Shown: one piece after another, positions 1 to 64,000 of the stretch
How the letters are laid out: each line of letters starts with the position of its first letter
Numbering within the stretch: the stretch's first letter is position 1
Origin: an uncultured Bacilli bacterium
GTDB lineage: Bacteria; Bacillota_I; Bacilli_A; RFN20; CAG-826
Reading direction: 5' to 3'
NCBI GenBank assembly: GCA_934168325.1
Contig: CAKPNG010000004.1
Location: forward strand, 873 to 64,872
Length of the DNA: 64,000 nt
Program-made: the position numbers and the translations under genes
Notes under the pieces: model-generated
What the model was told of the DNA's origin: nothing
The model's database searches: none
Seen by the model: the letters and a program-made list of their open reading frames with translations, nothing else

Positions 1-68
1 AAATTAACTATATTTGTTACTAGATTCTTTTCTAGAAAATTTGTTACTAAATCTAGCGCTAAAACTAT

Positions 69-103
69 GAAAAAAGATGCTTAATTATCTTTTTTTAGCA
101 TCT
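69..103 (-). terminator. Rho-independent terminator after the chorismate mutase gene
   Basis: On the minus strand, AGATGCT (97-103) pairs with AGCATCT (75-81) across a 15-nt loop and is followed by a T-run. It overlaps the stop codon. Confidence 0.5.
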
Positions 104-366
104 AAGATATCTTTTTGCATTTCTTTACTAGCTTTTAAAAAACCACTAAGAACATCTTTATAATATTTTTTATATTCATCTTTAGAGATTTTAGTTAAAT
201 TTTTATTGAGCATTTTTTCTTCTCTAGAAGAATCTAAAATTTCGATATTATTATCTAATTTATAATTAATAACTTCTTTTACTATTTCCATTCTTTTTTC
301 ATATAATTTGATTATTTCTTCATCAATTTGATCGATTTCATTTCTACATGATTCTAATTTAGTCAT
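85..366 (-). CDS. AroQ-type (CM_2) chorismate mutase, stand-alone 93 aa
   Basis: N-terminal RNEIDQIDEEIIKLYEKRMEIVKEVINYK plus DSSREEKML matches the classic R-x2-ID-x-ID...R...K / D-x-x-RE pattern of E. coli-type chorismate mutase domains. Confidence 0.75.
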   Translation of the reverse strand: MTKLESCRNEIDQIDEEIIKLYEKRMEIVKEVINYKLDNNIEILDSSREEKMLNKNLTKISKDEYKKYYKDVLSGFLKASKEMQKDILDAKKR

Positions 367-381
367 AATTATTTTTACTCC

Positions 382-1824
382 TTATAAAATTAATGTTCCT
401 AAAGGATAAGCTATTAATAAACATAAAATAATACTTATAACCATTAATATAGTTCCATAAATTAATGTATCTTTAGTTTCACAATATCCACTACTACTTA
501 TAATTGCAATATGTGGCATTGATGGAGGTGTTGCAAAAGCTAATGCAGACATCATTCCAATTACACATATTATCGATGGTAAATTTATAGAAGTTACTAT
601 GCTTCTTAATAAAGTAGCACAAACTGCACTTACTAAGGATGCAGTAACCATATTAGATGATAAATTAGTTTGAATTGCTGCCCAAGATACAAATATTATT
701 AGTAATAATATTGGGCTTACATTTATTAATGAATTTCCTAAACTATTTTGTAAGAATAATTTTATACCGATAATATCATCACTTAACACACTTCCAAGTG
801 TTAAAGTAGCAGCACACATTAATAAACTTCCCCAAGGAACGCCATTTTTAAAAGCATCATCTATTTTAATAATTGGTTTATTATCAAATCTTAATATACA
901 TAATAATATAGTTCCTAATATTGGAGGCATTGCTGTCCCATATCCATTTATTAATTTATAAAAATCAGGCGATATATCTTTAAATAAACTAGGTATTATC
1001 CATAATAAAATTACGATTATAAATATAACTAAAGTTGCTATATCTTTTTTGTCAATTGAAGGTATATCTTTCTTTATTTCTTCAATATTTATATCTTTTA
1101 ATTTAGAAGTATCTGGTCTAAGAAATACCCATAACATTATTAACATTAATATAAAGATTAATAATCCAGTTGGAATAGCTATAGCCATGTAATTTAATGG
1201 TGAAACTGTTATTTCAGCAGTATTCATAGCAATAATAGGAAAGACATGAGCAATTGGAGTCATACCTGAACTTATTGAACAAGTAAATCCTAGCCCAAGC
1301 ATTAATAATTTTCCAATTTTATCTCCTTTTTCTATCTTAGCTAGATTTAAAATTTCTTCTAATATTGGAAGCATTATTACAAATAAAACTGTCGGGGCAA
1401 TAAATTGTCCTAATAATAAAACTGATATTAAAAATAAATTACTAAACCAAAATCCACTTTTCTTTGATAATTTATTATTGACAAAGAAAATAGCTGTTCT
1501 TTTTATTAATGAGGTCTTACTTAAAGCGTACGTACATACAAATGTAAATAGTAAAAATACAAAAGTAGAATTCCCGAATCCTGAAGTAAAAACCTTGCTA
1601 AACCCATATGAATTTATAAAACCTAAAGAAAAAATACATAATACACTAGGCCAATCAATCCCTATTGTAAGCCATAAAATTAAGGTTCCAATAAATATAC
1701 AAATGACGCCAATTGCATCACTAGATAAAGCACTATTACCAGGAATAAATCTACCAAAAAAGCATAACAAAAGACATATTGGTATTATGATCCATCTAAA
1801 TATTTTATTATCTTTTAGTTTCAT
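382..1824 (-). CDS. Polytopic anion permease, ion-transporter superfamily (DASS/SLC13-like)
   Basis: 480 aa and hydrophobic throughout. It has the size and repeat organisation of DASS carriers, with a hairpin-tip-like TNLSSNMVTA motif. The start overlaps the upstream U32 stop (TAATG at 1822-1826). Confidence 0.5.
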   Translation of the reverse strand: MKLKDNKIFRWIIIPICLLLCFFGRFIPGNSALSSDAIGVICIFIGTLILWLTIGIDWPSVLCIFSLGFINSYGFSKVFTSGFGNSTFVFLLFTFVCTYALSKTSLIKRTAIFFVNNKLSKKSGFWFSNLFLISVLLLGQFIAPTVLFVIMLPILEEILNLAKIEKGDKIGKLLMLGLGFTCSISSGMTPIAHVFPIIAMNTAEITVSPLNYMAIAIPTGLLIFILMLIMLWVFLRPDTSKLKDINIEEIKKDIPSIDKKDIATLVIFIIVILLWIIPSLFKDISPDFYKLINGYGTAMPPILGTILLCILRFDNKPIIKIDDAFKNGVPWGSLLMCAATLTLGSVLSDDIIGIKLFLQNSLGNSLINVSPILLLIIFVSWAAIQTNLSSNMVTASLVSAVCATLLRSIVTSINLPSIICVIGMMSALAFATPPSMPHIAIISSSGYCETKDTLIYGTILMVISIILCLLIAYPLGTLIL

Positions 1825-3038
1825 TAATCTTTTTTCCTTCTTAAAATATCAAATGATTTAAGTCTTAAATTAGTTTTAATATATACTAATTCTTTTACTT
1901 TCTTTACTTCATCTAGTTTATTTCTATTTTGATCTAAAATCTCTTCAATTTTAATAGTTTTATTAAAATTATCATCATTAGATAAGACTTCTAAAGTGTC
2001 TCCAACCTTAAATTTATTTCTAAGTTCTACTAAACAATAATCGTCTTTATTATCTTCTTTTACTAAAGCAATAAAATCATAAGTTTGACTTAATTTAGAA
2101 CTAAATTTATTAGTTTTTTGATCACTATTAAAATAAAATCCTGTAGTAAAATCACGATTACTTGTCTTTCTTAATTCGTCAATATAATCAAAAGTTTTTT
2201 CCTTATTATTTATATAATTATCTATAGCTCTACGATAAGCATTTATAACAGTAGCAACATAATAAGTAGATTTCATTCTTCCTTCAATTTTAAAACTATT
2301 AATTCCGGCTTCAGATAATTCTTTAATATGTTCTATTAAACATAGATCTTTACTATTTAATATATAAGTTCCATGACTATCTTCTTCTATTGGATAATAT
2401 TCACTATCTTCATAATCTTCTTTATAACTTAACGCATAATTCCATCTACAAGGTTGAGCACAAGCACCTTTATTTGAATCTCTACCAGTAAAATAATTAG
2501 ATAATAAACATCTACCACTATAAGAAATGCACATTGCACCATGAGCAAAGCATTCAATATCGATATCTTTATCAATTTTATCTTTAATTTCTTTTATTTC
2601 TAATAATGATAATTCTCTAGCTAAAACTAATCTTTTAGCACCAAAATTAATCCACACATTAGCTGATTCAAAATTAGTAATATTAGCTTGAGTAGAAACA
2701 TGTAATTCTAAAGAAGTATATTTTTTAACTAAATGAGCTATTCCTAAATCACTAACAATTACTCCATCTGCTCCATTTTTATCTAAAAATTTTAAATAAT
2801 CTACTAATCCATTAAAATCATTATTATGAGCTAATATATTGACAGTAATATAAACCTTAACATTATGACTATGAGCATAATTTATTGATTCAACTATTTC
2901 ATTTTCATCAAAATTATCAGCAAAAGCTCTAAGTCCAAATCTTTTTCCTGCAAAGTAAACTGCATCTGCTCCAAAGTGTATAGCAGCTATTAATCTTTCT
3001 TTATCTCCTACTGGAGCAAGTAATTCAATTTTGTTCAT
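1824..3038 (-). CDS. Peptidase U32 family protein (TrhP/YegQ-like, putative Fe-S hydroxylase)
   Basis: N-terminal ELLAPVGD...GADAVYFAG..FGLRA, the IEGRMKS signature and the Cys cluster CISYSGRC-x15-CAQPC are all typical of U32. Confidence 0.8.
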   Translation of the reverse strand: MNKIELLAPVGDKERLIAAIHFGADAVYFAGKRFGLRAFADNFDENEIVESINYAHSHNVKVYITVNILAHNNDFNGLVDYLKFLDKNGADGVIVSDLGIAHLVKKYTSLELHVSTQANITNFESANVWINFGAKRLVLARELSLLEIKEIKDKIDKDIDIECFAHGAMCISYSGRCLLSNYFTGRDSNKGACAQPCRWNYALSYKEDYEDSEYYPIEEDSHGTYILNSKDLCLIEHIKELSEAGINSFKIEGRMKSTYYVATVINAYRRAIDNYINNKEKTFDYIDELRKTSNRDFTTGFYFNSDQKTNKFSSKLSQTYDFIALVKEDNKDDYCLVELRNKFKVGDTLEVLSNDDNFNKTIKIEEILDQNRNKLDEVKKVKELVYIKTNLRLKSFDILRRKKD

Positions 3039-3049
3039 ATAGTAATAAT

Positions 3050-3075
3050 ACTTTAAAGTAACTTAACTTTAAAGT
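3050..3075. promoter_or_regulatory. Two copies of the perfect 10-bp palindrome ACTTTAAAGT (candidate operator) in the divergent U32 control region
   Basis: ACTTTAAAGT occurs at 3050-3059 and 3066-3075, separated by AACTTA. Centre-to-centre spacing is 16 bp, within the 80-bp gap between the two U32 start codons. Confidence 0.45.
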
Positions 3076-3118
3076 TAATAAATACTAATTTTCATGATAA
3101 AATGAAAAAGTTGAAATT

Positions 3119-5392
3119 ATGAGTGAATTATTATCTCCATGTGGATCTATTGAATCGTTTTATAGCGCTATTAAGAGTGGTTGTAACGCTATTTATTTAG
3201 GTTTAAATAAATTTAGTGCTAGAGCCTACGCTAATAATTTTGATATTAGTGAAATGCCAGAATTAATTAAATTTGCTCATTTAAGAAATGTAAAAATTTA
3301 TATAACAATTAATACAATAATTTATGATGATGAATTAGATGAAGTTTATACTTTAATTGATAAATTAATTAATCTTAATATTGACGCTATAATTGTTCAA
3401 GATTTAACCTTAATTAATTATATTTCTAATAAATACGGAGTTAATAAAGTTCATGCTTCTACTCAAGTTGGAGTCGATAATTTTTATAGTGCTAAAGTTA
3501 TTAAAGAATTAGGTGCTAGTCGAATTGTATTAGCTAGAGAAACTCCTATTGAAGTTATTAAAGAAATTAAAAATAAATTAGATATAGAATTAGAAGTCTT
3601 TATTCATGGAGCGTTATGTGTATCTTATAGTGGTAATTGTTTAATGAGCTCAATGATTGGCAATCGTTCAGGTAATAGAGGTAGATGTGCTGGTTGTTGT
3701 AGACAAATATATTCTTTAATAAATAAAGATACTAATAAAATTATTAATAAAAGTTATATCTTATCAATGAAAGATTTAAATACTTCTTCTTTTATTAATA
3801 ATTTAAAATTTATTGATTCTTTAAAGATTGAAGGAAGAATGAAAGAGCCTGAATATACCTATGAAGTTACTAATATTTATCGTAATTTATTAGATAATAA
3901 AATAGTAGATACTAATAATTTAAATAAAATATTTAATAGAGAATACACTAAAGGTTTTTTATTTCATGATGAAATAAAAAATATTACTAATATTGATAAA
4001 CCTAATAATTTTGGTTATTTATTAGGGGAAATTTGTAAAATTAATAAGAATAAAGTTTGGATTAGATTATTTAATAAACAAAATTTAACTAAAGGTGATC
4101 AAATTAGAATTGATAATAGAGATATTAATAAAGAAATAAGTGTTCCAATTACTAAATTATTTGATGCTAATTTTAATTTAGTTAATGAAACTAATAAAAT
4201 AGGCATTATTTATTTAGATAAAAAAGTAAATATAGGTGATAAAGTTTATAAAGTTAAAGATATAAATTTAATAAATTCAATTGATGAAAAATTAAAAGAA
4301 AATAATAAAGAATATGAAAAATTACCTATAAATATTGAATTTAATGCCTTTATTAGTAAAAAAATAGTAATTAAATGCACTTATTTAGATTATAAAGTTG
4401 AAGTTATTAGTGATTTTATAGTAGATAAAGCAATAAAGCAAAATACAACTAAAGAAAATATTTATAATCAACTTAATAAATTAGGTGATACTCCTTATTT
4501 TATTAATAATCTAAATATTAATATCGATGATAATATATTCATTCCATTAAAATTAATTAATGAATTAAGAAGAGAATTAATAGATAAATTAAATATAGAA
4601 AGATTGAAATTTAAAATTACTACTAATAATATAGTTAATAATTTAAATATTAAAAAATATGAATTAAATATAGAACCTATTTTAACTGTTGAAGTATCTA
4701 ATTTAAAACAATATGAATTAGTTAAAAGTTTAGGTATTAAACATATTTATTTTAATAATATTATTAATAGAAATAATGCTACTTATATTAAAAATTATAA
4801 TAATTTTGATGAAATATTAGCTGGAAATATAGGTTCTATTGAATATTATAAAAATATAAATATTAATTTAATTAGTGATTATTCTTTTAATGTTACAAAT
4901 CACATTAGTGTCGCTATATTAAATAGTTTAGGTTTTAATAGAGTAACTTTATCTCAAGAAATTCCTTACAATTATATTAATAATTTAGTGTCTAATTATT
5001 ATAAAGAATATAATACTTATCCAAATTTAGAATTAATTATTTATGGTAGAACTTATTTAATGCATTCTAAATATTGTCCTTTAAAAAGATTAAATATGTG
5101 TGGAGATTGTAAGAAATATCAGTTTGAATTAAAAGATCGTTTTGCTACTTTTCCTATTAGATTTAATAATGATTGCACTATTAATATTTTAAATTCTAAG
5201 AGATTAAATAATATAAATTATATAAATAAAATCAATGGAGTTAATTATTTTAGATTAGTTTTTACTGACGAATCTAATGAAGAAATAATTAACATTATTA
5301 ATTCTTATAATGATACTATAAAAGGTAATGAAAATAATACGTTTAATAACGATTTAGATACCCATGGCCATTTTTTTGAAAAGCCTTTATAG
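3119..5392 (+). CDS. Long peptidase U32 family protein (RlhA/YdcP-like architecture with C-terminal extension)
   Basis: ELLSPCGS...CNAIYLG..FSARAYA, IEGRMKEPEY and the Cys cluster CVSYSGNC-x14-CAGCC. At 757 aa it has a second U32-like half near the C-terminus (CPLKRLNMCGDC). Confidence 0.75.
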   Translation: MSELLSPCGSIESFYSAIKSGCNAIYLGLNKFSARAYANNFDISEMPELIKFAHLRNVKIYITINTIIYDDELDEVYTLIDKLINLNIDAIIVQDLTLINYISNKYGVNKVHASTQVGVDNFYSAKVIKELGASRIVLARETPIEVIKEIKNKLDIELEVFIHGALCVSYSGNCLMSSMIGNRSGNRGRCAGCCRQIYSLINKDTNKIINKSYILSMKDLNTSSFINNLKFIDSLKIEGRMKEPEYTYEVTNIYRNLLDNKIVDTNNLNKIFNREYTKGFLFHDEIKNITNIDKPNNFGYLLGEICKINKNKVWIRLFNKQNLTKGDQIRIDNRDINKEISVPITKLFDANFNLVNETNKIGIIYLDKKVNIGDKVYKVKDINLINSIDEKLKENNKEYEKLPINIEFNAFISKKIVIKCTYLDYKVEVISDFIVDKAIKQNTTKENIYNQLNKLGDTPYFINNLNINIDDNIFIPLKLINELRRELIDKLNIERLKFKITTNNIVNNLNIKKYELNIEPILTVEVSNLKQYELVKSLGIKHIYFNNIINRNNATYIKNYNNFDEILAGNIGSIEYYKNININLISDYSFNVTNHISVAILNSLGFNRVTLSQEIPYNYINNLVSNYYKEYNTYPNLELIIYGRTYLMHSKYCPLKRLNMCGDCKKYQFELKDRFATFPIRFNNDCTINILNSKRLNNINYINKINGVNYFRLVFTDESNEEIINIINSYNDTIKGNENNTFNNDLDTHGHFFEKPL

Positions 5393-5478
5393 ATCAATAT
5401 CTATAGTGTATAATTTTATTAGTAGTAAATACTTAGTAATTTTGTAGTAATAAAAATGTTGTAATAATTCTTAAAAAA

Positions 5479-5510
5479 CCTTAGTTTTGCAGGGTTTTCA
5501 AAAAAAGGAG
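5479..5510 (+). repeat. Copy A of the dispersed GGTTYTGCARGGTTTT motif family
   Basis: CCTTAGTTTTGCAGGGTTTTCAAAAAAAGGAG. The core at 5484-5499 is one mismatch from the 14-mer at 44060 and 58808. The extended match to the copy at 14711-14746 covers CTTAGTTYTGCARGGTT...TCAAA..AAGG. Confidence 0.6.
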
Positions 5511-5517
5511 ATACTTT

Positions 5518-6339
5518 ATGAAAAAAGGAAAGAAATTAGCTTTATCATTATTGCTTCCTTTATTGATGTCAAATGCACCAATGCCTAGTCCTTATAGCCC
5601 AGAATTTGAAATTGATCGTGTTACAAATGAACACATTACTTTTGCATTAAATTCAGCTGGTGATGAATTAACATGTATATTTAAAAATTCACTAGATGGT
5701 ATTGTTGATTCTTTATTTTTAGAATGCTTAGATACTAATATAGCATTAATTAAAAGATATAATGGAACAACATTAATTCCTAAAAATTCTACCTATAAAT
5801 TTACTTTAAAAAACACCAAAGATTCAATTTATAATTTTGAACAAATTCAAAACTATGATAATTTAAAAATTTATGGTTCTTATTATAAAAGTGAAGATAT
5901 TTATACTGAACTTGACTTATCATATCGTTTTGAAGTTAATACTGACTTAGAAACAGGCAAAACAACCACTACTTGTTATACTAATATATATGTAGAAAAA
6001 GTTACTACTTTTATTTCTGATGCTCTATTTTATATAGCTGAAGATAATGTAACACCAAATAATACTTATTCTGCATATATTAGAGCATACAAAGATGAAA
6101 CAATAAATTATAAGGATTTTAAAATTACTTTTGATCGTGAATTAGCAAAAGACACTAAAATCAATTGTGTCTTATTAAAAGGAAACGATTATTATAATAG
6201 AAGACATGAGAAATCTGAAAGACAATTAAAAATATTATATATTTATTTATCAATTCTCGGTGTTACTGTTATTGGTACTATCATTTATCTTTCTATTTTT
6301 TACTATAGAAAACACAAAAGCAAACAAAAACTCAAATAA
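5518..6339 (+). CDS. Secreted/type-I membrane protein of unknown function
   Basis: RBS AAAGGAG lies 8 nt upstream. There is an N-terminal signal-like segment and a C-terminal TM helix followed by the basic tail YYRKHKSKQKLK. Confidence 0.55.
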   Translation: MKKGKKLALSLLLPLLMSNAPMPSPYSPEFEIDRVTNEHITFALNSAGDELTCIFKNSLDGIVDSLFLECLDTNIALIKRYNGTTLIPKNSTYKFTLKNTKDSIYNFEQIQNYDNLKIYGSYYKSEDIYTELDLSYRFEVNTDLETGKTTTTCYTNIYVEKVTTFISDALFYIAEDNVTPNNTYSAYIRAYKDETINYKDFKITFDRELAKDTKINCVLLKGNDYYNRRHEKSERQLKILYIYLSILGVTVIGTIIYLSIFYYRKHKSKQKLK

Positions 6340-6720
6340 ATATATAATTGATAAAATTAAGCATATTACAAAATAAGTGTTATTATTAGCACTTATTTTT
6401 ATTATGTAATTTAAAATTAATCCAACTACTAAAGATGCACTATTACTAATAAAAGATATGATTAAACATTTTAATATCGATCCATATAATTTTAAAATTT
6501 TTATAACTAGTGCTTCTAATAAAAAGACTATAATTTCGCCTACAATCAAAAACCATAATGCATTATTTGTTAAATATTCATAACACAAATTAAAGCTTAC
6601 ATTACTAATAACGTTCATTATTAATAAAATGATAAAATATAAAAAACTTTTTTTTAATAAAAAGAAATAGATAGGTGTTTCAATAACTAATGTTACTAAT
6701 AAGGGATAAATTAATTCCAT
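6250..6720 (-). CDS. Small polytopic membrane protein, unknown function
   Basis: 156 aa with 4-5 hydrophobic helices. No obvious SD. Its 3' end overlaps the convergent gene by 90 nt. Confidence 0.45.
   Translation of the reverse strand: MELIYPLLVTLVIETPIYFFLLKKSFLYFIILLIMNVISNVSFNLCYEYLTNNALWFLIVGEIIVFLLEALVIKILKLYGSILKCLIISFISNSASLVVGLILNYIIKISANNNTYFVICLILSIIYLFEFLFAFVFSIVKNRKINDSTNNSNTEN
6371..6400 (+). terminator. Hairpin terminator of the 5518-6339 gene, embedded in the convergent ORF
   Basis: AAAATAAGTG-(10 nt)-CACTTATTTT forms a perfect 10-bp stem followed by TTATT. Confidence 0.5.
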
Positions 6721-6730
6721 ATTTAATAAA

Positions 6731-6757
6731 AATAATGAGGTTCTGCAAGGTTATTTA
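6731..6757 (+). repeat. Copy B of the dispersed motif family
   Basis: AATAATGAGGTTCTGCAAGGTTATTTA. The 17-mer at 6740-6756 is identical to the reverse complement of 14725-14741. Copy B also matches 44050-44071 at 20 of 22 positions. Confidence 0.7.
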
Positions 6758-6865
6758 TAAAATAAGTAAGTTTTTGAAAGAAATTTTATCATTAAAAACT
6801 TTAATAGATTTAAAATAACTCTTATAAAAATATTATAAACCTAACAAATATTATTCTCACTCAAT

Positions 6866-6918
6866 AATTAGTTTCTAAATAAAAAAACTAATCAAATCTA
6901 TAATTTAGAAATAATTAG
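6866..6918 (-). terminator. AT-rich inverted repeat downstream of the lipoprotein cluster
   Basis: TTTCTAAAT (6872-6880) pairs with ATTTAGAAA (6903-6911), extended by flanking AATTAG/TAATTAG, with a 22-nt loop. Confidence 0.3.
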
Positions 6919-6939
6919 TCTTCTTAATTTTAATTTAAT

Positions 6940-7731
6940 TTAAGCTTTTTCACTATAATTACTAGGATTTAATTTAGTTCCACTATATTCCTTATAAGTA
7001 TCATAAGAATAATTAAATGTTGATTGAGAATAATTATAATTTGTATTATCCATTAAGCTATATAAAACAGTAGATTTACTTTTAATAATTTTATTATCTT
7101 TAATAGTTAAATAGTCTTCTCTTTCATATTTAACAGCAACAGTTTTACTACTATATTGTTCATATATTAAATATAATCTAACTTCTCCATCTTTTGATAA
7201 ATCGACATCATGATAATTATATTCAAATTTATATTTTATTGATTCATTTGAATCAATAAAATTCTTACATACATCATATCCACCACCAAGATAACTTCTA
7301 GAAAATCCAACACTTAGATTATCTTCACTATATTTTTCATCATAGTTAGCATATATAACATAATTATTAGGATCATCTTTACCATAATCTCTAATTAAAT
7401 AAAATTTATTATCTTTAATACCTACTTCTTCAGTACCACTTATTTTATCAGTTTCATAAGTTTGAATAAAATCAGCTTTAACAAAATTATCTTTATATCT
7501 AATTTTAGTATTATCTTCTTTTACTTTAACAGTTATTGCGCCATAATAATTTTCATCAGTTTGTGTACCTTCTTTTTTAGAGCAATCTTCACTTAAAGAT
7601 ATTAATTTATTTTTAAATTTAGTAATAAATTGATCTTCAGTTTCAACTGTTGGAGTATCTTTCTTATTACAAGAAACTAATAAATTAATAGATATTAAAG
7701 AAGTTAATAACAATAAATAATTATGTCTCAT
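6940..7731 (-). CDS. Lipoprotein, unknown function
   Basis: Signal peptide with lipobox LLVSC. I prefer the start at Met12 of the track ORF (ATG at 7731), which has GAGG 9 nt upstream and lies 4 nt after the upstream stop. Confidence 0.65.
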   Translation of the reverse strand: MRHNYLLLLTSLISINLLVSCNKKDTPTVETEDQFITKFKNKLISLSEDCSKKEGTQTDENYYGAITVKVKEDNTKIRYKDNFVKADFIQTYETDKISGTEEVGIKDNKFYLIRDYGKDDPNNYVIYANYDEKYSEDNLSVGFSRSYLGGGYDVCKNFIDSNESIKYKFEYNYHDVDLSKDGEVRLYLIYEQYSSKTVAVKYEREDYLTIKDNKIIKSKSTVLYSLMDNTNYNYSQSTFNYSYDTYKEYSGTKLNPSNYSEKA

Positions 7732-7735
7732 TTTA

Positions 7736-9574
7736 TTAAGCCTCAATTTTAAATCTATGGACATAATCAGTTAAATTAACACTTAAAGTAATTAATTCAC
7801 CATCTAAAGTAATTTCTCCTTCAGTATATCCATAGCTTGGATTATCTGAAGTTATAGCAATATTAAATTTAGTTCCACTCATATTATAAGTAAATGTAGT
7901 AGTACTTATTAAAGAATTATCTTCTCTATTATAATATTCAATAGTTCCATTAGTTTTACTACTAAATTTCATAACACCATCAAAAGCACTATATATACTC
8001 TTATATCTATAAGTACTACTTAATACCTTGTTAGCTAATTCTTCTTCAGTTAATTTAATTTTAATAGTATAAGTAACACTTACTTTAATTTCAGGATTAG
8101 TTTCACTATAAAAAGTAATCACTAAATCTTTACTTTCTTTAATATCATTAACATCTAATTGATAATTTATATATCCTTTGCCTTCTTCAACTTTTTTAAT
8201 AGTAGCTAAAGAATCATCGCTTAATTTAGCTTTTATAGCGCTATAATCAACACCATTTACATTAGGAAATACATTAACTCTTAAATTCTTATAAGTAGTT
8301 TTAGTAAATATAACTTTATTCTTTTCTCCACTAATAGCTCCACTATAAGTATCAGTAAATGTCAATTTAGTTAATTTAGGTCTAGCTACTTTAACACTGA
8401 TATTAAAACTAATTCCACTATTACTTTCTAAAACTATATTAGCATCACCAAAGTCTTTAGCATATAAGGCATCACCACTTAATTCATAACTAGTCTCATT
8501 ATCTATAGATTTAACATTCATTGTTAAATCTATTGCTTTACTAGGACTATATGTTTTAGCTTCAAATTTAATATATTTTTCTATTGGTAAAGCATCAAAT
8601 TCACAATATACTTTCTTACCATTATCATAATAATATGCACTAACTTCTTTAACTTCAGTTAAATAATAATTCATTAGATCAGGACGAGCTTCGTTTAATG
8701 TAGTTGAACTAATTCTATCTTCATAACTAACTTCATAACTATAATTAACATTAACTTCATATTTATCATTATCACTTCTAGTTTCACCAGTATAACTAGA
8801 ATAATTACTACTAATAAATCTACCTTCATTATCAAAATTAACTTCAAAAGAATAACTAATCTTAATATTTATACCTTCTTCTGTATAACTATAAGAATAA
8901 TCAGTTAATGAATAAGTAACAAAATTATTATCTTTAATAACTTTTTTAGCTTTAATATTAGCTCCACTAGCATTTAAATCGATATTATTAACTAAATTAG
9001 CATTAATAAAATTAGATGTATATAAACTAGCTTGTTTAGATAATTGACTAGGAACACTTTTTTCAAGTAAATAACTTATTCCATCTTCACTATCTTTACC
9101 ATTATTATAAACAGGTAATTGATAAGAAGAATCGACCCAAGTAGAAGATTCTATTCCATTTTTTTCATAATCAGTAATTAAAAAGAACGCTCTAAAAGTA
9201 TCAGTAGAAGATTCACTATTTTTATAAGTAGCAACAGTAGCAAATTTTAAATAATTATCACTAATAGTTTTATTTTCTTTTTTATAAGTTAAACTTCTAA
9301 ATCCATTAGATATAGTCATCTCATCATTATAAATAATTGTTTCTTCATTAATAATTTCTTTAGAAGATGTTTTATCTGTTTCTTCTTTATATTTAACTTT
9401 ATTAGAAGTACTAACTTCTATTTCATAAGCACTACTTAATTTATTAATAACTTCATCTAAAGCTACTAAAGTTTCTTTATCATCACCATTATTATTTTCA
9501 TTATTATTACAAGAAAATAATGAAATAGAAATTAAACTCATTACTGGTAAAATTATTGCTCTTTTTAAATTCAT
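7736..9574 (-). CDS. Lipoprotein with Ig-like (BIG2-type) domains and a C-terminal beta-rich domain
   Basis: RBS GAGGAGG and lipobox SLFSC. It shares its domain order with the 727-aa neighbour. Confidence 0.65.
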   Translation of the reverse strand: MNLKRAIILPVMSLISISLFSCNNNENNNGDDKETLVALDEVINKLSSAYEIEVSTSNKVKYKEETDKTSSKEIINEETIIYNDEMTISNGFRSLTYKKENKTISDNYLKFATVATYKNSESSTDTFRAFFLITDYEKNGIESSTWVDSSYQLPVYNNGKDSEDGISYLLEKSVPSQLSKQASLYTSNFINANLVNNIDLNASGANIKAKKVIKDNNFVTYSLTDYSYSYTEEGINIKISYSFEVNFDNEGRFISSNYSSYTGETRSDNDKYEVNVNYSYEVSYEDRISSTTLNEARPDLMNYYLTEVKEVSAYYYDNGKKVYCEFDALPIEKYIKFEAKTYSPSKAIDLTMNVKSIDNETSYELSGDALYAKDFGDANIVLESNSGISFNISVKVARPKLTKLTFTDTYSGAISGEKNKVIFTKTTYKNLRVNVFPNVNGVDYSAIKAKLSDDSLATIKKVEEGKGYINYQLDVNDIKESKDLVITFYSETNPEIKVSVTYTIKIKLTEEELANKVLSSTYRYKSIYSAFDGVMKFSSKTNGTIEYYNREDNSLISTTTFTYNMSGTKFNIAITSDNPSYGYTEGEITLDGELITLSVNLTDYVHRFKIEA

Positions 9575-9594
9575 AAATCCTCCTCTTATTTAGC

Positions 9595-9622
9595 CAAAAG
9601 ACACGAATAAATCGTGCCTTTT
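9595..9622 (-). terminator. Stem-loop between the 727-aa and 612-aa lipoprotein genes
   Basis: On the minus strand, AAAAGGCACGA-(5 nt)-TCGTGTCTTTT forms a stem with one G-U pair, and the U-run ends the stem. Confidence 0.4.
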
Positions 9623-9654
9623 AGTTTAACATATTTTCTTAATTAAAATCGACA

Positions 9655-11838
9655 TTAACTTGGCTTAGTTGCAGTATCAAGATTTGCAATTCTATCCATG
9701 TATTTAATAGTACAACCATTGTTATTAGAATTAAGCATGAATTTTAATGATAATGTTGTATCGCTAGTTGCTTGAACATCTGTTATCTTATAAGAATTAA
9801 CACTTAATTCATTACCTTTGTCAGGAGTAATGGTAAATGTAAAATCATCATTTATTACATATTTAAATGTAGCTTGAGGATATCTACTTGGATTTGGTTT
9901 AGTACTTTGAGTTGCTATATATGCACCAGAGCCATCTGCATTAAAGTTAATCCAACCACAATCAGTTGTCCATTTATCGCTTTGAACGAAAATTGTATGG
10001 GTAGTTAAAAAGGTTTTAAGATTTTCTAAATTTGGTTTATGGCTAAAAGTAACATCAATTATCTTATTTTTGCTTTCATCAACATTACTTGTTGCCTTTA
10101 TTGTGACAGATCCTACAGCAGTAGGCGTTACATAATAGCCATCTTCTTTCTTTTCTAGTGTAGCAAATTCTGTACCTTTAGTAATTTCTACAGTTACATC
10201 TTGAGAAGCTAAACTTGGTAAAATATTTGCATTAACTTTTTGAGCACCATCTTCAATAAAGAAATTCGTTCCGCCTTTTCCTAAAGTTAAAGTCATTTCA
10301 TTAATAACTGGGGCTTCAGCAGTTACTTTAACTTCCTTCATATCTCCTTTACCATTGTCGAACAATAAAGTAAGATCGCCTAATTTATTTACTGTAAATG
10401 TTTTGTCTTTTTCATTATAAACTAATCCATCTTTTTCGACTGATCCTACAAGTTGTGGTTCAACTAGTGGTGATCCTTTAACATTACTTAAATAAGGATA
10501 TAAAGTCGAATTTCCGACAACAACATTATCTTCACCAACATCATATTTTTTATATTCTTTATATTTTATATATTGTAAATTTACATCATACTCTGTTGCA
10601 AATAATCCATCAAAATCTAAATCACATTCACCTTGATTTTTATCAGCTGCACGATTATAGGTTAATTCAAAATTATATTCAGTATAGCCAAACTCAGCAT
10701 CATCTTTTATAACTTTATTTGCTTTATCCAAGCCACTCTTATAGTAATCATTTTTAAACGATAATGAATGTAAGAAGTTATCTCCATCAATGCTGAATTT
10801 CAATGTATAAAGATGACAAGAAGTATTGTAATCACTTGTGCTAGTAATACCACTCATTTCAACAGTATATGTTTTACCATCTTCAGCTAACGTAGGCTCA
10901 CCTACTTTAACTGTTTCAGGAATCATGGTAGAAGAATAAAAAACTCTATCATTATTTTCGCCAAATGCTGTATTAACAATAGTCTCTAAGTATCCAGCAG
11001 ATTGTGTATAAGAAATTGCTTCTTCTTCAGACATTGAGCCAATGCCATTATAAACCTCGCCCTCTTTCAAAATTTTATTGGTAGTTACTGTAGTACTAGT
11101 TGTAGGCCCTGAAGAAGGTGAATTATCACCAAATCTATTTGTACGTTGATTATAATTAAACGTATAAGCATCACCCGGTACAAAGCCTCTCGTAGTAGTT
11201 TCTCTACTAAATCCATTAGCACCATCTGCACTTGTCCGACTATCTAAAGTTACAAAATTATTATAAACTTTAGCCTCGTTAACTTGATGAGTTTTAGCTG
11301 AACCAGTATCAGTATCATAAGTTAAAGTAGCGCTCTTTAATTTTTCTACTTCAACTTCAGTAGCCATACGAAGTTGCATTGCTGCCCAATCTAATTTTTC
11401 AGCTAATTCACCATCTTTATTAAATTCAAGAGCTTCTAAGTCAACCGGAGTAACTACATCTTCTGGCTCAACATATGGAGCATCTTTTTCAGCTACTTTA
11501 ATAGCAACATTACTTTCTGGCATCGTAAAAGTAAAATGGGTATCAGTTTGGACTGGCATTATTTCTTTTAAACCATCATAATAAACTTTTACATAATCTA
11601 GAACAAAATCTGCACTATCGCTTACAACATCAAAAGTAACAGAAAATCCTGCTTCTACTTTGTCAGTAACATTTAAGTTTTGCACTTTCAAATGAGTTGC
11701 ATTTAATGTTTCGACTGCATATTTTGCTGGCTCTGGTTCTGGTGCTGGTGGGCAAACTTCATTACCACAACTAGTTAAGCCACCAAAAGTCATAAAGGAC
11801 GTTGCTAATAACGTTAAAAATAAATTTCTTTTTCTCAT
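9655..11838 (-). CDS. Lipoprotein with a BIG2-like domain, paralogous in architecture to 7736-9574
   Basis: Lipobox GLTSC followed by PAPEPEPA linker. It is visibly richer in G+C and in A/G/V/T residues than its neighbours. Confidence 0.65.
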   Translation of the reverse strand: MRKRNLFLTLLATSFMTFGGLTSCGNEVCPPAPEPEPAKYAVETLNATHLKVQNLNVTDKVEAGFSVTFDVVSDSADFVLDYVKVYYDGLKEIMPVQTDTHFTFTMPESNVAIKVAEKDAPYVEPEDVVTPVDLEALEFNKDGELAEKLDWAAMQLRMATEVEVEKLKSATLTYDTDTGSAKTHQVNEAKVYNNFVTLDSRTSADGANGFSRETTTRGFVPGDAYTFNYNQRTNRFGDNSPSSGPTTSTTVTTNKILKEGEVYNGIGSMSEEEAISYTQSAGYLETIVNTAFGENNDRVFYSSTMIPETVKVGEPTLAEDGKTYTVEMSGITSTSDYNTSCHLYTLKFSIDGDNFLHSLSFKNDYYKSGLDKANKVIKDDAEFGYTEYNFELTYNRAADKNQGECDLDFDGLFATEYDVNLQYIKYKEYKKYDVGEDNVVVGNSTLYPYLSNVKGSPLVEPQLVGSVEKDGLVYNEKDKTFTVNKLGDLTLLFDNGKGDMKEVKVTAEAPVINEMTLTLGKGGTNFFIEDGAQKVNANILPSLASQDVTVEITKGTEFATLEKKEDGYYVTPTAVGSVTIKATSNVDESKNKIIDVTFSHKPNLENLKTFLTTHTIFVQSDKWTTDCGWINFNADGSGAYIATQSTKPNPSRYPQATFKYVINDDFTFTITPDKGNELSVNSYKITDVQATSDTTLSLKFMLNSNNNGCTIKYMDRIANLDTATKPS

Positions 11839-12032
11839 AAATCCCCCTTAAAAGTAATCAATTGTCAATCTTTGATAACTTGTTAACTATTTTATATTGT
11901 TTATTCATCTTTTTTTGATTTATTTTTATCGTTAATATTGTATTAATAAAATTTAAAAAACCTTGATAAAATCATTTATATTTATATTTTTTAATAATAA
12001 ATATGACCTTAAATAATGCTATTTTTAAAATT

Positions 12033-13991
12033 TTAAGCAATACTAACAGTTAAAATACAATAATATCCGTAATAATCAACCAAATTTAAATTAACATTTA
12101 TATTATTGAATTTATAATTATTTTCATCTATTTTTGTATAATTTGCTTTAATTAAATCATTTATATAATTATTTATATTTTCTTTAACAATAGTTTCAGT
12201 TGCATCTTCATCAAATTTAATAAATATTGATAAAGATTTTTCATCTATACTACTTGGATCTAAAGAAATATCTAAAGTATTCTTAAAGAAAGGTAAATTA
12301 TAATCTTTTCCTAATAAATTAATTAAAGCTTTATCAATTTCTTCATCATAATCTTTCCAACTATTAAAATCAGTAAAAACATATTGAGTATTTTTTACTT
12401 CATAAAATAATGAATATTTTTTACTCATCTCTTCATAAACTATTGATAAATTTACTTTATAATGATTAGATTCATTTATATATGTATATATTTTATTTTC
12501 ATTATCTAAAAAAGTTAATTTATATCCTTTATTAATAAATAAATTTCTATAATCATTTAATATATTATTAACTACATCAATATCGCTAATTAAATCAGTA
12601 AAAATTGTAATTAATCCAGTCTTTATATTTAACGTATAATCATAAGTTATTCCATCTAAATAAGGTAAAAAATTAACGTCAATCAATACTTTATTAAATT
12701 CATCTTTATAACAATTATTATATTCATAAAACCCTTCTAAAGGTGTATATTTTGTTGCGTTTTCAGTATCAACATTCATTATTGTATTATTTAAATCTTT
12801 AAATATATATGTCAATTCACCATTTAATAATCCTAATAAAGAATATTCTAAATGAAGTTCTAAATTATTATCTTTATTAAATAATAAATATACACTTCCA
12901 TCAATAGCATTTTGTCCTTTATAATCACTTATTACTTCTTTAGTAAAATCATTACTTATTCCATAAGGTAAATAATATTTATTATCTATTTTAGTAAATA
13001 TTGCACAAGAAAAATTAAATTTAGGTTCATCTATTTTAATTCCTTTATAAAATCTTTTCACTTCTTTAACATTATTCGATGAATCTATATCATAATATGA
13101 CATTGTATTATCGTTATTATATTTATAAAAAGATTTTATAATTATTTCATTATTATCATCATCAAAATCAATCTCTTCACTATAATAACTATCTTTATTA
13201 TATTTATATAATGATTTTAATATAATTTCCCCATTATACATTGAATCTATTACTTCTACTGTATAATTATTATTAGTCTTTATATTATTAAAAAAGTCTT
13301 CTAATTCTGGATATTTATTATCTAATTTAGTAATTACTCTGACATTATTTTTATTAATATCACTAACTTTTAAATAATATTCACTCATTACTTTAACACT
13401 ATTTATTTCATATTCATTAGATACAATTTGAATTGTATCTAATGTATTATCTTTAAAATTAAATATTATCTTATTAACATCTAAATCATCATAAGTAATA
13501 TGATATACTAAATCATTTTTATATTTACCAACATATTCATAACTATTATTACCATCTTTTTTAAAATCTAATTTATTATTAATATAAGTAATAAAAGGAC
13601 TTACTAAAAAAGAATCTTTATATAAAACTAATTCATCATTATAGTCATAAACTAATTTATGATCTACTTCATTATTAATAGTTAAATAATCTTCATTAAC
13701 ATGTCCATTATCATCTTTAGAATAAAAATATTCATAATTAACAAAATTATCTTTATTATCATAAGATTTATAATACGCTTTATCTAATCCAATACTAGTA
13801 ATACATTGATATTCAATTACTTCATTAGATTCTAATAATGTAATTGTATTATATCCAGTATATGTAATAGAAGTAATCTTCTCTTCAAGTAATTTATCGA
13901 TTGGATCAATATTATTTGCTTCTTCTTTACATGAACTTAATACACTAGATAAGCTAATAATAAGTGAATATAAAATAAATTTAGTCTTCAT
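12033..13991 (-). CDS. Lipoprotein, N/K/Y-rich, with C-terminal alpha/beta repeat modules
   Basis: Lipobox VLSSC. C-terminal modules such as YRNLFINKGYKLTF... and YINDLIKANYTKID... resemble the repeats in 31059-33305. Confidence 0.6.
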   Translation of the reverse strand: MKTKFILYSLIISLSSVLSSCKEEANNIDPIDKLLEEKITSITYTGYNTITLLESNEVIEYQCITSIGLDKAYYKSYDNKDNFVNYEYFYSKDDNGHVNEDYLTINNEVDHKLVYDYNDELVLYKDSFLVSPFITYINNKLDFKKDGNNSYEYVGKYKNDLVYHITYDDLDVNKIIFNFKDNTLDTIQIVSNEYEINSVKVMSEYYLKVSDINKNNVRVITKLDNKYPELEDFFNNIKTNNNYTVEVIDSMYNGEIILKSLYKYNKDSYYSEEIDFDDDNNEIIIKSFYKYNNDNTMSYYDIDSSNNVKEVKRFYKGIKIDEPKFNFSCAIFTKIDNKYYLPYGISNDFTKEVISDYKGQNAIDGSVYLLFNKDNNLELHLEYSLLGLLNGELTYIFKDLNNTIMNVDTENATKYTPLEGFYEYNNCYKDEFNKVLIDVNFLPYLDGITYDYTLNIKTGLITIFTDLISDIDVVNNILNDYRNLFINKGYKLTFLDNENKIYTYINESNHYKVNLSIVYEEMSKKYSLFYEVKNTQYVFTDFNSWKDYDEEIDKALINLLGKDYNLPFFKNTLDISLDPSSIDEKSLSIFIKFDEDATETIVKENINNYINDLIKANYTKIDENNYKFNNINVNLNLVDYYGYYCILTVSIA

Positions 13992-14057
13992 AATTTCTCC
14001 TTGATATACATTATATATATAAAATAAAAATTAACATTAAATTATTAAAATAAAGAA

Positions 14058-14078
14058 AAAGTAGTTATTCACTACTTT
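14058..14078 (-). terminator. Terminator of the opp operon
   Basis: On the minus strand, AAAGTAGT-GAATA-ACTACTTT forms a perfect 8-bp stem followed by TTTCTTTATTTT. It overlaps the stop codon at 14077. Confidence 0.55.
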
Positions 14079-14937
14079 ATTCTTTAATTTTAATTGTTTT
14101 ATCAATATTACCATCAACTTCAATTGCTTGATTTAATAACAATTTACAATGCATATCATATGTATTTTCAGATTCTTTTGATTCATATGTTCCATCATAA
14201 ACTAAATTAGTAATTACATTTTTATCATTAAATGAACAAGTAACATTACAATCAAAGATAATTTGTTGATAAGTAAATTGAACAGTTCCTTTTAAAGATA
14301 TTTCATCTTTTTTACTAATAAAATAAGTTTTATCTTTAATATTATTAATAAAATCAGTAGTTGCTCGATTATTATTAACACTATTATTAATCATATTAGA
14401 TAAACCATTTTGATAAGAAGAAATAGATTGCTCATTATTAATAGTTTGAGTTTTAAACTCTTCATTTTTATAAGTATTAGTAATTAAAGTTTTATCTTCT
14501 TTATTAAGATAATTTTCTTCAAAAGTACCACTAATTTCTTCGCCTGGATTATTAGTAGATTTATCACTTATTTGACTAATATTTTCTTGATAGCTATAAA
14601 AATCATCTTTATTAGAATCACCTAAGAATCCAAGATAAGTAATTTGAGTAAAATCAAACTTAATATCTTTACCTTCTTCATTTTTTGTATTAGATAAAAT
14701 AGATAATTTAATGCCTTGTTTGAAAAATAACCTTGCAGAACTAAGCTCTTTTTCTTTATTTTCATTAAAAGCCTTATTAAATTCTTCTTCAGTAATATCT
14801 TTCTTTTTCTCTATTTTATTAACTAAATAATCTTTGAAATTAGAACGAGCTAAAATTTTATTAGTTTCTTTTTTATCACAAGAAACTAATGTAAAAATGA
14901 AAAAAAGAGTTAATATTAATGTTAGCTTTTTATTCAT
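14077..14937 (-). CDS. Lipoprotein co-transcribed with and coupled to oppF
   Basis: Lipobox TLVSC. Its ATG lies 2 nt after the oppF stop. Confidence 0.65.
   Translation of the reverse strand: MNKKLTLILTLFFIFTLVSCDKKETNKILARSNFKDYLVNKIEKKKDITEEEFNKAFNENKEKELSSARLFFKQGIKLSILSNTKNEEGKDIKFDFTQITYLGFLGDSNKDDFYSYQENISQISDKSTNNPGEEISGTFEENYLNKEDKTLITNTYKNEEFKTQTINNEQSISSYQNGLSNMINNSVNNNRATTDFINNIKDKTYFISKKDEISLKGTVQFTYQQIIFDCNVTCSFNDKNVITNLVYDGTYESKESENTYDMHCKLLLNQAIEVDGNIDKTIKIKE
14711..14746 (-). repeat. Copy G of the dispersed motif family (inside a coding region)
   Basis: The minus strand reads GCTTAGTTCTGCAAGGTTATTTTTCAAACAAGGCAT. It shares an exact 17-mer with copy B. Confidence 0.7.
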
Positions 14938-14939
14938 TC

Positions 14940-16643
14940 TTATTTATTTCCTTTATCTAATTCAATAATTTCTTTTTTATATTTATTAACTTCTTCGGTA
15001 TTAGCTAAAATGAAATGTCCTGGAACAATTTCAACTAATTTAGGTTTTTCAACACTATAATCATGTTCTTTACTTGGATCATAAATTATACGTTTTCTAT
15101 TTTTTTCCGAAATTGGATTTGGTTTAGGAATTGCACTTAATAAGCTCTTAGTATATGGATGAAGTGGATGTTTAAATAATTCATCACTACTAGCAAGTTC
15201 AACAATTTCACCAAAATACATAACAGCAATACGGTCGCAGAAATATTTAACAACACTTAAATCGTGAGCGATAAACATAATTGTTAAGCCCATTTCTTCT
15301 TTTAAATCATTAAGTAGATTAATAATTTGAGCTCTAATTGAAACATCTAAAGCACTAATTGGTTCATCGCAAATCAATAAACGTGGATTCATAATTAAAG
15401 CACGAGCAATACCAATTCTTTGACGTTGACCACCACTAAATTCATGTGGATAACGGTTAGCGTAATCAGCAATTAAACCAACTTTTTCTAATACTTCGAC
15501 AACTTTCTTATGGTTTTCTTCTCTATTACGATGTCCTTGAATTTTTAAACCTTCTTGAATAATATCTTCAACAGTCATTCTAGGATCTAAAGAGTCGATT
15601 GGATCTTGGAAAATCATTTGAATTTCACTCATAACTTTCTTGTTATCTTTCTTTAATGGCTCTAAGATTTTATTGATTTCTAGAATCTTTTTATCTCTAG
15701 TTTCAACTAGTTCTGCCATTTTTTGATTATGAGTTTCTTCATCTAAATTTGATTTATCTAATTCTAAAGAATTCTTCTTAAATTCTTCATTAATATCTTT
15801 TAATTTAGATTTTAAAATCTTAATTTTATCACCATTATTAGTTAATTTAGGAGCATTCTTTTGATCGTATTTAATTTGCTTAATTTTAGCTTTTTGAACA
15901 CGAACAATTTCATTACGTTTTGCTTCTTCTTTTTCTAAATTAAGCATTAAAACACTTTCTTTAGCTAAATAAGCATTTTCTAAATTAGTTTTATATTCAT
16001 CTAATTGATGTTTAACTTCTTCCTCAGTTATTTTACCTTCTCCTAAAGAAGTTTTTAATTCTTTAGCTTTAAGAGTATAAGCATCTTTATTAGCTTTTCT
16101 AAGTGTAGCAAGTTCTTTTTTAATACTCTTTTTATATTCATTAAATCTAATATTAGTAAATTTAATTTCTTTTTCATTCCATCTACTACCAGCGCTAATT
16201 CTATAGCCATTATAATAAACAGAACCACTAGTTATATCATAAAGTCTAATAATACTACGACCAGTTGTTGTTTTACCACATCCTGATTCACCAACAACAC
16301 CAAAACATTCTCCTTCTTTTATTTGGAAAGAAATGTCGTGGACTGCTTTAATCTTATATTTTTTAGGTCCTTTCCCAAAGAAAAAGAATTGTTTAAGGTG
16401 ATTTACACTTAATAAAACATGATTTTGTACTAATTCTTCTTTATAAGTACATTTACTAGTAATATTTTTAATTTGTTCTTCTAAAGGAAGTTCACTTAAA
16501 GGGTTAATTTCACTATCACTAGGTGGTACATGTTCACTATATTCATTAGAAGAATCAATTCTATTTTCATCTAAAACATCTGCTGTTTCTTGAATAGCTT
16601 TGCCTTCATCGGTGTTAGATATAGGATTTTTATTCTCCTTCAT
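14940..16643 (-). CDS. oppF: Oligopeptide ABC transporter ATPase OppF with an N-terminal acidic extension and a ~185-aa K/E-rich insertion
   Basis: Walker A GESGCGKTTTG, Q-loop IQMIFQDP, signature FSGGQRQR, Walker B LLICDEP and the C-terminal oligopeptide-ATPase tail HPYT. Confidence 0.85.
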   Translation of the reverse strand: MKENKNPISNTDEGKAIQETADVLDENRIDSSNEYSEHVPPSDSEINPLSELPLEEQIKNITSKCTYKEELVQNHVLLSVNHLKQFFFFGKGPKKYKIKAVHDISFQIKEGECFGVVGESGCGKTTTGRSIIRLYDITSGSVYYNGYRISAGSRWNEKEIKFTNIRFNEYKKSIKKELATLRKANKDAYTLKAKELKTSLGEGKITEEEVKHQLDEYKTNLENAYLAKESVLMLNLEKEEAKRNEIVRVQKAKIKQIKYDQKNAPKLTNNGDKIKILKSKLKDINEEFKKNSLELDKSNLDEETHNQKMAELVETRDKKILEINKILEPLKKDNKKVMSEIQMIFQDPIDSLDPRMTVEDIIQEGLKIQGHRNREENHKKVVEVLEKVGLIADYANRYPHEFSGGQRQRIGIARALIMNPRLLICDEPISALDVSIRAQIINLLNDLKEEMGLTIMFIAHDLSVVKYFCDRIAVMYFGEIVELASSDELFKHPLHPYTKSLLSAIPKPNPISEKNRKRIIYDPSKEHDYSVEKPKLVEIVPGHFILANTEEVNKYKKEIIELDKGNK

Positions 16644-18627
16644 TTTCTTTTACCCCCTTTAATGCATTATTAATTCTTTCTTTAACAATACGTGGCATTT
16701 CAACTTTTGGAGCATCTGGATATAATAACCAAGTTGCTGCATAGTGAGTATCACTTACTTTAAAGAAAGGTGGCTCATATTTAAAATCAATTGCCAGAGC
16801 ATATTTACTTCTTAAAGCAAAAGCATCTCCTTTAGGTGGGAAACGTAAATCAGGTGGAGTACCTGGAATTGCTTCAAGTTTTTCTTTAGAATCGATATCA
16901 GGAATAGATGATAATAAAGCCCATGTGTAAGGATGTTTTGGTTCAAAGAATACTTCGCTAGATAAGCCATATTCAACGATCTTACCCGCATACATTACAG
17001 CGACACGATCAGCCATATTAGCAACAACACCTAAATCGTGAGTAATAAATATACAACTTAATCCTCTTTCACGTTTAAGTTTATTAATTAATTCAAGAAT
17101 TTGAGCTTGAATAGTAACGTCAAGAGCTGTTGTAGGTTCATCACAAATTAAAATATCTGGATTTGCAGTTAAAGCAATAGCAATAACTATTCTTTGTCTC
17201 ATACCACCACTAAATTCGAATGGATATTGTTTAAAACGCTTTTCAGGAAGAGGAATACCAACTTCTTTCATAACATCTAAAGCCATCTTTTTAGCTTCTT
17301 TTTTAGTAATTTTAGTTTTATTAACAAATTCTTCTTTAGCATCTTCTATTTCTTTTTCTAATTTAGAAATTTCTAATAAGTAAGAAGCATATTCTTTATG
17401 AGGAATTTCTTCTAAAACTAATTCTTTTTTATTAGAAGTACGAGTTAAATTGATTTCAAAATTCTTCTTTTTCTCTTTATTAAATTTTTTAGTAGCTAAT
17501 TCATTACGAGCTAAAATTTCATCAATTTCTTTAAGTAAATCAGGATTAGATTGTTCTAATTCAGTACGTAATAAACTAATTTTATTTTTATAATCACTAA
17601 TCTTATAATTTAAAGAATCAACTGTTTCTTTTAACTTTAAAGTAATCTCAGTTTTATATTCAAGATTATCTTTTTTAGCAACTATTTTAGCTTTCTTTAA
17701 TCTAGCTAATAATAATGGTTTTAATTCTAAATATCTGAGTTTAGCAGACTTTTTGTTATTTTTAATATAGTTTTTACGATCAGAAATTCTTTTAAGATAA
17801 TCGAATTCTCCATCAATATCGAAATTCTTTTTATATTCTAAAATTTCTTCAAGTGACTTTTGAGCATGAGCTAATCTAATATCATAAACCTTATTTTTTT
17901 CTTCATCTTTAGATAATGCTTTATGTCTATTAACATGATCAATTTGATAATTTAAATTATTAATTTCAACATCTAATAAATCATAAATTTTTCTAAAATG
18001 TTCTTTAATTTTTTCATCTAAAGTTAATTCATTTTCAGCTTCTTTTATTTCTTTATTTTTCTTAATAAGTTTTTGTTCTTTTTTATATTCTTTTTCAAAT
18101 TGATTTAATAAAACTAACTCATTATCACATTTACTAACTTCATATTTATAATTAGCGTGATTATTACGATAAGCAACTAATTCTTTTGAAATTAATTCAT
18201 TATATCTTTTCTTTAAGATATTTGAATTAATCATTGTTGCTTCAATAATTTGCTTACCTACTTTCATAATAGGATTTAAAGAACTAAGAGGATCTTGGAA
18301 AATCATTCCAATTTTATGTCCTCTAATACGGTGAAATTCTTCTTCACTAACTCTAACTAAATCTTCACCTTCATAAAGAATTTGGCCACTCTCAATGATC
18401 GCATTTTTAGGTAAAATACCCATGATAGTTTTACTAGTAACACTTTTACCACTACCACTTTCACCAACAATACATAAAGTTTCACCTTTATATAAATCAA
18501 AACTTACACCTCTAACAGCATAAACCATCCCTGAATCGCTTCTAAAAGAAACTCTTAAGTTTTCTACACTTAATACTTTTTCTTTATCTTTATATGTGTT
18601 ATTAACTATTTTTTCCATATTATTCAT
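16630..18627 (-). CDS. oppD: Oligopeptide ABC transporter ATPase OppD with a ~305-aa coiled-coil-like insertion
   Basis: Walker A GESGSGKSVT, Q-loop MIFQDPLSSLNP, signature FSGGMRQR, Walker B ILICDEPTTALD and the HPYT tail. Confidence 0.85.
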   Translation of the reverse strand: MNNMEKIVNNTYKDKEKVLSVENLRVSFRSDSGMVYAVRGVSFDLYKGETLCIVGESGSGKSVTSKTIMGILPKNAIIESGQILYEGEDLVRVSEEEFHRIRGHKIGMIFQDPLSSLNPIMKVGKQIIEATMINSNILKKRYNELISKELVAYRNNHANYKYEVSKCDNELVLLNQFEKEYKKEQKLIKKNKEIKEAENELTLDEKIKEHFRKIYDLLDVEINNLNYQIDHVNRHKALSKDEEKNKVYDIRLAHAQKSLEEILEYKKNFDIDGEFDYLKRISDRKNYIKNNKKSAKLRYLELKPLLLARLKKAKIVAKKDNLEYKTEITLKLKETVDSLNYKISDYKNKISLLRTELEQSNPDLLKEIDEILARNELATKKFNKEKKKNFEINLTRTSNKKELVLEEIPHKEYASYLLEISKLEKEIEDAKEEFVNKTKITKKEAKKMALDVMKEVGIPLPEKRFKQYPFEFSGGMRQRIVIAIALTANPDILICDEPTTALDVTIQAQILELINKLKRERGLSCIFITHDLGVVANMADRVAVMYAGKIVEYGLSSEVFFEPKHPYTWALLSSIPDIDSKEKLEAIPGTPPDLRFPPKGDAFALRSKYALAIDFKYEPPFFKVSDTHYAATWLLYPDAPKVEMPRIVKERINNALKGVKENEGE

Positions 18628-20638
18628 CCGATCCTTTCAAAGATGGGTTAAAGGCATCTCTAAGCCCATTACCAAATAAATTAAACGAAATCATTAATAA
18701 AGCAATAATAATAGCAGGGACAACTAATAAATGAGGATAAGATTGAAGGAATTTTTGGTTATCAGATAAAATAACACCAAGAGATTGTAATCCTTTAAGT
18801 CCAAGTCCTAAATAAGATATTGTAGCTTCACTAAAAATAACACTAGGAATCATTAATACACTGCTTGTGATAATAGTACCCATTGCATTAGGTAAAATAT
18901 GTCTAAAGATAAGTCGAATATTACTAGCACCTAATGTTCTACTAGCCAATACGTATTCTCTACCTCTAAAACGATAGAATTGAGTTCTAGTAACAGCACT
19001 AGTTCCAATCCAACCAGTTAAACATAATGCTAAACAGAATATCCAGAATGATTGACCAAATTTTAAGATCATTAAGGTCATCATAACAATCCAAGGTATA
19101 CCACTTAATATATCAGTAAATCTTTCCATAAGTAAATCTGGTAAACCACCAAAATATCCAGCAATAGATCCCCAAACTAAACCGAAGATAAAACAAATTG
19201 CACTAGATATTAAACCAAGTAATAAAGATGTTCTTAAACCTATAAAAACAATTTTAAGTAAATCTTGTCCTACTTGATTAGTGCCAAATAAGAATCTAGG
19301 CATATTGTCATAACCTAATAATTTATAATTATAAATACTACATTCAAATTTATAATAAACATTACCAGTTTCATCACTTGATAATTTAACACTATTTACA
19401 TAGACAATTGGAGTATCATCATATCCCATTTCATATAAATTAACATTTATATAATTACTACGATTAGTAATAAAATCTTTTGGTAATTTGCCTTTATCAA
19501 TATAAGCTTGAATACTACTTTGATCAATTGTCATTTGTTTTATACCATAAACTGCATCATAAGCATCATAAGTAAAATCAACATAATAACAAGTAGCACC
19601 TTTAAGTTCACGAGCACCATTACCAAAACTATAAATATTCCAATAACTTAATTTATCACTACTATCGATATATAATTTCTTACAAGCATCAGTAATAGAT
19701 ATATTTTCATCAGTAGTATTATTTACTTCATAAAAGAAATTCTTAATTGGAATAAATGTATTAGTTTTACTACTAGCTTTTAAATTAAATGAAATATAAG
19801 CATTTTCATATTTTGTAATTGAAGGATCTTTTTCAAGTAAAATAGAATTTAAATTAATAATTTTACCATTAGCTTTATCATCAAAATCTTTTAAAACGAT
19901 TTGATTTTCATTTAAATCTCCTTCTTTTTGAGTTGCACTAGGATATTCAAATGTAATTGAATATTCACCTAATTCATAACCTTCATAAGTATCATCACTA
20001 AGCATATAATTAACTAAATAATTATTAGCACTCAAATCAAGTGATATTGAAGGAGAAAAATATTTAACTAAATGATTATTAATATATTCTTCAGTATCAT
20101 TACTTAATTTATCACTAGAAATAATAATACTTCCACCATTACCATAAGGAGAAGAAACATTAGTTACACCTTCTTTAGGTAAAGATAATTTAACAATACT
20201 ACTTTTTTCAAAACTTATTGTATATCCTTGAACTTTACTTTCACCAGGATACATATAACCATTACTATCTTTTGTAGATGGATCAGCTATTTTATCTTTA
20301 TATTCAACAGTTCCATCCCAAAAACCAGTTCCAGCATCAAATAATTTAGGTGGTAAGAATTGTTCGACTGGATGTTGTTCTTCTGTATCATAATTAATAG
20401 CTACAGGTAAAACAAAACTTAAAACAAGTAAAACACCTAAAATAATAGCACCAGTAACACTAGATTTATTTTTACAAAATCTTTTTAAAGCATCTTTAAA
20501 GAATGTAGTAGGTTTATTTTTAAATTTAGTATCATGAATTGATTTATCAATTTGAACTAATTTAAAATCATCATTATTTAATTTAACAGAATGAGAAACA
20601 TTACCACTATCAATATATTGAAATTCTTTTTCTTCCAT
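18620..20638 (-). CDS. oppC: Oligopeptide ABC permease OppC with a ~360-aa extracytoplasmic domain after TM1
   Basis: FGTNQVGQDLL motif and the BPD-transporter EAA-like loop (YVLASRTLGAS). At 672 aa it is far longer than the usual ~300 aa. Confidence 0.8.
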   Translation of the reverse strand: MEEKEFQYIDSGNVSHSVKLNNDDFKLVQIDKSIHDTKFKNKPTTFFKDALKRFCKNKSSVTGAIILGVLLVLSFVLPVAINYDTEEQHPVEQFLPPKLFDAGTGFWDGTVEYKDKIADPSTKDSNGYMYPGESKVQGYTISFEKSSIVKLSLPKEGVTNVSSPYGNGGSIIISSDKLSNDTEEYINNHLVKYFSPSISLDLSANNYLVNYMLSDDTYEGYELGEYSITFEYPSATQKEGDLNENQIVLKDFDDKANGKIINLNSILLEKDPSITKYENAYISFNLKASSKTNTFIPIKNFFYEVNNTTDENISITDACKKLYIDSSDKLSYWNIYSFGNGARELKGATCYYVDFTYDAYDAVYGIKQMTIDQSSIQAYIDKGKLPKDFITNRSNYINVNLYEMGYDDTPIVYVNSVKLSSDETGNVYYKFECSIYNYKLLGYDNMPRFLFGTNQVGQDLLKIVFIGLRTSLLLGLISSAICFIFGLVWGSIAGYFGGLPDLLMERFTDILSGIPWIVMMTLMILKFGQSFWIFCLALCLTGWIGTSAVTRTQFYRFRGREYVLASRTLGASNIRLIFRHILPNAMGTIITSSVLMIPSVIFSEATISYLGLGLKGLQSLGVILSDNQKFLQSYPHLLVVPAIIIALLMISFNLFGNGLRDAFNPSLKGSDE

Positions 20639-20640
20639 AA

Positions 20641-21675
20641 TTAATTCTTAGCCCCCATTCTAATACGTGGATCAATAAAGCCATAAGATAAGTCTACTAA
20701 TACGCCAGCAAGTAAACTAATAAGAGTAAATACAGCCATATCAACCATTAAGACGTTATAATCTTTTAAATTAATAGCATCAATAAATAAACTTCCAATT
20801 CCAGGGATAGCATAAAGTTGTTCAAGAATCATACTACCACCTAAAACACTAATAAATGATGAAATAATTGATGGTAAAATAGGAACCATCGCATTTCTTA
20901 AAGCATGTCTAATAATTGATTGAGTTTTAGTTAAACCTTTAGTTCTAGCAAGTAAAAGATAATCACTACTCATAACTTCACAAAGCTCAGCTCTAGTAAA
21001 ACGGGTATAACCAGCAATAGAACCAAAACAAAGTGATAAAACAGGTATAACATAACCTGCTACTTTTGTACTTGTTGAAGCTGTTTCACTTGGCCATTGC
21101 ATAGGTAGCCAATTATTAGAGAAACAAAGCCAAAGCATTAATAAAGAAATAACAACAAAACTAGGAACACTAATAAAAACCATAACAATAGTTGATATAA
21201 AGTGATCAGTTAATTTATTCTTTTTTAAAGCAGCAATAATACCAAATAAAATTCCTAAAGGAACACTAATAAATACAGATATAATATTAATTCTTAAAGA
21301 ATATGTTAATCTACCAGCAATAATGCTCATTGCATCGACATTAGGATCAATATCAGTTGATGTACCCCAATCCCATTTTGTAAAAACGTTCCTTAACCAG
21401 TTTCCATATTGGCTCATAACAGGTGTTGAATAATAATAATATGTACCAAAACCATAGTCATATTGCCATAAAAGTTCACCATAAGCTGGATTAGGTTCAC
21501 TGAAAGCTTTAACATAACCTAAAGCAACTTGTTTTTGATAAAAACCAAAAACAACACTAGGAAGTCCTGCTGGCTTAGAAATAGGAAGCATTTTCATAAA
21601 TATAAAAGTTAAACTAAGAATAATAAAAGCAGTAACAACAGCTAATAATATTCTTTTAATAACATACTTTGTCAT
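20641..21675 (-). CDS. oppB: Oligopeptide ABC permease OppB
   Basis: N-terminal YVIKRILLAV..., the EAA loop DYLLLARTKGL and the C-terminal IDPRIR are typical of the DppB/OppB family. Confidence 0.85.
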   Translation of the reverse strand: MTKYVIKRILLAVVTAFIILSLTFIFMKMLPISKPAGLPSVVFGFYQKQVALGYVKAFSEPNPAYGELLWQYDYGFGTYYYYSTPVMSQYGNWLRNVFTKWDWGTSTDIDPNVDAMSIIAGRLTYSLRINIISVFISVPLGILFGIIAALKKNKLTDHFISTIVMVFISVPSFVVISLLMLWLCFSNNWLPMQWPSETASTSTKVAGYVIPVLSLCFGSIAGYTRFTRAELCEVMSSDYLLLARTKGLTKTQSIIRHALRNAMVPILPSIISSFISVLGGSMILEQLYAIPGIGSLFIDAINLKDYNVLMVDMAVFTLISLLAGVLVDLSYGFIDPRIRMGAKN

Positions 21676-21730
21676 CCTTTTCCTCCTAAATATACTTTTA
21701 ATATTATATCAATAATATTAAATATGAAAA

Positions 21731-21775
21731 AGAAGAAATTAGCACAAGTCCAATAAACTTGTGCTAATCTTCTTC
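21731..21775 (-). terminator. Strong stem-loop (partial terminator/attenuator) between oppA and oppB
   Basis: About 18 bp paired: AGCACAAGT/ACTTGTGCT is perfect and the flanking GAAGAAATT/AATCTTCTTC has one bulge. A T-run follows on the minus strand. Confidence 0.6.
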
Positions 21776-21796
21776 AATTAATTAAATAATAACTAA

Positions 21797-24664
21797 CTAG
21801 CCTTGATATGGGTTACGTTTTGTGTGTTTAAGTTCAATATAACTTGATGAAGTTAATGTATCACTACCACTAACAAATTGCATATCGTAGTTAATTTGGA
21901 ATGTAACTTTTGTACCAGTAATAATCTTATCACTATTATCAGCATTAGTTGCATCATATTTAATCTTAAATGTAATAGTACCTGCATCACTATCTTGACC
22001 AGTAATAACAGCATCATTAACTAAATATGTAGCATAAGCAGTCTCAGTTTGACTCTTATTATATTGGACGAAGACATAAATTCCATCATCACCATTAATA
22101 GCAACTTTTACATCTTTAGAACCACTAAGAATACTAGCTTTTGTCCAAGAAATAACTACATCATAAGATTTATCTGCTTCATTAAATTCCATCTTACTAA
22201 CTTTTAAAGTAAATGGAGCAACAATTTGACCTTTAGAATCAATTGAAGTACCACTATTAGCAGCTGTAAATAAGCTATCAAATGACCAAGTTTTACCTTG
22301 ATAAACTAATGTACCATCATTAGTATCAGTTGGAACACCCCAGTTAAGAGTAAATCCACTACTATCATCACTCTTTAAAACTTCTAAGAAGTTTAATGGG
22401 TTTAAAGCATTACCAGAAATAGAACCAAATCCTAAATCGAAGTTACCAACTTGTAAATGTTTACTATAAACATCTTCATAGTTACTAGTACCATCATGAT
22501 TTACGACATCTAATTTAAATTTACCACCACTAACAGCGTTATCATTAAATGCATCTTCAATATATTTTTCAATCTTAGCACCATAGTTTTTAGTATCATC
22601 AGTATTCATCCAATAAATATCGATTGTTTCGTGATTTTTATTTGGATTAGCTAAGTCATAACTACCAGCAGCAACACATTCTTGAAGAGCTTTCTTAAAG
22701 TGATTTATTGCAGCATCTTTATCATAGCCATAAGTTTCAGGGAATCTAGTAGCTAAGTTAGCTTTATGATAGACTGTATCGTTATAAGATAAACCAGCTT
22801 CTGGATCATATAAATAAGCATCACCGAAATAATCTTGTGAAGGAATTGTACCTAAACTTTCAGCATATTCTTTTCTATTAATACATTCATTTAAGCCTCT
22901 TAAGAAATTCTTATTAGACATAAGAGCTTTAACGGTATATTTAACACTATTTGCTTTCTTTTTAAATACTTTTTCATAGTGAGCATCCCATTGAGCTTGA
23001 GTTGCACTATTAACATTAAGTTTAAATGTAGAATCACCTAAAGTTTCGTGTTTTCTAGGATCACTAGCATATTTTTCAAGTTGACCTTGAGGAATTGAAG
23101 AAGCATCAATGACACCTTGTTCAAATAAATTTAAGACAGCTTGTTCATCTGCTCCTGCTTTAATGAAGCAGTGGATTCCAGGAATCTTATATCTAGATTT
23201 AACTGATTCATCATTTTCAGCATAGATGTTATCAATATATTTATCATTCTTTTTAAAGACGATTTCATTTTGATCACTATTCCAGCTTTCAATCATATAA
23301 GGCCCTAAGCAAAGAATATTATCAACAACGTTTCTATTATGTTTACTATCATTAGATCCATAATATGTCATACCATTAATTTCAGTAACGAAATCTTCTG
23401 GGAATGGCATTGTAAGATTACTAGCTAAACTATATTTAGCATAGAAAGTTGTAGTTGATTTAGCTAATGTAAACACTAAAGTATCTTTTGTTCCTTCTTT
23501 AACTTTAATACCAACATTTAATTTATTCCATAATTCATCATCAACACCGCCATCACTTAAGTTATAGTAAGCATTAGCACCAGCTAAAGTACCATCACTA
23601 GTAATAGAAGTCATTTCAGCACCACGGGATAAATTATTTTTCTTAGTTAATAATTGTTTATAAGCATTGATATAATCTTCAACTTTTACTGGTCTACCAT
23701 CATATCCTTTACCAGTTGATGCATCGTATTTTCCTAATTTAGTAGATGTTGTTCTATAAACTAATCCACTATTTTCATATGTTTTAACTTTAACTTCAAA
23801 TTGAGTAGCAAAACCACTAGCATTAGCATTAGTTGGAACAGGATTTTCACTAATTGCTAAACTTGGATACCATTCATAACCAGTTTTGGTTTTATTCATT
23901 TTAGTTGACCATAAACCAGTTGAAATATAACCATATAAATCACCAGTAACACTACCTTGAGAATTTAAGTAATTGATATTACTTGGTTTAGTTGAAAGTA
24001 ATGAGTGATAATATGACTTCCATTCAGCATTTTGTGAAGCATTAGCAAGTTCAGCAGGTTCAGTAATTTCACCATCTGTTAAATTACCATAACCATAGCC
24101 TGGAATATATTTATCAGCACCAGTTTTAACACGTGGATTATATAAAACATATCCACCATTTTGGAACAAAGTAATGCCCATTAAGGAATTATCTAAAGCC
24201 CAACTTTCAAGTTTTCCAATAATTTCAGCTTTTTCTTCATAAGTTTTAGCTTGGAAATTATATCCACCACTAGCTTGAGTTGCACTATCTTCTACTTTAA
24301 TAGTGATTTTTTTACTTACTTGACCATAAGTAGCAACACAAGTGATAGTAGCTTCTCCTACTCCTTTAGCAGTAATTTGACCGTTAACTGGGTTAACAGT
24401 AACGATATTAGGAGCACTTGAAACATATTCAAATTCCTTAGTAGCATTAGATGGACTAATATCCATTGGAACTACAGAATTAACTTCTCCTTTATACATT
24501 AAATTATTACTAACACCAGCTTCTAAAGTAAAATCTTTAACATCTACTTTTTGTGGAGCAGGTGTTGGTGGTGTTGGTGGTGTATTAGTATTATTACAAC
24601 TTGTAGCACCGAAAGTGACTAAACAAAGTGTTGCAAAGCCTAATACAAACTTACCTTTTCTCAT
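21797..24664 (-). CDS. oppA: Oligopeptide-binding lipoprotein OppA (SBP family 5) with an N-terminal BIG2 domain and a C-terminal beta-rich extension
   Basis: Lipobox GATSC, a PPTPPTPAP linker and a BIG2-like segment (ISPSNATKEF...ATITCVA). The long central region has SBP_bac_5-like character, and the gene heads the oppBCDF genes. Confidence 0.7.
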   Translation of the reverse strand: MRKGKFVLGFATLCLVTFGATSCNNTNTPPTPPTPAPQKVDVKDFTLEAGVSNNLMYKGEVNSVVPMDISPSNATKEFEYVSSAPNIVTVNPVNGQITAKGVGEATITCVATYGQVSKKITIKVEDSATQASGGYNFQAKTYEEKAEIIGKLESWALDNSLMGITLFQNGGYVLYNPRVKTGADKYIPGYGYGNLTDGEITEPAELANASQNAEWKSYYHSLLSTKPSNINYLNSQGSVTGDLYGYISTGLWSTKMNKTKTGYEWYPSLAISENPVPTNANASGFATQFEVKVKTYENSGLVYRTTSTKLGKYDASTGKGYDGRPVKVEDYINAYKQLLTKKNNLSRGAEMTSITSDGTLAGANAYYNLSDGGVDDELWNKLNVGIKVKEGTKDTLVFTLAKSTTTFYAKYSLASNLTMPFPEDFVTEINGMTYYGSNDSKHNRNVVDNILCLGPYMIESWNSDQNEIVFKKNDKYIDNIYAENDESVKSRYKIPGIHCFIKAGADEQAVLNLFEQGVIDASSIPQGQLEKYASDPRKHETLGDSTFKLNVNSATQAQWDAHYEKVFKKKANSVKYTVKALMSNKNFLRGLNECINRKEYAESLGTIPSQDYFGDAYLYDPEAGLSYNDTVYHKANLATRFPETYGYDKDAAINHFKKALQECVAAGSYDLANPNKNHETIDIYWMNTDDTKNYGAKIEKYIEDAFNDNAVSGGKFKLDVVNHDGTSNYEDVYSKHLQVGNFDLGFGSISGNALNPLNFLEVLKSDDSSGFTLNWGVPTDTNDGTLVYQGKTWSFDSLFTAANSGTSIDSKGQIVAPFTLKVSKMEFNEADKSYDVVISWTKASILSGSKDVKVAINGDDGIYVFVQYNKSQTETAYATYLVNDAVITGQDSDAGTITFKIKYDATNADNSDKIITGTKVTFQINYDMQFVSGSDTLTSSSYIELKHTKRNPYQG

Positions 24665-24726
24665 AATTCTTACCTCCTTTAATATAAAATAAACAAAAAT
24701 ATTACATTCTATTTATGCTTTGTAAA

Positions 24727-24747
24727 TATATAACTTTTTAAGTTATA
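24727..24747. promoter_or_regulatory. Perfect palindrome in the oppA leader
   Basis: ATATAACTT-TTT-AAGTTATAT lies about 60 nt upstream of the oppA ATG. Confidence 0.35.
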
Positions 24748-24802
24748 TTTTTAATAATGAAATATCTATTAATGAAAAATTAATAAATATTCAATAGTAT
24801 TG

Positions 24803-24811
24803 ATTATACCA
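24803..24811 (-). promoter_or_regulatory. Extended -10 promoter element for oppA
   Basis: The minus strand reads TGGTATAAT (TGn + TATAAT), about 140 nt upstream of the oppA start. Confidence 0.4.
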
Positions 24812-24819
24812 CACTTTTT

Positions 24820-25206
24820 TTATTTACAAAAATATAAAATTAACGCAATTAATAAAAAAATTAAAGAAATAAATATATATCCAAGTGGTGAAAGTTTATT
24901 TTCTTTAAGATTTTTCTCTTTTTTTTCTTTATATTCATAAAGATCTTTATATTTTTTCTCTTTCTTAATATTTAATGAATAAGGAATTACACTAAATCCA
25001 TAACTAATAGAATCAAAAAATCCTTCATTATTAACATAAGATAATAAACCAATAATAAATACAAAAAATCCAGCTAAAAATAATCCATCACTAGCGATAG
25101 CTAAATTCATATTAAATCTTATTAGATAATAAATTAAAAAGAATATAATTCCGATAATTAATCCAATAAGAGCATTAAATAAAATAACCTTTAATTTCTT
25201 CTTCAT
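24820..25206 (-). CDS. Small membrane protein (3 predicted TM helices), unknown function
   Basis: The hydrophobic helices flank NEGFFDSISYGF. The track start (TTG at 25239) lies inside the upstream terminator hairpin, so I prefer ATG at 25206. Confidence 0.5.
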   Translation of the reverse strand: MKKKLKVILFNALIGLIIGIIFFLIYYLIRFNMNLAIASDGLFLAGFFVFIIGLLSYVNNEGFFDSISYGFSVIPYSLNIKKEKKYKDLYEYKEKKEKNLKENKLSPLGYIFISLIFLLIALILYFCK

Positions 25207-25228
25207 TTTTTTAATTTTTAATAACAAT

Positions 25229-25250
25229 AAGGAGCTCAAACGAGCTCCTT
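25229..25250 (-). terminator. Terminator hairpin after the S8 protease gene
   Basis: AAGGAGCTC-(4 nt)-GAGCTCCTT forms a perfect 9-bp GC-containing stem. Confidence 0.55.
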
Positions 25251-25273
25251 AATTATAACTTAATTTAAACTAA

Positions 25274-28200
25274 TTATTTAGTTTTTTTCTTTTTTCTAAT
25301 AGCTAATGTTGTAGCTAATCCACCAAGAGCTAAACTAGATAAGACAATTGAACTAGTAATGACGCTTCCACCACATCCTTTTTTACCGGATGAATAACTA
25401 CTACTTGCTTGACCAACAATCTTAAATTGAGCATCTCTTAATCTAAATGTAATATATTGACCATCACTACTTAAAGTGTAATTAGTGATTTCTGGAGTAA
25501 GTCCACTAGCTAAAATTCTATAAACTTTAAATCCAGCTTTGAAGTCTTTTACACTAACTGTAATAGTTTTACTTGATTTAGATAAGCTAATTGTATTACC
25601 TTCAGCATCTAATAAAGCTTCACTATAAGTTCTAGTTAATGTAGATCCTTCGACTTTATCAGTAATTTCTTCAGTTAATGAATAACCAGGAGTTAAGCTA
25701 GAATCATTAAATAATACGCCACCTTTAGAAAGATTATTGACATTAAATAAATATTTATTACTACCATAAGCAGCATCAACTGCTTCTAAATAAACCTTCC
25801 CATCTGGACTATTTTCTTTAACTTCACTTAATTTAACTTCAGCATAGTAACTTCCATTACTTACTTTAGTAAATTTACCATCTCCAATAAATCCACCATT
25901 GAAGCTAGCACTATATAAGTAATCTTCTTTGAAGTAAACTCTTAAATATTCAGTACCTTTTACTTTAGTAATTTCGACTTTAGTAATTTCTGGAGATTCA
26001 CTATCAATAATAACTTTAACTTCTTTAGTAAATGTTTTTGCTTCACCAAATTTACCAGTTGCACTTGCTTGATAAGTAAATGTCATTCTTAAGGTATATT
26101 CGCCACTATCAAGCATTTCACTACCACCAGCAACTTTTGTTAATGGAATAAATGCATGAGCTCTATGAGCAATAAGATTACCAAGCCAGCTAGCTCCAGC
26201 AAATGATTTTGCTAAACCATCAGTAGAAGCTCCAAGTAAAGGATCATAGAATCTTGGGTGATTTCTATTACCACTAGCATCTTCTCCTAAAACATCAAGA
26301 GCATAATTTTTACCATCAGGTCCAATTAATTCAATATTTGAATTATTAATTGCTCTATTAACATAAAGTTGAATGAATAATCCACTTGTAGCACCACTAG
26401 CACCAACATAAAGTTTATTACCATCTACTTTATTAATAGGAGTTGTAATTTTCTTAATATTACTATTATTAAGCCACATTTGTTGCATATTAGTTAAGAA
26501 TGCAGATTCTTTGAATATATCTTGAATATTAATTGCACCAATATATGAACCATAATCTGCTTCAACTAAAGATAATCTTTTAGCTAAAGTATTTAAGATA
26601 TCACTACCATAGACTTTGCCTTCTTCTTTTTCAAAATCAAATGGTTCGACTGGTTCTTGAGCAAAATAATCACCATAGAATCCCATATAAGGAATATTTA
26701 AATCAGTTAATTCAGTTTTAGATGTATCAACTGGTGATAAATAAACATATCCTTCTAAATAAGTTCCATTAGGGAATTTTTCTTCAATTGCAGCTTTTTC
26801 TTCAGTAGTTAAGCTAGTAGAAACATTAATTACTGTTTCTCCATTTCCTTTAATAACTACTTCACCTAAATCAACTTTCTTGATTAATTTATCTTCAATT
26901 GATTGGAATTCTTTTCCCATATATTCTGGGAATTCTGGATCATTACCAGGTTGAACTTCTTCAGTGTAAGTAACAGTATCTGGTTTTAAAACAAAGATTG
27001 AAGCTTTATATTTAACGTCACTAGTAAGTTCACTATGAGCTTTAAATGAGAATTTAATATTACCTTGAGCAATATCTTCATTATTATAAAGTTCAACTTT
27101 AGCTTTCTTTTCAGTAGTTCCTTCTAAATAAATCTTAGATTTAAGAGCTTCACCGACATCAACCATACCAGATCCACTTCTTCTAGGAGAATATAATGAA
27201 TTAATACCTTCATCACTATCTTTGCTTAAATCAACATAACCTGTTTTACTACTAGTAACTTTAGCAGTAGACATAGTTCTCATTGGAATAGTATCTTTAT
27301 AAGCTTTAGTTTCTTCTTTAGTTCCAGTATTATTTTCACTAATTAATAAAGCAACAGCACCACTATAGTTAGGAGCACTCATACTAGTACCACTTAAATA
27401 TTTATAAGCTGTTTTATCTTTAATAAATTCATAAGTTGTATAATCAGTTTTATCCCCTGGAACTGGTCCTCTAATAGCACTACCTGGAGCAGTAATATCA
27501 GGTTTAATTCTTAAATCATAAGTTGCACCATCAGTAGAGAATTCACTCATTTTACCAACATTAGCATTAGCTCTATCGGTATTAGCAGCAATAGAAAGCA
27601 CTTTATTAGATGCATTCTTTAAATTATTACGATCTTTTTGTAAAACCATTGCAACAGGAACTGTAATAGATTCAACAAATTTAGAGAAGTCCATTCTCAT
27701 ATTGAAATCTGTAGCACCTGGGTCATTATTAACAATAATTACACCAGCTGCTCCATAAGTAATAGCATTAATAATTTTGGTAGTAAAAGCAACACCACCA
27801 CCTCTATCAACAACACAAATCTTATTAGCTAAAGGTCTAGCATCACTTCCTTCAGGGAAAGTTTTTTCAAAATCAGCAGTTTCACCAAATCCATCAATAT
27901 AAACATATTCAATTTCAGTACCGATTTCATCAACTAATTTTGAGAAAGGTAAATCTTCATTTAAAGAATCATTTCTTTCTTTAGTAGCTTGATCATCATA
28001 ACTTACAGCATTACTTCCAACAATAAATGCTTTATCATAGTGTTGAATTTCAAGGTTACCACTACCAATAGTCATAACATCTTCGCTATTTGCATAACTT
28101 CCTAAAGTACCATTATCAACAAAATCTTTTAAATAATTAGCATAAGGACCCATTGAATTATATAATTGACGTCCGTTATTTCCAGCACTAACACTACAAA

Positions 28201-29329
28201 TAGTACCGTTTTCTTTTAATTTCTTAAATACTTTAAATGATTCACTCTTACCATCAAAATCATCTAAATCTTGACCTAAAGACATATTTAAGACATCAAC
28301 GTTAAGAGTTAAAGCATCATTTAATGCTTTTAAAATAACACTATCATTAGCACCAGTTGATGGAACAACACTATTACTAACATCAATTGATAAAGGAACA
28401 TTATCAGTAAAGACCTTCATTAAAGCAAGTTGAGCATCAGGGGCTACACCTTGATAGGTAGGATCATTTCCAGCAATAATACCAGCAACGTGAGTACCAT
28501 GTTCACTATAAGGTGAATAAGCATCAAAATCTGGAACATATTCAATTGAAGAATAACTTGTATATCTTGTTTCTTTACCATCTTTTCTTGTATAATAAGC
28601 AACTACTTCGCCACTATCATCATTTTCAGTATAAACTGTACCACCATAATCATAAGCAAATGGTATTTTACTATTTATATATGTTGAATGAGTTGTATCA
28701 CTTTTAGCATAGAAACTATCAGCATTATTAATTAAAGTAGTAATTTGATCTTCAGTATATTTAACTTTAGATGCATCTAAAGGTTGGAAAGCATTATGAG
28801 CAGTATAGAAACCACTATCTAATACAGCAACTAAAGTGCCTGCACCTTTATTAGATGAAGTAGGTACATTCATTGTATCTAAACTATTATTAGAAACTGT
28901 ACCAGTTCCACTACTACTACCACCATCTAAAGTAACTGATTCATTAATTACATTATAATCAGCACCTTCAATCTCACTATTTGTCATATCAGCAAAACGA
29001 TATACCTTATCTTCAGTTACACTTTCTACTAAAGGCATATTTTCAATGACTGAGACTTTATCTTCATTAACTCTTAATAACATTGCGTTAGTAGCTTTTG
29101 TATAATTTTCAACAAATTCATAATTAAAACCAATGTAATTATGTAAAGCTTTTCTAAAAGCTTCTTGAGAAGCTTCGACATCACTTTCACTACTACTAAA
29201 AGGATCAACATTTAAAGAAACAATAATTGTTTTATTTAATGGATCTTTTGTTACTTTATTATAATCAGCTGAACTAATTGTAAAACTTAAAGCACCAAGA
29301 GTTAACATCATTAATCCTATTTTTTTCAT
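25274..29329 (-). CDS. Subtilisin-family (S8) cell-envelope protease, lactocepin/C5a-peptidase-like, with a C-terminal TM anchor
   Basis: Signal peptide and an I9-like propeptide. Catalytic motifs are VAVLDSGF (Asp), HGTHVAGI (His) and SGTSMSAPNYSG (Ser), with a PA-like insert between His and Ser. The protein ends with CGGS plus a hydrophobic helix and RKKKKTK. Confidence 0.85.
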   Translation of the reverse strand: MKKIGLMMLTLGALSFTISSADYNKVTKDPLNKTIIVSLNVDPFSSSESDVEASQEAFRKALHNYIGFNYEFVENYTKATNAMLLRVNEDKVSVIENMPLVESVTEDKVYRFADMTNSEIEGADYNVINESVTLDGGSSSGTGTVSNNSLDTMNVPTSSNKGAGTLVAVLDSGFYTAHNAFQPLDASKVKYTEDQITTLINNADSFYAKSDTTHSTYINSKIPFAYDYGGTVYTENDDSGEVVAYYTRKDGKETRYTSYSSIEYVPDFDAYSPYSEHGTHVAGIIAGNDPTYQGVAPDAQLALMKVFTDNVPLSIDVSNSVVPSTGANDSVILKALNDALTLNVDVLNMSLGQDLDDFDGKSESFKVFKKLKENGTICSVSAGNNGRQLYNSMGPYANYLKDFVDNGTLGSYANSEDVMTIGSGNLEIQHYDKAFIVGSNAVSYDDQATKERNDSLNEDLPFSKLVDEIGTEIEYVYIDGFGETADFEKTFPEGSDARPLANKICVVDRGGGVAFTTKIINAITYGAAGVIIVNNDPGATDFNMRMDFSKFVESITVPVAMVLQKDRNNLKNASNKVLSIAANTDRANANVGKMSEFSTDGATYDLRIKPDITAPGSAIRGPVPGDKTDYTTYEFIKDKTAYKYLSGTSMSAPNYSGAVALLISENNTGTKEETKAYKDTIPMRTMSTAKVTSSKTGYVDLSKDSDEGINSLYSPRRSGSGMVDVGEALKSKIYLEGTTEKKAKVELYNNEDIAQGNIKFSFKAHSELTSDVKYKASIFVLKPDTVTYTEEVQPGNDPEFPEYMGKEFQSIEDKLIKKVDLGEVVIKGNGETVINVSTSLTTEEKAAIEEKFPNGTYLEGYVYLSPVDTSKTELTDLNIPYMGFYGDYFAQEPVEPFDFEKEEGKVYGSDILNTLAKRLSLVEADYGSYIGAINIQDIFKESAFLTNMQQMWLNNSNIKKITTPINKVDGNKLYVGASGATSGLFIQLYVNRAINNSNIELIGPDGKNYALDVLGEDASGNRNHPRFYDPLLGASTDGLAKSFAGASWLGNLIAHRAHAFIPLTKVAGGSEMLDSGEYTLRMTFTYQASATGKFGEAKTFTKEVKVIIDSESPEITKVEITKVKGTEYLRVYFKEDYLYSASFNGGFIGDGKFTKVSNGSYYAEVKLSEVKENSPDGKVYLEAVDAAYGSNKYLFNVNNLSKGGVLFNDSSLTPGYSLTEEITDKVEGSTLTRTYSEALLDAEGNTISLSKSSKTITVSVKDFKAGFKVYRILASGLTPEITNYTLSSDGQYITFRLRDAQFKIVGQASSSYSSGKKGCGGSVITSSIVLSSLALGGLATTLAIRKKKKTK

Positions 29330-29350
29330 AAATTCTCCTTTCTTTTCATT

Positions 29351-29377
29351 GAAAGACCATCCTAAAGGATGGCTTTC
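29351..29377 (-). other. Stem-loop between the 487-aa lipoprotein gene and the protease gene
   Basis: GAAAGACCATCC-TAAA-GGATGGCTTTC forms a stem with one bulge. No U-run follows on the minus strand, so it may be a processing or stability element rather than a terminator. Confidence 0.35.
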
Positions 29378-29399
29378 ATTATTGTATTTAATATATTAC

Positions 29400-30863
29400 T
29401 TATTTAGCAGTTGAATGTAAATAATTATATACTGGTCCAAATTCTACACCAAAGTGAGAATAGACAATTTCGTCATTTGGAAGAACATAGCCTTCGCCAA
29501 CAACATAATTTATAAAAACTTTATCATCACTAAGATCTTCTTCAGTTCCATTTTTGTTATAGTCATAAATTACACCAGTTTCAACAAATCCTGCTAAAAG
29601 CAAAAGACTATCAACTGAATCTAAAGCAGTACCAAGGCCAAAGCAATTTCCGTAATCTATTGCAGCATATCCTTTATTGCCTTTATTATCGTATTCACCA
29701 TAACTTCCGCCTAAGAAACTATAATTTGTAAAAGCAGAACCTGATTGTAAATATGCTAAGCCAAATTTAATTGCTTGATGTTGTAAATATTGTTGAACTT
29801 CAATACCAGCTTGTTTTAATTGAGCAGCAGTTGCTAAAATTCCTGATTGTAATTCATAATTAGTTTTTTGAGTAGCATAAACTTGATATAAATCACCTGT
29901 ACTATTTACAGCATAGAAAATATATTGATCTGTAGCAGTTGTTTCACCTTTAATTACATATCCCCAATATTCATTTGAATAATAAACATCAGCTTTTTGT
30001 CCGCCAGTTAATTCAACATCTCTAACAGAATAGGTGTTGTTATTAACCATTTCAGTGAATTTTTTAAAATCATCGTGAGCTTCTAATTTAGTGCCCTTAA
30101 CAACTTCAAGGAATTTAGCATTACTAAAATCTAAATTTGGTAAATATTCATTTGATTCAGGTAAGAATGTTGTGGCAAGTGATCCACTAATTGTATATGT
30201 GCTTAATTTCCCACCTAAGCTAATTTCTAAAGATAATAATCCGTTACTAGCTTTAAATGTCATATCAGTAATATAACTTGTAAATGAACCAAGTCTTAAC
30301 ATACCTGATAAATATATCATTTCATAATATGCAGTTTCATTAGTGAAGTCGCCATCAGCATTAACAGATAAATCTAACGAATATTCTTTAACATCAAAAG
30401 TACCTTCAGTTTTTAAATTTTGAGCAGTTTTTCCTTCAACAAATGTATTAAAGAAATCACTAAAAGTAATAGCAAATTCTTCATAACTTGTTGCAACTGT
30501 TTTATCTACATATCCTGCACTGAAAATGCTTCCTTTTTCTTCAAAGAAACTTCCAACACCAACGCCTTCTAAATTTACTAAACCACCAGTAACGGTATTA
30601 GCTTGTCTAGCGCCTGTAGTTACTGTATAAAGACAAGCATCTTTACTAAATTCAACAGCTGAACTATAAGTAATTTCTCCTGATAAAGAATAAGTTCCAG
30701 CAGTTTCAATTCTAAGTTCACTAGCTTCAGCTAAAGTTTTCATTGCACTATGAACAGTAGTTGTATCTTCTTTTGGCTTTTCTGGTTCTTTCCCTTGTTT
30801 ACAGCTTGTAACACCAAGAACGAGTGCACTTAAACTTAATGCATATAATAATGTTTTTTTCAT
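29400..30863 (-). CDS. Lipoprotein, unknown function
   Basis: Lipobox GVTSC. Its composition is A/G/T/V-rich, like 9655-11838 and 60847-62400. Confidence 0.65.
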   Translation of the reverse strand: MKKTLLYALSLSALVLGVTSCKQGKEPEKPKEDTTTVHSAMKTLAEASELRIETAGTYSLSGEITYSSAVEFSKDACLYTVTTGARQANTVTGGLVNLEGVGVGSFFEEKGSIFSAGYVDKTVATSYEEFAITFSDFFNTFVEGKTAQNLKTEGTFDVKEYSLDLSVNADGDFTNETAYYEMIYLSGMLRLGSFTSYITDMTFKASNGLLSLEISLGGKLSTYTISGSLATTFLPESNEYLPNLDFSNAKFLEVVKGTKLEAHDDFKKFTEMVNNNTYSVRDVELTGGQKADVYYSNEYWGYVIKGETTATDQYIFYAVNSTGDLYQVYATQKTNYELQSGILATAAQLKQAGIEVQQYLQHQAIKFGLAYLQSGSAFTNYSFLGGSYGEYDNKGNKGYAAIDYGNCFGLGTALDSVDSLLLLAGFVETGVIYDYNKNGTEEDLSDDKVFINYVVGEGYVLPNDEIVYSHFGVEFGPVYNYLHSTAK

Positions 30864-30961
30864 ATTTTAACTCTCCTTTTTTAATGGTTATAAAAAAGTT
30901 ATTTTCGCCATGAATAATAACTTGCCATATTTTACTTTTATTATTAATAAAATAATAAGAA

Positions 30962-31047
30962 AAAAAGCCTTCTTAATATTTAATTAATAAAATACTAATA
31001 TACACGATTATATCTATATTTTATTTAATATTAAGATAGGCTTTTTA
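30962..31047 (-). terminator. Long inverted repeat downstream of the 748-aa lipoprotein gene
   Basis: AAAAAGCCTTCTTAATATTTAA (from 30962) faces TTAAATATTAAGATAGGCTTTTT (ending 31047), with a loop of about 35 nt. Confidence 0.35.
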
Positions 31048-31058
31048 TAATAAATTAA

Positions 31059-33305
31059 CTAGATTTTTCTTTCTCTATATATACCAATATAGTTATGAGC
31101 AAAGCTATTTAAGAAATAAAGTATTAATCCAGACTCATTTTTATAGAATGTTTGAGTTATAACTCCATCACTATTATAGTTATAATCATAAACTGGCCAA
31201 TCAGTATTATTTTCAAATGCTTTTAAGATATTAGCATTAGCTAAAGCAGCATTATTCATAGCGGTATTTCCATTTGATGCATGATATATAATATGAATTA
31301 ATACACGATCACTACTACCATCATAATATTCGCTAACTTCAAAATCTTTTTCATCTTGAATACCAGTTATAGTTGGAAGAGTTACTTCTTCTTGGAAACG
31401 ATAATTAAGTAATTCTTGAACTTTTGAATATTCAGTTAGTCCTGAATAAGTCTTTTTATAACTAATAACCATAACTAGATAAGAAATACCATATGTTTTA
31501 TTAGTTGAATATAAGAATTGAATTGTAAATCTACCATCTTTTGAAGTAGCTTTATAAACTCCAGAAGTACTATTTAATGTAACAGTCCATCCAGCTTGTT
31601 CTAATTTTTCTTTATATTCGCTAGATATATCGTTGCTCATTTCAATTTGTAATTGATAACTTGTTTCAGTAATAGATATTTTACCAGTACTAGCATCTTG
31701 AGTTTTATATTTTCCAAAATAATAACTTGATCCATTAGTAATTTCAGGAATAGTTGGGATTTCTCCTCTAGTATTTTGATTTAAAAATGCATTTATATCA
31801 TCTTTTGGGAATGAGGTAGCAAATTGAGCTAAACCAACACTACAAGCAATTACACCTCTATTTACATTTTTATATATTGGATAATTTTGTAAGAATGTAG
31901 TTTTAGAAAAATAAGTTAAGATAATGAATGTTGTATCATTAGGATTAATTAAATAAGCATTTCCATTACCTACTGATTTAGATTTCCATCCTTTTCTAAC
32001 TAATTCTAAGAAATATGTTTCTAAATCATCATTACTTAAATTAATCATAAAATAATTTAGACCAATTCCATTACGACTATTCATGTTATAGCCAGCTCGA
32101 TAGAAAATTGTATCATAAATTCTATTTTCTAATCTAGGAACGCTTTCAAGTAATCCACCAAAATATGTTTCAGATAAATCGACTGAACTATATTGATAAG
32201 AAATATCAGTATTAAGTAATGAATAAAGTAAAACTTGAATATTTTTATTTTTAGCAACATATTGCATTTGAATTCTAAATGTACCTAAAGGATCCATAGC
32301 TCCTTTACCATCACTATTTGAGAAATTAAATGTTGTTAAACCTAATTTTTTCTCTAAGAAATTTGCTAGATAGTTGACACCATTTGATGTATCATCTTCA
32401 CCTACTTTTTTAGTAGTATCTGGTTTATAATATATGACACTTGCTGGTAATCCATTATTAGTTAAATAGGTTCTAGCACTCATAATATTCTTGCCAGAAT
32501 CTTTTAAAACCCCGTCAAACGAAGATATTTTTGTTAAATTTACATAACGACCTTCACTAGCAAATATATGTACTGGAAGTTTATCTTTTTCTTTATATTC
32601 TTTATCATCTAGATAACTTACTTTGACATAAAATTCTTCGTTATTTTCTGCATCAACACCGAAATTTAAATTGAATTCGTAATTAGGATTTATTGCTTCA
32701 TAATATTCATTCTTTTTAACTTCGTTAACTTTATAGCCAGCTTTTGCTAGTTTTTCTTTATAAACAATAATATTAGAATAATCTAGATTTTCACCATAAA
32801 TATAAAATGATCCATCACTACTTATTTTATGTGTATAAACTGTACTATAGAAGAAAGGAACACAATCTGTAACATAATAATTACCTAAATAACTTCTAAG
32901 TCCAGCGACTTTTCCCATCTCTTCTTCATCACCAGTACTTGCACTATTATCTAATATAACTTGATTAACCCAATCGCCTGTTTGTTCAGTTAAAATCCAT
33001 CCTGCATAAACGTCAATTGAAGCATTAACAATACTATTTTTATAGAAAACATTTTCTTTAGTTAAATTAGTTGCACTACTTATATCTTTATACCAATTAA
33101 CAAAAGTATATTCACCATTAACTCTACTAGGAGTAAATAATTCAGTGATCTTACTACCTTTTTTATAAGACTCTACTTTAGTTGTATGTAATTCATCTTG
33201 AAGGTGATAAGTAATAGTAATATCTTTATTTTCATCATTACAGCTTACTAATGAAAAACTGCTTATAATTAATGATAACCCTGCTAAAATAAATTTATTT
33301 TTCAT
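31059..33305 (-). CDS. Lipoprotein with an N-terminal Listeria-Bacteroides (Flg_new-type) repeat and about five internal alpha/beta modules
   Basis: Lipobox SLVSC. GEYTFVNWYKD...IDVYAGW is typical of Flg_new. The repeated modules are KEKLAKAGYKV..., ELVRKGWKSK... and KEKLEQAGWTV.... Confidence 0.65.
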   Translation of the reverse strand: MKNKFILAGLSLIISSFSLVSCNDENKDITITYHLQDELHTTKVESYKKGSKITELFTPSRVNGEYTFVNWYKDISSATNLTKENVFYKNSIVNASIDVYAGWILTEQTGDWVNQVILDNSASTGDEEEMGKVAGLRSYLGNYYVTDCVPFFYSTVYTHKISSDGSFYIYGENLDYSNIIVYKEKLAKAGYKVNEVKKNEYYEAINPNYEFNLNFGVDAENNEEFYVKVSYLDDKEYKEKDKLPVHIFASEGRYVNLTKISSFDGVLKDSGKNIMSARTYLTNNGLPASVIYYKPDTTKKVGEDDTSNGVNYLANFLEKKLGLTTFNFSNSDGKGAMDPLGTFRIQMQYVAKNKNIQVLLYSLLNTDISYQYSSVDLSETYFGGLLESVPRLENRIYDTIFYRAGYNMNSRNGIGLNYFMINLSNDDLETYFLELVRKGWKSKSVGNGNAYLINPNDTTFIILTYFSKTTFLQNYPIYKNVNRGVIACSVGLAQFATSFPKDDINAFLNQNTRGEIPTIPEITNGSSYYFGKYKTQDASTGKISITETSYQLQIEMSNDISSEYKEKLEQAGWTVTLNSTSGVYKATSKDGRFTIQFLYSTNKTYGISYLVMVISYKKTYSGLTEYSKVQELLNYRFQEEVTLPTITGIQDEKDFEVSEYYDGSSDRVLIHIIYHASNGNTAMNNAALANANILKAFENNTDWPVYDYNYNSDGVITQTFYKNESGLILYFLNSFAHNYIGIYRERKI

Positions 33306-33317
33306 ATTTCAATCCCC

Positions 33318-34988
33318 TTATTTAGCTAAATAAGCCTCAACACTTGCATAACTTGTAGTTCCAAAATTATCAAGAGTATGGTCTAAATAAATAAGACCTA
33401 AATAATTAAATAAATACCAAATATCTATTTTAGTAATATTATTAGCATCATCTTTAGTTATTTTAAAAGCACCACCATAACTTGCGTCTTCAAGTCCAAA
33501 TCCATAATAATTAGCAAATTGTTCTGTAAAAGCTAGATCTCTAGTAATATAAGCATCATTAGGTTCACTATAAATCATAGTGTCAATGTAATTTAATACT
33601 TTTAATGACTTAGGATATCTTAAAAAGTCAACTACACCACCAACGTATTCACTAAAATCACCTACTTTTTCACTAATTACTACTTGATCTTTATCATCTA
33701 AAGTAAATTTATAAATACCATTATATTCACCTTTATTTCTTAAGTTAATATAACCTTCAGTTTTCAAAGTATCATCTTCTTTTAATCCATCACTAGTAGG
33801 AATTGATAAATAATATTCATTAGTATAATATTCATTAGTTTTAGTAATTAATACATTTTTACCATTTTCATCAGTAACTACATTACCTTCATCATCATGC
33901 TTATTAGTAACTCTAACACCATGGAAATTATTATTTAATAGTAATTCTTTAGCTTTACTTAATTCAGTAGGTACTTCATAAGCACTTCCACCTTTATTAA
34001 CATAATCTTTAATCTCAGTTAAGCTAACATTATCAAAATTATCAATAGTTCCATATAAATAGCCTAATAATTGTTCATAACAATCTAATGTATAATTAAT
34101 AGATGATATCGAATTATTTTCATAATTAATAGTTAAATAAATACAACTAATATAAGGAGCAATCTTTTCAATAAATCTACTAGCTACAGCAAAAGCTTTT
34201 TTAATTTCTAAATCAGTAATCATATATTGATGTTCACCAATTTTCATATTCTTTTGATAAGTTTCTAAATTAGGAATACCACTAAAAGAAGGTATTTGAT
34301 TATAAATAGTATTACTATAATCACCCTTATTATTAGTACAGAATTCATATGGAGTAATAGTTTTATCACTATTCTTATAATATTTAAATACTTTATTATT
34401 CTTATCTAAAGCATATCCATATGAATCATTATCATCATCAAGATGAGCTTCATAATAATATTCACCATCAAAATATCTATCTAATTTAAAACTTGATCCA
34501 GTAATAGTTGATTCTTGCAAAGCATGATAATTAGTTTTACTTTTAATTAAATCAATAGCAGATTTAAGTTCAACTGAATTCTTCTCATCAAGTACAATAC
34601 CTGTATTACATAAAATAGGACAATAAGCTACTTTATTACCATCCTCAGTTGTAATTTTAGCAACTGTTTTACCTATTTTATTAGCTCTAATAACGTTATT
34701 ATCAAGTAAAGTAGCTACACTTTCATCAATAATTTCAATCTTAACTTTTTGATTAGTAGCATTACTTGGTAATATCTTATATCTAAGCTGAGCCTGTCCT
34801 AAATAAGCTAAAGTAATTGAATCATCTAAGAAATAGACAGCTTCTACTTTAACTTCTTTAGGAGTAACAGGACCAGGTTCTTCTATATCAGGATCAATAA
34901 TAGGAGGTAATGAATTAGAACTATTACAAGAAGCTAATGATAAAGTTAATAAACTTAATAATAATATATTCTTTTTCATAATCTTCAT
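33318..34988 (-). CDS. Lipoprotein with an N-terminal BIG2 domain
   Basis: Lipobox SLASC. BIG2-like segment VEAVYFLDDSITL...ILPSNATNQKV...KIGKTVAKITTEDG. Confidence 0.65.
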   Translation of the reverse strand: MKIMKKNILLLSLLTLSLASCNSSNSLPPIIDPDIEEPGPVTPKEVKVEAVYFLDDSITLAYLGQAQLRYKILPSNATNQKVKIEIIDESVATLLDNNVIRANKIGKTVAKITTEDGNKVAYCPILCNTGIVLDEKNSVELKSAIDLIKSKTNYHALQESTITGSSFKLDRYFDGEYYYEAHLDDDNDSYGYALDKNNKVFKYYKNSDKTITPYEFCTNNKGDYSNTIYNQIPSFSGIPNLETYQKNMKIGEHQYMITDLEIKKAFAVASRFIEKIAPYISCIYLTINYENNSISSINYTLDCYEQLLGYLYGTIDNFDNVSLTEIKDYVNKGGSAYEVPTELSKAKELLLNNNFHGVRVTNKHDDEGNVVTDENGKNVLITKTNEYYTNEYYLSIPTSDGLKEDDTLKTEGYINLRNKGEYNGIYKFTLDDKDQVVISEKVGDFSEYVGGVVDFLRYPKSLKVLNYIDTMIYSEPNDAYITRDLAFTEQFANYYGFGLEDASYGGAFKITKDDANNITKIDIWYLFNYLGLIYLDHTLDNFGTTSYASVEAYLAK

Positions 34989-34998
34989 TTCCCCCTAA

Positions 34999-37692
34999 TT
35001 AAAATGTTTTTTGTTCATAATTGAAATACATGAAATCATTAGTAGGATTTTCAGTACTATATTTTTGGAAAATAAGTTTTAAAGTAGCATCACTTACCTT
35101 AATTAAAAGTCCACCATTATAATCATCATATGATCCAGTATAATAAATCTTTCTAACAGTAGATCCTTTAAATGAATCACTACTAACTGATAAATAAGTT
35201 CTACTTAAAACAGGATTAGTAACGAATTTATTAAATAAGACTTCTTTTAAAGCAGTAGTATCTTTAAATGCTCTACTAGAAATAGTATATAATTCTTCAT
35301 TAAATGAAACTTTATTTAAATATGCATTTCCTAAGAAAGCTTGTGAATAAATAGTTAAAGTTTTTTCAGGAACATTATAGATAGAATCTGTTTTATTAGT
35401 AGGATAAGCAGCTAAATAACTATAAGTAGGATCTTTAGTAGCAATTTCAAATAAAACACCATCAATTGCTTTATATTTAGTATTTTCACTACCTACAGTA
35501 ATAGATGCTAATCTCTTACAACCATTGAAAGTGAAATCAGCTTCTTTTGATGAACTACTATTAACTTTAAATGATGTAACACTACTAGGAATATTAAGAG
35601 TTTCTAATGATTCATCATTAATAAAGCATCCATAATCAACAGTTTTAAGACCTTCAGGTAATGTAATTTCTTTAAGACTCTTAAATCCAGATAAAGATTT
35701 AGAAGCTAAAGATGTTAATTTTGAAGGTAAAGTTAATGAAGTAACTGCACTATTATTATTAATCATATAAGATCCAATAGAAGTTAATCCATCAGGAAGT
35801 TTCAAAGTCTTTAATTGATCATTAGAGCTAACCGAATAATTTCCTAATTTTGTAATAGAATCTGGAAGAACTGCTTCAGTAATACCAGTATTATTAAAAG
35901 CATAATCTCCAATACTAGTAATTCCATCATAGAAAGTAAAACCAGTAAATTTTTCACAATTTCTAAATGTACTAGCTGGAATATCTAAAATTGTATTTGG
36001 CCATTTGACAGTTGTTAATTCTTTACAACCTTCAAATGCACCCTCACCGACAGTAGTAACAGCATGAATATCAACACTTTCAAGATGAGTTCCACTAAAT
36101 GCACCATCTTCAATAGTAGTTACAGAACTTAGAGCAGTATATGTTTTATCTGCTTTCATTGGAGGATAACATAATACTTTAGATTTATCTTTATTATAAA
36201 GAATACCATCACTAGTTGAGAAAGCTTCATTTTCTTCACTAATAACGATTTCTTTTAAAGCAGCATTGCCTTTAATTGCATTTGGATCTAATCCTTCATC
36301 ATCATCTTTTGTTCTAGTACCTTTATCATCATAAGCTTTTAACGCTTTTGGTAAAATAATCTTTGTTAAATTTGGATTACTACTTATAGCCATATTACCA
36401 ATATATGTAACAGTATTAGGAACTTTAAATTCAGTTAAATAAGGTAAACTTTGGAAACAAGCACCTTGAATTCTTTCGAGTGCTTCAGGTAAAACAAACG
36501 ATTTTAAATTATTACAACTTGGAAACATTCTTTCAATAATTTTAATATTTTTAGGAAGTTTAACAGATTCTAATGCACTACATTTAACAAATAATGACAT
36601 TATTTTGTCATCAACTTTACCTTTAGTATTAATACAACCTTTAATTGAATCAGGTAAAGTAACTTTAACTAAACTTGTACAACTGTTATATAAGTTCATA
36701 CCTATATATTCAATACCTTCAGGTAAAGAACCATCTTCTAAGGATTTACAGTTATAGAAACAGTTATAACCGATATCTTTTAAAGTTGATGGATAATGTA
36801 ATGTATATAAAGATGTACAACTATAAAATGCAGTATTACCAATAGCAGTTACGCCTTCACTAATTTTAATTCTTTCAAGAGTTTGACTATTTTTGAAACA
36901 GTTATTACCAATCTTGGTAACTTTATATGTTTCATTATTAGTAGGATTAACTACTTCAGTAGGTGTAATAACAGCAGTACTTGTTCCTTTATATGTAGAT
37001 AATGTAGCTTCTTTAGTTGCATCATCAAAAGTTACAGCAAAATCACCTTGTTCAGCAACTGTTAAAGTTGGCATAACGTGAATTTTAATTTCATCACTTA
37101 AAGTTCCACAAGTTGCAGTAATGAAAACGAAACCATCACTTTCAGCAGTAACATTACCTTCTAAATCGATAGTTACATAACGATCATCATAGCCTTCAAT
37201 CTTTTTAATACCCCATGTAACTTCTTTATCAGTAGCATTTTCAGGTAAAACAGTAGCAGTTAATTTAAATGTATCGCCAACTTCAACTTCTAAGTTTTCT
37301 CCTTCATTAATAGTAATGCTTTCTACTTCAATTGGAGCAACATTAACAACAATAGTATCTTCAAGTCCATCGACTGTAGCTTTTAAAGTAAGTGTTCCAA
37401 CTCCTGAAGCTGTAAATTCGCCTTGTTCACTTATAGCACCGATTGTAGCAGGATCAGTAACTCCATCATCTACGAAAGAAAAAGCTACTTTTGAAGTAGT
37501 ATCGGCTGGTTCTACTTCGACTTCAAATTTGTGTGTGTCTCCTACTTTAAGAGTAAGACTATCGCCATCTTTGAAACTGATTGACGTTGCTTTGACTTCT
37601 TTTTGACAACTAGTCAAAGTATAAAAAGTTGTGGTAGATATCCCTAATCCAAGGATTAAAGAGGATAATCTTAAAATATTGATTTTTTTCAT
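34999..37692 (-). CDS. Lipoprotein with two BIG2 domains and a long BspA-type leucine-rich repeat (LRR_5) region
   Basis: Lipobox TLTSC and two BIG2 segments (EPADTTSKV..., LPENATDKEVTW...). There are many repeats of the form IGN.CF.N...L..I.I...VT.IG..AF..C..L. Confidence 0.75.
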   Translation of the reverse strand: MKKINILRLSSLILGLGISTTTFYTLTSCQKEVKATSISFKDGDSLTLKVGDTHKFEVEVEPADTTSKVAFSFVDDGVTDPATIGAISEQGEFTASGVGTLTLKATVDGLEDTIVVNVAPIEVESITINEGENLEVEVGDTFKLTATVLPENATDKEVTWGIKKIEGYDDRYVTIDLEGNVTAESDGFVFITATCGTLSDEIKIHVMPTLTVAEQGDFAVTFDDATKEATLSTYKGTSTAVITPTEVVNPTNNETYKVTKIGNNCFKNSQTLERIKISEGVTAIGNTAFYSCTSLYTLHYPSTLKDIGYNCFYNCKSLEDGSLPEGIEYIGMNLYNSCTSLVKVTLPDSIKGCINTKGKVDDKIMSLFVKCSALESVKLPKNIKIIERMFPSCNNLKSFVLPEALERIQGACFQSLPYLTEFKVPNTVTYIGNMAISSNPNLTKIILPKALKAYDDKGTRTKDDDEGLDPNAIKGNAALKEIVISEENEAFSTSDGILYNKDKSKVLCYPPMKADKTYTALSSVTTIEDGAFSGTHLESVDIHAVTTVGEGAFEGCKELTTVKWPNTILDIPASTFRNCEKFTGFTFYDGITSIGDYAFNNTGITEAVLPDSITKLGNYSVSSNDQLKTLKLPDGLTSIGSYMINNNSAVTSLTLPSKLTSLASKSLSGFKSLKEITLPEGLKTVDYGCFINDESLETLNIPSSVTSFKVNSSSSKEADFTFNGCKRLASITVGSENTKYKAIDGVLFEIATKDPTYSYLAAYPTNKTDSIYNVPEKTLTIYSQAFLGNAYLNKVSFNEELYTISSRAFKDTTALKEVLFNKFVTNPVLSRTYLSVSSDSFKGSTVRKIYYTGSYDDYNGGLLIKVSDATLKLIFQKYSTENPTNDFMYFNYEQKTF

Positions 37693-37821
37693 AAATTTTC
37701 CCTCGCAATATATTAAATGATAGTAATTTAAGAAAAAAATAATTAATAAAAAATATCTCTTTATTTTGTATTAATAAAATTAAAATTTATTTGATAATAT
37801 CTTATATTTTATGCATTTATA

Positions 37822-38628
37822 TCACTTATTTTTAAAATCTAAATCAAGTATTTTTTTATATAAGTCTTCAATTAAGTGTTCATTTTGTGATGAAATAATT
37901 ATTTTATTTTTCTTAAGTGACACTTTTAAGTCTTCATTTTTTGTCTTGCTTCTAACTAAATCTTCTGTTTCTCTAACACTTAATTTATTTTTATAAATTT
38001 CATTTTTTATATCGATTGCTTCTAATTCACTAAGTCTAGAAATAGCTTTAGCATGTCCATAAGATAATTTTTCATTGACAACATCTTTTAATATCTCTTT
38101 AGGTAGATTTAATAACTGTAAAATATTAGATACTTGTGATGTAGATTGCTTTAATAATTTAGATAAATCTTTATTTTTATAATTAAATGATTTTCTTAAA
38201 TTATTAATTAAATATGCTACTTCTACAACGTTATAAGATTTTTGTTCAAGTGTATCAGCTAATAAAACTAATAAAGTTTCTTCATCATTAAAATTAGCAA
38301 TAATAACTGGAATTTCTTTTATTTTTAATATTTTACAAGCAATAAATAAACGTCTACCAATGACAATTTCATAATGATCTTTAACATGTCTAACAACTAA
38401 TGGTCTAATTAGTCCATTATCTAAAATATATTCTTTATATTCACTTAAATTAGATTCTGAAATACGAGCTTTCTTTAAAAATTGATTATCTTCTATTTCA
38501 TTTAATGGAATATTAACAATAGATTCACGAGCATAATTTTGTTCTATTGTTGGAATAACATCTGTATTTGAAAACTTTTCAAGTAAAGTTTTCAAATCAT
38601 TATTAATAATTTTATTTTGATTTTTCAT
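37822..38628 (-). CDS. parB: ParB/Spo0J-family partition protein with a degenerate arginine patch
   Basis: GLIRPLVVR (box I-like) and an HTH region. It aligns to Bacillus YDIVAGERRFRAAK as YEIVIGRRLFIACK, and lies immediately downstream of parA. Confidence 0.75.
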   Translation of the reverse strand: MKNQNKIINNDLKTLLEKFSNTDVIPTIEQNYARESIVNIPLNEIEDNQFLKKARISESNLSEYKEYILDNGLIRPLVVRHVKDHYEIVIGRRLFIACKILKIKEIPVIIANFNDEETLLVLLADTLEQKSYNVVEVAYLINNLRKSFNYKNKDLSKLLKQSTSQVSNILQLLNLPKEILKDVVNEKLSYGHAKAISRLSELEAIDIKNEIYKNKLSVRETEDLVRSKTKNEDLKVSLKKNKIIISSQNEHLIEDLYKKILDLDFKNK

Positions 38629-39388
38629 TTTGGATAATTTCTTTAGCTAATTGATTATAAGCTAAAGTTCCAGCACTATTTGGCCTATATAATATTGAAG
38701 GTAAGCCTTTTGCACTAGCTTCGCTTAAAGAAATATTACGAGGAATAATTGTATGATATGTATTTTCTAAGAAATATTTACGTACTTGTTCAACGACTTC
38801 ATTTCCTAATTTAGAACGAGGTTCAAACATTGTTAATAAGAATCCTTCTACTTGTAAAGATTGATTATATTTAGATTGAACATTTTTAATAGTAGCTAAA
38901 ACTTGTGCTAATCCTTCCATAGCAAAATATTCGCATTGGATCGGAACTAATACACTATCTGCAGCTACTAAAGCATTTAAACTTAATATACCTAAAGATG
39001 GTGGACAATCAATTAATATATAATCATATTTATTTTTAACATATATCATTAAATTCTTTAATAATTCAAATGGTTTAGCGGAATTTTTAGAAATAATTTC
39101 ACTTTCTAAATTGGATAATTTTAAATTACTAGGAACTACTTCTAAATTTTTCATTGCGGATTTACGAATAATTTTTAAAATATCACAATCTAAAATTAAT
39201 GCATCAAAAATAGTTTTATTAATTAAAGATATATCAACACCAAGCCCACGAGAAGAATTTCCTTGAGGATCAAGATCTATTAATAATACTTTTCTTTTTA
39301 AATGTGCTAAAGATGCACCTAAATTTATAGAGGTCGTAGTTTTACCTACTCCACCTTTATGATTACAAATCGCAATTATTTTACCCAT
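38612..39388 (-). CDS. soj: ParA/Soj partition ATPase
   Basis: Deviant Walker A NHKGGVGKTTT, DLDPQGN, and IDCPPSLG. Confidence 0.9.
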   Translation of the reverse strand: MGKIIAICNHKGGVGKTTTSINLGASLAHLKRKVLLIDLDPQGNSSRGLGVDISLINKTIFDALILDCDILKIIRKSAMKNLEVVPSNLKLSNLESEIISKNSAKPFELLKNLMIYVKNKYDYILIDCPPSLGILSLNALVAADSVLVPIQCEYFAMEGLAQVLATIKNVQSKYNQSLQVEGFLLTMFEPRSKLGNEVVEQVRKYFLENTYHTIIPRNISLSEASAKGLPSILYRPNSAGTLAYNQLAKEIIQNEKSK

Positions 39389-39396
39389 ATTCTTTA

Positions 39397-40095
39397 TTAT
39401 AACGGTTTATTTAAAATTGTAGAATAATAACGTGGATATTTTTTATCAGTTTTATTATTTTTAGTTATAACTACAATATATCTATCTTGATTTATGACTG
39501 GTAATGTATATTTAAATTCTAAATTAATACTACTATTTAACGCTTTTAATGTATTTTTAGCTTTCATTTCTTCTTCTTTATAACTTATTCCTTTATAAGC
39601 AAAAAATGTTCCATTTATTTTTATAAAAGGTAATGTTAATTCAGAAATAATTCTTAATTCTGATACTGCTCTAGTAATAGCATAATCAAAAAAGTTACGA
39701 TATTTATCGTCTAATTCTTCAAATCTAGAATTAACAATATGTATATTATTTAAATTTAATTTCTCTTTAACTAAAGATAAAAATAAACATTTCTTTTTAT
39801 TTGTTTCAACTAAATAAAAAGAAACATTAGGATATTTTATAGCTAAAGGGATTGAAGGAAATCCAGCTCCAGGTCCTAAATCAACTACATTAGTATTATC
39901 ATTAAATTCTTTATATAAAATTAAAGAATAAGAATCATAAAAATGTTTAATAATAAAGTCTTCTTCATTAAGAATAGCTGTTAAATTATATTTTTTATTT
40001 TCTTCAATTACAAAATTATAAAAAGTAATTAACTTTTCTTTATCATTATCACTTAAATTAAAGACATTTAATAAATCTAAATCTTTAATAATCAT
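39397..40095 (-). CDS. rsmG: 16S rRNA (guanine527-N7)-methyltransferase RsmG (GidB)
   Basis: SAM motif VVDLGPGAGFPSIPLAI, together with its position downstream of mnmG. Confidence 0.85.
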   Translation of the reverse strand: MIIKDLDLLNVFNLSDNDKEKLITFYNFVIEENKKYNLTAILNEEDFIIKHFYDSYSLILYKEFNDNTNVVDLGPGAGFPSIPLAIKYPNVSFYLVETNKKKCLFLSLVKEKLNLNNIHIVNSRFEELDDKYRNFFDYAITRAVSELRIISELTLPFIKINGTFFAYKGISYKEEEMKAKNTLKALNSSINLEFKYTLPVINQDRYIVVITKNNKTDKKYPRYYSTILNKPL

Positions 40096-41969
40096 TTTAA
40101 ATCACCTTTTTTAATATGAATTATTAAAGCATTAATATCACTTGGATTTACTCCACTAATTCTACTAGCTTGTCCAATATCTTTTGGTTGAACTTTATTA
40201 AATTTTTGTCTAGCTTCTAAAGCTAAGCAATCTAATTTAGAATAGTCAAAATTTTCTGGTAATTTAATTGATTCTAATTTCTTTGCTTTTAAAGCTTCAG
40301 CTCTTTCATTTTCAATATATCCAGCATATTTAACTAAAATTGATAATTGTTTTTCACCTATTGGATCTAATTTAATATATTCTGGATAATCAATCATATA
40401 TTCTTTTAAACGAGAAAAAGTTACATTATTTCTTTTTAAAATATCTTCATAGGTTACACCATTTTCAAGTCTTTCGTATCCTAGTTCGACCAAATAATCA
40501 TTAACTTTATTAGTTCTTCCAAAGTGGTTATTTTTTAAATAATCCAGCAAAACTAAAATATTTTTCTTCTTTTCGATAAATTCATCATATCTAGATTGAC
40601 TAATTAAACCTAATTTATAGCCATATTCTGTAAGTCTTAAATCAGCATTATCATGTCTTAATAAAAGTCTATATTCAGCTCTACTTGATAATAATCTATA
40701 AGGTTCTTTAGTTCCTTTTGTAATTAAATCATCAATCATAACACCAATATAAGCTTCATCTCTATTTAAGATAAATGGAGGTAAATTTTTAATATATTGT
40801 CCAGCATTAATACCAGCCATTAATCCTAATCCAGCGGCTTCTTCATAGCCACTAGTTCCACAAATTTGACCAGCAATAAATAATCCTTTATATTTTTTAA
40901 CCATTAATGATGTATCAAATTGAGTTGGATCAAGAGCATCATATTCAATAGCATAAGCATATTTTAAAATTTTAGCATTTTCTAATCCTGGTAAAGAATG
41001 AACCATTTTATCTTGAATATCAATTGGCATAGATGTAGAAAATCCTTGTAAATAAATACTATTAGTATCGTAACTTTCAGGTTCTAAAAATAATTGATGA
41101 CGTGGTTTATCACTAAATCTAACTATTTTATCTTCAATTGATGGGCAATATCTAGGACCAACACCTTTAACTAATCCACTATACATTGCACTTTCAAGTA
41201 AATTATCTTTAATAATTTTATGAGTTTCAGGAGTTGTATAAATTAACCAGCAAGGGATTTGTTCTGAAATAGGAATAAAATCATGATCTTCATAAGAGAA
41301 TCCTTCATCTTCAACATTTCCTAATTGAATTATACCTTTTGAAAAATCGATACTTTCTTTAGCAATACGTTGAGGAGTGCCAGTTTTAAGTCTAATAATT
41401 TCAATACCCATTCTTTTTAAAGAATCGCTTAACCCAATTGATGGCTTTTCTCCATCTGGTCCACCAACTGTTTTATTATGGCCTACAAGTATCTCACTAT
41501 TCATATAAGTACCAGTTGCTAAAATAACAGCTTTTGAAAAAATATCTTGGTTTTGCGAGGTTTTTACACCAAAAACAGTACTTTCATCATAAAGTAAATC
41601 AACAACCATATCTTCTAAAATATCAAGATTTTTGGTTTCTTTTAAATGCTCTTGGATATAATGAGGATATCTTTTTTTATCAGCTTGAGCTCTTAAACAT
41701 TGAACTCCAGGTCCTTTTTTAGTATTGAGCATTTTCATTTGTAAGTATTCATGATCAGCTGCTTTGCCCATAAAGCCACCAAGAGCATCAATTTCTCTTA
41801 CAACAATACCTTTTGCACTTCCACCAATTGATGGATTACATGGCATATTGGATACCATTTTAAAATTTAAAGTAATTAAAAGAGTTGCAAATCCTCTATT
41901 TGCACAAGCTAAAGAAGCTTCTACACCTGCGTGTCCTCCACCAACTACAATAACATCATATTTTTTCAT
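40092..41969 (-). CDS. mnmG: tRNA uridine 5-carboxymethylaminomethyl modification enzyme MnmG (GidA)
   Basis: FAD motif YDVIVVGGGHAGVEA, NPSIGGSAKG and GQICGTSGYEEAA. Confidence 0.95.
   Translation of the reverse strand: MKKYDVIVVGGGHAGVEASLACANRGFATLLITLNFKMVSNMPCNPSIGGSAKGIVVREIDALGGFMGKAADHEYLQMKMLNTKKGPGVQCLRAQADKKRYPHYIQEHLKETKNLDILEDMVVDLLYDESTVFGVKTSQNQDIFSKAVILATGTYMNSEILVGHNKTVGGPDGEKPSIGLSDSLKRMGIEIIRLKTGTPQRIAKESIDFSKGIIQLGNVEDEGFSYEDHDFIPISEQIPCWLIYTTPETHKIIKDNLLESAMYSGLVKGVGPRYCPSIEDKIVRFSDKPRHQLFLEPESYDTNSIYLQGFSTSMPIDIQDKMVHSLPGLENAKILKYAYAIEYDALDPTQFDTSLMVKKYKGLFIAGQICGTSGYEEAAGLGLMAGINAGQYIKNLPPFILNRDEAYIGVMIDDLITKGTKEPYRLLSSRAEYRLLLRHDNADLRLTEYGYKLGLISQSRYDEFIEKKKNILVLLDYLKNNHFGRTNKVNDYLVELGYERLENGVTYEDILKRNNVTFSRLKEYMIDYPEYIKLDPIGEKQLSILVKYAGYIENERAEALKAKKLESIKLPENFDYSKLDCLALEARQKFNKVQPKDIGQASRISGVNPSDINALIIHIKKGDLK
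41549..41567 (+). repeat. Looser copy F of the dispersed motif (antisense inside mnmG)
   Basis: GGTTTTGCGAGGTTTTTAC. Confidence 0.35.
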
Positions 41970-43369
41970 TAACCAACACTTCCATCCATATCGAGTTTAA
42001 TTAATTGATTAAGCTCTACAGCATATTCCATTGGTAATTCTCTACTAAATGGTTCAATAAATCCCATAATAATCATTTGAGTTGCATCTTGTTTTGAAAT
42101 ACCACGACTCATTAAATAATATAATTGTTCTTCATCTATTTTACTAACAGTTGCTTCATGCTCTAAAAATGAAGAATTATTTAAACATTCATTCTTTGGT
42201 ATTGTATCACTTTTAGAAATATCATCTAAAATTAAAGTATCACATTCAACATGAGCTTTTGAATTTTTAGCATTAGCTTTAATTCTAACAGTACCTCTAT
42301 AATTACTAACTCCACCATTTCTAACAATAGATTTAGAAATAATTTGAGAAGTTGTATTAGGTGCTTCATGAATCATTCTAGCACCTGCATCTTGAAATTG
42401 ACCTTTACTAGCTACAGCAATAGAAATACAAATTCCTTTAGCAAATGGTTCTTTTAAAATACATGCTGGATATTTCATATTGACTTGGGAGCCAATATTT
42501 CCATCAATCCACTCCATTTTGCCGTTTTCATAAACAGCAGCTCTTTTAGTAACCAAATTAACAATATTATTTGACCAGTTTTGAATAGTTGAATAACGAC
42601 ATTTAGCATCTTTACATACAATAATTTCAACAACTGCAGCATGTAATGATTCTTTTGAATATATAGGAGCAGTACATCCTTCTACATAATGAACTTCTGC
42701 ACCTTCATCTACTATAATTAAAGTTCTTTCAAATTGACCAGTTTTTTCATTATTAATTCTAAAATAAGATTGTAATGGTTTCTCTAATTTAACGCCTTTA
42801 GGAACATAAATAAAAGATCCACCACTCCAAACAGCACCATTAAGTGCACTAAATTTATTATCTTGATAAGGAACAACAGTTCCAAAATATTTTTTAAATA
42901 AATCTGGATATAATTTTAAAGCTAAGTCGGTTGAAAGGAAAATAACTCCTTTTTCTCTAACTTCTTCAAGCATATTATGATATACCATTTCAGATTCATA
43001 TTGAGTAGCAGCACCAGCTAAATATTTTTGTTCAGCTTCAGGAATACCTAATTTTTTAAAGGTATTTTTAATGGTTTCAGGTACTTCATCCCATGAATTT
43101 TCTTCTTTTTTACTATATCTTGTAAAATATGTGTAACTATTAAAATCTAAATCAGTAACGTCAGGTCCAAAATTAGGAAATTTCAATTTTAAAAAAGTTC
43201 TATATGCTTGAAGTCTATATTCAAGCATCCATTCTGGTTCATTTTTAGCTTTAGAAATTGTTCTTACAACTTCTTCATTTAATCCTTTTCCAGTATCAAA
43301 AATAGATTGAGAATCATCTTTAAAATCATATTTATAATCATCAGTTATAATATCAGTCTTTTTTGCCAT
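41969..43369 (-). CDS. sufB: Fe-S cluster assembly scaffold SufB
   Basis: I prefer the start [18 protein letters not shown], which is Bacillus-like and has GGAG 9 nt upstream. Conserved SufB core. The stop overlaps the mnmG start (TAATG). Confidence 0.9.
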
Positions 43370-43808
43370 CTTTCTCATCTCCATTCATCAACTCTTTTAA
43401 ACCATTCCAACCTAAAGTAGCACATTTAATTCTAGCTGCTTGTTTATATGTGTTTTGAAAAACTACTGCTTCATCAAGTGTTTCTTCATCATATGGTTTT
43501 TCATAAATCATATTAAAATATTCATTAATAATTTTATTAGCTTCATCAAAATTTTTACCTTTTACAAGGTCACACATAATGTCAGTGCTAGATGTACAAA
43601 TAGTGCAAGCAACTCCATCAAATTTAACATCTTCAATCTTATTATCTTTGGCTTTAAGATAAATAGTTATATCATCAATACAACTAGTAGAGTCCATTCT
43701 AATTGTTTTATATTCATCAGTATTTGTAGGAGTTATTTTGTTATTTGGATTATTATAGTGATCCATAATAATCTCTCTCATCATAATAGGATTAAGCAAA
43801 GTAGGCAT
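43353..43808 (-). CDS. sufU: Zinc-dependent sulfur transferase SufU (IscU-like)
   Basis: Three conserved Cys residues ([25 protein letters not shown]). SD GGAGGAG lies 9 nt upstream of the ATG. Confidence 0.85.
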
Positions 43809-45021
43809 CTAAAAAATCTCCTCCAGTCTTTAAGGCTTCATATAAAGAATCAATCTCTTCTTTTGTATTATAAAAATAAAAACTTATTCTTACTGTAGCT
43901 ACAGTATGTAAAAATTCATGTAAAATTTTAGCGCAATGTTCACCACTTCTAACACATATACCTTTACTATTTAAGTAGCTAGCTTCATCTTGAGCAAAGA
44001 CATCTTTTACATTAATAGTGATAATTGAACCTTCTGCATTTTCGTTATAAATAATGACGTTCTGCAGGGTTTTTAATTTATTTATGGCATATTTTCTTAA
44101 TTCAGCTTCATATTTTTCGATGTTTTCCATACCTAAATTATTTAAATAATCGATAGCAGCACCTAAGCCATATATGCCAGCTAAATTCATAGTTCCAGCT
44201 TCAAATTTTGCAGGTGGTTCTAAAAATGCAACATTTCCACACATATCAAATCTAGCATTATTTCCACCACCACTCATAAATGGATCAGTCTTTCTTAATA
44301 AATCATATTTACCATATAAAACACCAATTCCAGTTGGTCCACACATTTTATGAGCACTAAAGGATAAGAAATCACAATCTAAATCTTTAACATCTATTTT
44401 CATATGAGGAACACTTTGAGCTCCATCTACTACTAAAATAGCACCATGTTCATGAACAACTTTAGCAATTTCTTTAATATCAGCTAAGAAAGCTAATACA
44501 TTAGTAATTTGAGCTAAAGCAACAATTTTAGTATTTTTTGTAATAGCACTTTTTACTGCTTCAACTGTCAATCTACCTTCTTTATTTAAAGGTATATAAT
44601 TGATTTTACAATGAGTTATTTCTTTAACTTTAAACCAAGGTAAAACGTTACTTGCGTGTTCTGCTTCAGTTAATAATATCTCATCATTTTCAGTCATATA
44701 TTTTATACCATAACCAAAAGCGACTTGATTTATAGACATTGAAGTACCACTAGTAAAAACTACTTCTTCCTTATTAGCGTTAATAAATTTGGCAACTTTA
44801 GTTCTAACTTCATCAACTTTTTGATCAACTTTAAAAGCTAAATCATAATCTCCACGATGTGAATTAGCATTTTCATTTAAATAATATTCATCACTAGCTT
44901 TTATAACTGAATATGGTTTAAAAGTAGTAGCAGCACTATCAAAATATATTAAATCATGACCTTGTTGAGTCTTATTTTCTAACATTGGGAAATCTTTTCT
45001 TATTTTATAAACATCAAACAT
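43792..45021 (-). CDS. sufS: Cysteine desulfurase SufS (class II aminotransferase V)
   Basis: YFDSAATT, the PLP-Lys motif SAHKMCGPTG and the catalytic-Cys region RSGEHCA. I prefer the start MFDVYKIRKDFPML, though the track start at 45048 is possible. Confidence 0.9.
   Translation of the reverse strand: MFDVYKIRKDFPMLENKTQQGHDLIYFDSAATTFKPYSVIKASDEYYLNENANSHRGDYDLAFKVDQKVDEVRTKVAKFINANKEEVVFTSGTSMSINQVAFGYGIKYMTENDEILLTEAEHASNVLPWFKVKEITHCKINYIPLNKEGRLTVEAVKSAITKNTKIVALAQITNVLAFLADIKEIAKVVHEHGAILVVDGAQSVPHMKIDVKDLDCDFLSFSAHKMCGPTGIGVLYGKYDLLRKTDPFMSGGGNNARFDMCGNVAFLEPPAKFEAGTMNLAGIYGLGAAIDYLNNLGMENIEKYEAELRKYAINKLKTLQNVIIYNENAEGSIITINVKDVFAQDEASYLNSKGICVRSGEHCAKILHEFLHTVATVRISFYFYNTKEEIDSLYEALKTGGDFLDAYFA
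44050..44076 (+). repeat. Copy C of the dispersed motif family (antisense inside sufS)
   Basis: AATAATGACGTTCTGCAGGGTTTTTAA. The 14-mer TTCTGCAGGGTTTT at 44060-44073 is identical to 58808-58821, and copy C matches copy B at 20 of 22 positions. Confidence 0.7.
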
Positions 45022-45025
45022 ATCT

Positions 45026-45829
45026 TTATAAGCTCCCGTTAATTTCATTAAATATCTTTTCTTTTAAATCACCATCAAAATATTGAGTAATAGGTATTAA
45101 ATAACCTGTAGTAATAAGCTTTCTAGCATCATTAATATTTAGCCCTCTACTTAATAAATAGAATAAATGATCTTCATTTAATGCACCAATAGCACATCCA
45201 TGACTTGCTTTAATATCATCACAATCAATCTTTAAAGTAGGTGAAGCAATAGCTTTACTTGTTTCATCAAATAAGATTACTTTTACACTTTGTTTTGCAC
45301 TTGATTTTATTGAATCTTTTTCAATGTGAGATGTACCAATACACTTAATAGTTGCATTATTTTGAGATACACCAAAACCAGTTAAGATTGACGAAGTTCT
45401 TTCATTTAAATGTGAAAATGAAATACTATAATATTTGTTATTATTATTTTTAGCTAATGAAGCAAATCGGAATTCACTTGCACTATTTTCTCCGAATAAA
45501 ATAACATTACTATTTAATATAATATCTGTATCGCTTAAATCTGCAAAATACGTATTAAATATGGCGTTTCTGCAAAGATTTGCTTTCAAATTAAGCACTT
45601 TTTTAGTTTGGTTATTCACAACTTTAAAATCTAAAGAAGCATCATTTTGGATGAAAAAATTAATATTTGCATCATTAAAATTAGTCATAATAATTGATGC
45701 TTTAACATTGCTTGAAACATCAATATTAATCTCTTCTACATTTTCATCTAATGATAAAATAACATCTTCGTTATTTTTAATTGACAAAAAATTATTATTT
45801 TTAATTAAATCACTACTACTTATTTTCAT
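45026..45829 (-). CDS. sufD: Fe-S assembly protein SufD (short form, 267 aa)
   Basis: The C-terminal beta-helix/helical region resembles SufB (SHGCAIGALNEDHLFYLLSRGL), and the gene lies between sufC and sufS. Confidence 0.75.
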   Translation of the reverse strand: MKISSSDLIKNNNFLSIKNNEDVILSLDENVEEINIDVSSNVKASIIMTNFNDANINFFIQNDASLDFKVVNNQTKKVLNLKANLCRNAIFNTYFADLSDTDIILNSNVILFGENSASEFRFASLAKNNNNKYYSISFSHLNERTSSILTGFGVSQNNATIKCIGTSHIEKDSIKSSAKQSVKVILFDETSKAIASPTLKIDCDDIKASHGCAIGALNEDHLFYLLSRGLNINDARKLITTGYLIPITQYFDGDLKEKIFNEINGSL

Positions 45830-46655
45830 AATTTATTGCTTCTTTTGTTGCACATGCTCCAAGTGAAACTTTATTCATAGGTGCATTAGTATCTTCTTTT
45901 TCTATTTCAATACCGAGTTCTGTTTTAATCCATTCATAACCCATAGTATCAATTTTTTCAATTAAACTAGCATCACCACTAGTAGCAATTCTTCCATTTA
46001 TCATAACAAAGCATTTTGTTGGATGAATTAAATCAAATAATCTAGCATAGTGAGAAATAACTAAGAAACTAATATTTTGAGTTTCAAATTGTTTTTTAAT
46101 ACATTCACTAACGATATTAATAGCATCAACATCAAGGCCGCTATCAATTTCATCAAGCATTGCAAAACTAGGATTTAATAACATCATTTGTAAGATTTCA
46201 TTTCTTTTCTTTTCACCACCACTAAATCCTTCATTAAGCATTCTATTCATCATATCAAATGGCATATGAACTTCTTTACAAGCATTTTCTAATGATTTAT
46301 AAAATTTATATAAACTAACTTTCTTTTCATTATGAGAATTAATTGCATTCTTATAAAAATCAGCAGTAATAACACCAGGTATTTCACATGGATTTTGAAA
46401 AGCTAAAAACAAACCCTTACGACTTCTTTCATCAATAGACATCTTCAAAACATCTTCACCATTATAAGTTATTGAACCACTTGTAACTTTATATCTAGGA
46501 TTACCCATTATAGCAGCCATAAGAGTTGACTTACCATGGCCATTTGGTCCTAATAAAGCAACCATTTCATGATCATTAATTTCTAAGTTTACGCCCTTAA
46601 GGATTTCTTTATTTTCTATACTAACATGTAAATCTTTAATTACTAATTTCCCCAT
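45816..46655 (-). CDS. sufC: Fe-S assembly ATPase SufC
   Basis: Walker A GPNGHGKST, signature FSGGEKKR and Walker B AMLDEIDSGLD. I prefer the start at the third track codon, with GAGGA 6 nt upstream. Confidence 0.9.
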   Translation of the reverse strand: MGKLVIKDLHVSIENKEILKGVNLEINDHEMVALLGPNGHGKSTLMAAIMGNPRYKVTSGSITYNGEDVLKMSIDERSRKGLFLAFQNPCEIPGVITADFYKNAINSHNEKKVSLYKFYKSLENACKEVHMPFDMMNRMLNEGFSGGEKKRNEILQMMLLNPSFAMLDEIDSGLDVDAINIVSECIKKQFETQNISFLVISHYARLFDLIHPTKCFVMINGRIATSGDASLIEKIDTMGYEWIKTELGIEIEKEDTNAPMNKVSLGACATKEAINYENK

Positions 46656-46671
46656 AATCATTCCTCAAACG

Positions 46672-46688
46672 TTGATATTTTATATCAA
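46672..46688. promoter_or_regulatory. Palindrome TTGATAT-TTT-ATATCAA just upstream of the sufC RBS (Fur/PerR-box-like)
   Basis: Perfect 7-bp arms. The inner 15 nt, TGATATAAAATATCA, resemble the 7-1-7 Fur-family consensus TGATAATnATTATCA. Confidence 0.35.
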
Positions 46689-46766
46689 TTTGAATATGAT
46701 AACAAATAATAAGACTATTTTTTTAAAATAATTTTAATTAGTAGCTCCAAAAACAGCAAAAATCTA

Positions 46767-46795
46767 TTGAGATATTTATACTATAAGTATAAAAT
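46767..46795 (+). promoter_or_regulatory. Sigma-A-type promoter for the PrsA-like lipoprotein operon
   Basis: TTGAGA (46767-46772), a 17-nt spacer, then TAAAAT (46790-46795), about 50 nt upstream of the ATG at 46844. Confidence 0.4.
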
Positions 46796-46843
46796 AGAAA
46801 AAGCTATTTGAAAGGTAGTTATATTTTTAGGAGGAAAAACGAG

Positions 46844-48748
46844 ATGAATAAATGCAAAAAAGCATTATCAATGTTAGTTGGTTTAACTTCTATTTTTTCT
46901 ATGACTGCTTGTAATAGTATAAAAGCAACCAAAAAAACTGGTTCTTTACTCGACTATACTACAAGCGATGGAACTAAAGTAGATTTCACTACTAACGATC
47001 TTCTCATCAATTATTTTGAAGAAAATTCTGCTTCTACTAGCGATGTTTATAATATTGTCTATGAAGCAATGTTAAAGAAATACTTTGAAAAAGAAGAAAA
47101 CAAAACAACCTTAACAGAACTTGAACGTAAAGCTAAAGATGACGTCAAAAAGAAAAAAGATGATGCTCAAAGTAACGCTGATTCAAACAAAACAAAATAC
47201 AAAGACGAATGGGAAAAGATTCTTGATACTGAATTAAGTGATTATAAAGAAGGTAAAAGAACTGAAAAAGTACTTTATAACAAATATTTAGTCACTGCTA
47301 TGAAGTCTAAATTAAGTGATATTTTCTATGATGAATTCAAGGATTGGAACTGGAAAGATAAATATCAATCTGGAACTAAAGAATATGAATTACAAAAAGA
47401 GTTCAATATCTTTAGTGGAAATAATGGTTATCTTGAAAAAAGAATTCCATATCATGTTTCCCATATTTTAGTTAAAGTCGATGCTTCAAGTAATACAATT
47501 TATAATGGCGAAATTAGTTCTGATGATGCAAGTCAAATTTATAACGTCGTTGATCCATTAGCTCATGGCGATTTCAAATTTGGTACTGTTGCTGAAATGA
47601 ACTCAGATGACTCATCTAAATCAAGCTATGGTAATTTAGGTATTATGGATATAGCTACTAGCTTCGTTAATGAATTTAAATTAGGTATTTATATTTATGA
47701 TGCTTTATTTAATGATAATGAACAAGTTAAAGAAGCAATTAAAGGTAATCCATTCAATATGGATAGTGAAACAACTGATTATTTTGAAAAATTAGGTGTT
47801 AACTTTATTCCTTATACTGCTGTTGAAGATATTTATAAATATAGAAATACAACTTTAGATGCTCAAAATAGACAAGTTAACGATGGTAATGCTAATTATT
47901 ATCCACGTAATATCTTATTTAATAAATATTTTAATAGTCATAACATTTCCTTTATTACTAAAGAAAGTTCTGATTTTGAAAATGCAGCTGCTTTAAAACT
48001 TAATGGTAAAACTGGTAACGATGGCAAAACCTATTACACAGATTTAAATAATGGTAAATGGTCAAATGGTTCTAAACTTACTGATGCTTCATTAACTGGA
48101 TTTAAAGAAGTTACATTTAAAAATGGTGTTAAAAAAGAAATCTTATGTGATGAAAAAGGTAATCCAATTATCGTTACAAGAGCTGGAACTAGTGATTATC
48201 AAGGAATTCACTTCATTGTTGTTGAACGTGATGGATTAGAAACTACTAAAGATGGCGTAACTCTTGAACAATATTATGCTGCTGATACTCCATATTTAAC
48301 AGATGGTACAATTAATCCTAATTTCCCATTAAATAGCGATAATCAACCTCTTAATACTTATATTAATAATACAATCAGTGATTATAATACTTATAAATCA
48401 AGATCTGAAAATCTTAAAACAACTATTAAAGACTTCGATTCAACTTATGATGAAAGAGTTTATGAATGGTTATTACAAACTAGTGAACTTGGTCAAGCTG
48501 ATATTATTGTAAAATATGGTGATAAAGAAGTTAATTGGACAGAGAAAATTAATAAATATGTTTATCAACGTATTGAAAAGAATGCTTCAAGTTACACAAT
48601 TAGTGAAAATACTTGGGAAGAATATATTGATTATTTAAAGAATCAAGAAACTCAAAGAGCTACAAAATTAATTCCTGAAACTTGTGCTGTTGGTTTCTCA
48701 AGTGGTACTGGCTATGATGCCGAAGGAGTTTGTTATTATGCAAAATAA
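46844..48748 (+). CDS. PrsA-like foldase lipoprotein with a split/expanded parvulin PPIase domain
   Basis: RBS TAGGAGGA and lipobox SMTAC. Parvulin motifs are HVSHILVKV, GDFKFGTVAEMNSDDSS, GNLGIMD, FVNEF and, about 170 aa later, YQGIHFIVVER. Confidence 0.6.
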   Translation: MNKCKKALSMLVGLTSIFSMTACNSIKATKKTGSLLDYTTSDGTKVDFTTNDLLINYFEENSASTSDVYNIVYEAMLKKYFEKEENKTTLTELERKAKDDVKKKKDDAQSNADSNKTKYKDEWEKILDTELSDYKEGKRTEKVLYNKYLVTAMKSKLSDIFYDEFKDWNWKDKYQSGTKEYELQKEFNIFSGNNGYLEKRIPYHVSHILVKVDASSNTIYNGEISSDDASQIYNVVDPLAHGDFKFGTVAEMNSDDSSKSSYGNLGIMDIATSFVNEFKLGIYIYDALFNDNEQVKEAIKGNPFNMDSETTDYFEKLGVNFIPYTAVEDIYKYRNTTLDAQNRQVNDGNANYYPRNILFNKYFNSHNISFITKESSDFENAAALKLNGKTGNDGKTYYTDLNNGKWSNGSKLTDASLTGFKEVTFKNGVKKEILCDEKGNPIIVTRAGTSDYQGIHFIVVERDGLETTKDGVTLEQYYAADTPYLTDGTINPNFPLNSDNQPLNTYINNTISDYNTYKSRSENLKTTIKDFDSTYDERVYEWLLQTSELGQADIIVKYGDKEVNWTEKINKYVYQRIEKNASSYTISENTWEEYIDYLKNQETQRATKLIPETCAVGFSSGTGYDAEGVCYYAK

Positions 48749-50633
48749 AAAAATATTAGCCTTAGCATTAGCTGCCTTTGCAACTTTAGGATTAACAAGT
48801 TGTGGTAAGAAAATCTATCCTGGACTTAAAACAGATAGTATCACTATTCAAAATGGTGAAGGTGTATTTTCTAAAGATGATTTAACTTATATTTATGAAA
48901 AATTACACGATAGTAGTTCTACTCCTAGTGAAGTTAGAGATGCAATCTTATCAGAATATGCTAAAAAATATATCGGCGACTTCAAACTTAATGATGAAGG
49001 TAATGGTGTTATCTTAGTTGGTTATGATAAAACTAAAGATGGTGCTACTGTCGATGATGCTGCTAAATTAGCATTTATTAAAAAACATGAAATATATCAT
49101 GATAAAGATGCTACAACTGGTAAATATAAGACTGAAGATGAAACTTCTAGTTTAACTGATACTATTAAAGCTAGAGTTGCTACTATTAAAAACCTTATAT
49201 ATAAGAATATAGTTACTAAAATCTATAACGAAGCTAATAGTGATTCTTATAAAACAAACAATTATTTCTACGAATATAAATTTGCTAGAGCAAAATTTGA
49301 ATCAAGTAAAATCACTGGATTTGATGATGATTTAAAAGATGCTAGTACAAAAGTTAATATTTATGATAAGAAATATGAACAAGAATTAGTATTAAGTGGT
49401 AAAAACTATACAATTCCAGAAGGAACAGTATTTACTAATAAAATCTTAATTGATTCTTCAATTAGTACTGAAAATCTTAATTCTATTATCGGTAATGATA
49501 ATTCAACTGGTGTTCAAGTATTACATTTAAATTTATATGTTGATTATATTAATAGATCAGTAATGCCTGATATCTTAAATAATTTATTAATTGAACAATA
49601 TATTTATGATAATCAATACACTACATTAAGTAGAACTCAAGCTAGAAAAATTAACTATATTGCAATTACTACTACTTCTAATAATATAAATAGTGCTCGT
49701 AGATTAATTAATACATTTGTTACTAATTATATTATTAATGGTACTCCTGCTACTCAAGAAAATTACACTCCAATTGATTTTGATATCTTAGCTGATGCTT
49801 GGAAGGGTGTATATGATAAAGATGGTACTTTAAGTATTTCTGGTTCTGAAGCTGGTGAAGCTTTATTAACAGATGCTAAATCTAGATATACTAAAGTTAC
49901 TACTCATGATGAAGCTATTGGATTAGCTAGTGGCAATACAACTTCTTATATTGATGGAGTTAATCACTATTATTATCAAGATACGCAATATGGTGCATTA
50001 ATGGAAAATTTCGCAAAAATTAACCAAAATGCTCATGATTCTATATCAAATGAACAATGGAATTCATTCACTAATAGTGGAAGCTATAGTTATGAAAAAG
50101 GTTTAGAAATCAAAACTAACGATATCTTAGTTAGTGATTATACTAAAAATATTTGGGGAACTACTTCAAGTGGATTTAGTGATTTACCATCTTCAGTTAC
50201 TAATAACTTATTCGATTACATGGTATCTATCGATACTGATGTAATTCCTGGTGAAGAAGCTTCATTTAGTTCAGATTATGTTGTCTTAAAGAATGGTCGT
50301 TATTTCTTAAGAAGAAGCAATTCTCAATCTGATGATTTATTAGATAGTATCGTCATTAAAGATGGTGATAGTACTACATTCTATATCGTCGAAATTGAAG
50401 CTGCTTTATCTCAAAAGAAAATGGCTTTAAGTGCTACTACTGAAACTGGTGGTTATGATCCAATTACTAAAGAAGAAATTGCTAGAGAAGTTGGTTATAC
50501 ATTAGCTAGTGGTGATACTTATAAAAATACTGCATATTTATATTACTTAGAAAAATGTAATATTAAATATCACGATCAATCAATATTCGATTATATGAAG
50601 GAAACATATCCTGACTTATTCGATGAAGATTAA
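48738..50633 (+). CDS. Lipoprotein, probable diverged paralogue of the PrsA-like protein
   Basis: RBS AAGGAG and lipobox GLTSC. The ATG overlaps the upstream stop region. TNKILIDSS and TTFYIVEIE occupy positions equivalent to HILV and HFIVVE, but the His residues are absent. Confidence 0.5.
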   Translation: MQNKKILALALAAFATLGLTSCGKKIYPGLKTDSITIQNGEGVFSKDDLTYIYEKLHDSSSTPSEVRDAILSEYAKKYIGDFKLNDEGNGVILVGYDKTKDGATVDDAAKLAFIKKHEIYHDKDATTGKYKTEDETSSLTDTIKARVATIKNLIYKNIVTKIYNEANSDSYKTNNYFYEYKFARAKFESSKITGFDDDLKDASTKVNIYDKKYEQELVLSGKNYTIPEGTVFTNKILIDSSISTENLNSIIGNDNSTGVQVLHLNLYVDYINRSVMPDILNNLLIEQYIYDNQYTTLSRTQARKINYIAITTTSNNINSARRLINTFVTNYIINGTPATQENYTPIDFDILADAWKGVYDKDGTLSISGSEAGEALLTDAKSRYTKVTTHDEAIGLASGNTTSYIDGVNHYYYQDTQYGALMENFAKINQNAHDSISNEQWNSFTNSGSYSYEKGLEIKTNDILVSDYTKNIWGTTSSGFSDLPSSVTNNLFDYMVSIDTDVIPGEEASFSSDYVVLKNGRYFLRRSNSQSDDLLDSIVIKDGDSTTFYIVEIEAALSQKKMALSATTETGGYDPITKEEIAREVGYTLASGDTYKNTAYLYYLEKCNIKYHDQSIFDYMKETYPDLFDED

Positions 50634-50647
50634 TCTAAATTAATTTT

Positions 50648-50674
50648 AAAAAGGAGTTTGCAAAAACTCCTTTT
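50648..50674 (+). terminator. Rho-independent terminator
   Basis: AAAAGGAGTT-TGCAAA-AACTCCTTTT. Confidence 0.6.
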
Positions 50675-50699
50675 AATATAATTAAAGGAGTAAATATTT

Positions 50700-51128
50700 A
50701 TGGAAGAATTTGAAAAAAATTGTATATTTTGTAATATTGGTTTACATTTAATACCTTCAAATATTATTTATGAAGATGATGATATTTTAGCTTTTTTAGA
50801 TGTTAACCCAGCAACTTATGGACATACTTTAATTATTCCTAAAAAACATTACGATAATTTCTTAAGTTGTCCTAAAGAAGTTATGCATAAAATCATGGAT
50901 TTAGCTCAAAGAATTGGCCAAGTTTCAATTAAAGAATTAGGTGCTAAAGGTGTCAATATATTAACTAATTGTGGTGAAGCTGCTGGACAAAGTGTTAAAC
51001 ATTTCCATGTTCATGTAATTCCAAGATATGAAGCTAAAGAAGGATTCCAAATTACAATGAAAGGTAATTTAAAAGATTTAAATTTACCATCATTAGCAAT
51101 TCAAATTAAACAAGATTTAAAAAAATAA
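50700..51128 (+). CDS. HIT-family nucleotide hydrolase/transferase (Hint-like)
   Basis: Histidine triad HFHVHVIPR, the N-terminal CIFCNI zinc-like motif, and RBS AAAGGAG. Confidence 0.85.
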   Translation: MEEFEKNCIFCNIGLHLIPSNIIYEDDDILAFLDVNPATYGHTLIIPKKHYDNFLSCPKEVMHKIMDLAQRIGQVSIKELGAKGVNILTNCGEAAGQSVKHFHVHVIPRYEAKEGFQITMKGNLKDLNLPSLAIQIKQDLKK

Positions 51129-51176
51129 TAGGATTCTAAAGGCTTTTCAAATTAAATAAGCATTTTTTAGAAAATT

Positions 51177-51202
51177 AAAACCATTCTTGATTGAATGGTT
51201 TT
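51177..51202. terminator. Bidirectional terminator between the HIT gene and yhaM
   Basis: AAAACCATTC-TTGATT-GAATGGTTTT, with an A-run on one side and a T-run on the other. Confidence 0.6.
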
Positions 51203-51226
51203 TCTATATTTAAGTAATTATATTGA

Positions 51227-52159
51227 TTATTTAATTTCGTGCCTTTTATAAAAAGATGTATTATCTAAAGCAAATATACGATCAGTATATTCACCATCAT
51301 TAATATCTTTATAAGCTTTATCTAAGACCATCATTTTAGCATCCATATCGTCAATCATTGATAATAATAAAGCTTCTCTAGTTAATGGAGTAATAGGTGA
51401 TCCATATTCTTGTTTACCATGATGAGCTAATATCATATGTTCAAGTAACATTGGAATTTCTCCAGTGATATTTAAATTATCACAAGTCTCTTTAATAATA
51501 CTCATACCAATAGAAATATGACCCAATAAATTCCCTTCATTTGTATAACTTGGAGATATAGGATCACTAAATTCAATAACTTTACCAATATCATGTAATA
51601 AACATCCACTAATTAATAAATCATAGCTAACATCATTATAAATTTTACATACTTGTTCAGCTACTTTACACATACATACACTATGATGTATTAATCCATG
51701 ATAAAATTCATGATGATTTCTTACTGCAGCTGGAAAAATAATATAGTCTTTATAATATTTATCAAATATAGCATTTAATATTTGAACTAAAGTTTCATTA
51801 TGAACACTATCTTTATAATAATTAAAATCATTAATAAGTTCTTCTTCAGGAATTGGACTAGACATTATTACTGAAGAAAAATCGCAATAGTCTTTATTAG
51901 CAATATTATCAAATGCAATTCTTAATTGTAATTTATCTTTAAAAGTAGTTACATCAGCATCAATTAATAATATAGCTCCTTTTTTAAAATTTTCTAAATC
52001 TTTAGCATCTACATCCCACTTCTTACCTTCTATTGTTCCAGATTTATCTTGAAGTACAACAGAAATATAATTTTTTCCAGTAGTTGTTACACCTTTTGTA
52101 ACATCTTTAACTAAAAATACCTGTGATATAGTTTCACCTTGCTTAAAATCTTTAATCAT
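51227..52159 (-). CDS. yhaM: 3'-5' exoribonuclease YhaM (OB-fold + HD domain)
   Basis: N-terminal OB-like region plus HD motifs HHEFYHGLIHHS, LLHDIGK and LAHHG. Confidence 0.75.
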   Translation of the reverse strand: MIKDFKQGETISQVFLVKDVTKGVTTTGKNYISVVLQDKSGTIEGKKWDVDAKDLENFKKGAILLIDADVTTFKDKLQLRIAFDNIANKDYCDFSSVIMSSPIPEEELINDFNYYKDSVHNETLVQILNAIFDKYYKDYIIFPAAVRNHHEFYHGLIHHSVCMCKVAEQVCKIYNDVSYDLLISGCLLHDIGKVIEFSDPISPSYTNEGNLLGHISIGMSIIKETCDNLNITGEIPMLLEHMILAHHGKQEYGSPITPLTREALLLSMIDDMDAKMMVLDKAYKDINDGEYTDRIFALDNTSFYKRHEIK

Positions 52160-52174
52160 AACTTTTTATCTCCA

Positions 52175-53350
52175 TTAATATTTATCACGTAACGCTCTAT
52201 TATAAGCAATCATTATATTTTTATAGAAATTTTCATCACTATAATAATCAATAGTTCTTAAAGCAGCATTAATAATAGCTGCTTTTTGAGACTTATTTAA
52301 TTTTAATATATAGTTAACTTTTTCATTAAATTCATCTTGATTATTAAAATAAAAACCATTCTTTTTATCTATAACTACATTTTTTAAAAAATCAGCTTCT
52401 TTAGTTAATAATATTACTTTAGAAGCCATTGCTTCCATATAAGTTAAGCCTTGAGTTTCAGTAACTGAAGCATTTAAATAAATATCAGCTAAAGCATAAT
52501 AATTTTGAACCTGATCTTGAGGAACTTTGCCAGTAAAGATAACATCTTCTCCAATTTGTTCTTTATCTACTAATTCTTTAAGTTCTTTAAAATAAGGACC
52601 ATCTCCAACTATTAATAATTTAGCTTTCACATTATTTTTTGACATATAGTTATAAAAATATCTAACTAATACATCAAAGCTTTTTTCTTTAGCAACTCTA
52701 CCTAAACATAAAAATATTTTAGTATCATCACTAATATTTAATTCTTTCTTTAATTTATTAATTTCTTCTTTATTATTACTTGCATTTAAATATCTAGAAA
52801 AATCAAATCCGGTAGGTACTACATTAATATACTTATTAATTTTTAAAGATTGTAAATAATTTTTAGTTGCAACACTAGGAGCAATTATTTCAGTAGCATT
52901 ATTTACGTATTTTTTAGTTAATTTACGTAATAATTTCTTACCAAAAAAATCAAATAATTTCCATCCATGAGTTATATAATAAGTATAATTTTCTAGCATT
53001 GTATGGTATGTATAAACTAAAGGTATTTTAAAACGTTTAGCAGCACTATAACCAATTAAACCAACACCATATTCAGTATTAACATGAATTATATCTAAGT
53101 TAAGTTTCTTTAATTCATCCATGCTCTTCTTATTACGAGGAAATACTAAACGATAACCATAAAGTTTTTTAAGTTCTGTACCTTTAATTCTAATCAAATG
53201 TTGTTCTCTATCGATAACAGTTTTTTCTCCAGTTGTAAATAAATAAACTTCATGGCCATGTTTTTTAAGTGTATTAAATAAAGATGCACAACTAGTTGCA
53301 ACACCATTAATTTCTGGAGTAAAAGTATCAGTAAATATTGCTATTCTCAT
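52175..53350 (-). CDS. GT4 glycosyltransferase, likely diacylglycerol glucosyl/galactosyltransferase (glycolipid synthase)
   Basis: MRIAIFTDTFTPEINGVATS N-terminus and the EX7E motif (ETQGLTYME). Its size of about 390 aa matches Acholeplasma/Streptococcus MGlcDAG synthases. Confidence 0.6.
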   Translation of the reverse strand: MRIAIFTDTFTPEINGVATSCASLFNTLKKHGHEVYLFTTGEKTVIDREQHLIRIKGTELKKLYGYRLVFPRNKKSMDELKKLNLDIIHVNTEYGVGLIGYSAAKRFKIPLVYTYHTMLENYTYYITHGWKLFDFFGKKLLRKLTKKYVNNATEIIAPSVATKNYLQSLKINKYINVVPTGFDFSRYLNASNNKEEINKLKKELNISDDTKIFLCLGRVAKEKSFDVLVRYFYNYMSKNNVKAKLLIVGDGPYFKELKELVDKEQIGEDVIFTGKVPQDQVQNYYALADIYLNASVTETQGLTYMEAMASKVILLTKEADFLKNVVIDKKNGFYFNNQDEFNEKVNYILKLNKSQKAAIINAALRTIDYYSDENFYKNIMIAYNRALRDKY

Positions 53351-53352
53351 TC

Positions 53353-54711
53353 TTAATTATTTCCTTTATCATCTATTTTATCATTTTCTTCATTGTTTTT
53401 AATAGAATTTCCTTCAGATGGTTTTATTAACTTTAATCTTTTAAGTAATTCTTTTCTTTCTAAACTTTTAGTTTCGTATATTTCATCACTACTCTTTTTT
53501 CTTTCGTCATATGTTTCAAGTTGCAATGTAACAAATGTATTATTATCAAGAGAATAGAATCTTTCAGATCTTTCAACACCTTTAGTCTTATAAGTAGAAG
53601 CAACAATTGCACCAATAACAAAAGGAATATAATAAGTTAATAATCTCCAAAGTAACATAGCAGCTTTAGTTCCTTCCATCTCTACAAAAGATTTATCATA
53701 ATAATTCTTAAATAAATTAGTAAAAATAAATTCACTAACACCAGCACTACCTGGAATAGGAATTAATCCGCAAATCATAAGATGATAATTAGTAAATACT
53801 ACTGATTCAAATATTCTATTAAATATATCACTACTTGGATCATTAAAAGCGTTTAATGATAAACCAACTACATAAGGAAATGTATCATTAATTATTAAAA
53901 CTAACATAGTTACTATAAATATTAATATAGAGAAAGGAATATTTGATTGTAAACGTCTCATTTCAATACGGAAATTCTCTATTTGTATTCTTAATTCTAA
54001 ACGTTTATTTTCTATATTATTTACTATATGGAGTTTACCTAATAGGTTAACTCCATGATTTAATATGAAATTATGTAATGTTCTACTATAAGACATAATA
54101 AGCATACTAACTATCATAATAGCGTTTAATAAAAACCCTAAAATAATAAATATAACAATTGGAATATTCACATCACCAATAGTAATAATACCAATATCTA
54201 ATACTTTATCTATTCTAAATAAAGAAATTAAACCTAATATTAATAAACAACATTGATAAACTATATATTGCATAACTAAAACACTAGCAGCATTAGATAT
54301 AGGCAATCCTTGCTTTTTAAATGTAATAGCTTGAGCAAATTGTCCACCACTATTAGAACCAGGTGTAATATCATTATAAAATGTACCAATTAAAGAATTC
54401 ATTAATGCTTGATGGTATTTATATTTTCTTGTATATAATCTAGCAAAGCAAAATAAAGCAAAAGCAGTTAATGAATGCGATAAAATTAAAATACCTAAAA
54501 ATATAAAGAAATATTTAATATCAATATCTAAAATCATCTTACCAACTGCTTTAATAGTTGGCATTTCAACACCTTGATATTTAGTATTTCCTCTTAAAGA
54601 AAGAAATAAAACTAAAGTAGTTAAACCAAAAATAAGAAATAAATATAATAAATATTTCCCTATTTTATTTTTACTATCTTTCTTTTTTTCTAAGATATCT
54701 TTTTCTTGCAT
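53353..54711 (-). CDS. Flippase-like membrane protein (LPG_synthase_TM / UPF0104 family)
   Basis: About 8 TM helices with paired motifs ITPGSNSGGQFAQ and IPIPGSAGVSEF. The gene abuts the glycosyltransferase gene. Confidence 0.5.
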   Translation of the reverse strand: MQEKDILEKKKDSKNKIGKYLLYLFLIFGLTTLVLFLSLRGNTKYQGVEMPTIKAVGKMILDIDIKYFFIFLGILILSHSLTAFALFCFARLYTRKYKYHQALMNSLIGTFYNDITPGSNSGGQFAQAITFKKQGLPISNAASVLVMQYIVYQCCLLILGLISLFRIDKVLDIGIITIGDVNIPIVIFIILGFLLNAIMIVSMLIMSYSRTLHNFILNHGVNLLGKLHIVNNIENKRLELRIQIENFRIEMRRLQSNIPFSILIFIVTMLVLIINDTFPYVVGLSLNAFNDPSSDIFNRIFESVVFTNYHLMICGLIPIPGSAGVSEFIFTNLFKNYYDKSFVEMEGTKAAMLLWRLLTYYIPFVIGAIVASTYKTKGVERSERFYSLDNNTFVTLQLETYDERKKSSDEIYETKSLERKELLKRLKLIKPSEGNSIKNNEENDKIDDKGNN

Positions 54712-54737
54712 ACAATATAAAATCTTCGTTTAATTTT

Positions 54738-54768
54738 GAAAAACTATTCTAAATAAGAATAATTTTTC
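54738..54768 (-). terminator. Hairpin terminator after the Ntn-hydrolase gene
   Basis: GAAAAACTATTCT-AAATA-AGAATAATTTTTC, with 12 of 13 positions paired. Confidence 0.45.
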
Positions 54769-54823
54769 TAAATTGCTCTTTAATATTATATATTAAAGTA
54801 ATATAAAATCATTATTAATTTAT

Positions 54824-55798
54824 CTAATTTTGATTAATGAACGAACACTTATTTTTCATTTCAAAAACTATTAATTCTTTTTTATTAAGATCTTCTTTAA
54901 ACATATCTATCTTATTAATATCAAAAGAATCATAAGTTTTATAATACATTATTCCTTTATTAACATTATAACAATCACTATAAATTGTATATTCATACAT
55001 ATTTTTATTTACTTCACAAACTCCTTTTTGTTGTTCAACACTTAATAAAATATGAAAGAATTGATTAACAGAAGTTTCTTCGTCCATTCCTTTTAATGCA
55101 TTCTCCTTAGTAAATAAAACCTTAATAAATCTAGACATACTAGATAAATCTCCAGGTATACCAATAGCACCTTGTCCTCTAGAATAATCTATTAATTTAA
55201 GTTTTTTAGAGAACTCATTTTTAGGATTTTTATTAGACATCTTCATGTAGTTATTTACATTAAAAGATTGAATTTCAAAAGGTGGATTATTAGTTAAAAC
55301 TCCATAAGGATTATCAAATATTTTAATACCATCTTTTCTTATTTCTAATACTATTGATTGACGATTATCACTTATTAAATAATGTAATTGAGAAGGCTTT
55401 AAATTTTCACTAAACCCTTCTTTAGTTACATTAATTTTCTTGAATAGAGTTTTCACTTCTTTTATATTTTGACAATTAATTAAGATATAAGGAATAATTT
55501 CAAATGAGGTGATATTTGTCTTATTTTCTATATAATTATTATAAACTGTATTACCTGCAAAATTTAATCCAGCTATACATAATCCTTTCTCGTTCATTGC
55601 ATCATAAAATAATGGATAATCATTAATTACATGAGCCACTCCAATTATTGCATAATGATTATCATTTGAATCTAAATGTCTAAATTTAAAATTATAATTT
55701 CTAGGACAAATTACAATCGATTCACCATAAGAAAAATCATAATCCAAATTACGTCCAAAATAAAAATCATTACTATTAAATGCTAAACCAGTACACAT
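54824..55798 (-). CDS. Choloylglycine hydrolase family Ntn amidase (bile salt hydrolase / penicillin V acylase-like)
   Basis: MCTGLAF gives Cys2 as the nucleophile after Met removal. Also FGRNLDYDF, about 324 aa, and NPPF near residue 170. Confidence 0.8.
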   Translation of the reverse strand: MCTGLAFNSNDFYFGRNLDYDFSYGESIVICPRNYNFKFRHLDSNDNHYAIIGVAHVINDYPLFYDAMNEKGLCIAGLNFAGNTVYNNYIENKTNITSFEIIPYILINCQNIKEVKTLFKKINVTKEGFSENLKPSQLHYLISDNRQSIVLEIRKDGIKIFDNPYGVLTNNPPFEIQSFNVNNYMKMSNKNPKNEFSKKLKLIDYSRGQGAIGIPGDLSSMSRFIKVLFTKENALKGMDEETSVNQFFHILLSVEQQKGVCEVNKNMYEYTIYSDCYNVNKGIMYYKTYDSFDINKIDMFKEDLNKKELIVFEMKNKCSFINQN

Positions 55799-55869
55799 AA
55801 TTTAACCTCCACTACAACTATTTTAACAAATTAAGTTAAAGATGTATCAAATTATGTTAATATAAACAT

Positions 55870-56166
55870 ATGGAACAAAATGAATTAATATTTGGAATTA
55901 AACGTTTTATAAATAAAATTAGATTTTATAGTCAGACTCGAACATGCGAAGAATTATTAAACGATCAATTATCATTTGATGCAATATGTTATTGCTTAAT
56001 AATGCTTAATTATTGTTTAGATCAATTAGATGAAAAGTTACTAAAAGAATTAAATTTAGAAACATTAAAAGATAACATTACTAAAGCAATTAAGATAGGT
56101 GAATATATAAATATTGAAATTTTAAATAAATTATTAGTTGATATAATACCTAATTTAAATATTTAA
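55870..56166 (+). CDS. Small helical protein, possibly a degenerate DUF86/HepT-like domain
   Basis: The helix pattern IKRFINKIRFY...LNDQLSFDAICYCL...LDQL resembles DUF86. At the position of the RX4HXY nuclease motif it reads KAIKIGEY, and the protein contains no His. Confidence 0.3.
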   Translation: MEQNELIFGIKRFINKIRFYSQTRTCEELLNDQLSFDAICYCLIMLNYCLDQLDEKLLKELNLETLKDNITKAIKIGEYINIEILNKLLVDIIPNLNI

Positions 56167-56175
56167 ATTTTAAAA

Positions 56176-56203
56176 AATAATAAGGGTTTTGCAGAGTTTT
56201 TAA
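56176..56203 (+). repeat. Copy D of the dispersed motif family (intergenic, between convergent genes)
   Basis: AATAATAAGGGTTTTGCAGAGTTTTTAA. It can also pair with AAAAACCTCT at 56206-56215, so it may double as the ffh terminator. Confidence 0.5.
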
Positions 56204-57541
56204 CTAAAAACCTCTAAAATTTGGTGGTAATCCACCAGATTTTTTATATCTATTCATCTGCTTCATCATTTCTTTAGATTGCTCATATTTCTTTAAAACT
56301 TTATTAATATCAGCAGCAGTTTTTCCACATCCTTTAGCAATTCTAACTTTACGAGAATTCTTTATTATTTCAGGATGAATCTTTTCTTCATAAGTCATTG
56401 AATTTAAAATTATTTCAAAGTTTTGCATTTCTTTTTCAGCCATTTCTTGTTGTTCTTTTGAAATTTTAGGCATACCTGGAATTAATTTTAAAAGTCCACC
56501 AAGACTACCAAGTTTTTTAATTTGTTTCATTTGATCAAGCATATCAATTAAAGTAAAGTTGCCACTAGTAAATTTCTCAACTGATTTTTTAGCTTGTTTT
56601 TCGTCGATGTTATCTTGAACTTTTTCAACAAGAGTTAAAACATCACCCATGCCTAAAATTCTACTAGCCATTCTATCTGGATAGAAAATATCTAAGTCAT
56701 CAAGTTTTTCACCAACACCGATAAATTTAATAGGAACGCCAGTTACTTCTTTAATTGATAAAGCAGCACCACCTCTACTATCGCCATCAAGTTTAGACAT
56801 GATAGTACCAGTTAAGCCAAGTAATTCATTAAAAGTTTTTGCGACATTAACACTATCTTGACCAGCCATAGCATCAGTTAATAATAATATTTCATCTGGA
56901 CTTAAGTTAGCTTTAATATTTTTAAGTTCATCCATCAATTTTTCATCAATTTGAAGACGACCAGCAGTATCAATAATTAATACATCATAATGAGAATTAT
57001 AAGCTTCTTCTTTAGCTTTAGTTGCTATTTCTACTGGATCAACTTTATCTCCCATTGAAAATAAAGGGACATTTATTTTTTTAGCGATTTGAGCTAATTG
57101 ATCGATAGCACCAGGTCTATAAATATCACAAGCAGCAAGAAGAACTTTCTTTTTAAGCTTATCTTTCATTAATTTAGCAAGTTTACCTGCAGTTGTAGTT
57201 TTACCACTACCTTGTAAACCAACTAACATAATGATTGTAGGTTTATTTTTATTATAATGAAGTTCACTACTATCACTACCTAATAATACTATTAATTCTT
57301 CATTAACAATTTTAACAAGCATTTCGCTTGGATTTAATTCAGTAAAAACTTTTTGTCCGATTGCTTTTTCTTTAATTCTATCTAAAAATGTTTTAACTAC
57401 TTTATAGTTAACATCTGCTTCTAATAAAGCTACTCTAATCTCTTTTAACATAGAGTCCATATTAGACTCTGTTAATTTAGCTTCACCTTTAATAGTTTTA
57501 AATATTCGTTTAAATTTTTCAGTTAAATTTTCAAATGCCAT
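56204..57541 (-). CDS. ffh: Signal recognition particle protein Ffh (SRP54)
   Basis: GLQGSGKTTTAGKLA, DTAGR, TKLDGD, and a Met-rich M-domain. Confidence 0.95.
   Translation of the reverse strand: MAFENLTEKFKRIFKTIKGEAKLTESNMDSMLKEIRVALLEADVNYKVVKTFLDRIKEKAIGQKVFTELNPSEMLVKIVNEELIVLLGSDSSELHYNKNKPTIIMLVGLQGSGKTTTAGKLAKLMKDKLKKKVLLAACDIYRPGAIDQLAQIAKKINVPLFSMGDKVDPVEIATKAKEEAYNSHYDVLIIDTAGRLQIDEKLMDELKNIKANLSPDEILLLTDAMAGQDSVNVAKTFNELLGLTGTIMSKLDGDSRGGAALSIKEVTGVPIKFIGVGEKLDDLDIFYPDRMASRILGMGDVLTLVEKVQDNIDEKQAKKSVEKFTSGNFTLIDMLDQMKQIKKLGSLGGLLKLIPGMPKISKEQQEMAEKEMQNFEIILNSMTYEEKIHPEIIKNSRKVRIAKGCGKTAADINKVLKKYEQSKEMMKQMNRYKKSGGLPPNFRGF
56216..56246 (+). terminator. Terminator for the plus-strand small ORF, embedded in the last codons of ffh
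   Basis: AAAATTTGGTGG-TAAT-CCACCAGATTTT, with 11 of 12 positions paired, followed by TT. Confidence 0.5.
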
Positions 57542-57543
57542 AA

Positions 57544-57861
57544 CTAATATAACTCCTTAAATATCTTTTCTTTAATCTTTTCAGTAAGATTTTCTTCATC
57601 TAATAATTTATTAAGATTAGAATATTTTTCATTTAATTTTAATTTATTTTCATATTCAAATAAATTATTTTTAGCATGATTTAGTGCATCTGATATTGCA
57701 GTTCTAGAAATATGTAAAATATCAGATATTTCACTTAAAGATAAATTATATAAATAATATTTATCCATTATTTCTATTTGTCTAGGAGTTAATAAATTTT
57801 TATATAATTCATATAGTTTATTAATATATTCAAATTCTTCAATATCACTCATCTTCATCAT
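57544..57861 (-). CDS. ylxM: YlxM (UPF0122) small HTH protein of the SRP operon
   Basis: LTPRQ..., LSLSEISDILHISRTAISD (a sigma-70 region-4-like HTH) and its position between ftsY and ffh. The start could instead be Met4 at 57852. Confidence 0.75.
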   Translation of the reverse strand: MMKMSDIEEFEYINKLYELYKNLLTPRQIEIMDKYYLYNLSLSEISDILHISRTAISDALNHAKNNLFEYENKLKLNEKYSNLNKLLDEENLTEKIKEKIFKELY

Positions 57862-58882
57862 CTAATAACTCTTTACATAATCCATATAAGTATTTATTTA
57901 AATCAAATACTTCTAAATCATCAATTTTTTCACCTAATCCCATAAATTTAACAGGGATATTTAATTCATCTTTAATAGCTAAAATAATACCACCTTTACT
58001 AGTGCCATCCATTTTAGTTATAACAATTCCATTTATATCAATTAATTCTTTAAAAGCTTTAGCTTGTAATACACCATTTTGACCAGTAGTAGCATCTAAA
58101 ACTAAATAACAATCGATAGGTTCTTTAATTTCTTTAGCAACAACTCTTTTAATTTTAGATAATTCATCCATTAAATGAGATTTATTTTGAAGTCTACCAG
58201 CTGTATCAATAATTATTAAATCATAATTATTTTCTTTTCCATATTTTACACCACTATAAGCAACACTAGCTGGATCTTCATTATCTTTACCAGTTACAAT
58301 TTCTGTATTTAATCTATTAGCCCATACAATAAGTTGTTCTTTAGCTCCAGCTCTAAAAGTATCAGCAGCAACTAATAATACTTTTTTACCCATTTTAATA
58401 TATCTATTAGCAAGTTTAGCAATTGAGGTAGTTTTACCAACTCCATTAACTCCAACTACTAATAAAACATGAGGTGTATGGGTGAAATCTAAATCAATAA
58501 AATTAGAATCTTCATCTTTATAATAATTAGAAAACATTTTAGTAATTAATAATTCATTAATTTTATTAGTATCCGTTATTTTTTCTTTTTTAACAGTATC
58601 TACTAAGTCTTCAATAATATTTAAAGTAAAATTAACACCACAATCAGCTTCAATTAATATCTCTTCTAAATCATTAAAATAATCTTCATCAATCTTTTTA
58701 GATTTAAATTTTTTATTTAATACTTTGATTCTATTAGAAAAATTTTCTCTAGATTTAGCTAATCCAGAATCATATTTTTTTACTTCATTTTCTGAATTTT
58801 GTTTGGATTCTGCAGGGTTTTCTAAATTATTAGCCTCTTTTTTCTTATCAAACTTATCTTTTAAAAACTTAAATAATCCCAT
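57845..58882 (-). CDS. ftsY: SRP receptor FtsY
   Basis: Amphipathic N-terminus MGLFKFLKDKF, GVNGVGKTTSIAKLA, DTAGR and TKMDGT. Confidence 0.95.
   Translation of the reverse strand: MGLFKFLKDKFDKKKEANNLENPAESKQNSENEVKKYDSGLAKSRENFSNRIKVLNKKFKSKKIDEDYFNDLEEILIEADCGVNFTLNIIEDLVDTVKKEKITDTNKINELLITKMFSNYYKDEDSNFIDLDFTHTPHVLLVVGVNGVGKTTSIAKLANRYIKMGKKVLLVAADTFRAGAKEQLIVWANRLNTEIVTGKDNEDPASVAYSGVKYGKENNYDLIIIDTAGRLQNKSHLMDELSKIKRVVAKEIKEPIDCYLVLDATTGQNGVLQAKAFKELIDINGIVITKMDGTSKGGIILAIKDELNIPVKFMGLGEKIDDLEVFDLNKYLYGLCKELLDDEDE
58803..58824 (+). repeat. Copy E of the dispersed motif family (antisense inside the variable N-terminal region of ftsY)
   Basis: TTGGATTCTGCAGGGTTTTCTA. Its 14-mer at 58808-58821 is identical to 44060-44073. 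Confidence 0.65.
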
Positions 58883-58884
58883 AA

Positions 58885-59574
58885 TTATAATGTCGCCTTT
58901 TTACTTAATGCATCTTTAGCAGCTCTTTGTGCTGCTTCTTTTTTACTTTTACCAACACCTACTCCTAAGACAATATCATTAAAAGTAACTGCTACTTTAA
59001 ATGTTCTATCATGAGGTGGTCCATTTTCTTCTAAAGTCTTATATACAACTGATTCACGATATTCAGCTTGCATAGCTTCTTGTAATAATGATTTATAATC
59101 TTTATAATCATCTGACTTAAAATTAATAACTTCATTTTCAAATACTTTAGTAATAAATTGAATACAAAATTCGATGCCTTGATCAATATACATTGCACCA
59201 ATTACTGCTTCAAATACATCTTCTAAAATATTGTGATTTTTACTAGCTTCTTCAAAACTTAAAGAGTGACCTGCTCTAATAAATTCATCATATCCTAATT
59301 CTTTAGCAAATTTTGCTAAAGACATTGATTGAACTAAAGTTGATTTCATTCTAGTCATATTGCCTTCTTCCATTTCTGGATGATGTTTAAATATTAAACT
59401 AGCTACAACAAAACCTAAAACACTATCACCCATAAATTCAAGTCGTTCATAATCATGATGATGAGTTTTAGCATCACTATTAAAACTAGAATGAGTAAAA
59501 GCTCTTTCGTATAACTCTTTATTTTTAGTTTTAATGTTAAACTTATCTAGAAAAATATTAATATCTTTCTTCAT
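58885..59574 (-). CDS. rnc: Ribonuclease III
   Basis: ERLEFMGDSVLG signature and a C-terminal dsRBD (GPPHDRTF...GKSKKEAAQRAA). Confidence 0.95.
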   Translation of the reverse strand: MKKDINIFLDKFNIKTKNKELYERAFTHSSFNSDAKTHHHDYERLEFMGDSVLGFVVASLIFKHHPEMEEGNMTRMKSTLVQSMSLAKFAKELGYDEFIRAGHSLSFEEASKNHNILEDVFEAVIGAMYIDQGIEFCIQFITKVFENEVINFKSDDYKDYKSLLQEAMQAEYRESVVYKTLEENGPPHDRTFKVAVTFNDIVLGVGVGKSKKEAAQRAAKDALSKKATL

Positions 59575-60554
59575 TATATCTTTTCCTTAATTTTATTGAT
59601 TATATCTACATTTACTAATTTATAAGCTACATTTAATGCACTTAAAAATGACTTAGGATCACTACTTCCATGAGCTTTAATAACTACACCATTAACTCCA
59701 ATTAACATAGCTCCACCAACGTTTTTATAATCCATTGTTTCTTTTAATTCATTGATACCTTTTTTAGAGAATAAATAACCAATCATTGTTAATAAATTTC
59801 TTTTAAAAGCTTTTTTAAGCATACTAGACATAGCTTTAGCAGTACCTTCCATAGTTTTTAAGAAAATATTACCACTATAACCATCAGTAACTAATACATC
59901 TACTTCACCAAATAAAGGGTCTCTACCTTCAATATTACCTTTAAAATTAATATGTTTATTTTCTTTTAATAATTCGTAAGTTTCTTTATTAACTTCAGTT
60001 CCTTTTTCACTTTCAGTACCAATATTTAATTGATAAACTCGAGGATTTTCTTGATCATTAAATAAAGATTTATAATATATAGAACCCATAATAGCAAATT
60101 GATTTAATTCTTCTTTATTACAAATTGTATTAGCACCTAAATCGCACATAACAAATTTTTTATTTTTAATAATTGTAGGAAATGGAGTAATTAAAGCTGG
60201 TCTAATAATACCTGGCATTCTTTTAATTTTAAAAGTAGCTGCAGTTAATAAAGCTCCAGTACTTCCTGCACTAATAAAAGCATCACAATTATTTTCTAAA
60301 TAAGTTTTAATACCTACCATTAAACTTGATTCTTTATCTTTCATCGCGCTCATTGGATCAGCATCCATTTTAACAATAGTTTTAGATTCAATAAGGTGAA
60401 TATGTTCAGATTCATTAAAGTTTTCTTTTAATTCTTTAATTGAACCTATTAAATAAATATCAAGATCTTTATGTTCATTTATAAAATTTTTAGTAGCAGG
60501 GATAGTAGCTTCTAATCCATTATCTCCACCCATCATATCAATAACAATTTTCAT
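59574..60554 (-). CDS. plsX: Phosphate acyltransferase PlsX
   Basis: MKIVIDMMGGDNG start with GAAGGAG 9 nt upstream. The longer track start at 60572 contains that SD. Also GSTGA and VIKAHGSS. Confidence 0.9.
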   Translation of the reverse strand: MKIVIDMMGGDNGLEATIPATKNFINEHKDLDIYLIGSIKELKENFNESEHIHLIESKTIVKMDADPMSAMKDKESSLMVGIKTYLENNCDAFISAGSTGALLTAATFKIKRMPGIIRPALITPFPTIIKNKKFVMCDLGANTICNKEELNQFAIMGSIYYKSLFNDQENPRVYQLNIGTESEKGTEVNKETYELLKENKHINFKGNIEGRDPLFGEVDVLVTDGYSGNIFLKTMEGTAKAMSSMLKKAFKRNLLTMIGYLFSKKGINELKETMDYKNVGGAMLIGVNGVVIKAHGSSDPKSFLSALNVAYKLVNVDIINKIKEKI

Positions 60555-60846
60555 ACAAAAAAACTCCTTCATTAATTATATAAGAAATTGAAATATTATT
60601 CATTAACAATAAATCAATTAACATTTATAAAAACTAACTTTTAGTTATTTTTTATAAAAAATTTTTATCAAATTTTATTGTTTTAAATAGAATTATTTTA
60701 AAAATTATACGATTTAATCAATATTATTTATATTTTATTAATAAGAAATTAAGACAATATTGTGTATAATGCTTTTATTATTGAAATCATATTTAATTAT
60801 CGTGTTGACATTATTTTTTAAGTCAACAGATTTAGGAGAAACATAT

Positions 60847-62400
60847 ATGAAAAAGAGAATTTTAGCCCTCAGTTTATTGGCTTTAGTCGGAGTTACAGGT
60901 TGTAATAAGGAAGAACCTACTCCAAAGGTAGAAGTATCTAATGAACTAACTACCGAATTATTAGAATCCTTACAAGGAAGTGTTGAACTTGAAGGTGTAG
61001 CAAATATTAAATACGGTAAAGCAGATAATATTACTGATATTACCGTTTCTTATACTGATAGTTCTTATTACTATAACGGTTATGATACAGTAAATAAGAG
61101 TTATAACATTGGTCAAATTTATAAAATGGGCGGTGTTCCTACTTTAGTTCTTGTTAATAATAAAAATGAATATATTTATAAAGAAAGAAAAGACAATAAA
61201 GGTAATATTGAAAGCTGGGATACATATGCTAACCCATTTAAAGGTTTATCAGTATTTGACTTTGTTAAAGATGAAACTAAAGATGGCTTATATCACTATT
61301 TAACATATACAGATACTCAAAAGAGTTTTGTTATTAGTTTATGTAAATCACTTACTGCTTATACTGTTCCTGAATTTGAAGATTTTACTATTCAAGTTAT
61401 TGATGGACAAGTAAATAGAATCTCATTTGTATCAACTGTTGAAGCTAGTGCATTTGGTGATTCACAATTCTTTGCTGATTTTGGTGTAAAAGCTATTGGT
61501 AATGAAGTTAAACCTAAAGCATTCCCAGATAAATTTGAACATAAACCAGAACATGATAAAATAGCTGCAGCTTTAAAGAAATTAAATACAGTTCCTGTTA
61601 GTGGTGTTACTACTGTTAAAGAAACTTATACTGGTAAATGGGAAGATGCTACAGATTCTCCATATAAATTTGCTTATACAGATTCTTATTGTTTAGTTAC
61701 CGATGAAAGTTATCAAAATGGTAGTGGCTATGTTGTAGTTGATGGTGAAGCTTATGAAGTTAAATATGAAGTAGGTAAAGATGGTGCAGCTACATATACT
61801 AAAAAATTCTTTGCTACTAAAGATAAAGATGGTAATGCTATTACAACTTTAGCTGGTTATAGAGGCGATATAGAATATTTAGTAGCTGAATTATTTGAAG
61901 TTAGAGATGATAAACACTTTGTTTATGAAGGTGATTATACAAAATATGCTTCTTATTACTATTCTTTAACTTCAAATCCATATGCTCAACAATGTAGACA
62001 TATTGAAATTACATTAAATGATAATTATGATATCGAAGAAATTTATATGACTGACGATGAATATTATAAAGTTAATGTAAAAATTGAAAAATATGGCGAT
62101 GCAGTTACTGCTCCTTGGGCTGAAGCTGGTTTAATTAATGAAGAAGATCCTAGATTAAAATTTGTTGGAACATTTACTGGTAAAGTTGATGAAGCAACTA
62201 CTGTTAAAGTTGTAGTTAGTGCAGATCATAAGATTACTTTAGATGGTAAAGAAGCAACTGAAGTTACCTATAATCAAAGAAATGATAAATTTACATTCAA
62301 AGTTGATAATATTGAATATGATTTAAAACAAAATTGGAAGGGTGTATATCAACTTTATAATAAATCTAATTTTAAAACTACAGATCTTACTAAAGAATAA
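60847..62400 (+). CDS. Lipoprotein, unknown function
   Basis: RBS TAGGAGAA and lipobox GVTGC. The track N-terminal extension from 60760 is rejected. Confidence 0.65.
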   Translation: MKKRILALSLLALVGVTGCNKEEPTPKVEVSNELTTELLESLQGSVELEGVANIKYGKADNITDITVSYTDSSYYYNGYDTVNKSYNIGQIYKMGGVPTLVLVNNKNEYIYKERKDNKGNIESWDTYANPFKGLSVFDFVKDETKDGLYHYLTYTDTQKSFVISLCKSLTAYTVPEFEDFTIQVIDGQVNRISFVSTVEASAFGDSQFFADFGVKAIGNEVKPKAFPDKFEHKPEHDKIAAALKKLNTVPVSGVTTVKETYTGKWEDATDSPYKFAYTDSYCLVTDESYQNGSGYVVVDGEAYEVKYEVGKDGAATYTKKFFATKDKDGNAITTLAGYRGDIEYLVAELFEVRDDKHFVYEGDYTKYASYYYSLTSNPYAQQCRHIEITLNDNYDIEEIYMTDDEYYKVNVKIEKYGDAVTAPWAEAGLINEEDPRLKFVGTFTGKVDEATTVKVVVSADHKITLDGKEATEVTYNQRNDKFTFKVDNIEYDLKQNWKGVYQLYNKSNFKTTDLTKE

Positions 62401-62409
62401 ATTATTACT

Positions 62410-62437
62410 AAAAGCGAATTGCAAAATTCGCTTTTTT
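62410..62437 (+). terminator. Rho-independent terminator
   Basis: AAAAGCGAATT-GCAA-AATTCGCTTTT followed by TT. Confidence 0.65.
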
Positions 62438-62540
62438 AATTATTTATATTAATTTTTATAATTAATATATTAATAAATAGCACTTTTATATCTTAATTAA
62501 ATATTATAATAAGTAAGATATTAAGGAGTTATTGTATTAT

Positions 62541-63257
62541 ATGGAAGTAATTATATTAGATAATAAGATAGATATAGGATTAGCTATTGCTAAAGAAATA
62601 ATAAAAGATATAAAAAATAATCCTAAATTAAATTTAGGATTAGCAACTGGTAGTAGTCCCTTACCTTTATATAAATCATTAATAGAATTATCTAAATTAG
62701 AAAATATATCTTTTAAAGATATTACTACTTTTAATTTAGATGAATATTGTGGATTAAGTAATGATAATAAAGAGTCTTATCATTACTTTATGAATGAGAA
62801 TTTATTTAAATATTTAGATTTTTCTAATAATAGTCATTATTTTCCTTCTATAGATAATGTAAATAATTATGATGAAATTATTAATAATCATGGAGGTATT
62901 GATATTCAAATATTAGGAATAGGAGCTAATGGACATATTGCTTTTAATGAGCCTAATACTCCTATAGATAGTGTAACTCATATTACTAATTTAGCTAATA
63001 AAACTATCTTAGATAATTCTAGATTCTTTTCTAATATTAATGAAGTACCTACTAAAGCTATTACTATGGGTTTATCTACTATATTAAAAGCTAAGAAAAT
63101 ATATTTAATAGCAACAGGTAAAAATAAAGCTGAAGCTATTTCTATAATGCTAAAAGGTAAATATATTAAAGAATGTCCAGCTAGTGCATTAAATCTAAAA
63201 AAAGATAATGTTTATATCTATTTAGATAAAGATGCAGCTAGCTTAATTTCTAAATAA
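62541..63257 (+). CDS. nagB: Glucosamine-6-phosphate deaminase NagB
   Basis: LGLATGSSP, FNLDEY and GIGANGHIAFNEP. ATG at 62541 lies 12 nt after AAGGAG. Confidence 0.9.
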   Translation: MEVIILDNKIDIGLAIAKEIIKDIKNNPKLNLGLATGSSPLPLYKSLIELSKLENISFKDITTFNLDEYCGLSNDNKESYHYFMNENLFKYLDFSNNSHYFPSIDNVNNYDEIINNHGGIDIQILGIGANGHIAFNEPNTPIDSVTHITNLANKTILDNSRFFSNINEVPTKAITMGLSTILKAKKIYLIATGKNKAEAISIMLKGKYIKECPASALNLKKDNVYIYLDKDAASLISK

Positions 63258-63283
63258 TTTTTAAAAATTACTGGGTTTTTGAG

Positions 63284-63311
63284 GGCTTTTTACTTAAAAA
63301 GAGCCTTTTTT
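63284..63311 (+). terminator. Terminator after nagB
   Basis: GGCTTTTT-ACTT-AAAAAGAGCC (one bulge) followed by TTTTTT. It overlaps the stop of the convergent gene. Confidence 0.5.
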
Positions 63312-63975
63312 ATTGAGTAACTACTTCTTTTATTTCTTCTTTTCTTTTAAAATTACCATCTTCTACTCCACCAACTTTAAAAGCTTTAAAGATAGTGAAA
63401 TATACTAAAGGAGTAACAACCATCGAAGCAATAATTTCAAATAGAGCACCTAAAGAAATGAAAGTTCCAACAAAAGTAACGAATGTAAAACTCTTAATCA
63501 TTTCACCTAAACCAAGTGCTCTAGAAATATAAAATGGATCTAATATGCCAAATATATACCAAAATAAAACAACTACTACAGTATGGAATAAAGTTAATAC
63601 TCCACTAGCTGGTAATACTAAAGAGCTATAAACTTTTTGACTACAATATTTTTTAAGTAAATCAAAAACTAATCCACTAACTCCACCAAATATCATACGT
63701 GGAATAATTGATATAAATGGATTTAAAAAGAAATAATTTCCAGTTCCTGGATATTGAATAGCTTTTAATAAAGAAAATAAACCCATAATAAAGCCATATA
63801 ATAAGCCCTTCTTCCATCCAAATAAGCTAGTTCCAATTAATACTAAAATATGAATTGTAGTAAAACTAACAAATCCAATATTGATATATCCTAAATAATC
63901 AACAAACGTAAATAATATAATTAACGCAATAAACATTGCATCATAAGCGATATTTTTAATAACTTTATTTTTCAT
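63310..63975 (-). CDS. ECF-transporter S component-like membrane protein (substrate unknown)
   Basis: 221 aa with about 6 TM helices. The N-terminal pattern IAYDAMFIALIILF... and the G-rich helices are typical of vitamin ECF S units. Confidence 0.4.
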   Translation of the reverse strand: MKNKVIKNIAYDAMFIALIILFTFVDYLGYINIGFVSFTTIHILVLIGTSLFGWKKGLLYGFIMGLFSLLKAIQYPGTGNYFFLNPFISIIPRMIFGGVSGLVFDLLKKYCSQKVYSSLVLPASGVLTLFHTVVVVLFWYIFGILDPFYISRALGLGEMIKSFTFVTFVGTFISLGALFEIIASMVVTPLVYFTIFKAFKVGGVEDGNFKRKEEIKEVVTQ

Positions 63976-64000
63976 ACGAATTCCTCTTATAAATTTCTAA

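Follow-up and report, generated by a model that had tools for sequence, protein, structure and literature searches.

A conserved U32-permease-chorismate mutase operon in genome-reduced gut Bacilli and its possible role in supplying prephenate for RNA hydroxylation

The DNA considered here is a 64-kb stretch (the window) from an anaerobic, genome-reduced member of the gut Bacilli of the RFN20/RF39 type. Its open reading frame list places a chorismate mutase (CM), a putative anion permease and two proteins of the U32 family side by side near one end, in the following arrangement:

1..84, plus strand: 3' end of a convergent SDR-like gene (258 aa); the translation of this piece ends in a stop
85..366, minus strand: stand-alone AroQ-class chorismate mutase, 93 aa, matching PF01817 and TIGR01805
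382..1824, minus strand: divergent DASS-fold anion permease, 480 aa, with Na_sulph_symp and CitMHS matches
1824..3038, minus strand: TrhP-like U32 Fe-S protein (the short U32), 404 aa, with U32 and U32_C domains
3039..3118, no strand assigned: control region, 80 bp, with promoter-like sites in both directions
3119..5392, plus strand: RlhA-type U32 protein (the long U32), 757 aa, with a U32 domain, DUF3656 and, towards the C-terminus, another U32 stretch that is degenerate

The U32-permease-CM trio is a tightly packed operon in which the short U32 gene comes first and CM last. This layout had been described in the original prediction, whose coordinates and lengths exactly matched the reading frames, with the exception of a terminator. 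At the proposed TAATG junction the stop of the short U32 gene and the start of the permease gene share one base, and the claimed 15-nt gap between permease and CM is confirmed, with an AAGGAG Shine-Dalgarno sequence inside it, 9 nt upstream of the CM ATG. The terminator thought to follow CM did not survive scrutiny, as the scanner predicts none there and the candidate hairpin does not outdo shuffled controls in folding (z = -0.9). The operon ends at the stop of the convergent SDR-like gene, which finishes at base 84 next to the CM stop at 85, leaving zero intergenic space; the translated 1..84 piece matches the C-terminus of a 258-aa reading frame at a locus from the same species (L001). The short and long U32 genes diverge, as proposed, from the 80-bp intergenic region, which carries promoter-like sites on the minus strand (3073..3045, TTTAAA-17-TATTAT) and on the plus strand (3075..3103, TTAATA-17-TAAAAT preceded by TG). 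Two ACTTTAAAGT palindromes lie at 3050..3059 and 3066..3075, a motif also conserved across many genera in the region ahead of the short U32 gene, and no Rfam match was found in the control region.

Profile searches bore out the families originally proposed for all four proteins. CM passes the cut-offs of both CM_2 (PF01817; 67 bits, E = 1.7e-18, cut-off 27) and the NCBIfam model TIGR01805 (86.5 bits, cut-off 71.2), the latter marking it as an ordinary Gram-positive monofunctional biosynthetic type, and scores 28.8 bits against the isochorismate lyase model, for which the cut-off is 126. In alignment, R8, R25, K36, D45, R48, E49, S80 and Q84 fall on R11, R28, K39, D48, R51, E52, S84 and Q88 of EcCM, such that the full set of catalytic residues is intact, and the product predicted for an AroQ chorismate mutase of this type is prephenate, made from chorismate. 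The short U32 contains Peptidase_U32 (PF01136; 320.5 bits) and U32_C (PF16325; 64.5 bits) and is 36% identical to E. coli TrhP over its full length. Its best NCBIfam family is TrhP (NF011996; 346.6 bits, below the equivalog cut-off of 534), with UbiU at 180 bits. The long U32 combines two stretches of PF01136 (270 bits) with DUF3656 (PF12392; 84.8 bits), a pairing reported to be unique to the RlhA subfamily, and a second C-terminal U32 motif is found in about half of RlhA1 homologues (PMC5727448). Its best E. coli match is RlhA, with 30% identity over 513 aa and 221 bits vs 144 bits for TrhP. Both U32 proteins keep the four-cysteine cluster ascribed to them, CX6CX15CX3C, at C170/177/193/197 in the short U32, positions identical to those of E. 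coli TrhP, and at C167/174/190/194 in the long U32.

The permease is a divergent DASS-type protein. Na_sulph_symp (PF00939; 79.2 bits, above the Pfam gathering threshold) and CitMHS (62 bits) both match as originally claimed, the NCBIfam model TIGR00785 stays below its cut-off (127.3 bits, cut-off 198.6), and the best solved relative is VcINDY (residues 37-471, E = 9e-15; E = 1.4e-23 in the profile search). The protein does not fall in a characterised arsenite or citrate carrier clade, an outcome that would have told against the original proposal. Its subfamily is small (192 clusters at E < 1e-30) and is a DASS group without any characterised member. The two Ser-Asn-Thr motifs at the hairpin tips, which bind Na+ and carboxylate, are not intact: the first reads A-P-T in the window protein and S-P-T in the subfamily consensus, and the second S-N-M in the window protein and S-N-M/I in the subfamily. 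Asn is lost from the first of these motifs and from both PPN motifs, and His193 is invariant across the subfamily. Given the lost Asn residues, canonical Na+ coupling may be absent from this permease.

Linkage to U32 genes in relatives had been chosen beforehand as a point on which the proposal could fail, and the U32-permease-CM order was found at each of the 38 related loci with flanking sequence on the U32 side, which come from uncultured gut Bacilli/"Mollicutes" MAGs. The gap from U32 to permease in these 38 loci runs from -26 to +9 nt, and that from permease to CM is 2 to 30 nt in 39 of 40 loci. From genus to genus the trio is kept but its flanking genes are entirely different, and the long U32 gene divergently adjoins it in most relatives, not all. 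Chance falls far short of explaining an arrangement that turns up wherever a related locus has sufficient flank. Part of this conservation is explained by common descent, since all trio loci fall in a single permease clade; the permease clade at identities of at least 59% is monophyletic and CM-linked in every member. Permease and CM also pair without a U32 gene in a basal member (L042) and on three separate sister branches (L050, L085 and L066), and the pair looks like the core unit. With CM genes taken to occur at roughly 1 in 2000 genes, four independent adjacencies of this kind indicate a substrate/product relationship. Most sister-clade permeases (41-48% identity) adjoin a PF12831 FAD oxidoreductase, with no CM nearby, and from these neighbours the family substrate may be something other than chorismate. 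Our literature searches returned no description of the U32-permease-CM cluster, in keeping with the earlier statement that no such three-part module was known to have been described.

The link between prephenate and U32 enzymes on which the original prediction drew is supported in the literature, with TrhP, RlhA and UbiU/V all requiring prephenate (PMC6599085, PMC5727448, PMC10990095). Prephenate is the oxygen donor of UbiUV (PMC10990095); for U32 enzymes at large, this donor role was deduced from genetic work in E. coli and from isotope labelling for UbiUV. The prephenate dependence of tRNA U34 hydroxylation by the TrhP family is established (PMC6599085); reviews note that direct evidence of donation is still missing for the RNA hydroxylases. 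We consider the chances to be about even that this operon imports chorismate and turns it into prephenate, which then donates the oxygen when tRNA and rRNA are hydroxylated, a reading in which we infer the substrate and direction of import, the RNA targets and the lack of chorismate synthesis in this genome. The DASS-fold permease would take up chorismate that other microbes nearby release (prephenate is a possible, less likely, substrate) and the co-translated AroQ mutase would convert this to prephenate, which would then donate an oxygen atom to two [4Fe-4S] U32 enzymes. The TrhP-like operon protein would probably take tRNA U34 to ho5U, and the divergently encoded RlhA-like protein 23S rRNA C2501 to ho5C. 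We count in favour of prephenate supply the close packing and conserved order of the trio, the recurrence of the permease-CM pair, the intact CM residues, the cysteine motifs in both U32 proteins and the SUF Fe-S assembly operon present in the 64-kb window. Counting against it are the position of the short U32 below the TrhP cut-off and the lack of a visible TrhP2 (YrrN-type) partner, no third U32 gene being found in the window or the related loci; TrhP1 and TrhP2 always co-occur among the Firmicutes surveyed. Chorismate is also labile, which weighs against its import. The earlier prephenate-supply interpretation is partly supported, through its protein families, the linkage conserved in relatives and its literature basis, and has lost its terminator.

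Gene inventories of relatives lend this interpretation further support. No AroB, AroK, AroA, AroC, AroF, prephenate dehydratase or prephenate dehydrogenase domains were found in the window and 106 loci (1.05 Mb in total). In a reduced gut lineage (lineage 1, n = 99), U32 (COG0826) occurs in 98% of genomes, AroC in 13%, AroA in 9%, AroK in 8%, prephenate dehydratase in 4% and prephenate dehydrogenase in 9%; in a second (n = 21), U32 occurs in 52%, AroC in 19-24% and AroA in 5-10%, with AroB and AroK absent (PMC7301438 supplement). Most U32-bearing genomes in that table are unable to make chorismate and are without the Phe/Tyr enzymes that consume prephenate. KEGG orthologues of CM (4-14%) and COG0471 (at most 3%) are also infrequent in the gut-lineage genomes (PMC7301438 supplement); annotation may be missing these genes, or else only a subset of genomes, perhaps the aro-positive ones, has the trio. 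Also counting against the interpretation, related genomes carry aro genes in about 10-20% of cases (PMC7301438 supplement), and a hint of remaining 'chorismate' capacity in RF39/UBA660 is given in one paper. It is conceivable, if unlikely, that CM serves what remains of aromatic amino-acid metabolism, feeding Phe/Tyr from endogenous or imported chorismate, while the permease carries an ordinary di-/tricarboxylate or other anion and the U32 adjacency is an inherited order without function. The ordinary biosynthetic type of CM, the retained aro genes and the partial explanation of conservation by ancestry within one permease clade would all fit. Such an account sits poorly, however, with the persistence of an overlapping or near-abutting trio amid reshuffled flanks, with the rarity of prephenate dehydratase and dehydrogenase in lineage 1 and their absence, with that of aro genes, from every neighbourhood, and with the independent recurrence of the permease-CM pairing outside the trio clade.

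The sub-threshold TrhP score of the short U32, together with its 180 bits on UbiU, leads to a different proposal, namely that this protein is a small-molecule hydroxylase in the style of UbiU/V, acting on an aromatic acid brought in by the permease, with CM turning endogenous chorismate into the oxygen donor. Of the 12 U32 subfamilies, the majority have yet to be characterised (PMC5727448), and the FAD oxidoreductases beside sister permeases resemble organic-acid metabolism. We nevertheless regard this as distinctly improbable: TrhP is the best match over the full length, with identical cysteine positions and the U32_C domain typical of TrhP/TrhP1; endogenous chorismate is beyond most related genomes; and the permease-CM pair occurs without any adjacent U32.

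Transport might also run outwards, the permease exporting a phenylpyruvate by-product, possibly swapped for chorismate or prephenate. Some DASS members are exchangers, the motif Asn losses leave room for a departure from canonical Na+ coupling, and the mechanism proposed in the literature for prephenate-dependent hydroxylation releases phenylpyruvate. A pure exporter would, however, leave the source of chorismate in aro-less genomes unexplained, and phenylpyruvate is a monocarboxylate that could simply be transaminated to Phe, so we rate this as very unlikely.

Returning to chorismate import as the source of prephenate, we know of no DASS protein that transports chorismate and of no bacterial chorismate or prephenate transporter described to date, and none turned up in literature searches. 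We tentatively suggest, as a plausible rather than a probable extension, that the permease subfamily is the first known bacterial chorismate importer, and that gut anaerobes without a shikimate pathway cross-feed on chorismate purely as an oxygen-atom donor, via prephenate, for tRNA/rRNA hydroxylation and not for amino acids. If true, prephenate acts like a vitamin-type cofactor in these bacteria, and a specific cross-feeding dependency of this kind could help to explain the uncultured state of RF39/RFN20 bacteria. A conserved operon of CM and a TrhP-like U32, in lineages mostly without the shikimate pathway or other prephenate consumers, lends independent comparative-genomic support to prephenate donor chemistry and offers a naturally occurring setting where prephenate may have no second role, while the permease is a concrete, clonable candidate for a chorismate/prephenate transporter.

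Compared with known systems, the short U32 shares U32 and U32_C with E. coli TrhP (YegQ) and with B. subtilis TrhP1/TrhP2 (YrrO/YrrN), but differs from the yrrM-yrrN-yrrO setting in having no TrhP2 partner or trmR methyltransferase gene nearby and in having a permease and CM as neighbours. The long U32 has the U32 and DUF3656 pairing of E. coli RlhA (YdcP), the 23S rRNA ho5C2501 synthase, although it is longer (757 aa vs 653 aa), only 30% identical, and encoded divergently from a CM-containing operon, whereas E. coli draws prephenate from PheA and TyrA. With UbiT-UbiU-UbiV of anaerobic ubiquinone hydroxylation the locus has in common the enzyme family, the Fe-S motif and the co-substrate logic (PMC10990095). 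That system works on a lipid quinone precursor with the SCP2 carrier UbiT, neither of which is expected in this organism, and no UbiT-like gene was seen at the examined loci. The permease aligns over its full length with VcINDY of the DASS family (TC 2.A.47; Na+-coupled di-/tricarboxylate or sulfate transporters) and has the same repeat and hairpin architecture, but with altered motifs and a score under the NCBIfam cut-off. Finally, among bacterial importers of shikimate-pathway intermediates, the only well-known one is ShiA, the E. coli shikimate:H+ symporter. It is an MFS protein carrying a monocarboxylate upstream of chorismate, whose use needs AroK/L, AroA and AroC, none of which was seen at the examined loci, yet its salvage logic is comparable to that proposed here for chorismate import.

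The short U32 gene, the permease gene and the chorismate mutase (CM) gene form a tightly packed, co-directional trio, with the long U32 gene transcribed divergently from it. The window has a G+C content of ~25% and is read with the standard bacterial code, and the four open reading frames of this locus lie exactly where the original prediction had placed them.

Genes of the U32 locus and its convergent neighbour (window coordinates)
1..84, + strand: 3' end of an SDR-like gene (258 aa in the related locus L001), whose stop abuts the CM stop (85..87)
85..366, - strand: ORF, CM, 93 aa
382..1824, - strand: ORF, permease, 480-aa membrane protein
1824..3038, - strand: ORF, short U32 protein, 404 aa
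3119..5392, + strand: ORF, long U32 protein, 757 aa

The packing of these genes also agrees with what had been claimed. The stop of the short U32 gene and the start of the permease gene have one base in common within a TAATG junction, where a GAAGGA ribosome-binding sequence lies upstream of the permease start; permease and CM genes are separated by 15 nt containing AAGGAG, and the region between the two U32 genes is 80 bp long. The predicted terminator after CM did not hold up: none was called by the scanner, and we rejected an intrinsic terminator 3' of CM because the candidate hairpin gains no stability over shuffled sequence (z = -0.9) and the convergent gene abuts. This junction has neither an intergenic spacer nor a recognisable terminator and, with the two stops abutting, the operon ends against the SDR-like gene instead.

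Within the 80-bp divergent region, promoter-like sites face both ways. Window 3045..3076 contains two copies of a 10-bp palindrome, ACTTTAAAGT, with a centre-to-centre distance of 16 bp, and these overlap the -35/-10 elements of the operon promoter. Many genera conserve the same palindrome ahead of the short U32 gene; among the related loci, gathered with the permease as anchor, it occurs in L001, L002, L005, L007, L009, L011, L012, L016, L018, L022, L041 and L043. The arrangement suggests a putative operator at which a repressor might act. About 7 nt separate the end of the minus-strand -10 element (TATTAT) from the ATG of the short U32 gene, and this start lacks a Shine-Dalgarno sequence; together these features suggest that the operon transcript may be leaderless. 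A riboswitch or T-box in this region was rejected, given that Rfam and ARAGORN returned no RNA element.

Profile searches bore out the predicted CM, U32 and Na_sulph_symp family assignments, and sequence matches in Pfam and the PDB are enough to fix the folds. The 93-aa protein is predicted to be a monofunctional AroQ CM: it matches CM_2 (E = 1.7e-18), passes the TIGR01805 cut-off (86.5 against 71.2 bits) and has aligned counterparts of all the catalytic residues of the E. coli enzyme. A tblastn search with it against plasmids returned distant CMs only. The short U32 protein comprises the Peptidase_U32 and U32 C-terminal domains and has TrhP as its top curated family (346.6 bits, below the equivalog cut-off of 534, compared with 180 bits for UbiU); its full-length identity to E. 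coli TrhP is 36%, with cysteines 170/177/193/197 at the E. coli TrhP positions. The long U32 protein combines U32 with DUF3656, a pairing reported only for RlhA, and carries a further, weak U32 stretch at its C-terminus like that found in about half of RlhA homologues (PMC5727448). Among E. coli proteins it matches RlhA best (30% identity over 513 residues). Both proteins keep the four-cysteine cluster, as had been noted, in the form of the CX6CX15CX3C motif of Fe-S "U32 oxidases". With this motif in both and the RlhA-specific DUF3656 in one, we set aside the earlier view of U32 as a peptidase/collagenase. The short U32 protein might conceivably hydroxylate a small molecule, namely an anion imported by the permease, but its architecture is TrhP-like and such a role would require endogenous chorismate; we regard this as quite unlikely and favour RNA as the target.

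The permease is best described as a DASS-fold protein, albeit an atypical one by its sequence. It scores 79 bits against Na_sulph_symp and 127 bits against the NCBIfam DASS model, short of the 198.6-bit cut-off, and aligns with VcINDY over its full length. Its two Ser-Asn-Thr motifs are altered, the first to A-P-T (the subfamily consensus being S-P-T) and the second to S-N-M; the Asn is lost from both PPN motifs, and members of the subfamily share an invariant His193. When 1.84 billion representative proteins were searched exhaustively, only 192 clusters reached E < 1e-30, making this a small subfamily, and it has no characterised member in the libraries searched. The altered cation-site motifs would fit an exporter or exchanger of the by-product phenylpyruvate, but this would leave the source of chorismate unexplained, and we think it very unlikely. 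An importer is the reading that we prefer.

Conserved linkage in relatives had been named as a check on the module, and the U32-permease-CM order does recur. Using the permease as anchor we gathered 20 loci from a genome collection and 80 from a metagenome collection, the latter scanned with a 12-sequence permease alignment (a 51-sequence alignment was too diverse), and added more through exact-protein look-ups. CM lies directly downstream in every flanked locus with a permease sharing at least 59% identity with that of the window, and a TrhP-like U32 gene lies directly upstream of the permease in all 38 loci with a U32-side flank, the exception being L042. Spacing is similarly tight, with U32-to-permease gaps of -26 to +9 nt and permease-to-CM gaps of 2 to 30 nt in 39 of 40 loci. 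The genes around the trio are wholly different from genus to genus, so the trio has been maintained as a unit through rearrangement. An RlhA-like gene divergently adjoins it in most loci, and several have none in the flank. Trio-bearing assemblies include JALEXS01, UQXJ01, DBFJOT01, CALVHN01 and the FR898169 set of Clostridium sp. CAG:288, together with a 1.25-Mb contig. Proteins closely related to the permease are encoded in metagenome-assembled genomes titled Mollicutes bacterium, Bacilli bacterium, Candidatus Onthovivens, Clostridium sp. CAG:288 and Candidatus Alectryobacillus (GTDB order RFN20); the hosts belong to the gut Bacilli commonly known as RF39/RFN20, which are uncultured and have reduced genomes.

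A neighbour-joining tree of permeases recovers the trio clade as monophyletic. The basal member of this clade, L042 (1633..3436), carries the permease-CM pair only and lacks a U32 gene in its 1.7 kb of upstream sequence. This suggests that a U32 gene joined a pre-existing pair. A U32 gene within 5 kb is seen in none of the 65 sister-clade loci (permease 41-48% identity). In three separate sister branches the permease nevertheless has a genuine CM_2 gene as a neighbour, ordered permease-CM-EamA in L050, CM-permease-DAO in L085 and FAD_oxidored-permease-DUF6198-CM in L066. Since only about one gene in 2000 encodes a CM, its presence beside the permease on four independent occasions is an argument for the permease transporting the substrate or product of the mutase. 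Were prephenate imported the mutase would be redundant, which leaves chorismate as the simplest candidate for the cargo. A caveat on the substrate range of the family comes from 27 sister loci in which the permease (32-45% identity) is paired with a PF12831 FAD-dependent oxidoreductase (~426 aa), often together with a LysR regulator (L049, L051, L053-L055, L061, L066, L072-L074, L084, L090, L094-L111; also L031); these clusters may represent a second pathway using chorismate or prephenate.

The original prediction had noted no other aromatic-amino-acid gene adjacent, and this extends to the rest of the 64-kb window, which holds no aromatic-pathway gene. When E. coli AroB, AroK, AroA, AroC, AroF, PheA and TyrA were searched by tblastn against the window and 106 loci (1.05 Mb), only the CM domain was recovered. 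Gene frequencies for the host group are available from the supplementary table of Wang et al. 2020, covering gut lineage 1 (n=99) and gut lineage 2 (n=21), which have been equated with RFN20 and RF39 (PMC7301438). In gut lineages 1 and 2, respectively, U32 (COG0826) occurs in 98% and 52% of genomes, chorismate synthase in 13% and 19-24%, EPSP synthase in 9% and 5-10%, shikimate kinase in 8% and 0, 3-dehydroquinate synthase (AroB) in 12% and 0, prephenate dehydratase in 4% and 29% (COG0077), and prephenate dehydrogenase in 9% and 0-5% (PMC7301438). The majority of U32-bearing genomes in both lineages would therefore be unable to make chorismate, and few genomes of gut lineage 1 have any prephenate-consuming enzyme besides U32. 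It is in just such a situation that salvage would be useful. That the CM instead serves what is left of a Phe/Tyr pathway, next to an unrelated permease, is an unlikely explanation, given that the downstream enzymes are absent from the window and the 106 loci and that the permease-CM pairing recurs. Against the salvage reading, aro genes do occur in 10-20% of gut-lineage genomes, KEGG calls CM in only 4-14% (PMC7301438) and there is a hint from one study that RF39/UBA660 retain some "chorismate" capacity, so the trio-bearing genomes could in principle be an aro-positive minority.

Formation of ho5U34 by TrhP (PMC6599085) and of ho5C2501 by RlhA (PMC5727448) both need prephenate, and 18O labelling has identified prephenate as the oxygen donor of UbiU/V, with the same predicted by those authors for the RNA enzymes (PMC10990095). 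In the model that we favour, the permease would import chorismate, the AroQ CM would convert it to prephenate, and the TrhP-like and divergently encoded RlhA-like enzymes would use this for O2-independent RNA hydroxylation, their Fe-S clusters being assembled by SUF proteins encoded 40 kb away. What we observe at the locus is its gene families, motifs, packing and conservation; transport direction and substrate, RNA targets and a lack of endogenous chorismate are inferred. We give the whole chain about an even chance; the CM-to-U32 link alone seems somewhat more likely than this, and the chorismate-import step alone somewhat less so.

Elsewhere the window encodes surface proteins, an Opp transporter, the SUF Fe-S operon, mnmG, rsmG, parAB, ffh, ftsY, rnc and plsX; as to a phage or mobile-element origin, the neighbours are housekeeping genes and the Pfam annotation gives no sign of a mobile element. 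Five consecutive ORFs at 5518..13991 (273, 274, 612, 727 and 652 aa) are probably lineage-specific surface proteins, judging by lipoprotein-like or signal-like N-termini in several; four of the five have no Pfam match and the 727-aa ORF has a sub-threshold GldM_3rd match only. The components of an Opp-type oligopeptide ABC transporter at 14940..21675(-) are unusually long: its two ATPases have 567 and 665 aa, and a 672-aa permease has large insertions. The block at 21797..37692(-) encodes giant surface proteins with Big_2 domains and BspA-type LRR_5 repeats, including a 1351-aa S8 subtilase with a PA domain, and would suit bacteria that attach to a host or to particles and scavenge peptides. 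At 37822..46661(-), parB, parA, rsmG and mnmG, a cluster of origin-proximal style, are followed directly by a complete SUF operon (sufB, sufU, sufS, sufD, sufC); MnmG is another tRNA U34-modifying enzyme. The GC skew changes sign at ~46-50 kb, where two ORFs of 646 and 649 aa (46808..48748(+) and 48684..50633(+), with TTG and GTG starts) have no Pfam matches. A choloylglycine (bile-salt) hydrolase family protein at 54824..55798(-) (PF02275, E = 7e-95) is a marker of gut adaptation.

The original prediction that such a module had not been described is in line with our search of the literature on U32/prephenate/CM and TrhP/RlhA, which contained neither a U32-permease-CM cluster nor a chorismate or prephenate importer. 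The trhP genes of B. subtilis adjoin a trmR methyltransferase gene and no CM, whereas the short U32 gene of the window adjoins permease and CM genes. Since all of its parts come from known families, the U32-permease-CM cluster is new as a functional module but does not amount to a new kind of system.

Follow-up and report, generated by a model that had tools for sequence, protein, structure and literature searches.

A clade-restricted, dispersed ~45-bp DNA signal in low-G+C gut bacteria, tentatively read as a DNA-uptake sequence

Results

The dispersed repeat found in the window, i.e. in the whole stretch of 64,000 nucleotides from an uncultured Bacilli bacterium that was analyzed here, is real and represents, locally, a DNA signal of ~45 bp that occurs throughout the genomes of a whole clade. 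Namely, the motif is restricted to one clade of low-G+C gut bacteria and is over-represented genome-wide, with copies in essential genes, too, while its coding copies, as gap-free alignments indicate, arose by substitution and not by insertion. A signal of the USS/DUS type, which would be maintained by biased DNA uptake and recombination, is the explanation that we tentatively favor.

An earlier, sequence-only reading of the window had claimed a dispersed DNA-level repeat in intergenic and coding DNA, and the identities between sites that it quoted all proved exact on recheck. The post-hoc pattern GTTCTGCARGGTT has, at up to 2 mismatches, 8 matches in the window against 1.38 expected from dinucleotide shuffles, and GTTCTGCAAGGTT, at the same tolerance, has 7 against 0.72 in 300 codon shuffles. 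As a look-elsewhere correction, all 12-mers (up to 1 mismatch, both strands) were compared with a frame-aware codon-usage expectation. In this whole-window scan, the 12-mer GTTCTGCAGGGT occurs five times against 0.033 expected (p=3e-10) and ranks second among the over-represented 12-mers of the window, the first being an A+T palindrome; the top words of 24 codon-shuffled windows reach p=2e-8 to 1e-5 at best. One can argue that A+T-rich composition and codon usage produced the repeat by chance, since the pattern was chosen by the earlier reader after the data were seen, and since an order-2 Markov model yields words with p~1e-10 or lower in codon-shuffled windows, too. However, the corrected scan puts the word far beyond the null, and the scan of a genome collection with its Markov expectation, described below, gives an enrichment of ~1e5-fold or more per genome, in one clade only. 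Chance origin is thereby refuted, with hardly any probability left to it.

The repeat was also recovered by a position weight matrix (PWM) that was trained on copies from other genomes and then run on the window: it finds seven strong sites with scores of 22.9-37.7, against a null maximum of 14.7 in 40 shuffles. Seven of the eight sites listed by the earlier reading thus belong to the family, while the remaining one, at 45565-45590, has no PWM score above 12 and is no member. The unit, put at 20-30 nt in that reading, is in fact ~45 nt long. Its consensus, given on the strand opposite to the earlier one, is aaatttcTCAAAAACCYTGCARAWCTCAACTATTTTTGTAAAAA, i.e. a G+C-rich core AAAACCYTGCARAWC followed in fixed phase by a TATTTTT tract, with A/T tracts flanking both sides. 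The motif is asymmetric and non-palindromic, its copies share more than 36 bits of information, and it folds weakly (-2.7 and -5.5 kcal/mol). Neither terminal inverted repeats nor target duplications nor a stable hairpin were seen in the unit, and a comparison with Rfam gave no family for the window or for six motif-rich loci. Within a single genome, spacer copies are near-identical across ~42 nt with unrelated flanks, and genomes have core variants of their own, for example CAGATC in CAYLSZ01, CAAATC in RGIG4904 and CAGAAC in SUG1359. A proposed link of CTGCAG to methylation loses weight, CTGCAA and TTGCAA variants being equally common.

Three of the seven strong window copies are intergenic. 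The best of all, TTTTATAAATAACCTTGCAGAACCTCATTATTTTTATTAAATA at 6720..6762 (minus strand, PWM 37.7; earlier placed at 6731), lies immediately upstream of ORF 6250-6720 (-) and fits the strict 25-nt pattern of the genome scan. The copy TTTTTTTGAAAACCCTGCAAAACTAAGGTTTTTTAAGAATTAT at 5464..5506 (minus strand, 30.7; earlier 5479) is found 96 nt past a U32 peptidase gene (3119-5392, +) and 22 nt before ORF 5518-6339 (+); it can form a weak AAAACC/GGTTTT hairpin, and its first 21 nt equal those at 5480 of L129, a non-orthologous position in another species (L numbers designate related sequences). The copy AACTCTGCA at 56166..56208 (minus strand, 23.8; earlier 56176), with one core mismatch, is situated in a convergent-gene spacer and starts 6 nt past the stop codon of ffh (56204-57541, -). 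Within sufS (43792-45048, -), the copy at 44039..44081 (minus strand, 36.1; earlier 44050) reads K-T-L-Q-N-V-I-I-Y on the sense strand via the rare codons ACC, CTG and CAG, and a partly decayed copy at 41530..41572 (minus strand, 28.9; earlier 41549) in mnmG (40092-41969, -) reads AAA ACC TCG CAA AAC, or K-T-S-Q-N, likewise in sense. The copy at 58787..58829 (minus strand, 22.9; earlier 58808) in the N-terminal region of ftsY (57845-58882, -) gives E-N-P-A-E-S, also on the sense strand, in a frame unlike that of the sufS and mnmG copies. Finally, at 14719..14761 (plus strand, 32.8; earlier 14711) in the lipoprotein-like ORF 14077-14937 (-), AACCYTGCA is antisense to the ORF, the gene strand reads ...ELSSARLFF..., and a 17-mer is held in common with 6740-6756.

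Four further sites are borderline, being either decayed or proto-copies (PWM 12-15, 0.07 expected): AATCCAGCAAAAC...TATTTTT at 40531..40573 (plus strand, 15.3 against the null maximum of 14.7), antisense in mnmG, with AATCCTGCAAAAC at the orthologous place in L001; AAAAACCTTGCTAAACC at 1581..1623 (plus strand, 14.8), antisense in a Na/sulfate-symporter-family gene (382-1824, -) and also a 2-mismatch match to the post-hoc pattern; AAAAAGCCCTCAAAAACC...ATTTTT at 63256..63298 (minus strand, 13.5), intergenic between the convergent genes 62532-63257 (+) and 63310-63975 (-); and ATAACCCTGCTAAAAT at 33267..33309 (plus strand, 12.4), also a 1-mismatch match, at the 5' end of a surface-protein gene (31059-33305, -).

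The genome-wide count against a Markov expectation, which the sequence-only reading had set as its test, shows massive over-representation. For the strict 25-nt pattern AWAACCYTGCARAWCNNNNNTATTT, an order-3 Markov model predicts 3e-4 matches in a 1.3-Mb genome; run against 185,579 species genomes, the pattern gave at least 120 matching blocks. Among the matches listed, ~110 of 120 blocks came from ~21 low-G+C gut or rumen MAGs labeled "Bacilli / Mollicutes / Ca. Onthovivens", with at least 26 copies in SUG1359, 18 in CAYLSZ01, 14 in RGIG4904 and 10 in Ca. O. merdipullorum, and ~10 were single matches in unrelated taxa, which is the chance rate. The 2.9 million viral contigs of IMG/VR hold one match only. 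In unbiased loci, the density is ~1 per 9-13 kb, and the copy number is on the order of 100 per genome.

Genomic context was analyzed in blocks picked for holding a strict match. Here, 113 of 181 core copies are intergenic, though intergenic DNA makes up 10% of the 1.0 Mb sampled (a ~10-fold enrichment). Spacer copies lie at a median of ~31 nt from the 3' end of the upstream gene and ~100 nt from the next start codon, many of them 1-40 nt from a stop codon. Orientation is unbiased: the 68 coding copies divide into 34 sense and 34 antisense, co-directional spacers hold 25 sense and 35 antisense copies, 15 copies are in divergent spacers, and no strand bias relative to GC skew was detected (G-rich strand 70, C-rich strand 80, p=0.46). 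Inverted pairs that could form terminators are scarce (4 of 113 spacer copies), and the copies showed no preference for certain gene classes or promoter distances. Coding copies occupy stop-free frames, giving KTLQNSxIF or [KE]N[PL]AELxYF, while antisense ones mostly give KI[VI]E[FI]C[KR]VF, with a few stop-avoiding variants in other frames.

The motif inside sufS, mnmG, ftsY, a HAD phosphatase and an FGGY kinase is accompanied by no indels relative to homologues. In particular, sufS and mnmG align gap-free with motif-lacking orthologues, as do the motif-encoded peptides of the phosphatase and the kinase with PDB homologues. Conservation in relatives, which had also been proposed as a check, was found at sufS and mnmG, at the N-terminus of ftsY and past the 3' ends of ffh and tpiA, across species whose MnmG is ~80% identical to that of the window. 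The sufS copy is kept in L001, L005, L006, L141 and L209, where L002/L003 have ACT TTG CCA AAC instead, free of indels; the mnmG 41530 site is an exact AAA ACC CTG CAA/G AAC (KTLQN) in L005, L006 and L209, L002/L003 having lost it; and the ftsY N-terminus has orthologous 1-mismatch copies (AAC CCT TCA GAA) at position 10061 of L127 and L129. In the spacer downstream of ffh, L129 has the motif, L127 a degenerate copy, L231 an inverted copy and L128 none, so that presence and orientation turn over within one orthologous spacer. Absence or decay is lineage-wide in L002/L003, L004 and L128.

Discussion

Of the three candidates put forward by the earlier reading, the uptake-like signal fits best, although we hold it with less than even confidence. 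Under this explanation, a surface or DNA-import component would prefer DNA bearing the word, because of which better-matching fragments would enter the cell and recombine at a higher rate; point mutations that bring a site nearer the consensus would then spread ("molecular drive"), and copies would build up where tolerated, chiefly just downstream of genes and also in stop-free coding frames. Biased uptake and recombination as the driving force is what we infer from the pattern of copies. To our knowledge, self-recognition DNA-uptake signals are known to date only from Haemophilus and Neisseria, and we know of no member of Bacillota for which sequence-specific uptake has been reported. Of a competence apparatus, DprA alone was seen, the gene being widely conserved, and a search for prepilin and ComGA motifs, together with Pfam on large membrane ORFs, returned nothing in a clade sample of ~1.2 Mb, too small to inform.

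A close parallel is the USS of Haemophilus influenzae and other Pasteurellaceae, whose architecture is a core with phased A/T tracts. The motif likewise has a G+C-rich core followed by such tracts, extreme genome-wide over-representation in both orientations, copies within genes in tolerated frames by substitution, and distribution across a family with subtype variants. It differs in belonging to Bacillota rather than Pseudomonadota, in being known here from sequence alone, in its length (~45 nt versus ~30), in its density (~0.1 versus ~0.8 per kb) and in a much stronger intergenic bias. With the DUS of Neisseriaceae it shares lineage-specific variants of one word, a surplus shortly past gene ends, inverted pairs that in some cases make terminator-like hairpins, and depletion outside the host chromosome. 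However, DUS are 10-12 nt long, very often paired, present at ~1 per kb and recognized by the minor pilin ComP, whereas the motif is seldom paired and its receptor purely putative. That said, known uptake signals are shorter and less uniform than the unit, which counts against the uptake explanation, as do the scarcity of inverted pairs and a density roughly ten times below that of USS/DUS. The genome-specific variants parallel the DUS dialects described in one report (PMC3630211), and, according to another, uptake sequences are embedded in coding regions of USS/DUS genomes (PMC2817400).

The main rival, possible and in our view unlikely, takes up the protein-binding site among the earlier candidates. 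The copies would serve a sequence-specific chromosomal protein (a global regulator, or a factor for nucleoid organization, occlusion or segregation) as an array of high-affinity binding sites, ~100-200 of which would be kept by selection in each genome, while the variants of each lineage would come from protein and site evolving together. A long asymmetric footprint, phased A/T tracts suggestive of DNA bending, the copy number, the unbiased orientation and the variants particular to each genome would all suit such a protein, and so would sites within genes that change by substitution, as those of Noc, SlmA and ParB do. What is more, the window has parAB and, at up to 2 mismatches, no canonical parS, and therefore unusual chromosome-organizing sites are conceivable. 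Noc-, SlmA- and ParB-type sites also number tens to hundreds and are orientation-independent; they are, however, 14-16-bp palindromes of modest information content in specific chromosomal zones, whereas the motif is far longer and more uniform and, unlike parS, NBS, SBS and matS, non-palindromic. Namely, ~150 sites in ~1.3 Mb need ~13 bits, while the copies share more than 36, and therefore drive to one consensus fits better than selection for adequate binding. The protein would also have to explain copies forced into conserved enzymes despite available spacers, the lack of a tie to gene classes or promoter distances, and loss from whole sister lineages, unexpected for a core structural system. 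Clearly less probable is a drive that differs from classical transformation and biases transfer or repair by sequence in some other way. It could be a packaging or initiation signal, used by a gene-transfer agent, by transducing particles or in conjugation-like transfer of the chromosome, or else gene conversion or repair directed by sequence. Its signature would be that of uptake (substitution spread, intergenic excess, genome variants, lineage loss), the data being indifferent to how DNA is moved, but signals for packaging and origins of transfer are usually polar, with few of them in a genome, IMG/VR gave a single match, and we know of no repair system recognizing ~45 nt.

Taken together, intergenic excess, indel-free coding copies, unbiased orientation, rare pairing, dialects and absence from some sister lineages all but rule out mobile relics, terminators, Chi-like signals and known RNAs. 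If the motif were a miniature mobile element (MITE-, REP/REPIN- or RPE-like), duplicating itself into spacers and, with the frame kept, into genes, this would account for near-identical ~42-nt spacer copies, for a ~21-nt indel spanning the core in some spacers (window versus L128) and for a few inverted doublets. Such elements are also short dispersed repeats, REP being mostly extragenic and Rickettsia palindromic elements (RPEs) occurring in frame within genes as well; yet they are palindromic or terminal-repeated and insert with indels, whereas the motif lacks a hairpin, terminal inverted repeats and target duplications, is too short to accommodate the ends by which known elements are recognized, is kept at orthologous places in different species and shows no insertion in four independent genes. 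The relic of a tiny mobile repeat suggested earlier is thus contradicted for the coding copies, and we regard the mobile explanation as very improbable. No better placed is an RNA-level motif (an element of 3'-UTRs or terminators, or a target of sRNAs or of an RNA-binding protein): the proximity of many copies to stop codons and the ability of the 5484 and L127 copies to form hairpins followed by T runs would fit it, but sense and antisense copies are equally frequent, divergent spacers hold copies, folding is weak, pairing rare and Rfam silent. A Chi-like or FtsK/SpoIIIE-guiding polar sequence is less probable still. In the window, the leading, gene-sense strand carries 6 of the 7 copies, and about one copy per 10 kb is a Chi-like density, Chi and KOPS/SRS also being over-represented words conserved in relatives at ~1 per 5-10 kb; those words are, however, 5-8 nt long and strongly co-oriented with replication, and the larger sample has no strand bias relative to GC skew or gene direction.

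Finally, HIP1 (GCGATCGC) of cyanobacteria is an 8-nt palindrome of very high density linked to methylation, whereas the motif is long, asymmetric and A/T-flanked; both are clade-specific words spread by substitution through coding and non-coding DNA.

Enrichment of the motif within the window

The sequence-only reading had singled out a dispersed repeat on the strength of identities between individual sites, and on re-checking these identities were all found to be exact. Because the pattern had been picked post hoc, simple pattern counts (8 against 1.38 expected, and 7 against 0.72) were not relied upon. An order-2 Markov null for the look-elsewhere effect was likewise discarded, since it underestimates codon-biased words and yields p-values of about 1e-10 or lower in codon-shuffled windows as well. 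In its place, codon usage, reading phase and strand supplied the expectation for each 12-mer, with at most one mismatch allowed. With this frame-aware null, GTTCTGCAGGGT is seen 5 times against 0.033 expected (p = 3e-10) and is the second most over-represented 12-mer in the whole window, while the best words of 24 codon-shuffled windows reach only p = 2e-8 to 1e-5. In other words, the enrichment of the repeat that had been claimed for the window is real, and the scan places it far beyond what codon-shuffled windows produce. A matrix trained only on copies that lie outside the window finds seven strong and four borderline sites within it and rejects the site at 45565, which had been put forward as a looser copy and is not a member of the family. 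The most over-represented 12-mer of the window is an A+T palindrome, TTTATTAATAAA, with 60 occurrences against 21 expected in the same frame-aware count at up to one mismatch, a figure inflated by the double counting of palindromes.

Definition and distribution of the motif

The consensus of eighteen instances reads AAAAACCYTGCA-RAWC-N5-TATTT. Patterns of 15 nt or less proved useless in large collections: viral contigs scanned with a 15-mer gave at least 120 single matches (loci L007-L126), all of them chance, and a 25-position pattern was therefore used instead. This pattern carries approximately 36 bits, which corresponds to an expectation of 3e-4 matches per 1.3-Mb genome. In the one-genome-per-species collection it matched at least 120 eight-kilobase blocks, and among those listed approximately 110 come from about 21 assemblies of a single clade, at 25-33% G+C and originating from the guts of humans, pigs, chickens and ruminants. 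Among the matches listed, single assemblies contribute up to at least 20 different blocks, and about ten single matches fall in unrelated taxa of higher G+C, which is the chance rate. Strict copies number at least 26, 18, 14 and 10 in four metagenome-assembled genomes (MAGs), so that the 25-nt pattern is over-represented genome-wide by orders of magnitude, while the whole of the IMG/VR viral collection holds one match. Chance is excluded by these enrichment results.

Within one genome, spacer copies agree over approximately 42-45 nt (aaatttcTCAAAAACCCTGCAGAACTCAACTATTTTTGTAAAAA) and have unrelated flanks. Positions that the pattern leaves free show A/T tracts to either side of the core, and the preferred variant differs from genome to genome. 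With 7 copies in its 64 kb, the window has a density of about one per 9 kb; in unbiased loci, 0-4 core copies are found for every 21-22 kb. The assembly CAYLSZ01, at 33% G+C, is dense in the motif (as many as 3 strict copies in 8 kb; loci L134, L154, L156 and others); its place in one clade with the other carriers is clear, and therefore its label, "uncultured Staphylococcaceae bacterium", is probably a misclassification.

Genomic context and orientation

Context statistics were gathered from blocks chosen for holding a strict match, in which genes were called by a simple long-ORF rule and spot-checked with Pfam and PDB. In these blocks (1.0 Mb), 113 of 181 core copies lie in the non-coding 10%, in co-directional, convergent and divergent spacers alike and in either orientation, closer to the upstream stop codon than to the downstream start codon. 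In the motif-rich assembly SUG1359 (locus L207), one copy, at 125, begins approximately 5 nt past the 3' end of a tRNA gene (23-110), which shows how tightly copies can be packed into a spacer. The 68 coding copies are split evenly between sense and antisense (34 each), in frames that are stop-free in the consensus, and a few sequence variants dodge stops in the other frames.

Neither replication nor transcription imposes a polarity on the motif, and both orientations are present, as in the uptake signals of Pasteurellaceae (USS) and Neisseriaceae (DUS). In particular, orientation shows no bias when set against the local GC skew (70 against 80, p = 0.46). A polar motif of the Chi or KOPS type is rejected on account of this lack of co-orientation and of the conserved length, approximately 45 nt as against 5-8 nt. 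Intrinsic termination is likewise rejected as a general role: most copies are unpaired, with an inverted core within 90 nt in only 4 of the 113 spacer copies, 35 of the 60 co-directional spacer copies are antisense (25 sense), 15 copies sit in divergent spacers, and 68 are in genes.

Copies within genes and across relatives

The closest MnmG and FtsY sequences belong to uncultured gut MAGs labelled "Mollicutes bacterium", "Bacilli bacterium" and "Candidatus Onthovivens", and the species of the window is approximately that of GCA_034117605.1; an exact look-up of the window's SufS returned no record. The mnmG region was compared with that of five relatives and the ftsY region with that of three. 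The copy in the N-terminal part of ftsY is conserved at the orthologous position, as are those downstream of ffh and tpiA. The spacer after ffh varies among species, with the motif present in some, degenerate or inverted in others, or lacking altogether. What is more, the window copy at 5496 has 21 identical bases with a copy at 5480 of locus L129, a non-orthologous place in another species.

The copies in sufS (43792-45048) and mnmG (40092-41969) both read AAA ACC CTG CAR AAC, that is, K-T-L-Q-N in rare codons, in unrelated enzymes and in several species. Together with the orthologues from loci L005, L006 and L209, SufS and MnmG have the peptide KTLQN(L/S)xI(Y/F) in common because of the motif, whose DNA in the two genes matches, in some species, at as many as 23 of 24 nucleotides. 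Here a signal at the DNA level has clearly left its mark on protein sequence. A common peptide motif as the origin of the repeat is out, as its copies fall in three different frames and on both strands. In two lineages (L002/L003 and L004), both the sufS and the mnmG copies have been lost or degraded with no insertion or deletion. In SufS, MnmG, a HAD phosphatase and an FGGY kinase, the peptide that the motif encodes can be aligned gap-free with orthologues or with homologues of solved structure, which indicates that the word was written into these four genes by substitution and not inserted. Spacer copies are ambiguous on insertion, with one indel of approximately 21 nt seen.

Possible function of the motif

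A literature search found no paper with the word or with an uptake signal in this clade, matches to the sequence string being unrelated primers, and the family appears to be undescribed so far. Elements of the REP/REPIN, MITE or RPE type would be expected to fold and to insert. The consensus folds weakly (-2.7 and -5.5 kcal/mol) and lacks an internal dyad, palindrome or terminal inverted repeats, and the four coding cases are free of indels. Judged on these alignments and folds, a mobile-element relic is excluded, at least for the coding copies, and we consider a miniature mobile element very improbable as the explanation of the family as a whole. Known RNA families are excluded: Rfam gave no family for the window at gathering score and, with E allowed to reach 1, no match that overlapped a motif copy in any of six motif-rich loci. 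An RNA element of whatever kind seems slighter still as a prospect. By eye, the motif does not fit the consensus spacings of CodY, cre, Cheo, CtsR, CIRCE, sigma-54 or sigma-70 sites. The main rival that we see, namely that the copies form an array to which a chromosomal protein binds sequence-specifically, is a serious one, even if we think it rather unlikely; it would imply a genome-organising system whose site is unusually long and uniform, and it would not be of the parS or Noc-binding type (14-16-bp palindromes related to TGTTNCACGTGAAACA or ATTTCCCGGGAAAT), given that the motif is non-palindromic.

These rejections leave the need for a directional force under which many unrelated sites converge on a single long consensus. 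Such a force must act in any orientation and wherever change is tolerated, and must be able to vanish in a sub-lineage. Biased DNA uptake followed by recombination, which would drive sites towards the consensus as it does for USS and DUS, is the one well-understood process with that signature. We put the chance that the motif is a USS/DUS-type signal, maintained in this way, at only a little below even; a different transfer or repair drive strikes us as improbable. Like USS and DUS, the motif is common to related species with lineage-specific variants (about 21 assemblies, among the matches listed), and its in-gene copies have arisen by substitution, in frames that the protein tolerates. Two published accounts describe embedding in coding regions (PMC2817400) and dialects (PMC3630211) for USS/DUS systems.

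By this analogy the motif would work like a known kind of signal, yet it differs from that kind in phylum, length, density and pairing. Namely, it occurs in Bacillota, its unit is longer, it is roughly tenfold sparser than the approximately one copy per kilobase of USS/DUS, and inverted terminator pairs, whose frequency is mainly a DUS feature, are few (the 4 of 113 spacer copies mentioned). The lower density, the longer unit, the few inverted pairs and the lack of a Bacillota precedent all count against the uptake reading. So does the import apparatus, of which only DprA was seen, in sampled loci of relatives: prepilin and ComGA motifs or a ComEC-like ORF were found nowhere in approximately 1.2 Mb of scattered clade DNA, a sample too small to indicate absence.

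Textbooks hold that Gram-positive bacteria import any DNA, and to our knowledge sequence-selective uptake is confined to two proteobacterial families, with no precedent in Bacillota. If the motif is an uptake word in gut Bacillota, this view would be overturned, frequent recombination within the clade would be implied for organisms that are uncultured, and the receptor could be found by profiling motif-positive against motif-negative lineages. We suggest, tentatively and by analogy, that this may be a "self" DNA word of the uptake-signal type, the first outside Pseudomonadota, with the Ca. Onthovivens/"Mollicutes bacterium" clade engaging in sequence-selective natural transformation. Such a system, on which we lean slightly to the doubtful side, would comprise a signal of approximately 45 bp, its own lineage dialects and a putative receptor, in a genome-reduced, uncultured clade of gut and rumen Bacillota. 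Be it an uptake signal or a protein site, the motif measurably constrains protein sequences, including SufS, MnmG and FtsY. As an uptake word, it would also serve as a clade- and lineage-specific marker for binning and for recognising foreign DNA in MAGs, and as a sequence to include in constructs when transforming the first isolates.

Other features of the window

At 25.8% G+C, the window can be read cleanly in the standard bacterial code, with most of its genes on the minus strand. The mnmG-rsmG-parA-parB cluster at 37822-41969 is the usual origin-proximal cluster in Bacillota; despite parA-parB, the 64 kb contain no canonical parS (TGTTNCACGTGAAACA), even with 2 mismatches allowed. The cumulative GC skew drops until approximately 60 kb, where gene orientation switches. 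A local reversal of the skew is due to two adjacent plus-strand ORFs of about 650 aa each (46808-48748 and 48684-50633), on the strand opposite to their neighbours, which are kept in all relatives as paired ORFs of approximately 600-690 aa and have no Pfam family.

Unusually low G+C (18-21%) marks the region 5518-6720 and that at 12-14 kb. The former holds two convergent hypothetical ORFs, 5518-6339 (+) and 6250-6720 (-), which overlap by 90 nt and have no Pfam match, and at least one of which may be mis-called. Many large surface- or lipoprotein-like genes with Big_2, LRR_5 and Listeria-Bacteroides repeat domains lie at 6940-14937 and 21797-37692; they have similar DNA for a lipobox-type signal peptide (repeat family D10) and adjoin an Opp-type oligopeptide ABC transporter. 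A choloylglycine hydrolase of the bile-salt hydrolase family (54824-55798, minus strand, E = 7e-95) fits a gut habitat. Finally, in locus L005, from a relative, a structured, G+C-rich leader at 14140-14290, between parB and the gene for an ECF-transporter S component, looks like a riboswitch.

Follow-up and report, generated by a model that had tools for sequence, protein, structure and literature searches.

The window analysed here, a 64,000-nucleotide stretch from an uncultured Bacilli bacterium of low GC content, contains between positions 6940 and 37692 a block of 16 minus-strand open reading frames (ORFs), which encode ten lipobox lipoproteins, an S8/PA subtilase, a DUF3899 protein and the transporter components OppBCDF. 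An earlier sequence-only reading of the same DNA had described such surface and transport content, with ten lipoproteins, and in this respect it holds: the lipobox (L/V-x-S/A/G-C, preceded by an N-terminus that is basic and hydrophobic) is present in the products of all ten ORFs in question, namely those at 6940, 7736, 9655, 12033, 14077, 21797, 29400, 31059, 33318 and 34999. Lipoprotein genes account for 10/16 ORFs in the block versus 3/29 in the rest of the window (Fisher p = 4e-4). The single-strand arrangement, which had been taken as a mark of the locus, is real but not specific to it: the actual minus-strand run spans 6250–46661, taking in parB, parA, rsmG, mnmG and suf, and the GC skew is below zero over the whole window, so that co-orientation represents a regional or leading-strand property. 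Elsewhere in the window lies a gene of the CBAH bile-salt-hydrolase family (54824–55798).

Predicted hairpin terminators, several in number and accompanied by separate promoter-like elements, partition the block into approximately seven transcription units. Hairpins are found 3′ of the gene for a 487-aa lipoprotein (lp487), directly 3′ of the S8 stop codon (terminator-like, 10-bp stem, minus strand, 25228–25251), between the OppA-like gene and oppB (terminator/attenuator-like, 16-bp stem, minus strand, 21736–21770) and, followed by a T-run, 3′ of the lipoprotein gene at 14077. Given the hairpins after the lp487, S8 and OppA-like genes, co-transcription of the protease and the transporter is unlikely.

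The subtilase (25274–29329; 1351 aa; Peptidase_S8, E = 3e-41; PA, E = 2e-12) is of the cell-envelope proteinase (CEP) type. It has a Sec signal peptide and a pro-region, then the S8 catalytic domain, into which a PA domain is inserted, and lastly a beta-rich stalk and a C-terminal tail; fn3_5 is detected in its orthologues. The catalytic triad D171/H280/S649 and the oxyanion residue N384 are all invariant (alignment A1). The nearest solved structures are those of C5a peptidase, SpyCEP and CspA (E ~1e-31 across residues 269–910), and with the streptococcal CEPs (ScpA/ScpB, SpyCEP, CspA) the protein shares an S8, PA and Fn3-like architecture. Streptococcal CEPs, virulence factors anchored to the wall through LPXTG, act on a narrow range of host substrates, and their genes have no known linkage to opp. 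By contrast, the window protein scores 154 bits against the NCBIfam LPXTG serine peptidase subfamily, far under the cutoff of 1400, and ends in GCGGS, a transmembrane (TM) helix and RKKKKTK, a tail that is kept in orthologues. None of the 32 Bacilli-type S8 orthologues carries an LPXTG-like motif, and 24 of them terminate in a TM helix; judging from these sequence features, anchoring of the protease is of a non-sortase kind. The small DUF3899 membrane protein (24820–25239; ~3 TM helices; E = 1e-12) has positional counterparts in 18/32 Bacilli-type loci, where a small multi-TM ORF adjoins the S8 gene on its upstream or downstream side. No PrtM/PrsA-type maturase lipoprotein was found among the locus proteins.

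The 955-aa lipoprotein encoded at 21797–24664 (lipobox ATSC) combines an N-terminal Big_2 domain (E = 3e-6) with a substrate-binding protein of family 5 (OppA type) whose sequence has diverged strongly. In single-sequence searches, the protein itself matches neither SBP_bac_5, NCBIfam models nor any PDB chain, but its naming as OppA in the sequence-only reading is sustained by other evidence: 12 of 21 orthologues match SBP_bac_5 (best E = 1.3e-17), the profile of the family (A2) matches the PDB OppA 8are (E = 1.6e-4), and the gene always lies between S8/DUF3899 and oppB. As far as the cited accounts describe it, P100 of Mycoplasma hominis is likewise a ~100-kDa surface lipoprotein acting with OppBCDF as the substrate-binding component, and too divergent in sequence for standard family models (PMC2323007; references in PMC11720521). 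Unlike P100, the window protein lacks a Walker A motif, which leaves no basis for ecto-ATPase activity, and the source bacterium uses TGA as a stop codon and is thus not a member of the Mycoplasmatales.

The OppB permease (20641–21675; 344 aa; BPD_transp_1, E = 1e-40) is 94% identical in the sister species and 52–70% in distant loci. The OppC permease (18620–20638; 672 aa; OppC_N and BPD_transp_1) contains, between TM1 and the permease core, an extracytoplasmic insert of ~360 aa that occurs clade-wide (gap fraction 0.08); identity is 26% in the insert, against 70% in the core. The OppD ATPase (16630–18627; 665 aa; ABC_tran and oligo_HPY) carries a Lys/Glu-rich insert of ~300 aa in its nucleotide-binding domain (residues 134–434, at canonical position 118; identity 23% versus 80–86% for the core), flanked by residues 18–133 and 435–631 that align with residues 4–118 and 118–316 of PDB 8j5q chain D. 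The OppF ATPase (14940–16643; 567 aa; ABC_tran and oligo_HPY), in which Walker A lies at residue 118 and the signature motif lies at 402, is extended at its N-terminus and also contains an internal insert; the transporter is thus expanded, as had been proposed. The gene of a 286-aa lipoprotein (14077–14937; lipobox LVSC; no Pfam match; only 36% identity in the sister species) follows 2 bp 3′ of oppF and, accordingly, is probably co-transcribed with oppBCDF.

In the sister species, all 16 block genes are present in identical order; scattering in close relatives, which the earlier reading had held would count against the locus, was thus not observed. Comparison of the locus content, which it had proposed for telling core from variable members, separates the two in the sister species, with identities of 80–94% for core proteins versus 36–72% for accessory lipoproteins. 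The widely conserved core consists of seven genes, encoding S8, DUF3899, the ~105-kDa OppA-like lipoprotein and OppBCDF. Its adjacency, in the order S8, DUF3899, OppA-like, OppBCDF, extends to 20/33 distant Bacilli-type genomes, a count that is not phylogenetically independent and in which the other 13 are mostly contigs ending beside the S8 gene; the S8 proteins are only 26–36% identical, and the record titles place these relatives in gut or rumen. The linkage is kept in L005 and L008 despite an opp operon that is flipped with respect to S8, and outlasts relocation of DUF3899, but in L013 and L024, despite ample flanking sequence, no complete opp operon adjoins S8. In Clostridia-type loci, S8 lies beside SBP_bac_5 and Opp genes in 31/47 cases, and in some relatives a surface M13 (PepO-like) lipoprotein is also encoded beside the cluster. 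Maintenance of the S8–Opp adjacency over such huge distances and through rearrangements suggests functional coupling.

The domains named in the sequence-only reading were all recovered among the lipoproteins: Big_2 at 21797, 33318 and 34999, LRR_5 at 34999 and Flg_new at 31059. The 897-aa lipoprotein (34999–37692; lipobox LTSC; 64% identity in the sister species, 90–94% among strains) combines Big_2 (E = 6e-15) with LRR_5 repeats (E = 7e-87) that dominate it and are of the type found in BspA-type LRR surface proteins. Here it is a separate lipoprotein beside the CEP–Opp cluster, whereas in Clostridia relatives the module forms the C-terminal half of the protease: in proteins of ~2400 aa (e.g. 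L065), Big_2 and LRR_5 are fused C-terminally to S8/PA/fn3_5, and such fusions occur in 35 of the 47 Clostridia-type S8 loci. Because the two are a single polypeptide there, the lipoprotein probably partners the protease, acting with it as a target-binding or adhesion arm. To this extent the earlier view of the lipoproteins as binding accessories stands; it does not extend to the other eight, for which co-location is the tie to proteolysis and which are fast-evolving surface proteins.

Of these eight, the 556-aa lipoprotein (33318–34988; lipobox LASC) has an N-terminal Big_2 domain (E = 2e-5), then ~430 aa of unknown fold, and among the loci compared has homologues only in L001, L002 (as two ORFs) and L085. 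The 748-aa lp748 (31059–33305; lipobox LVSC) begins with Flg_new, the Listeria-Bacteroides repeat (E = 4e-6), continues with ~650 aa of unknown fold, and has but two full-length homologues (69% and 43% identity) among 1.84 billion representative proteins. Directly upstream of the protease, lp487 (29400–30863) is hypervariable among strains, with alleles at 100, 91, 87, 86, 82 and 69% where neighbouring genes show 94–99%. The Asn/Tyr/Ile/Asp-rich, 652-aa lp652 (12033–13991; gene GC 18%) is matched by only three cluster representatives among 5.8 billion protein clusters. The 727-aa lipoprotein (9655–11838; gene GC 32%; 51% identity in the sister species) weakly matches Ig-like domains (GldM_3rd/Big_2) over residues 529–599. 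Two more are of unknown fold: one of 612 aa (7736–9574; lipobox-like LFSC; no Pfam/NCBIfam match; sister-species identity 62%) and one of ~263–274 aa (6940–7764; lipobox LVSC; no Pfam match; 58%), the true start of which is likely the internal Met at MRHNY. Database-wide searches found homologues of lp652, lp487 and lp748 only inside the source genus, and among the loci fetched the remaining accessory lipoproteins match only sister-species and same-species contigs; in more distant loci, none of the eight has a counterpart, and unrelated lipoproteins hold the same positions.

The proposal that the lipoproteins at 12033, 29400, 33318 and, outside the block, 60847 form a paralogous family sharing a beta-rich N-terminus was not borne out by closer comparison: BLASTP, iterated HMM and HHalign searches revealed no shared N-terminus, only similarity of signal peptides and Big_2, and at 33318 the beta-rich N-terminal region corresponds to Big_2, a fold unlike the LolA type. 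What is left is a weak, fold-level likeness between lp487 and lp652. The AF2 model of lp487 (pLDDT 56 overall, ~70–80 over residues 31–260) gives Foldseek matches to nitrobindin, RseB, LolB, LprG and LolA (E = 4e-4 to 1e-2), the best matches of the lp652 model (pLDDT 41) are LolA structures, 8v1k (E = 3.5e-5) and 2w7q, and both N-terminal models consist of one helix, a six-strand meander, helices and a three-strand meander. The ~200-aa N-terminal models thus retrieve the open beta-barrel class of LolA/LolB/LprG/RseB, although TM-scores are 0.3–0.44 at low model confidence and the proteins are 2–3 times the size of LolA or LprG; in sequence, lp487 and lp652 resemble neither those families nor one another. 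Judging from these low-confidence models, at least the two lipoproteins may possess a LolA-like ligand-binding N-terminal domain.

Taken together, the block is a conserved seven-gene core between lineage-specific surface-protein genes and not one 31-kb machine. Building on gene content, domains, intact catalytic residues, synteny, gene fusion and rate contrasts, we consider it reasonably likely that the core is a nutritional module, possibly co-regulated, of a CEP anchored without sortase and an Opp importer. The subtilase, Sec-secreted and held in the membrane by its C-terminal TM tail, would cleave extracellular proteins into oligopeptides, the ~105-kDa divergent OppA-type lipoprotein with its Ig-like domain would bind these, and OppBCDF would import them, supplying amino acids to a gut bacterium with a reduced genome. 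Points against this reading are the failure of the OppA-like protein in single-sequence searches, the lack of an adjacent and complete opp operon in L013 and L024, the terminators, the missing PrtM-type maturase and the solved S8 relatives, C5a peptidase, SpyCEP and CspA, which target host immune factors.

Those same immune-evasion CEPs, as the nearest solved structures, invite a different interpretation, in which the locus is a host-interaction or immune-evasion island: the protease would play the part of a C5a peptidase, a SpyCEP or an immunoglobulin protease, the LRR/Ig-like lipoproteins would be adhesins or decoys and the variable ones antigens under immune selection, with Opp a secondary or unrelated neighbour. 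BspA-type LRR and Big_2 are domains typical of adhesins, lp487 is hypervariable, sequence change is much faster in the accessory lipoproteins than in the core, and the gut/rumen habitat and the bile-salt-hydrolase-family gene fit as well. Nevertheless, we regard such an island as unlikely: the S8–Opp adjacency persists across large distances and rearrangements, an M13 peptidase has been recruited to the cluster in some relatives, and phase-variation tracts and invertible elements were looked for and none found. With the Mycoplasma MIB–MIP pair of an immunoglobulin-binding protein and a protease, the locus has in common a co-encoded surface binder and surface serine protease in a reduced-genome, host-associated bacterium (PMC11720521), but the protease family differs and Pfam and NCBIfam scans of the locus proteins detected no MIB/MIP-type domain. 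Nutritional and immune-evasion roles are not mutually exclusive.

We give little credence to the full model of the sequence-only reading, an integrated, co-regulated 31-kb system of ten lipoproteins, protease and Opp, adapted to a wall-less cell and equipped with paralogous binders. The complete synteny in the sister species, the enrichment of lipoproteins in the block, the (unrelated) lipoproteins beside S8/Opp in relatives, the LolA-like domain possibly common to two lipoproteins and the TM anchor replacing LPXTG in the window protease and most Bacilli-type orthologues would agree with it. However, the lipoproteins lack detectable sequence relationship, eight could not be followed beyond the genus, the block is broken up by several terminators and by promoter-like elements of its separate units, S8–Opp linkage occurs in Clostridia-type genomes too, and LolA-like folds mostly bind lipids, not proteins. 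Adaptation to a wall-less envelope also sits poorly with the mixed wall status of the related uncultured orders RF39, RFN20 and ML615J-28, for which both walled and peptidoglycan-deficient members are predicted (PMC10868615). Least probable, and in our view very much so, is a role in signalling, with Opp taking in signal peptides and S8 maturing secreted pro-peptides (cf. the Opp-dependent Phr/pheromone systems of other Firmicutes). Opp systems do import signalling peptides in Bacillus and Enterococcus, and protease and importer genes are linked here, but neither small pro-peptide genes nor RNPP-type regulators were found in the block ORF lists and Pfam scans, a 1351-aa CEP with PA and stalk would be an atypical pheromone maturase, and amino-acid supply is a simpler need for a reduced genome.

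As a nutritional module, the protease–Opp core would make the locus a gut-bacterial version of the system by which dairy lactic acid bacteria feed on protein rather than a new type of machine, an analogy already drawn in the sequence-only reading that applies to the seven core genes and not to the eight lipoproteins as accessories. PrtP and Opp are the established route of casein use in Lactococcus (PMC7783315), and the PrtP/PrtM/OppDFBCA/PepO system of Lactococcus lactis shares with the locus a surface S8 subtilase with inserted PA and beta-rich stalk, an Opp ABC importer with lipoprotein OppA, and the principle of cutting outside and importing oligopeptides (PMC7783315). Unlike in L. lactis, GCGGS, a TM helix and a basic tail stand in place of LPXTG/sortase anchoring, no PrtM/PrsA-type maturase is encoded at the locus, protease and opp genes lie side by side on the chromosome in an arrangement conserved across genera, OppA is a ~105-kDa, barely recognisable protein with Big_2, a DUF3899 partner is added, and OppC, OppD and OppF contain large inserts. 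The likeness extends to the M13/PepO-type peptidase genes in the clusters of some relatives, which recall the lactococcal opp–pepO arrangement.

The locus between positions 6940 and 37692 is best interpreted, by analogy with the lactococcal PrtP/Opp reference system (PMC7783315), as a nutritional module made of a cell-envelope proteinase (CEP) and an Opp importer. Like its lactococcal counterpart, it pairs a CEP with Opp, but here the two are chromosomally linked and the proteinase would be anchored without sortase. The analogy drawn in the sequence-only reading holds for the conserved core, namely, the S8 protease (25274-29329), a DUF3899 protein (24820-25239), a 955-aa OppA-like lipoprotein (21797-24664) and OppBCDF, but finds no support for the accessory lipoproteins other than the LRR protein, which are lineage-specific surface proteins, evolve fast and are encoded on both sides of the core. 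The cluster thus extends the proteolytic paradigm of lactic acid bacteria to another clade and another mode of envelope anchoring, rather than defining a new system, and overturns no established knowledge.

All sixteen open reading frames of the block lie on the minus strand, but this co-orientation, initially taken as a mark of the block, is regional and not locus-defining, because the minus-strand run reaches 46661 via parB, parA, rsmG, mnmG and suf. The ten lipoproteins proposed for the block do carry a lipobox (10 of 16 frames vs 3 of 29 elsewhere in the window; p = 4e-4). Pfam likewise recovered the domains that had been noted, including Big_2 in the products of the genes starting at 21797, 33318 and 34999, Flg_new in that at 31059 and BspA-type LRR_5 in that at 34999 (E 7e-87). 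It also detected DUF3899 in the 139-aa membrane protein and, in OppB, OppC, OppD and OppF, the permease and ATPase domains to be expected. A single operon spanning the whole block is made unlikely by internal terminator-like hairpins, which follow the protease gene (25251-25228) and the OppA-like gene (21770-21736) and recur in the gaps after three accessory genes, lp487, lp286 and lp727 (accessories are denoted by their length in amino acids). Several genes are set apart by gaps of 70-195 nt that contain strong Shine-Dalgarno sites, and tight junctions are confined to LRR-lp556-lp748, oppBCDF-lp286 and lp612-lp274. Given these hairpins, gaps and few tight junctions, the block probably comprises about seven transcription units. 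A promoter scan, uninformative in DNA of 25% GC, returned fewer sites than shuffled sequence, and neither homopolymer or dinucleotide tracts nor meaningful tandem repeats suggestive of phase variation were found in the block.

The arrangement is kept in a close relative: in a sister species, represented by two contigs taken together (L001 and L083), all 16 genes and both flanks occur in the same order. In that species, the core proteins are 80%-94% identical to those of the window (OppB 94%, OppA 83%, S8, OppC and OppF 81% each, OppD 80%). In 20 of the 33 more distant Bacilli-type loci, the protease gene adjoins an OppA-like gene together with two or more of oppBCDF; most of the 13 remaining loci are contigs that end at the S8 gene, and L013 and L024 are genuine exceptions to the adjacency. 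The linkage persists despite inversion of opp relative to S8 (L005, L008) and where DUF3899 sits upstream instead of downstream. It also occurs in Clostridia-type genomes, where the retrieved flank includes an Opp gene in 31 of 47 loci; for instance, L028 shows the order S8, lipoprotein, SBP_bac_5 lipoprotein, OppB. We found no earlier description of a linked S8-Opp cluster in the literature searched. In some relatives, the cluster is adjoined by a gene for a surface lipobox M13/PepO-like metallopeptidase of ~900-960 aa (L011, 5921-8812; L012, 5974-8799; L018, 3036-5927; L021, 6206-8836), which is absent from the window. In another, L014, the protease gene is triplicated in tandem upstream of Opp, with frames of 1252, 1226 and 1217 aa.

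The identification of a lactocepin-like protease is borne out by a Peptidase_S8 match (Pfam, E 3e-41; envelope 162-677) that is interrupted by a PA domain at residues 494-569 and by a D171/H280/S649 triad and oxyanion N384 that do not vary among 12 aligned sequences. Among solved structures, the protease comes closest to C5a peptidase, SpyCEP and CspA (E ~1e-31 across residues 269-910), and the region aligned with C5a peptidase extends to residue 910; fn3_5 was not reported in the window protein at E <= 0.01 and is seen in the 81%-identical orthologue and many others. No rotamase or PrsA domain that would denote a PrtM/PrsA-type maturase, a feature of the lactococcal subtype, was detected in any of the 16 proteins. 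The protease begins with a Sec signal peptide that has no lipobox and ends with GCGGS followed by a hydrophobic helix of 20 residues and RKKKKTK. An LPXTG-like motif is absent from it and from all 32 complete Bacilli-type orthologues, 24 of which have a transmembrane helix at the end and 13 the strict GC[GNS][GSA] motif; its score falls below the cutoff of the LPXTG_anchor model, and none of the curated NCBIfam CTERM models of C-terminal sorting signals fits its tail. The tripartite tail (encoded at 25274-25420), consisting of G-C-[GN]-G-[SNAE] with an invariant Cys, a hydrophobic helix of ~20 aa and a Lys/Arg-rich end, recurs in L001, L005, L008, L011, L013, L018-L021, L025, L027 and L035, and is kept among orthologues just 26%-36% identical overall. 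The tail resembles a sorting or lipid-anchor signal. A CEP held at the surface by non-sortase means is one lead that the locus offers.

In the Opp importer, both permeases belong to the BPD_transp_1 type and one of them has an OppC_N segment, and both ATPases retain their Walker A, signature and Walker B motifs and have an oligo_HPY region at the C-terminus. Its description as expanded proved apt, as both OppD and OppC contain large inserts. In an alignment, residues 18-133 of OppD (16630-18627) correspond to residues 4-118 of mycobacterial OppD (PDB 8j5q chain D) and residues 435-631 to its residues 118-316, which leaves a Lys/Glu-rich insert of ~300 aa (residues 134-434) within the nucleotide-binding domain, whereas in OppC (18620-20638) an external loop of ~360 aa (residues 98-455) separates TM1 from the permease core. 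Both inserts are clade-wide and conserved in length, but only 23%-26% identical, compared with 70%-86% for the cores. The assignment of OppA is less direct: single-sequence searches of PDB, Pfam and NCBIfam with the 955-aa protein returned nothing but Big_2, without SBP_bac_5, so that the window sequence by itself is unrecognizable. However, SBP_bac_5 was matched by 12 of 21 orthologues taken from related loci, with a best E value of 1.3e-17, and the profile built from the alignment of these 21 sequences matches the PDB OppA 8are (E 1.6e-4). These matches, together with the fixed position upstream of oppB, make the protein, at the level of sequence, a probable, very divergent OppA-type binding protein with an N-terminal Big_2 domain. 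The P100-type OppA of Mycoplasma hominis, an ecto-ATPase and cytoadhesin, has been described as containing an ATP-binding Walker A/B loop (PMC2323007); by contrast, the Walker A motif [AG]xxxxGK[ST] is absent from the OppA-like protein of the window.

The accessory lipoproteins are 36%-72% identical in the sister species (the LRR protein 64%, lp556 72%, lp748 69%, lp487 53%, lp286 36%, lp652 58%, lp727 51%, lp612 62% and lp274 58%), and relatives hold other, unrelated lipoprotein families at equivalent positions. Their distribution is narrow: lp652 (12033-13991) has only three cluster representatives, including itself, among 5.8 billion protein clusters, lp748 (31059-33305) is matched over its full length by two homologues in a set of 1.84 billion representatives and the eight matches of lp487 all fall inside the genus. 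The lp487 gene (29400-30863), directly upstream of S8, is hypervariable: alleles from apparently one species (P0124-P0131; L002, 8474-9931; L085, 10001-11464) are 69%-91% identical, whereas neighbouring genes are 94%-99% identical. The gene might help to tell strains apart or be a sign of immune or phage pressure. In L002, a strain 97% identical, the lp556 orthologue (4365-6021) is split into frames of 275 and 279/282 aa, owing to either pseudogenization by frameshift or an error in assembly. Adjacent lipoprotein genes also contrast sharply in GC content, with 18.0% at 12033-13991, which encodes an Asn/Tyr/Ile/Asp-rich protein, versus 31.9% at 9655-11838.

The paralogous family suggested for the lipoproteins at 12033, 29400, 33318 and 60847 is not supported at the sequence level: BLASTP gave signal-peptide matches only, iterated phmmer/hmmsearch never cross-detected the proposed paralogues and a comparison of profiles (150 HHalign pairs) yielded probabilities below 2%, Big_2 apart. 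Of the similar β-rich N-terminal region on which that family had been based, a hint survives in two members, whereas the N-terminus of the protein at 33318 is a Big_2 domain. The AF2 model of lp487 (pLDDT 56 overall, ~70-80 for residues 31-260) has weak Foldseek matches to nitrobindin, RseB, LolB, LprG and LolA, that of lp652 (pLDDT 41) has LolA structures as its top matches (8v1k, E 3.5e-5), and the two share the same order of secondary structures over the first ~200 residues. These low-confidence models hint at a LolA-like domain at the N-termini of both proteins, a likeness that is no evidence of a paralogous family. Three further lipobox proteins of ~520-650 aa are encoded outside the block (46808-48748; 48684-50633, plus strand; 60847-62400, plus strand); they match no Pfam domain and resemble none of the other lipoproteins.

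Among the accessories, only the Big_2 and LRR_5 lipoprotein (34999-37692) has homologues beyond the genus. In 35 of the 47 Clostridia-type loci (L036-L082), the same module is fused to S8/PA/fn3_5 in single proteins of about 2400-3000 aa (e.g. L065, 7026-14315), and the fusion genes usually adjoin SBP_bac_5 and Opp genes. Such fusion is Rosetta-stone evidence of joint action by the LRR protein and the protease and makes a partnership between the two likely; the tie between BspA-type LRR proteins and CEPs is a further lead.

Two other interpretations bear on how this machinery is used. The locus may act in interactions with the host or in immune evasion, possibly alongside nutrition; consistent with this, the lipoproteins vary very quickly and the enzymes nearest to the protease among solved structures serve immune evasion. 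A bolder proposal concerns the tail of the protease: the G-C-G-G-S/N, transmembrane and Lys/Arg signal may replace LPXTG/sortase in wall-reduced gut Firmicutes, the DUF3899 protein, so often encoded beside the protease, may take part in handling it and, if so, the protease, the OppA-like protein and the large OppC ectodomain could be physically coupled for peptide cutting and capture. Taken as a whole, this chain from an undescribed sorting or lipid-anchoring signal to a surface complex strikes us as quite improbable. Under the nutritional interpretation, linkage of a surface protease and an importer predicts that amino acids are obtained by breaking down dietary, mucus or microbial protein outside the cell. 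Two other candidates were rejected, namely, MIB-MIP membership, as no such domains were detected with Pfam or NCBIfam models, and the divergent pair of U32 'collagenase-family' peptidase genes just beyond the block (1824-3038, minus strand; 3119-5392, plus strand), which is syntenic in the sister species. The U32 products have no signal peptides and are, therefore, probably cytoplasmic and outside the surface system.

The window has a GC content of ~25% and a GC skew that is negative throughout. TGA serves as the stop codon in 5 of its 45 open reading frames, implying the standard bacterial code, so that an origin from Mycoplasmatales is rejected. The nearest sequences are metagenome contigs, with S8 identities of 97% (L002) and ~99% (L085) in strains of the same species and 81% in the sister species (L001, L083); in a scan of species representatives from GTDB (185,579 in number), S8 identity reached only 36%. 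The matching records, which come from rumen, chicken and human gut, are labelled 'Bacilli bacterium', 'Erysipelotrichaceae bacterium', Ca. Onthovivens, Ca. Enterosoma, CAG:568 and similar, names that we take to denote uncultured RF39/RFN20-type Bacilli with reduced genomes. Such bacteria are abundant in gut and rumen but scarcely characterized in their physiology. The adaptation to a membrane-only envelope proposed in the sequence-only reading is a hypothesis: for the related orders RF39, RFN20 and ML615J-28, predictions of wall status are mixed (PMC10868615, PMC7301438), and Clostridia-type genomes share the S8-Opp linkage. Within the 64-kb window, there are no genes for peptidoglycan synthesis or sortase, which says nothing either way on wall status. 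A minus-strand pair encoding a GT4 glycosyltransferase and an LPG_synthase_TM protein (52175-54711) is suggestive of membrane glycolipid synthesis, and a choloylglycine-hydrolase (bile-salt-hydrolase family) gene on the same strand (54824-55798; N-terminal Cys, E 7e-95) fits a gut habitat.
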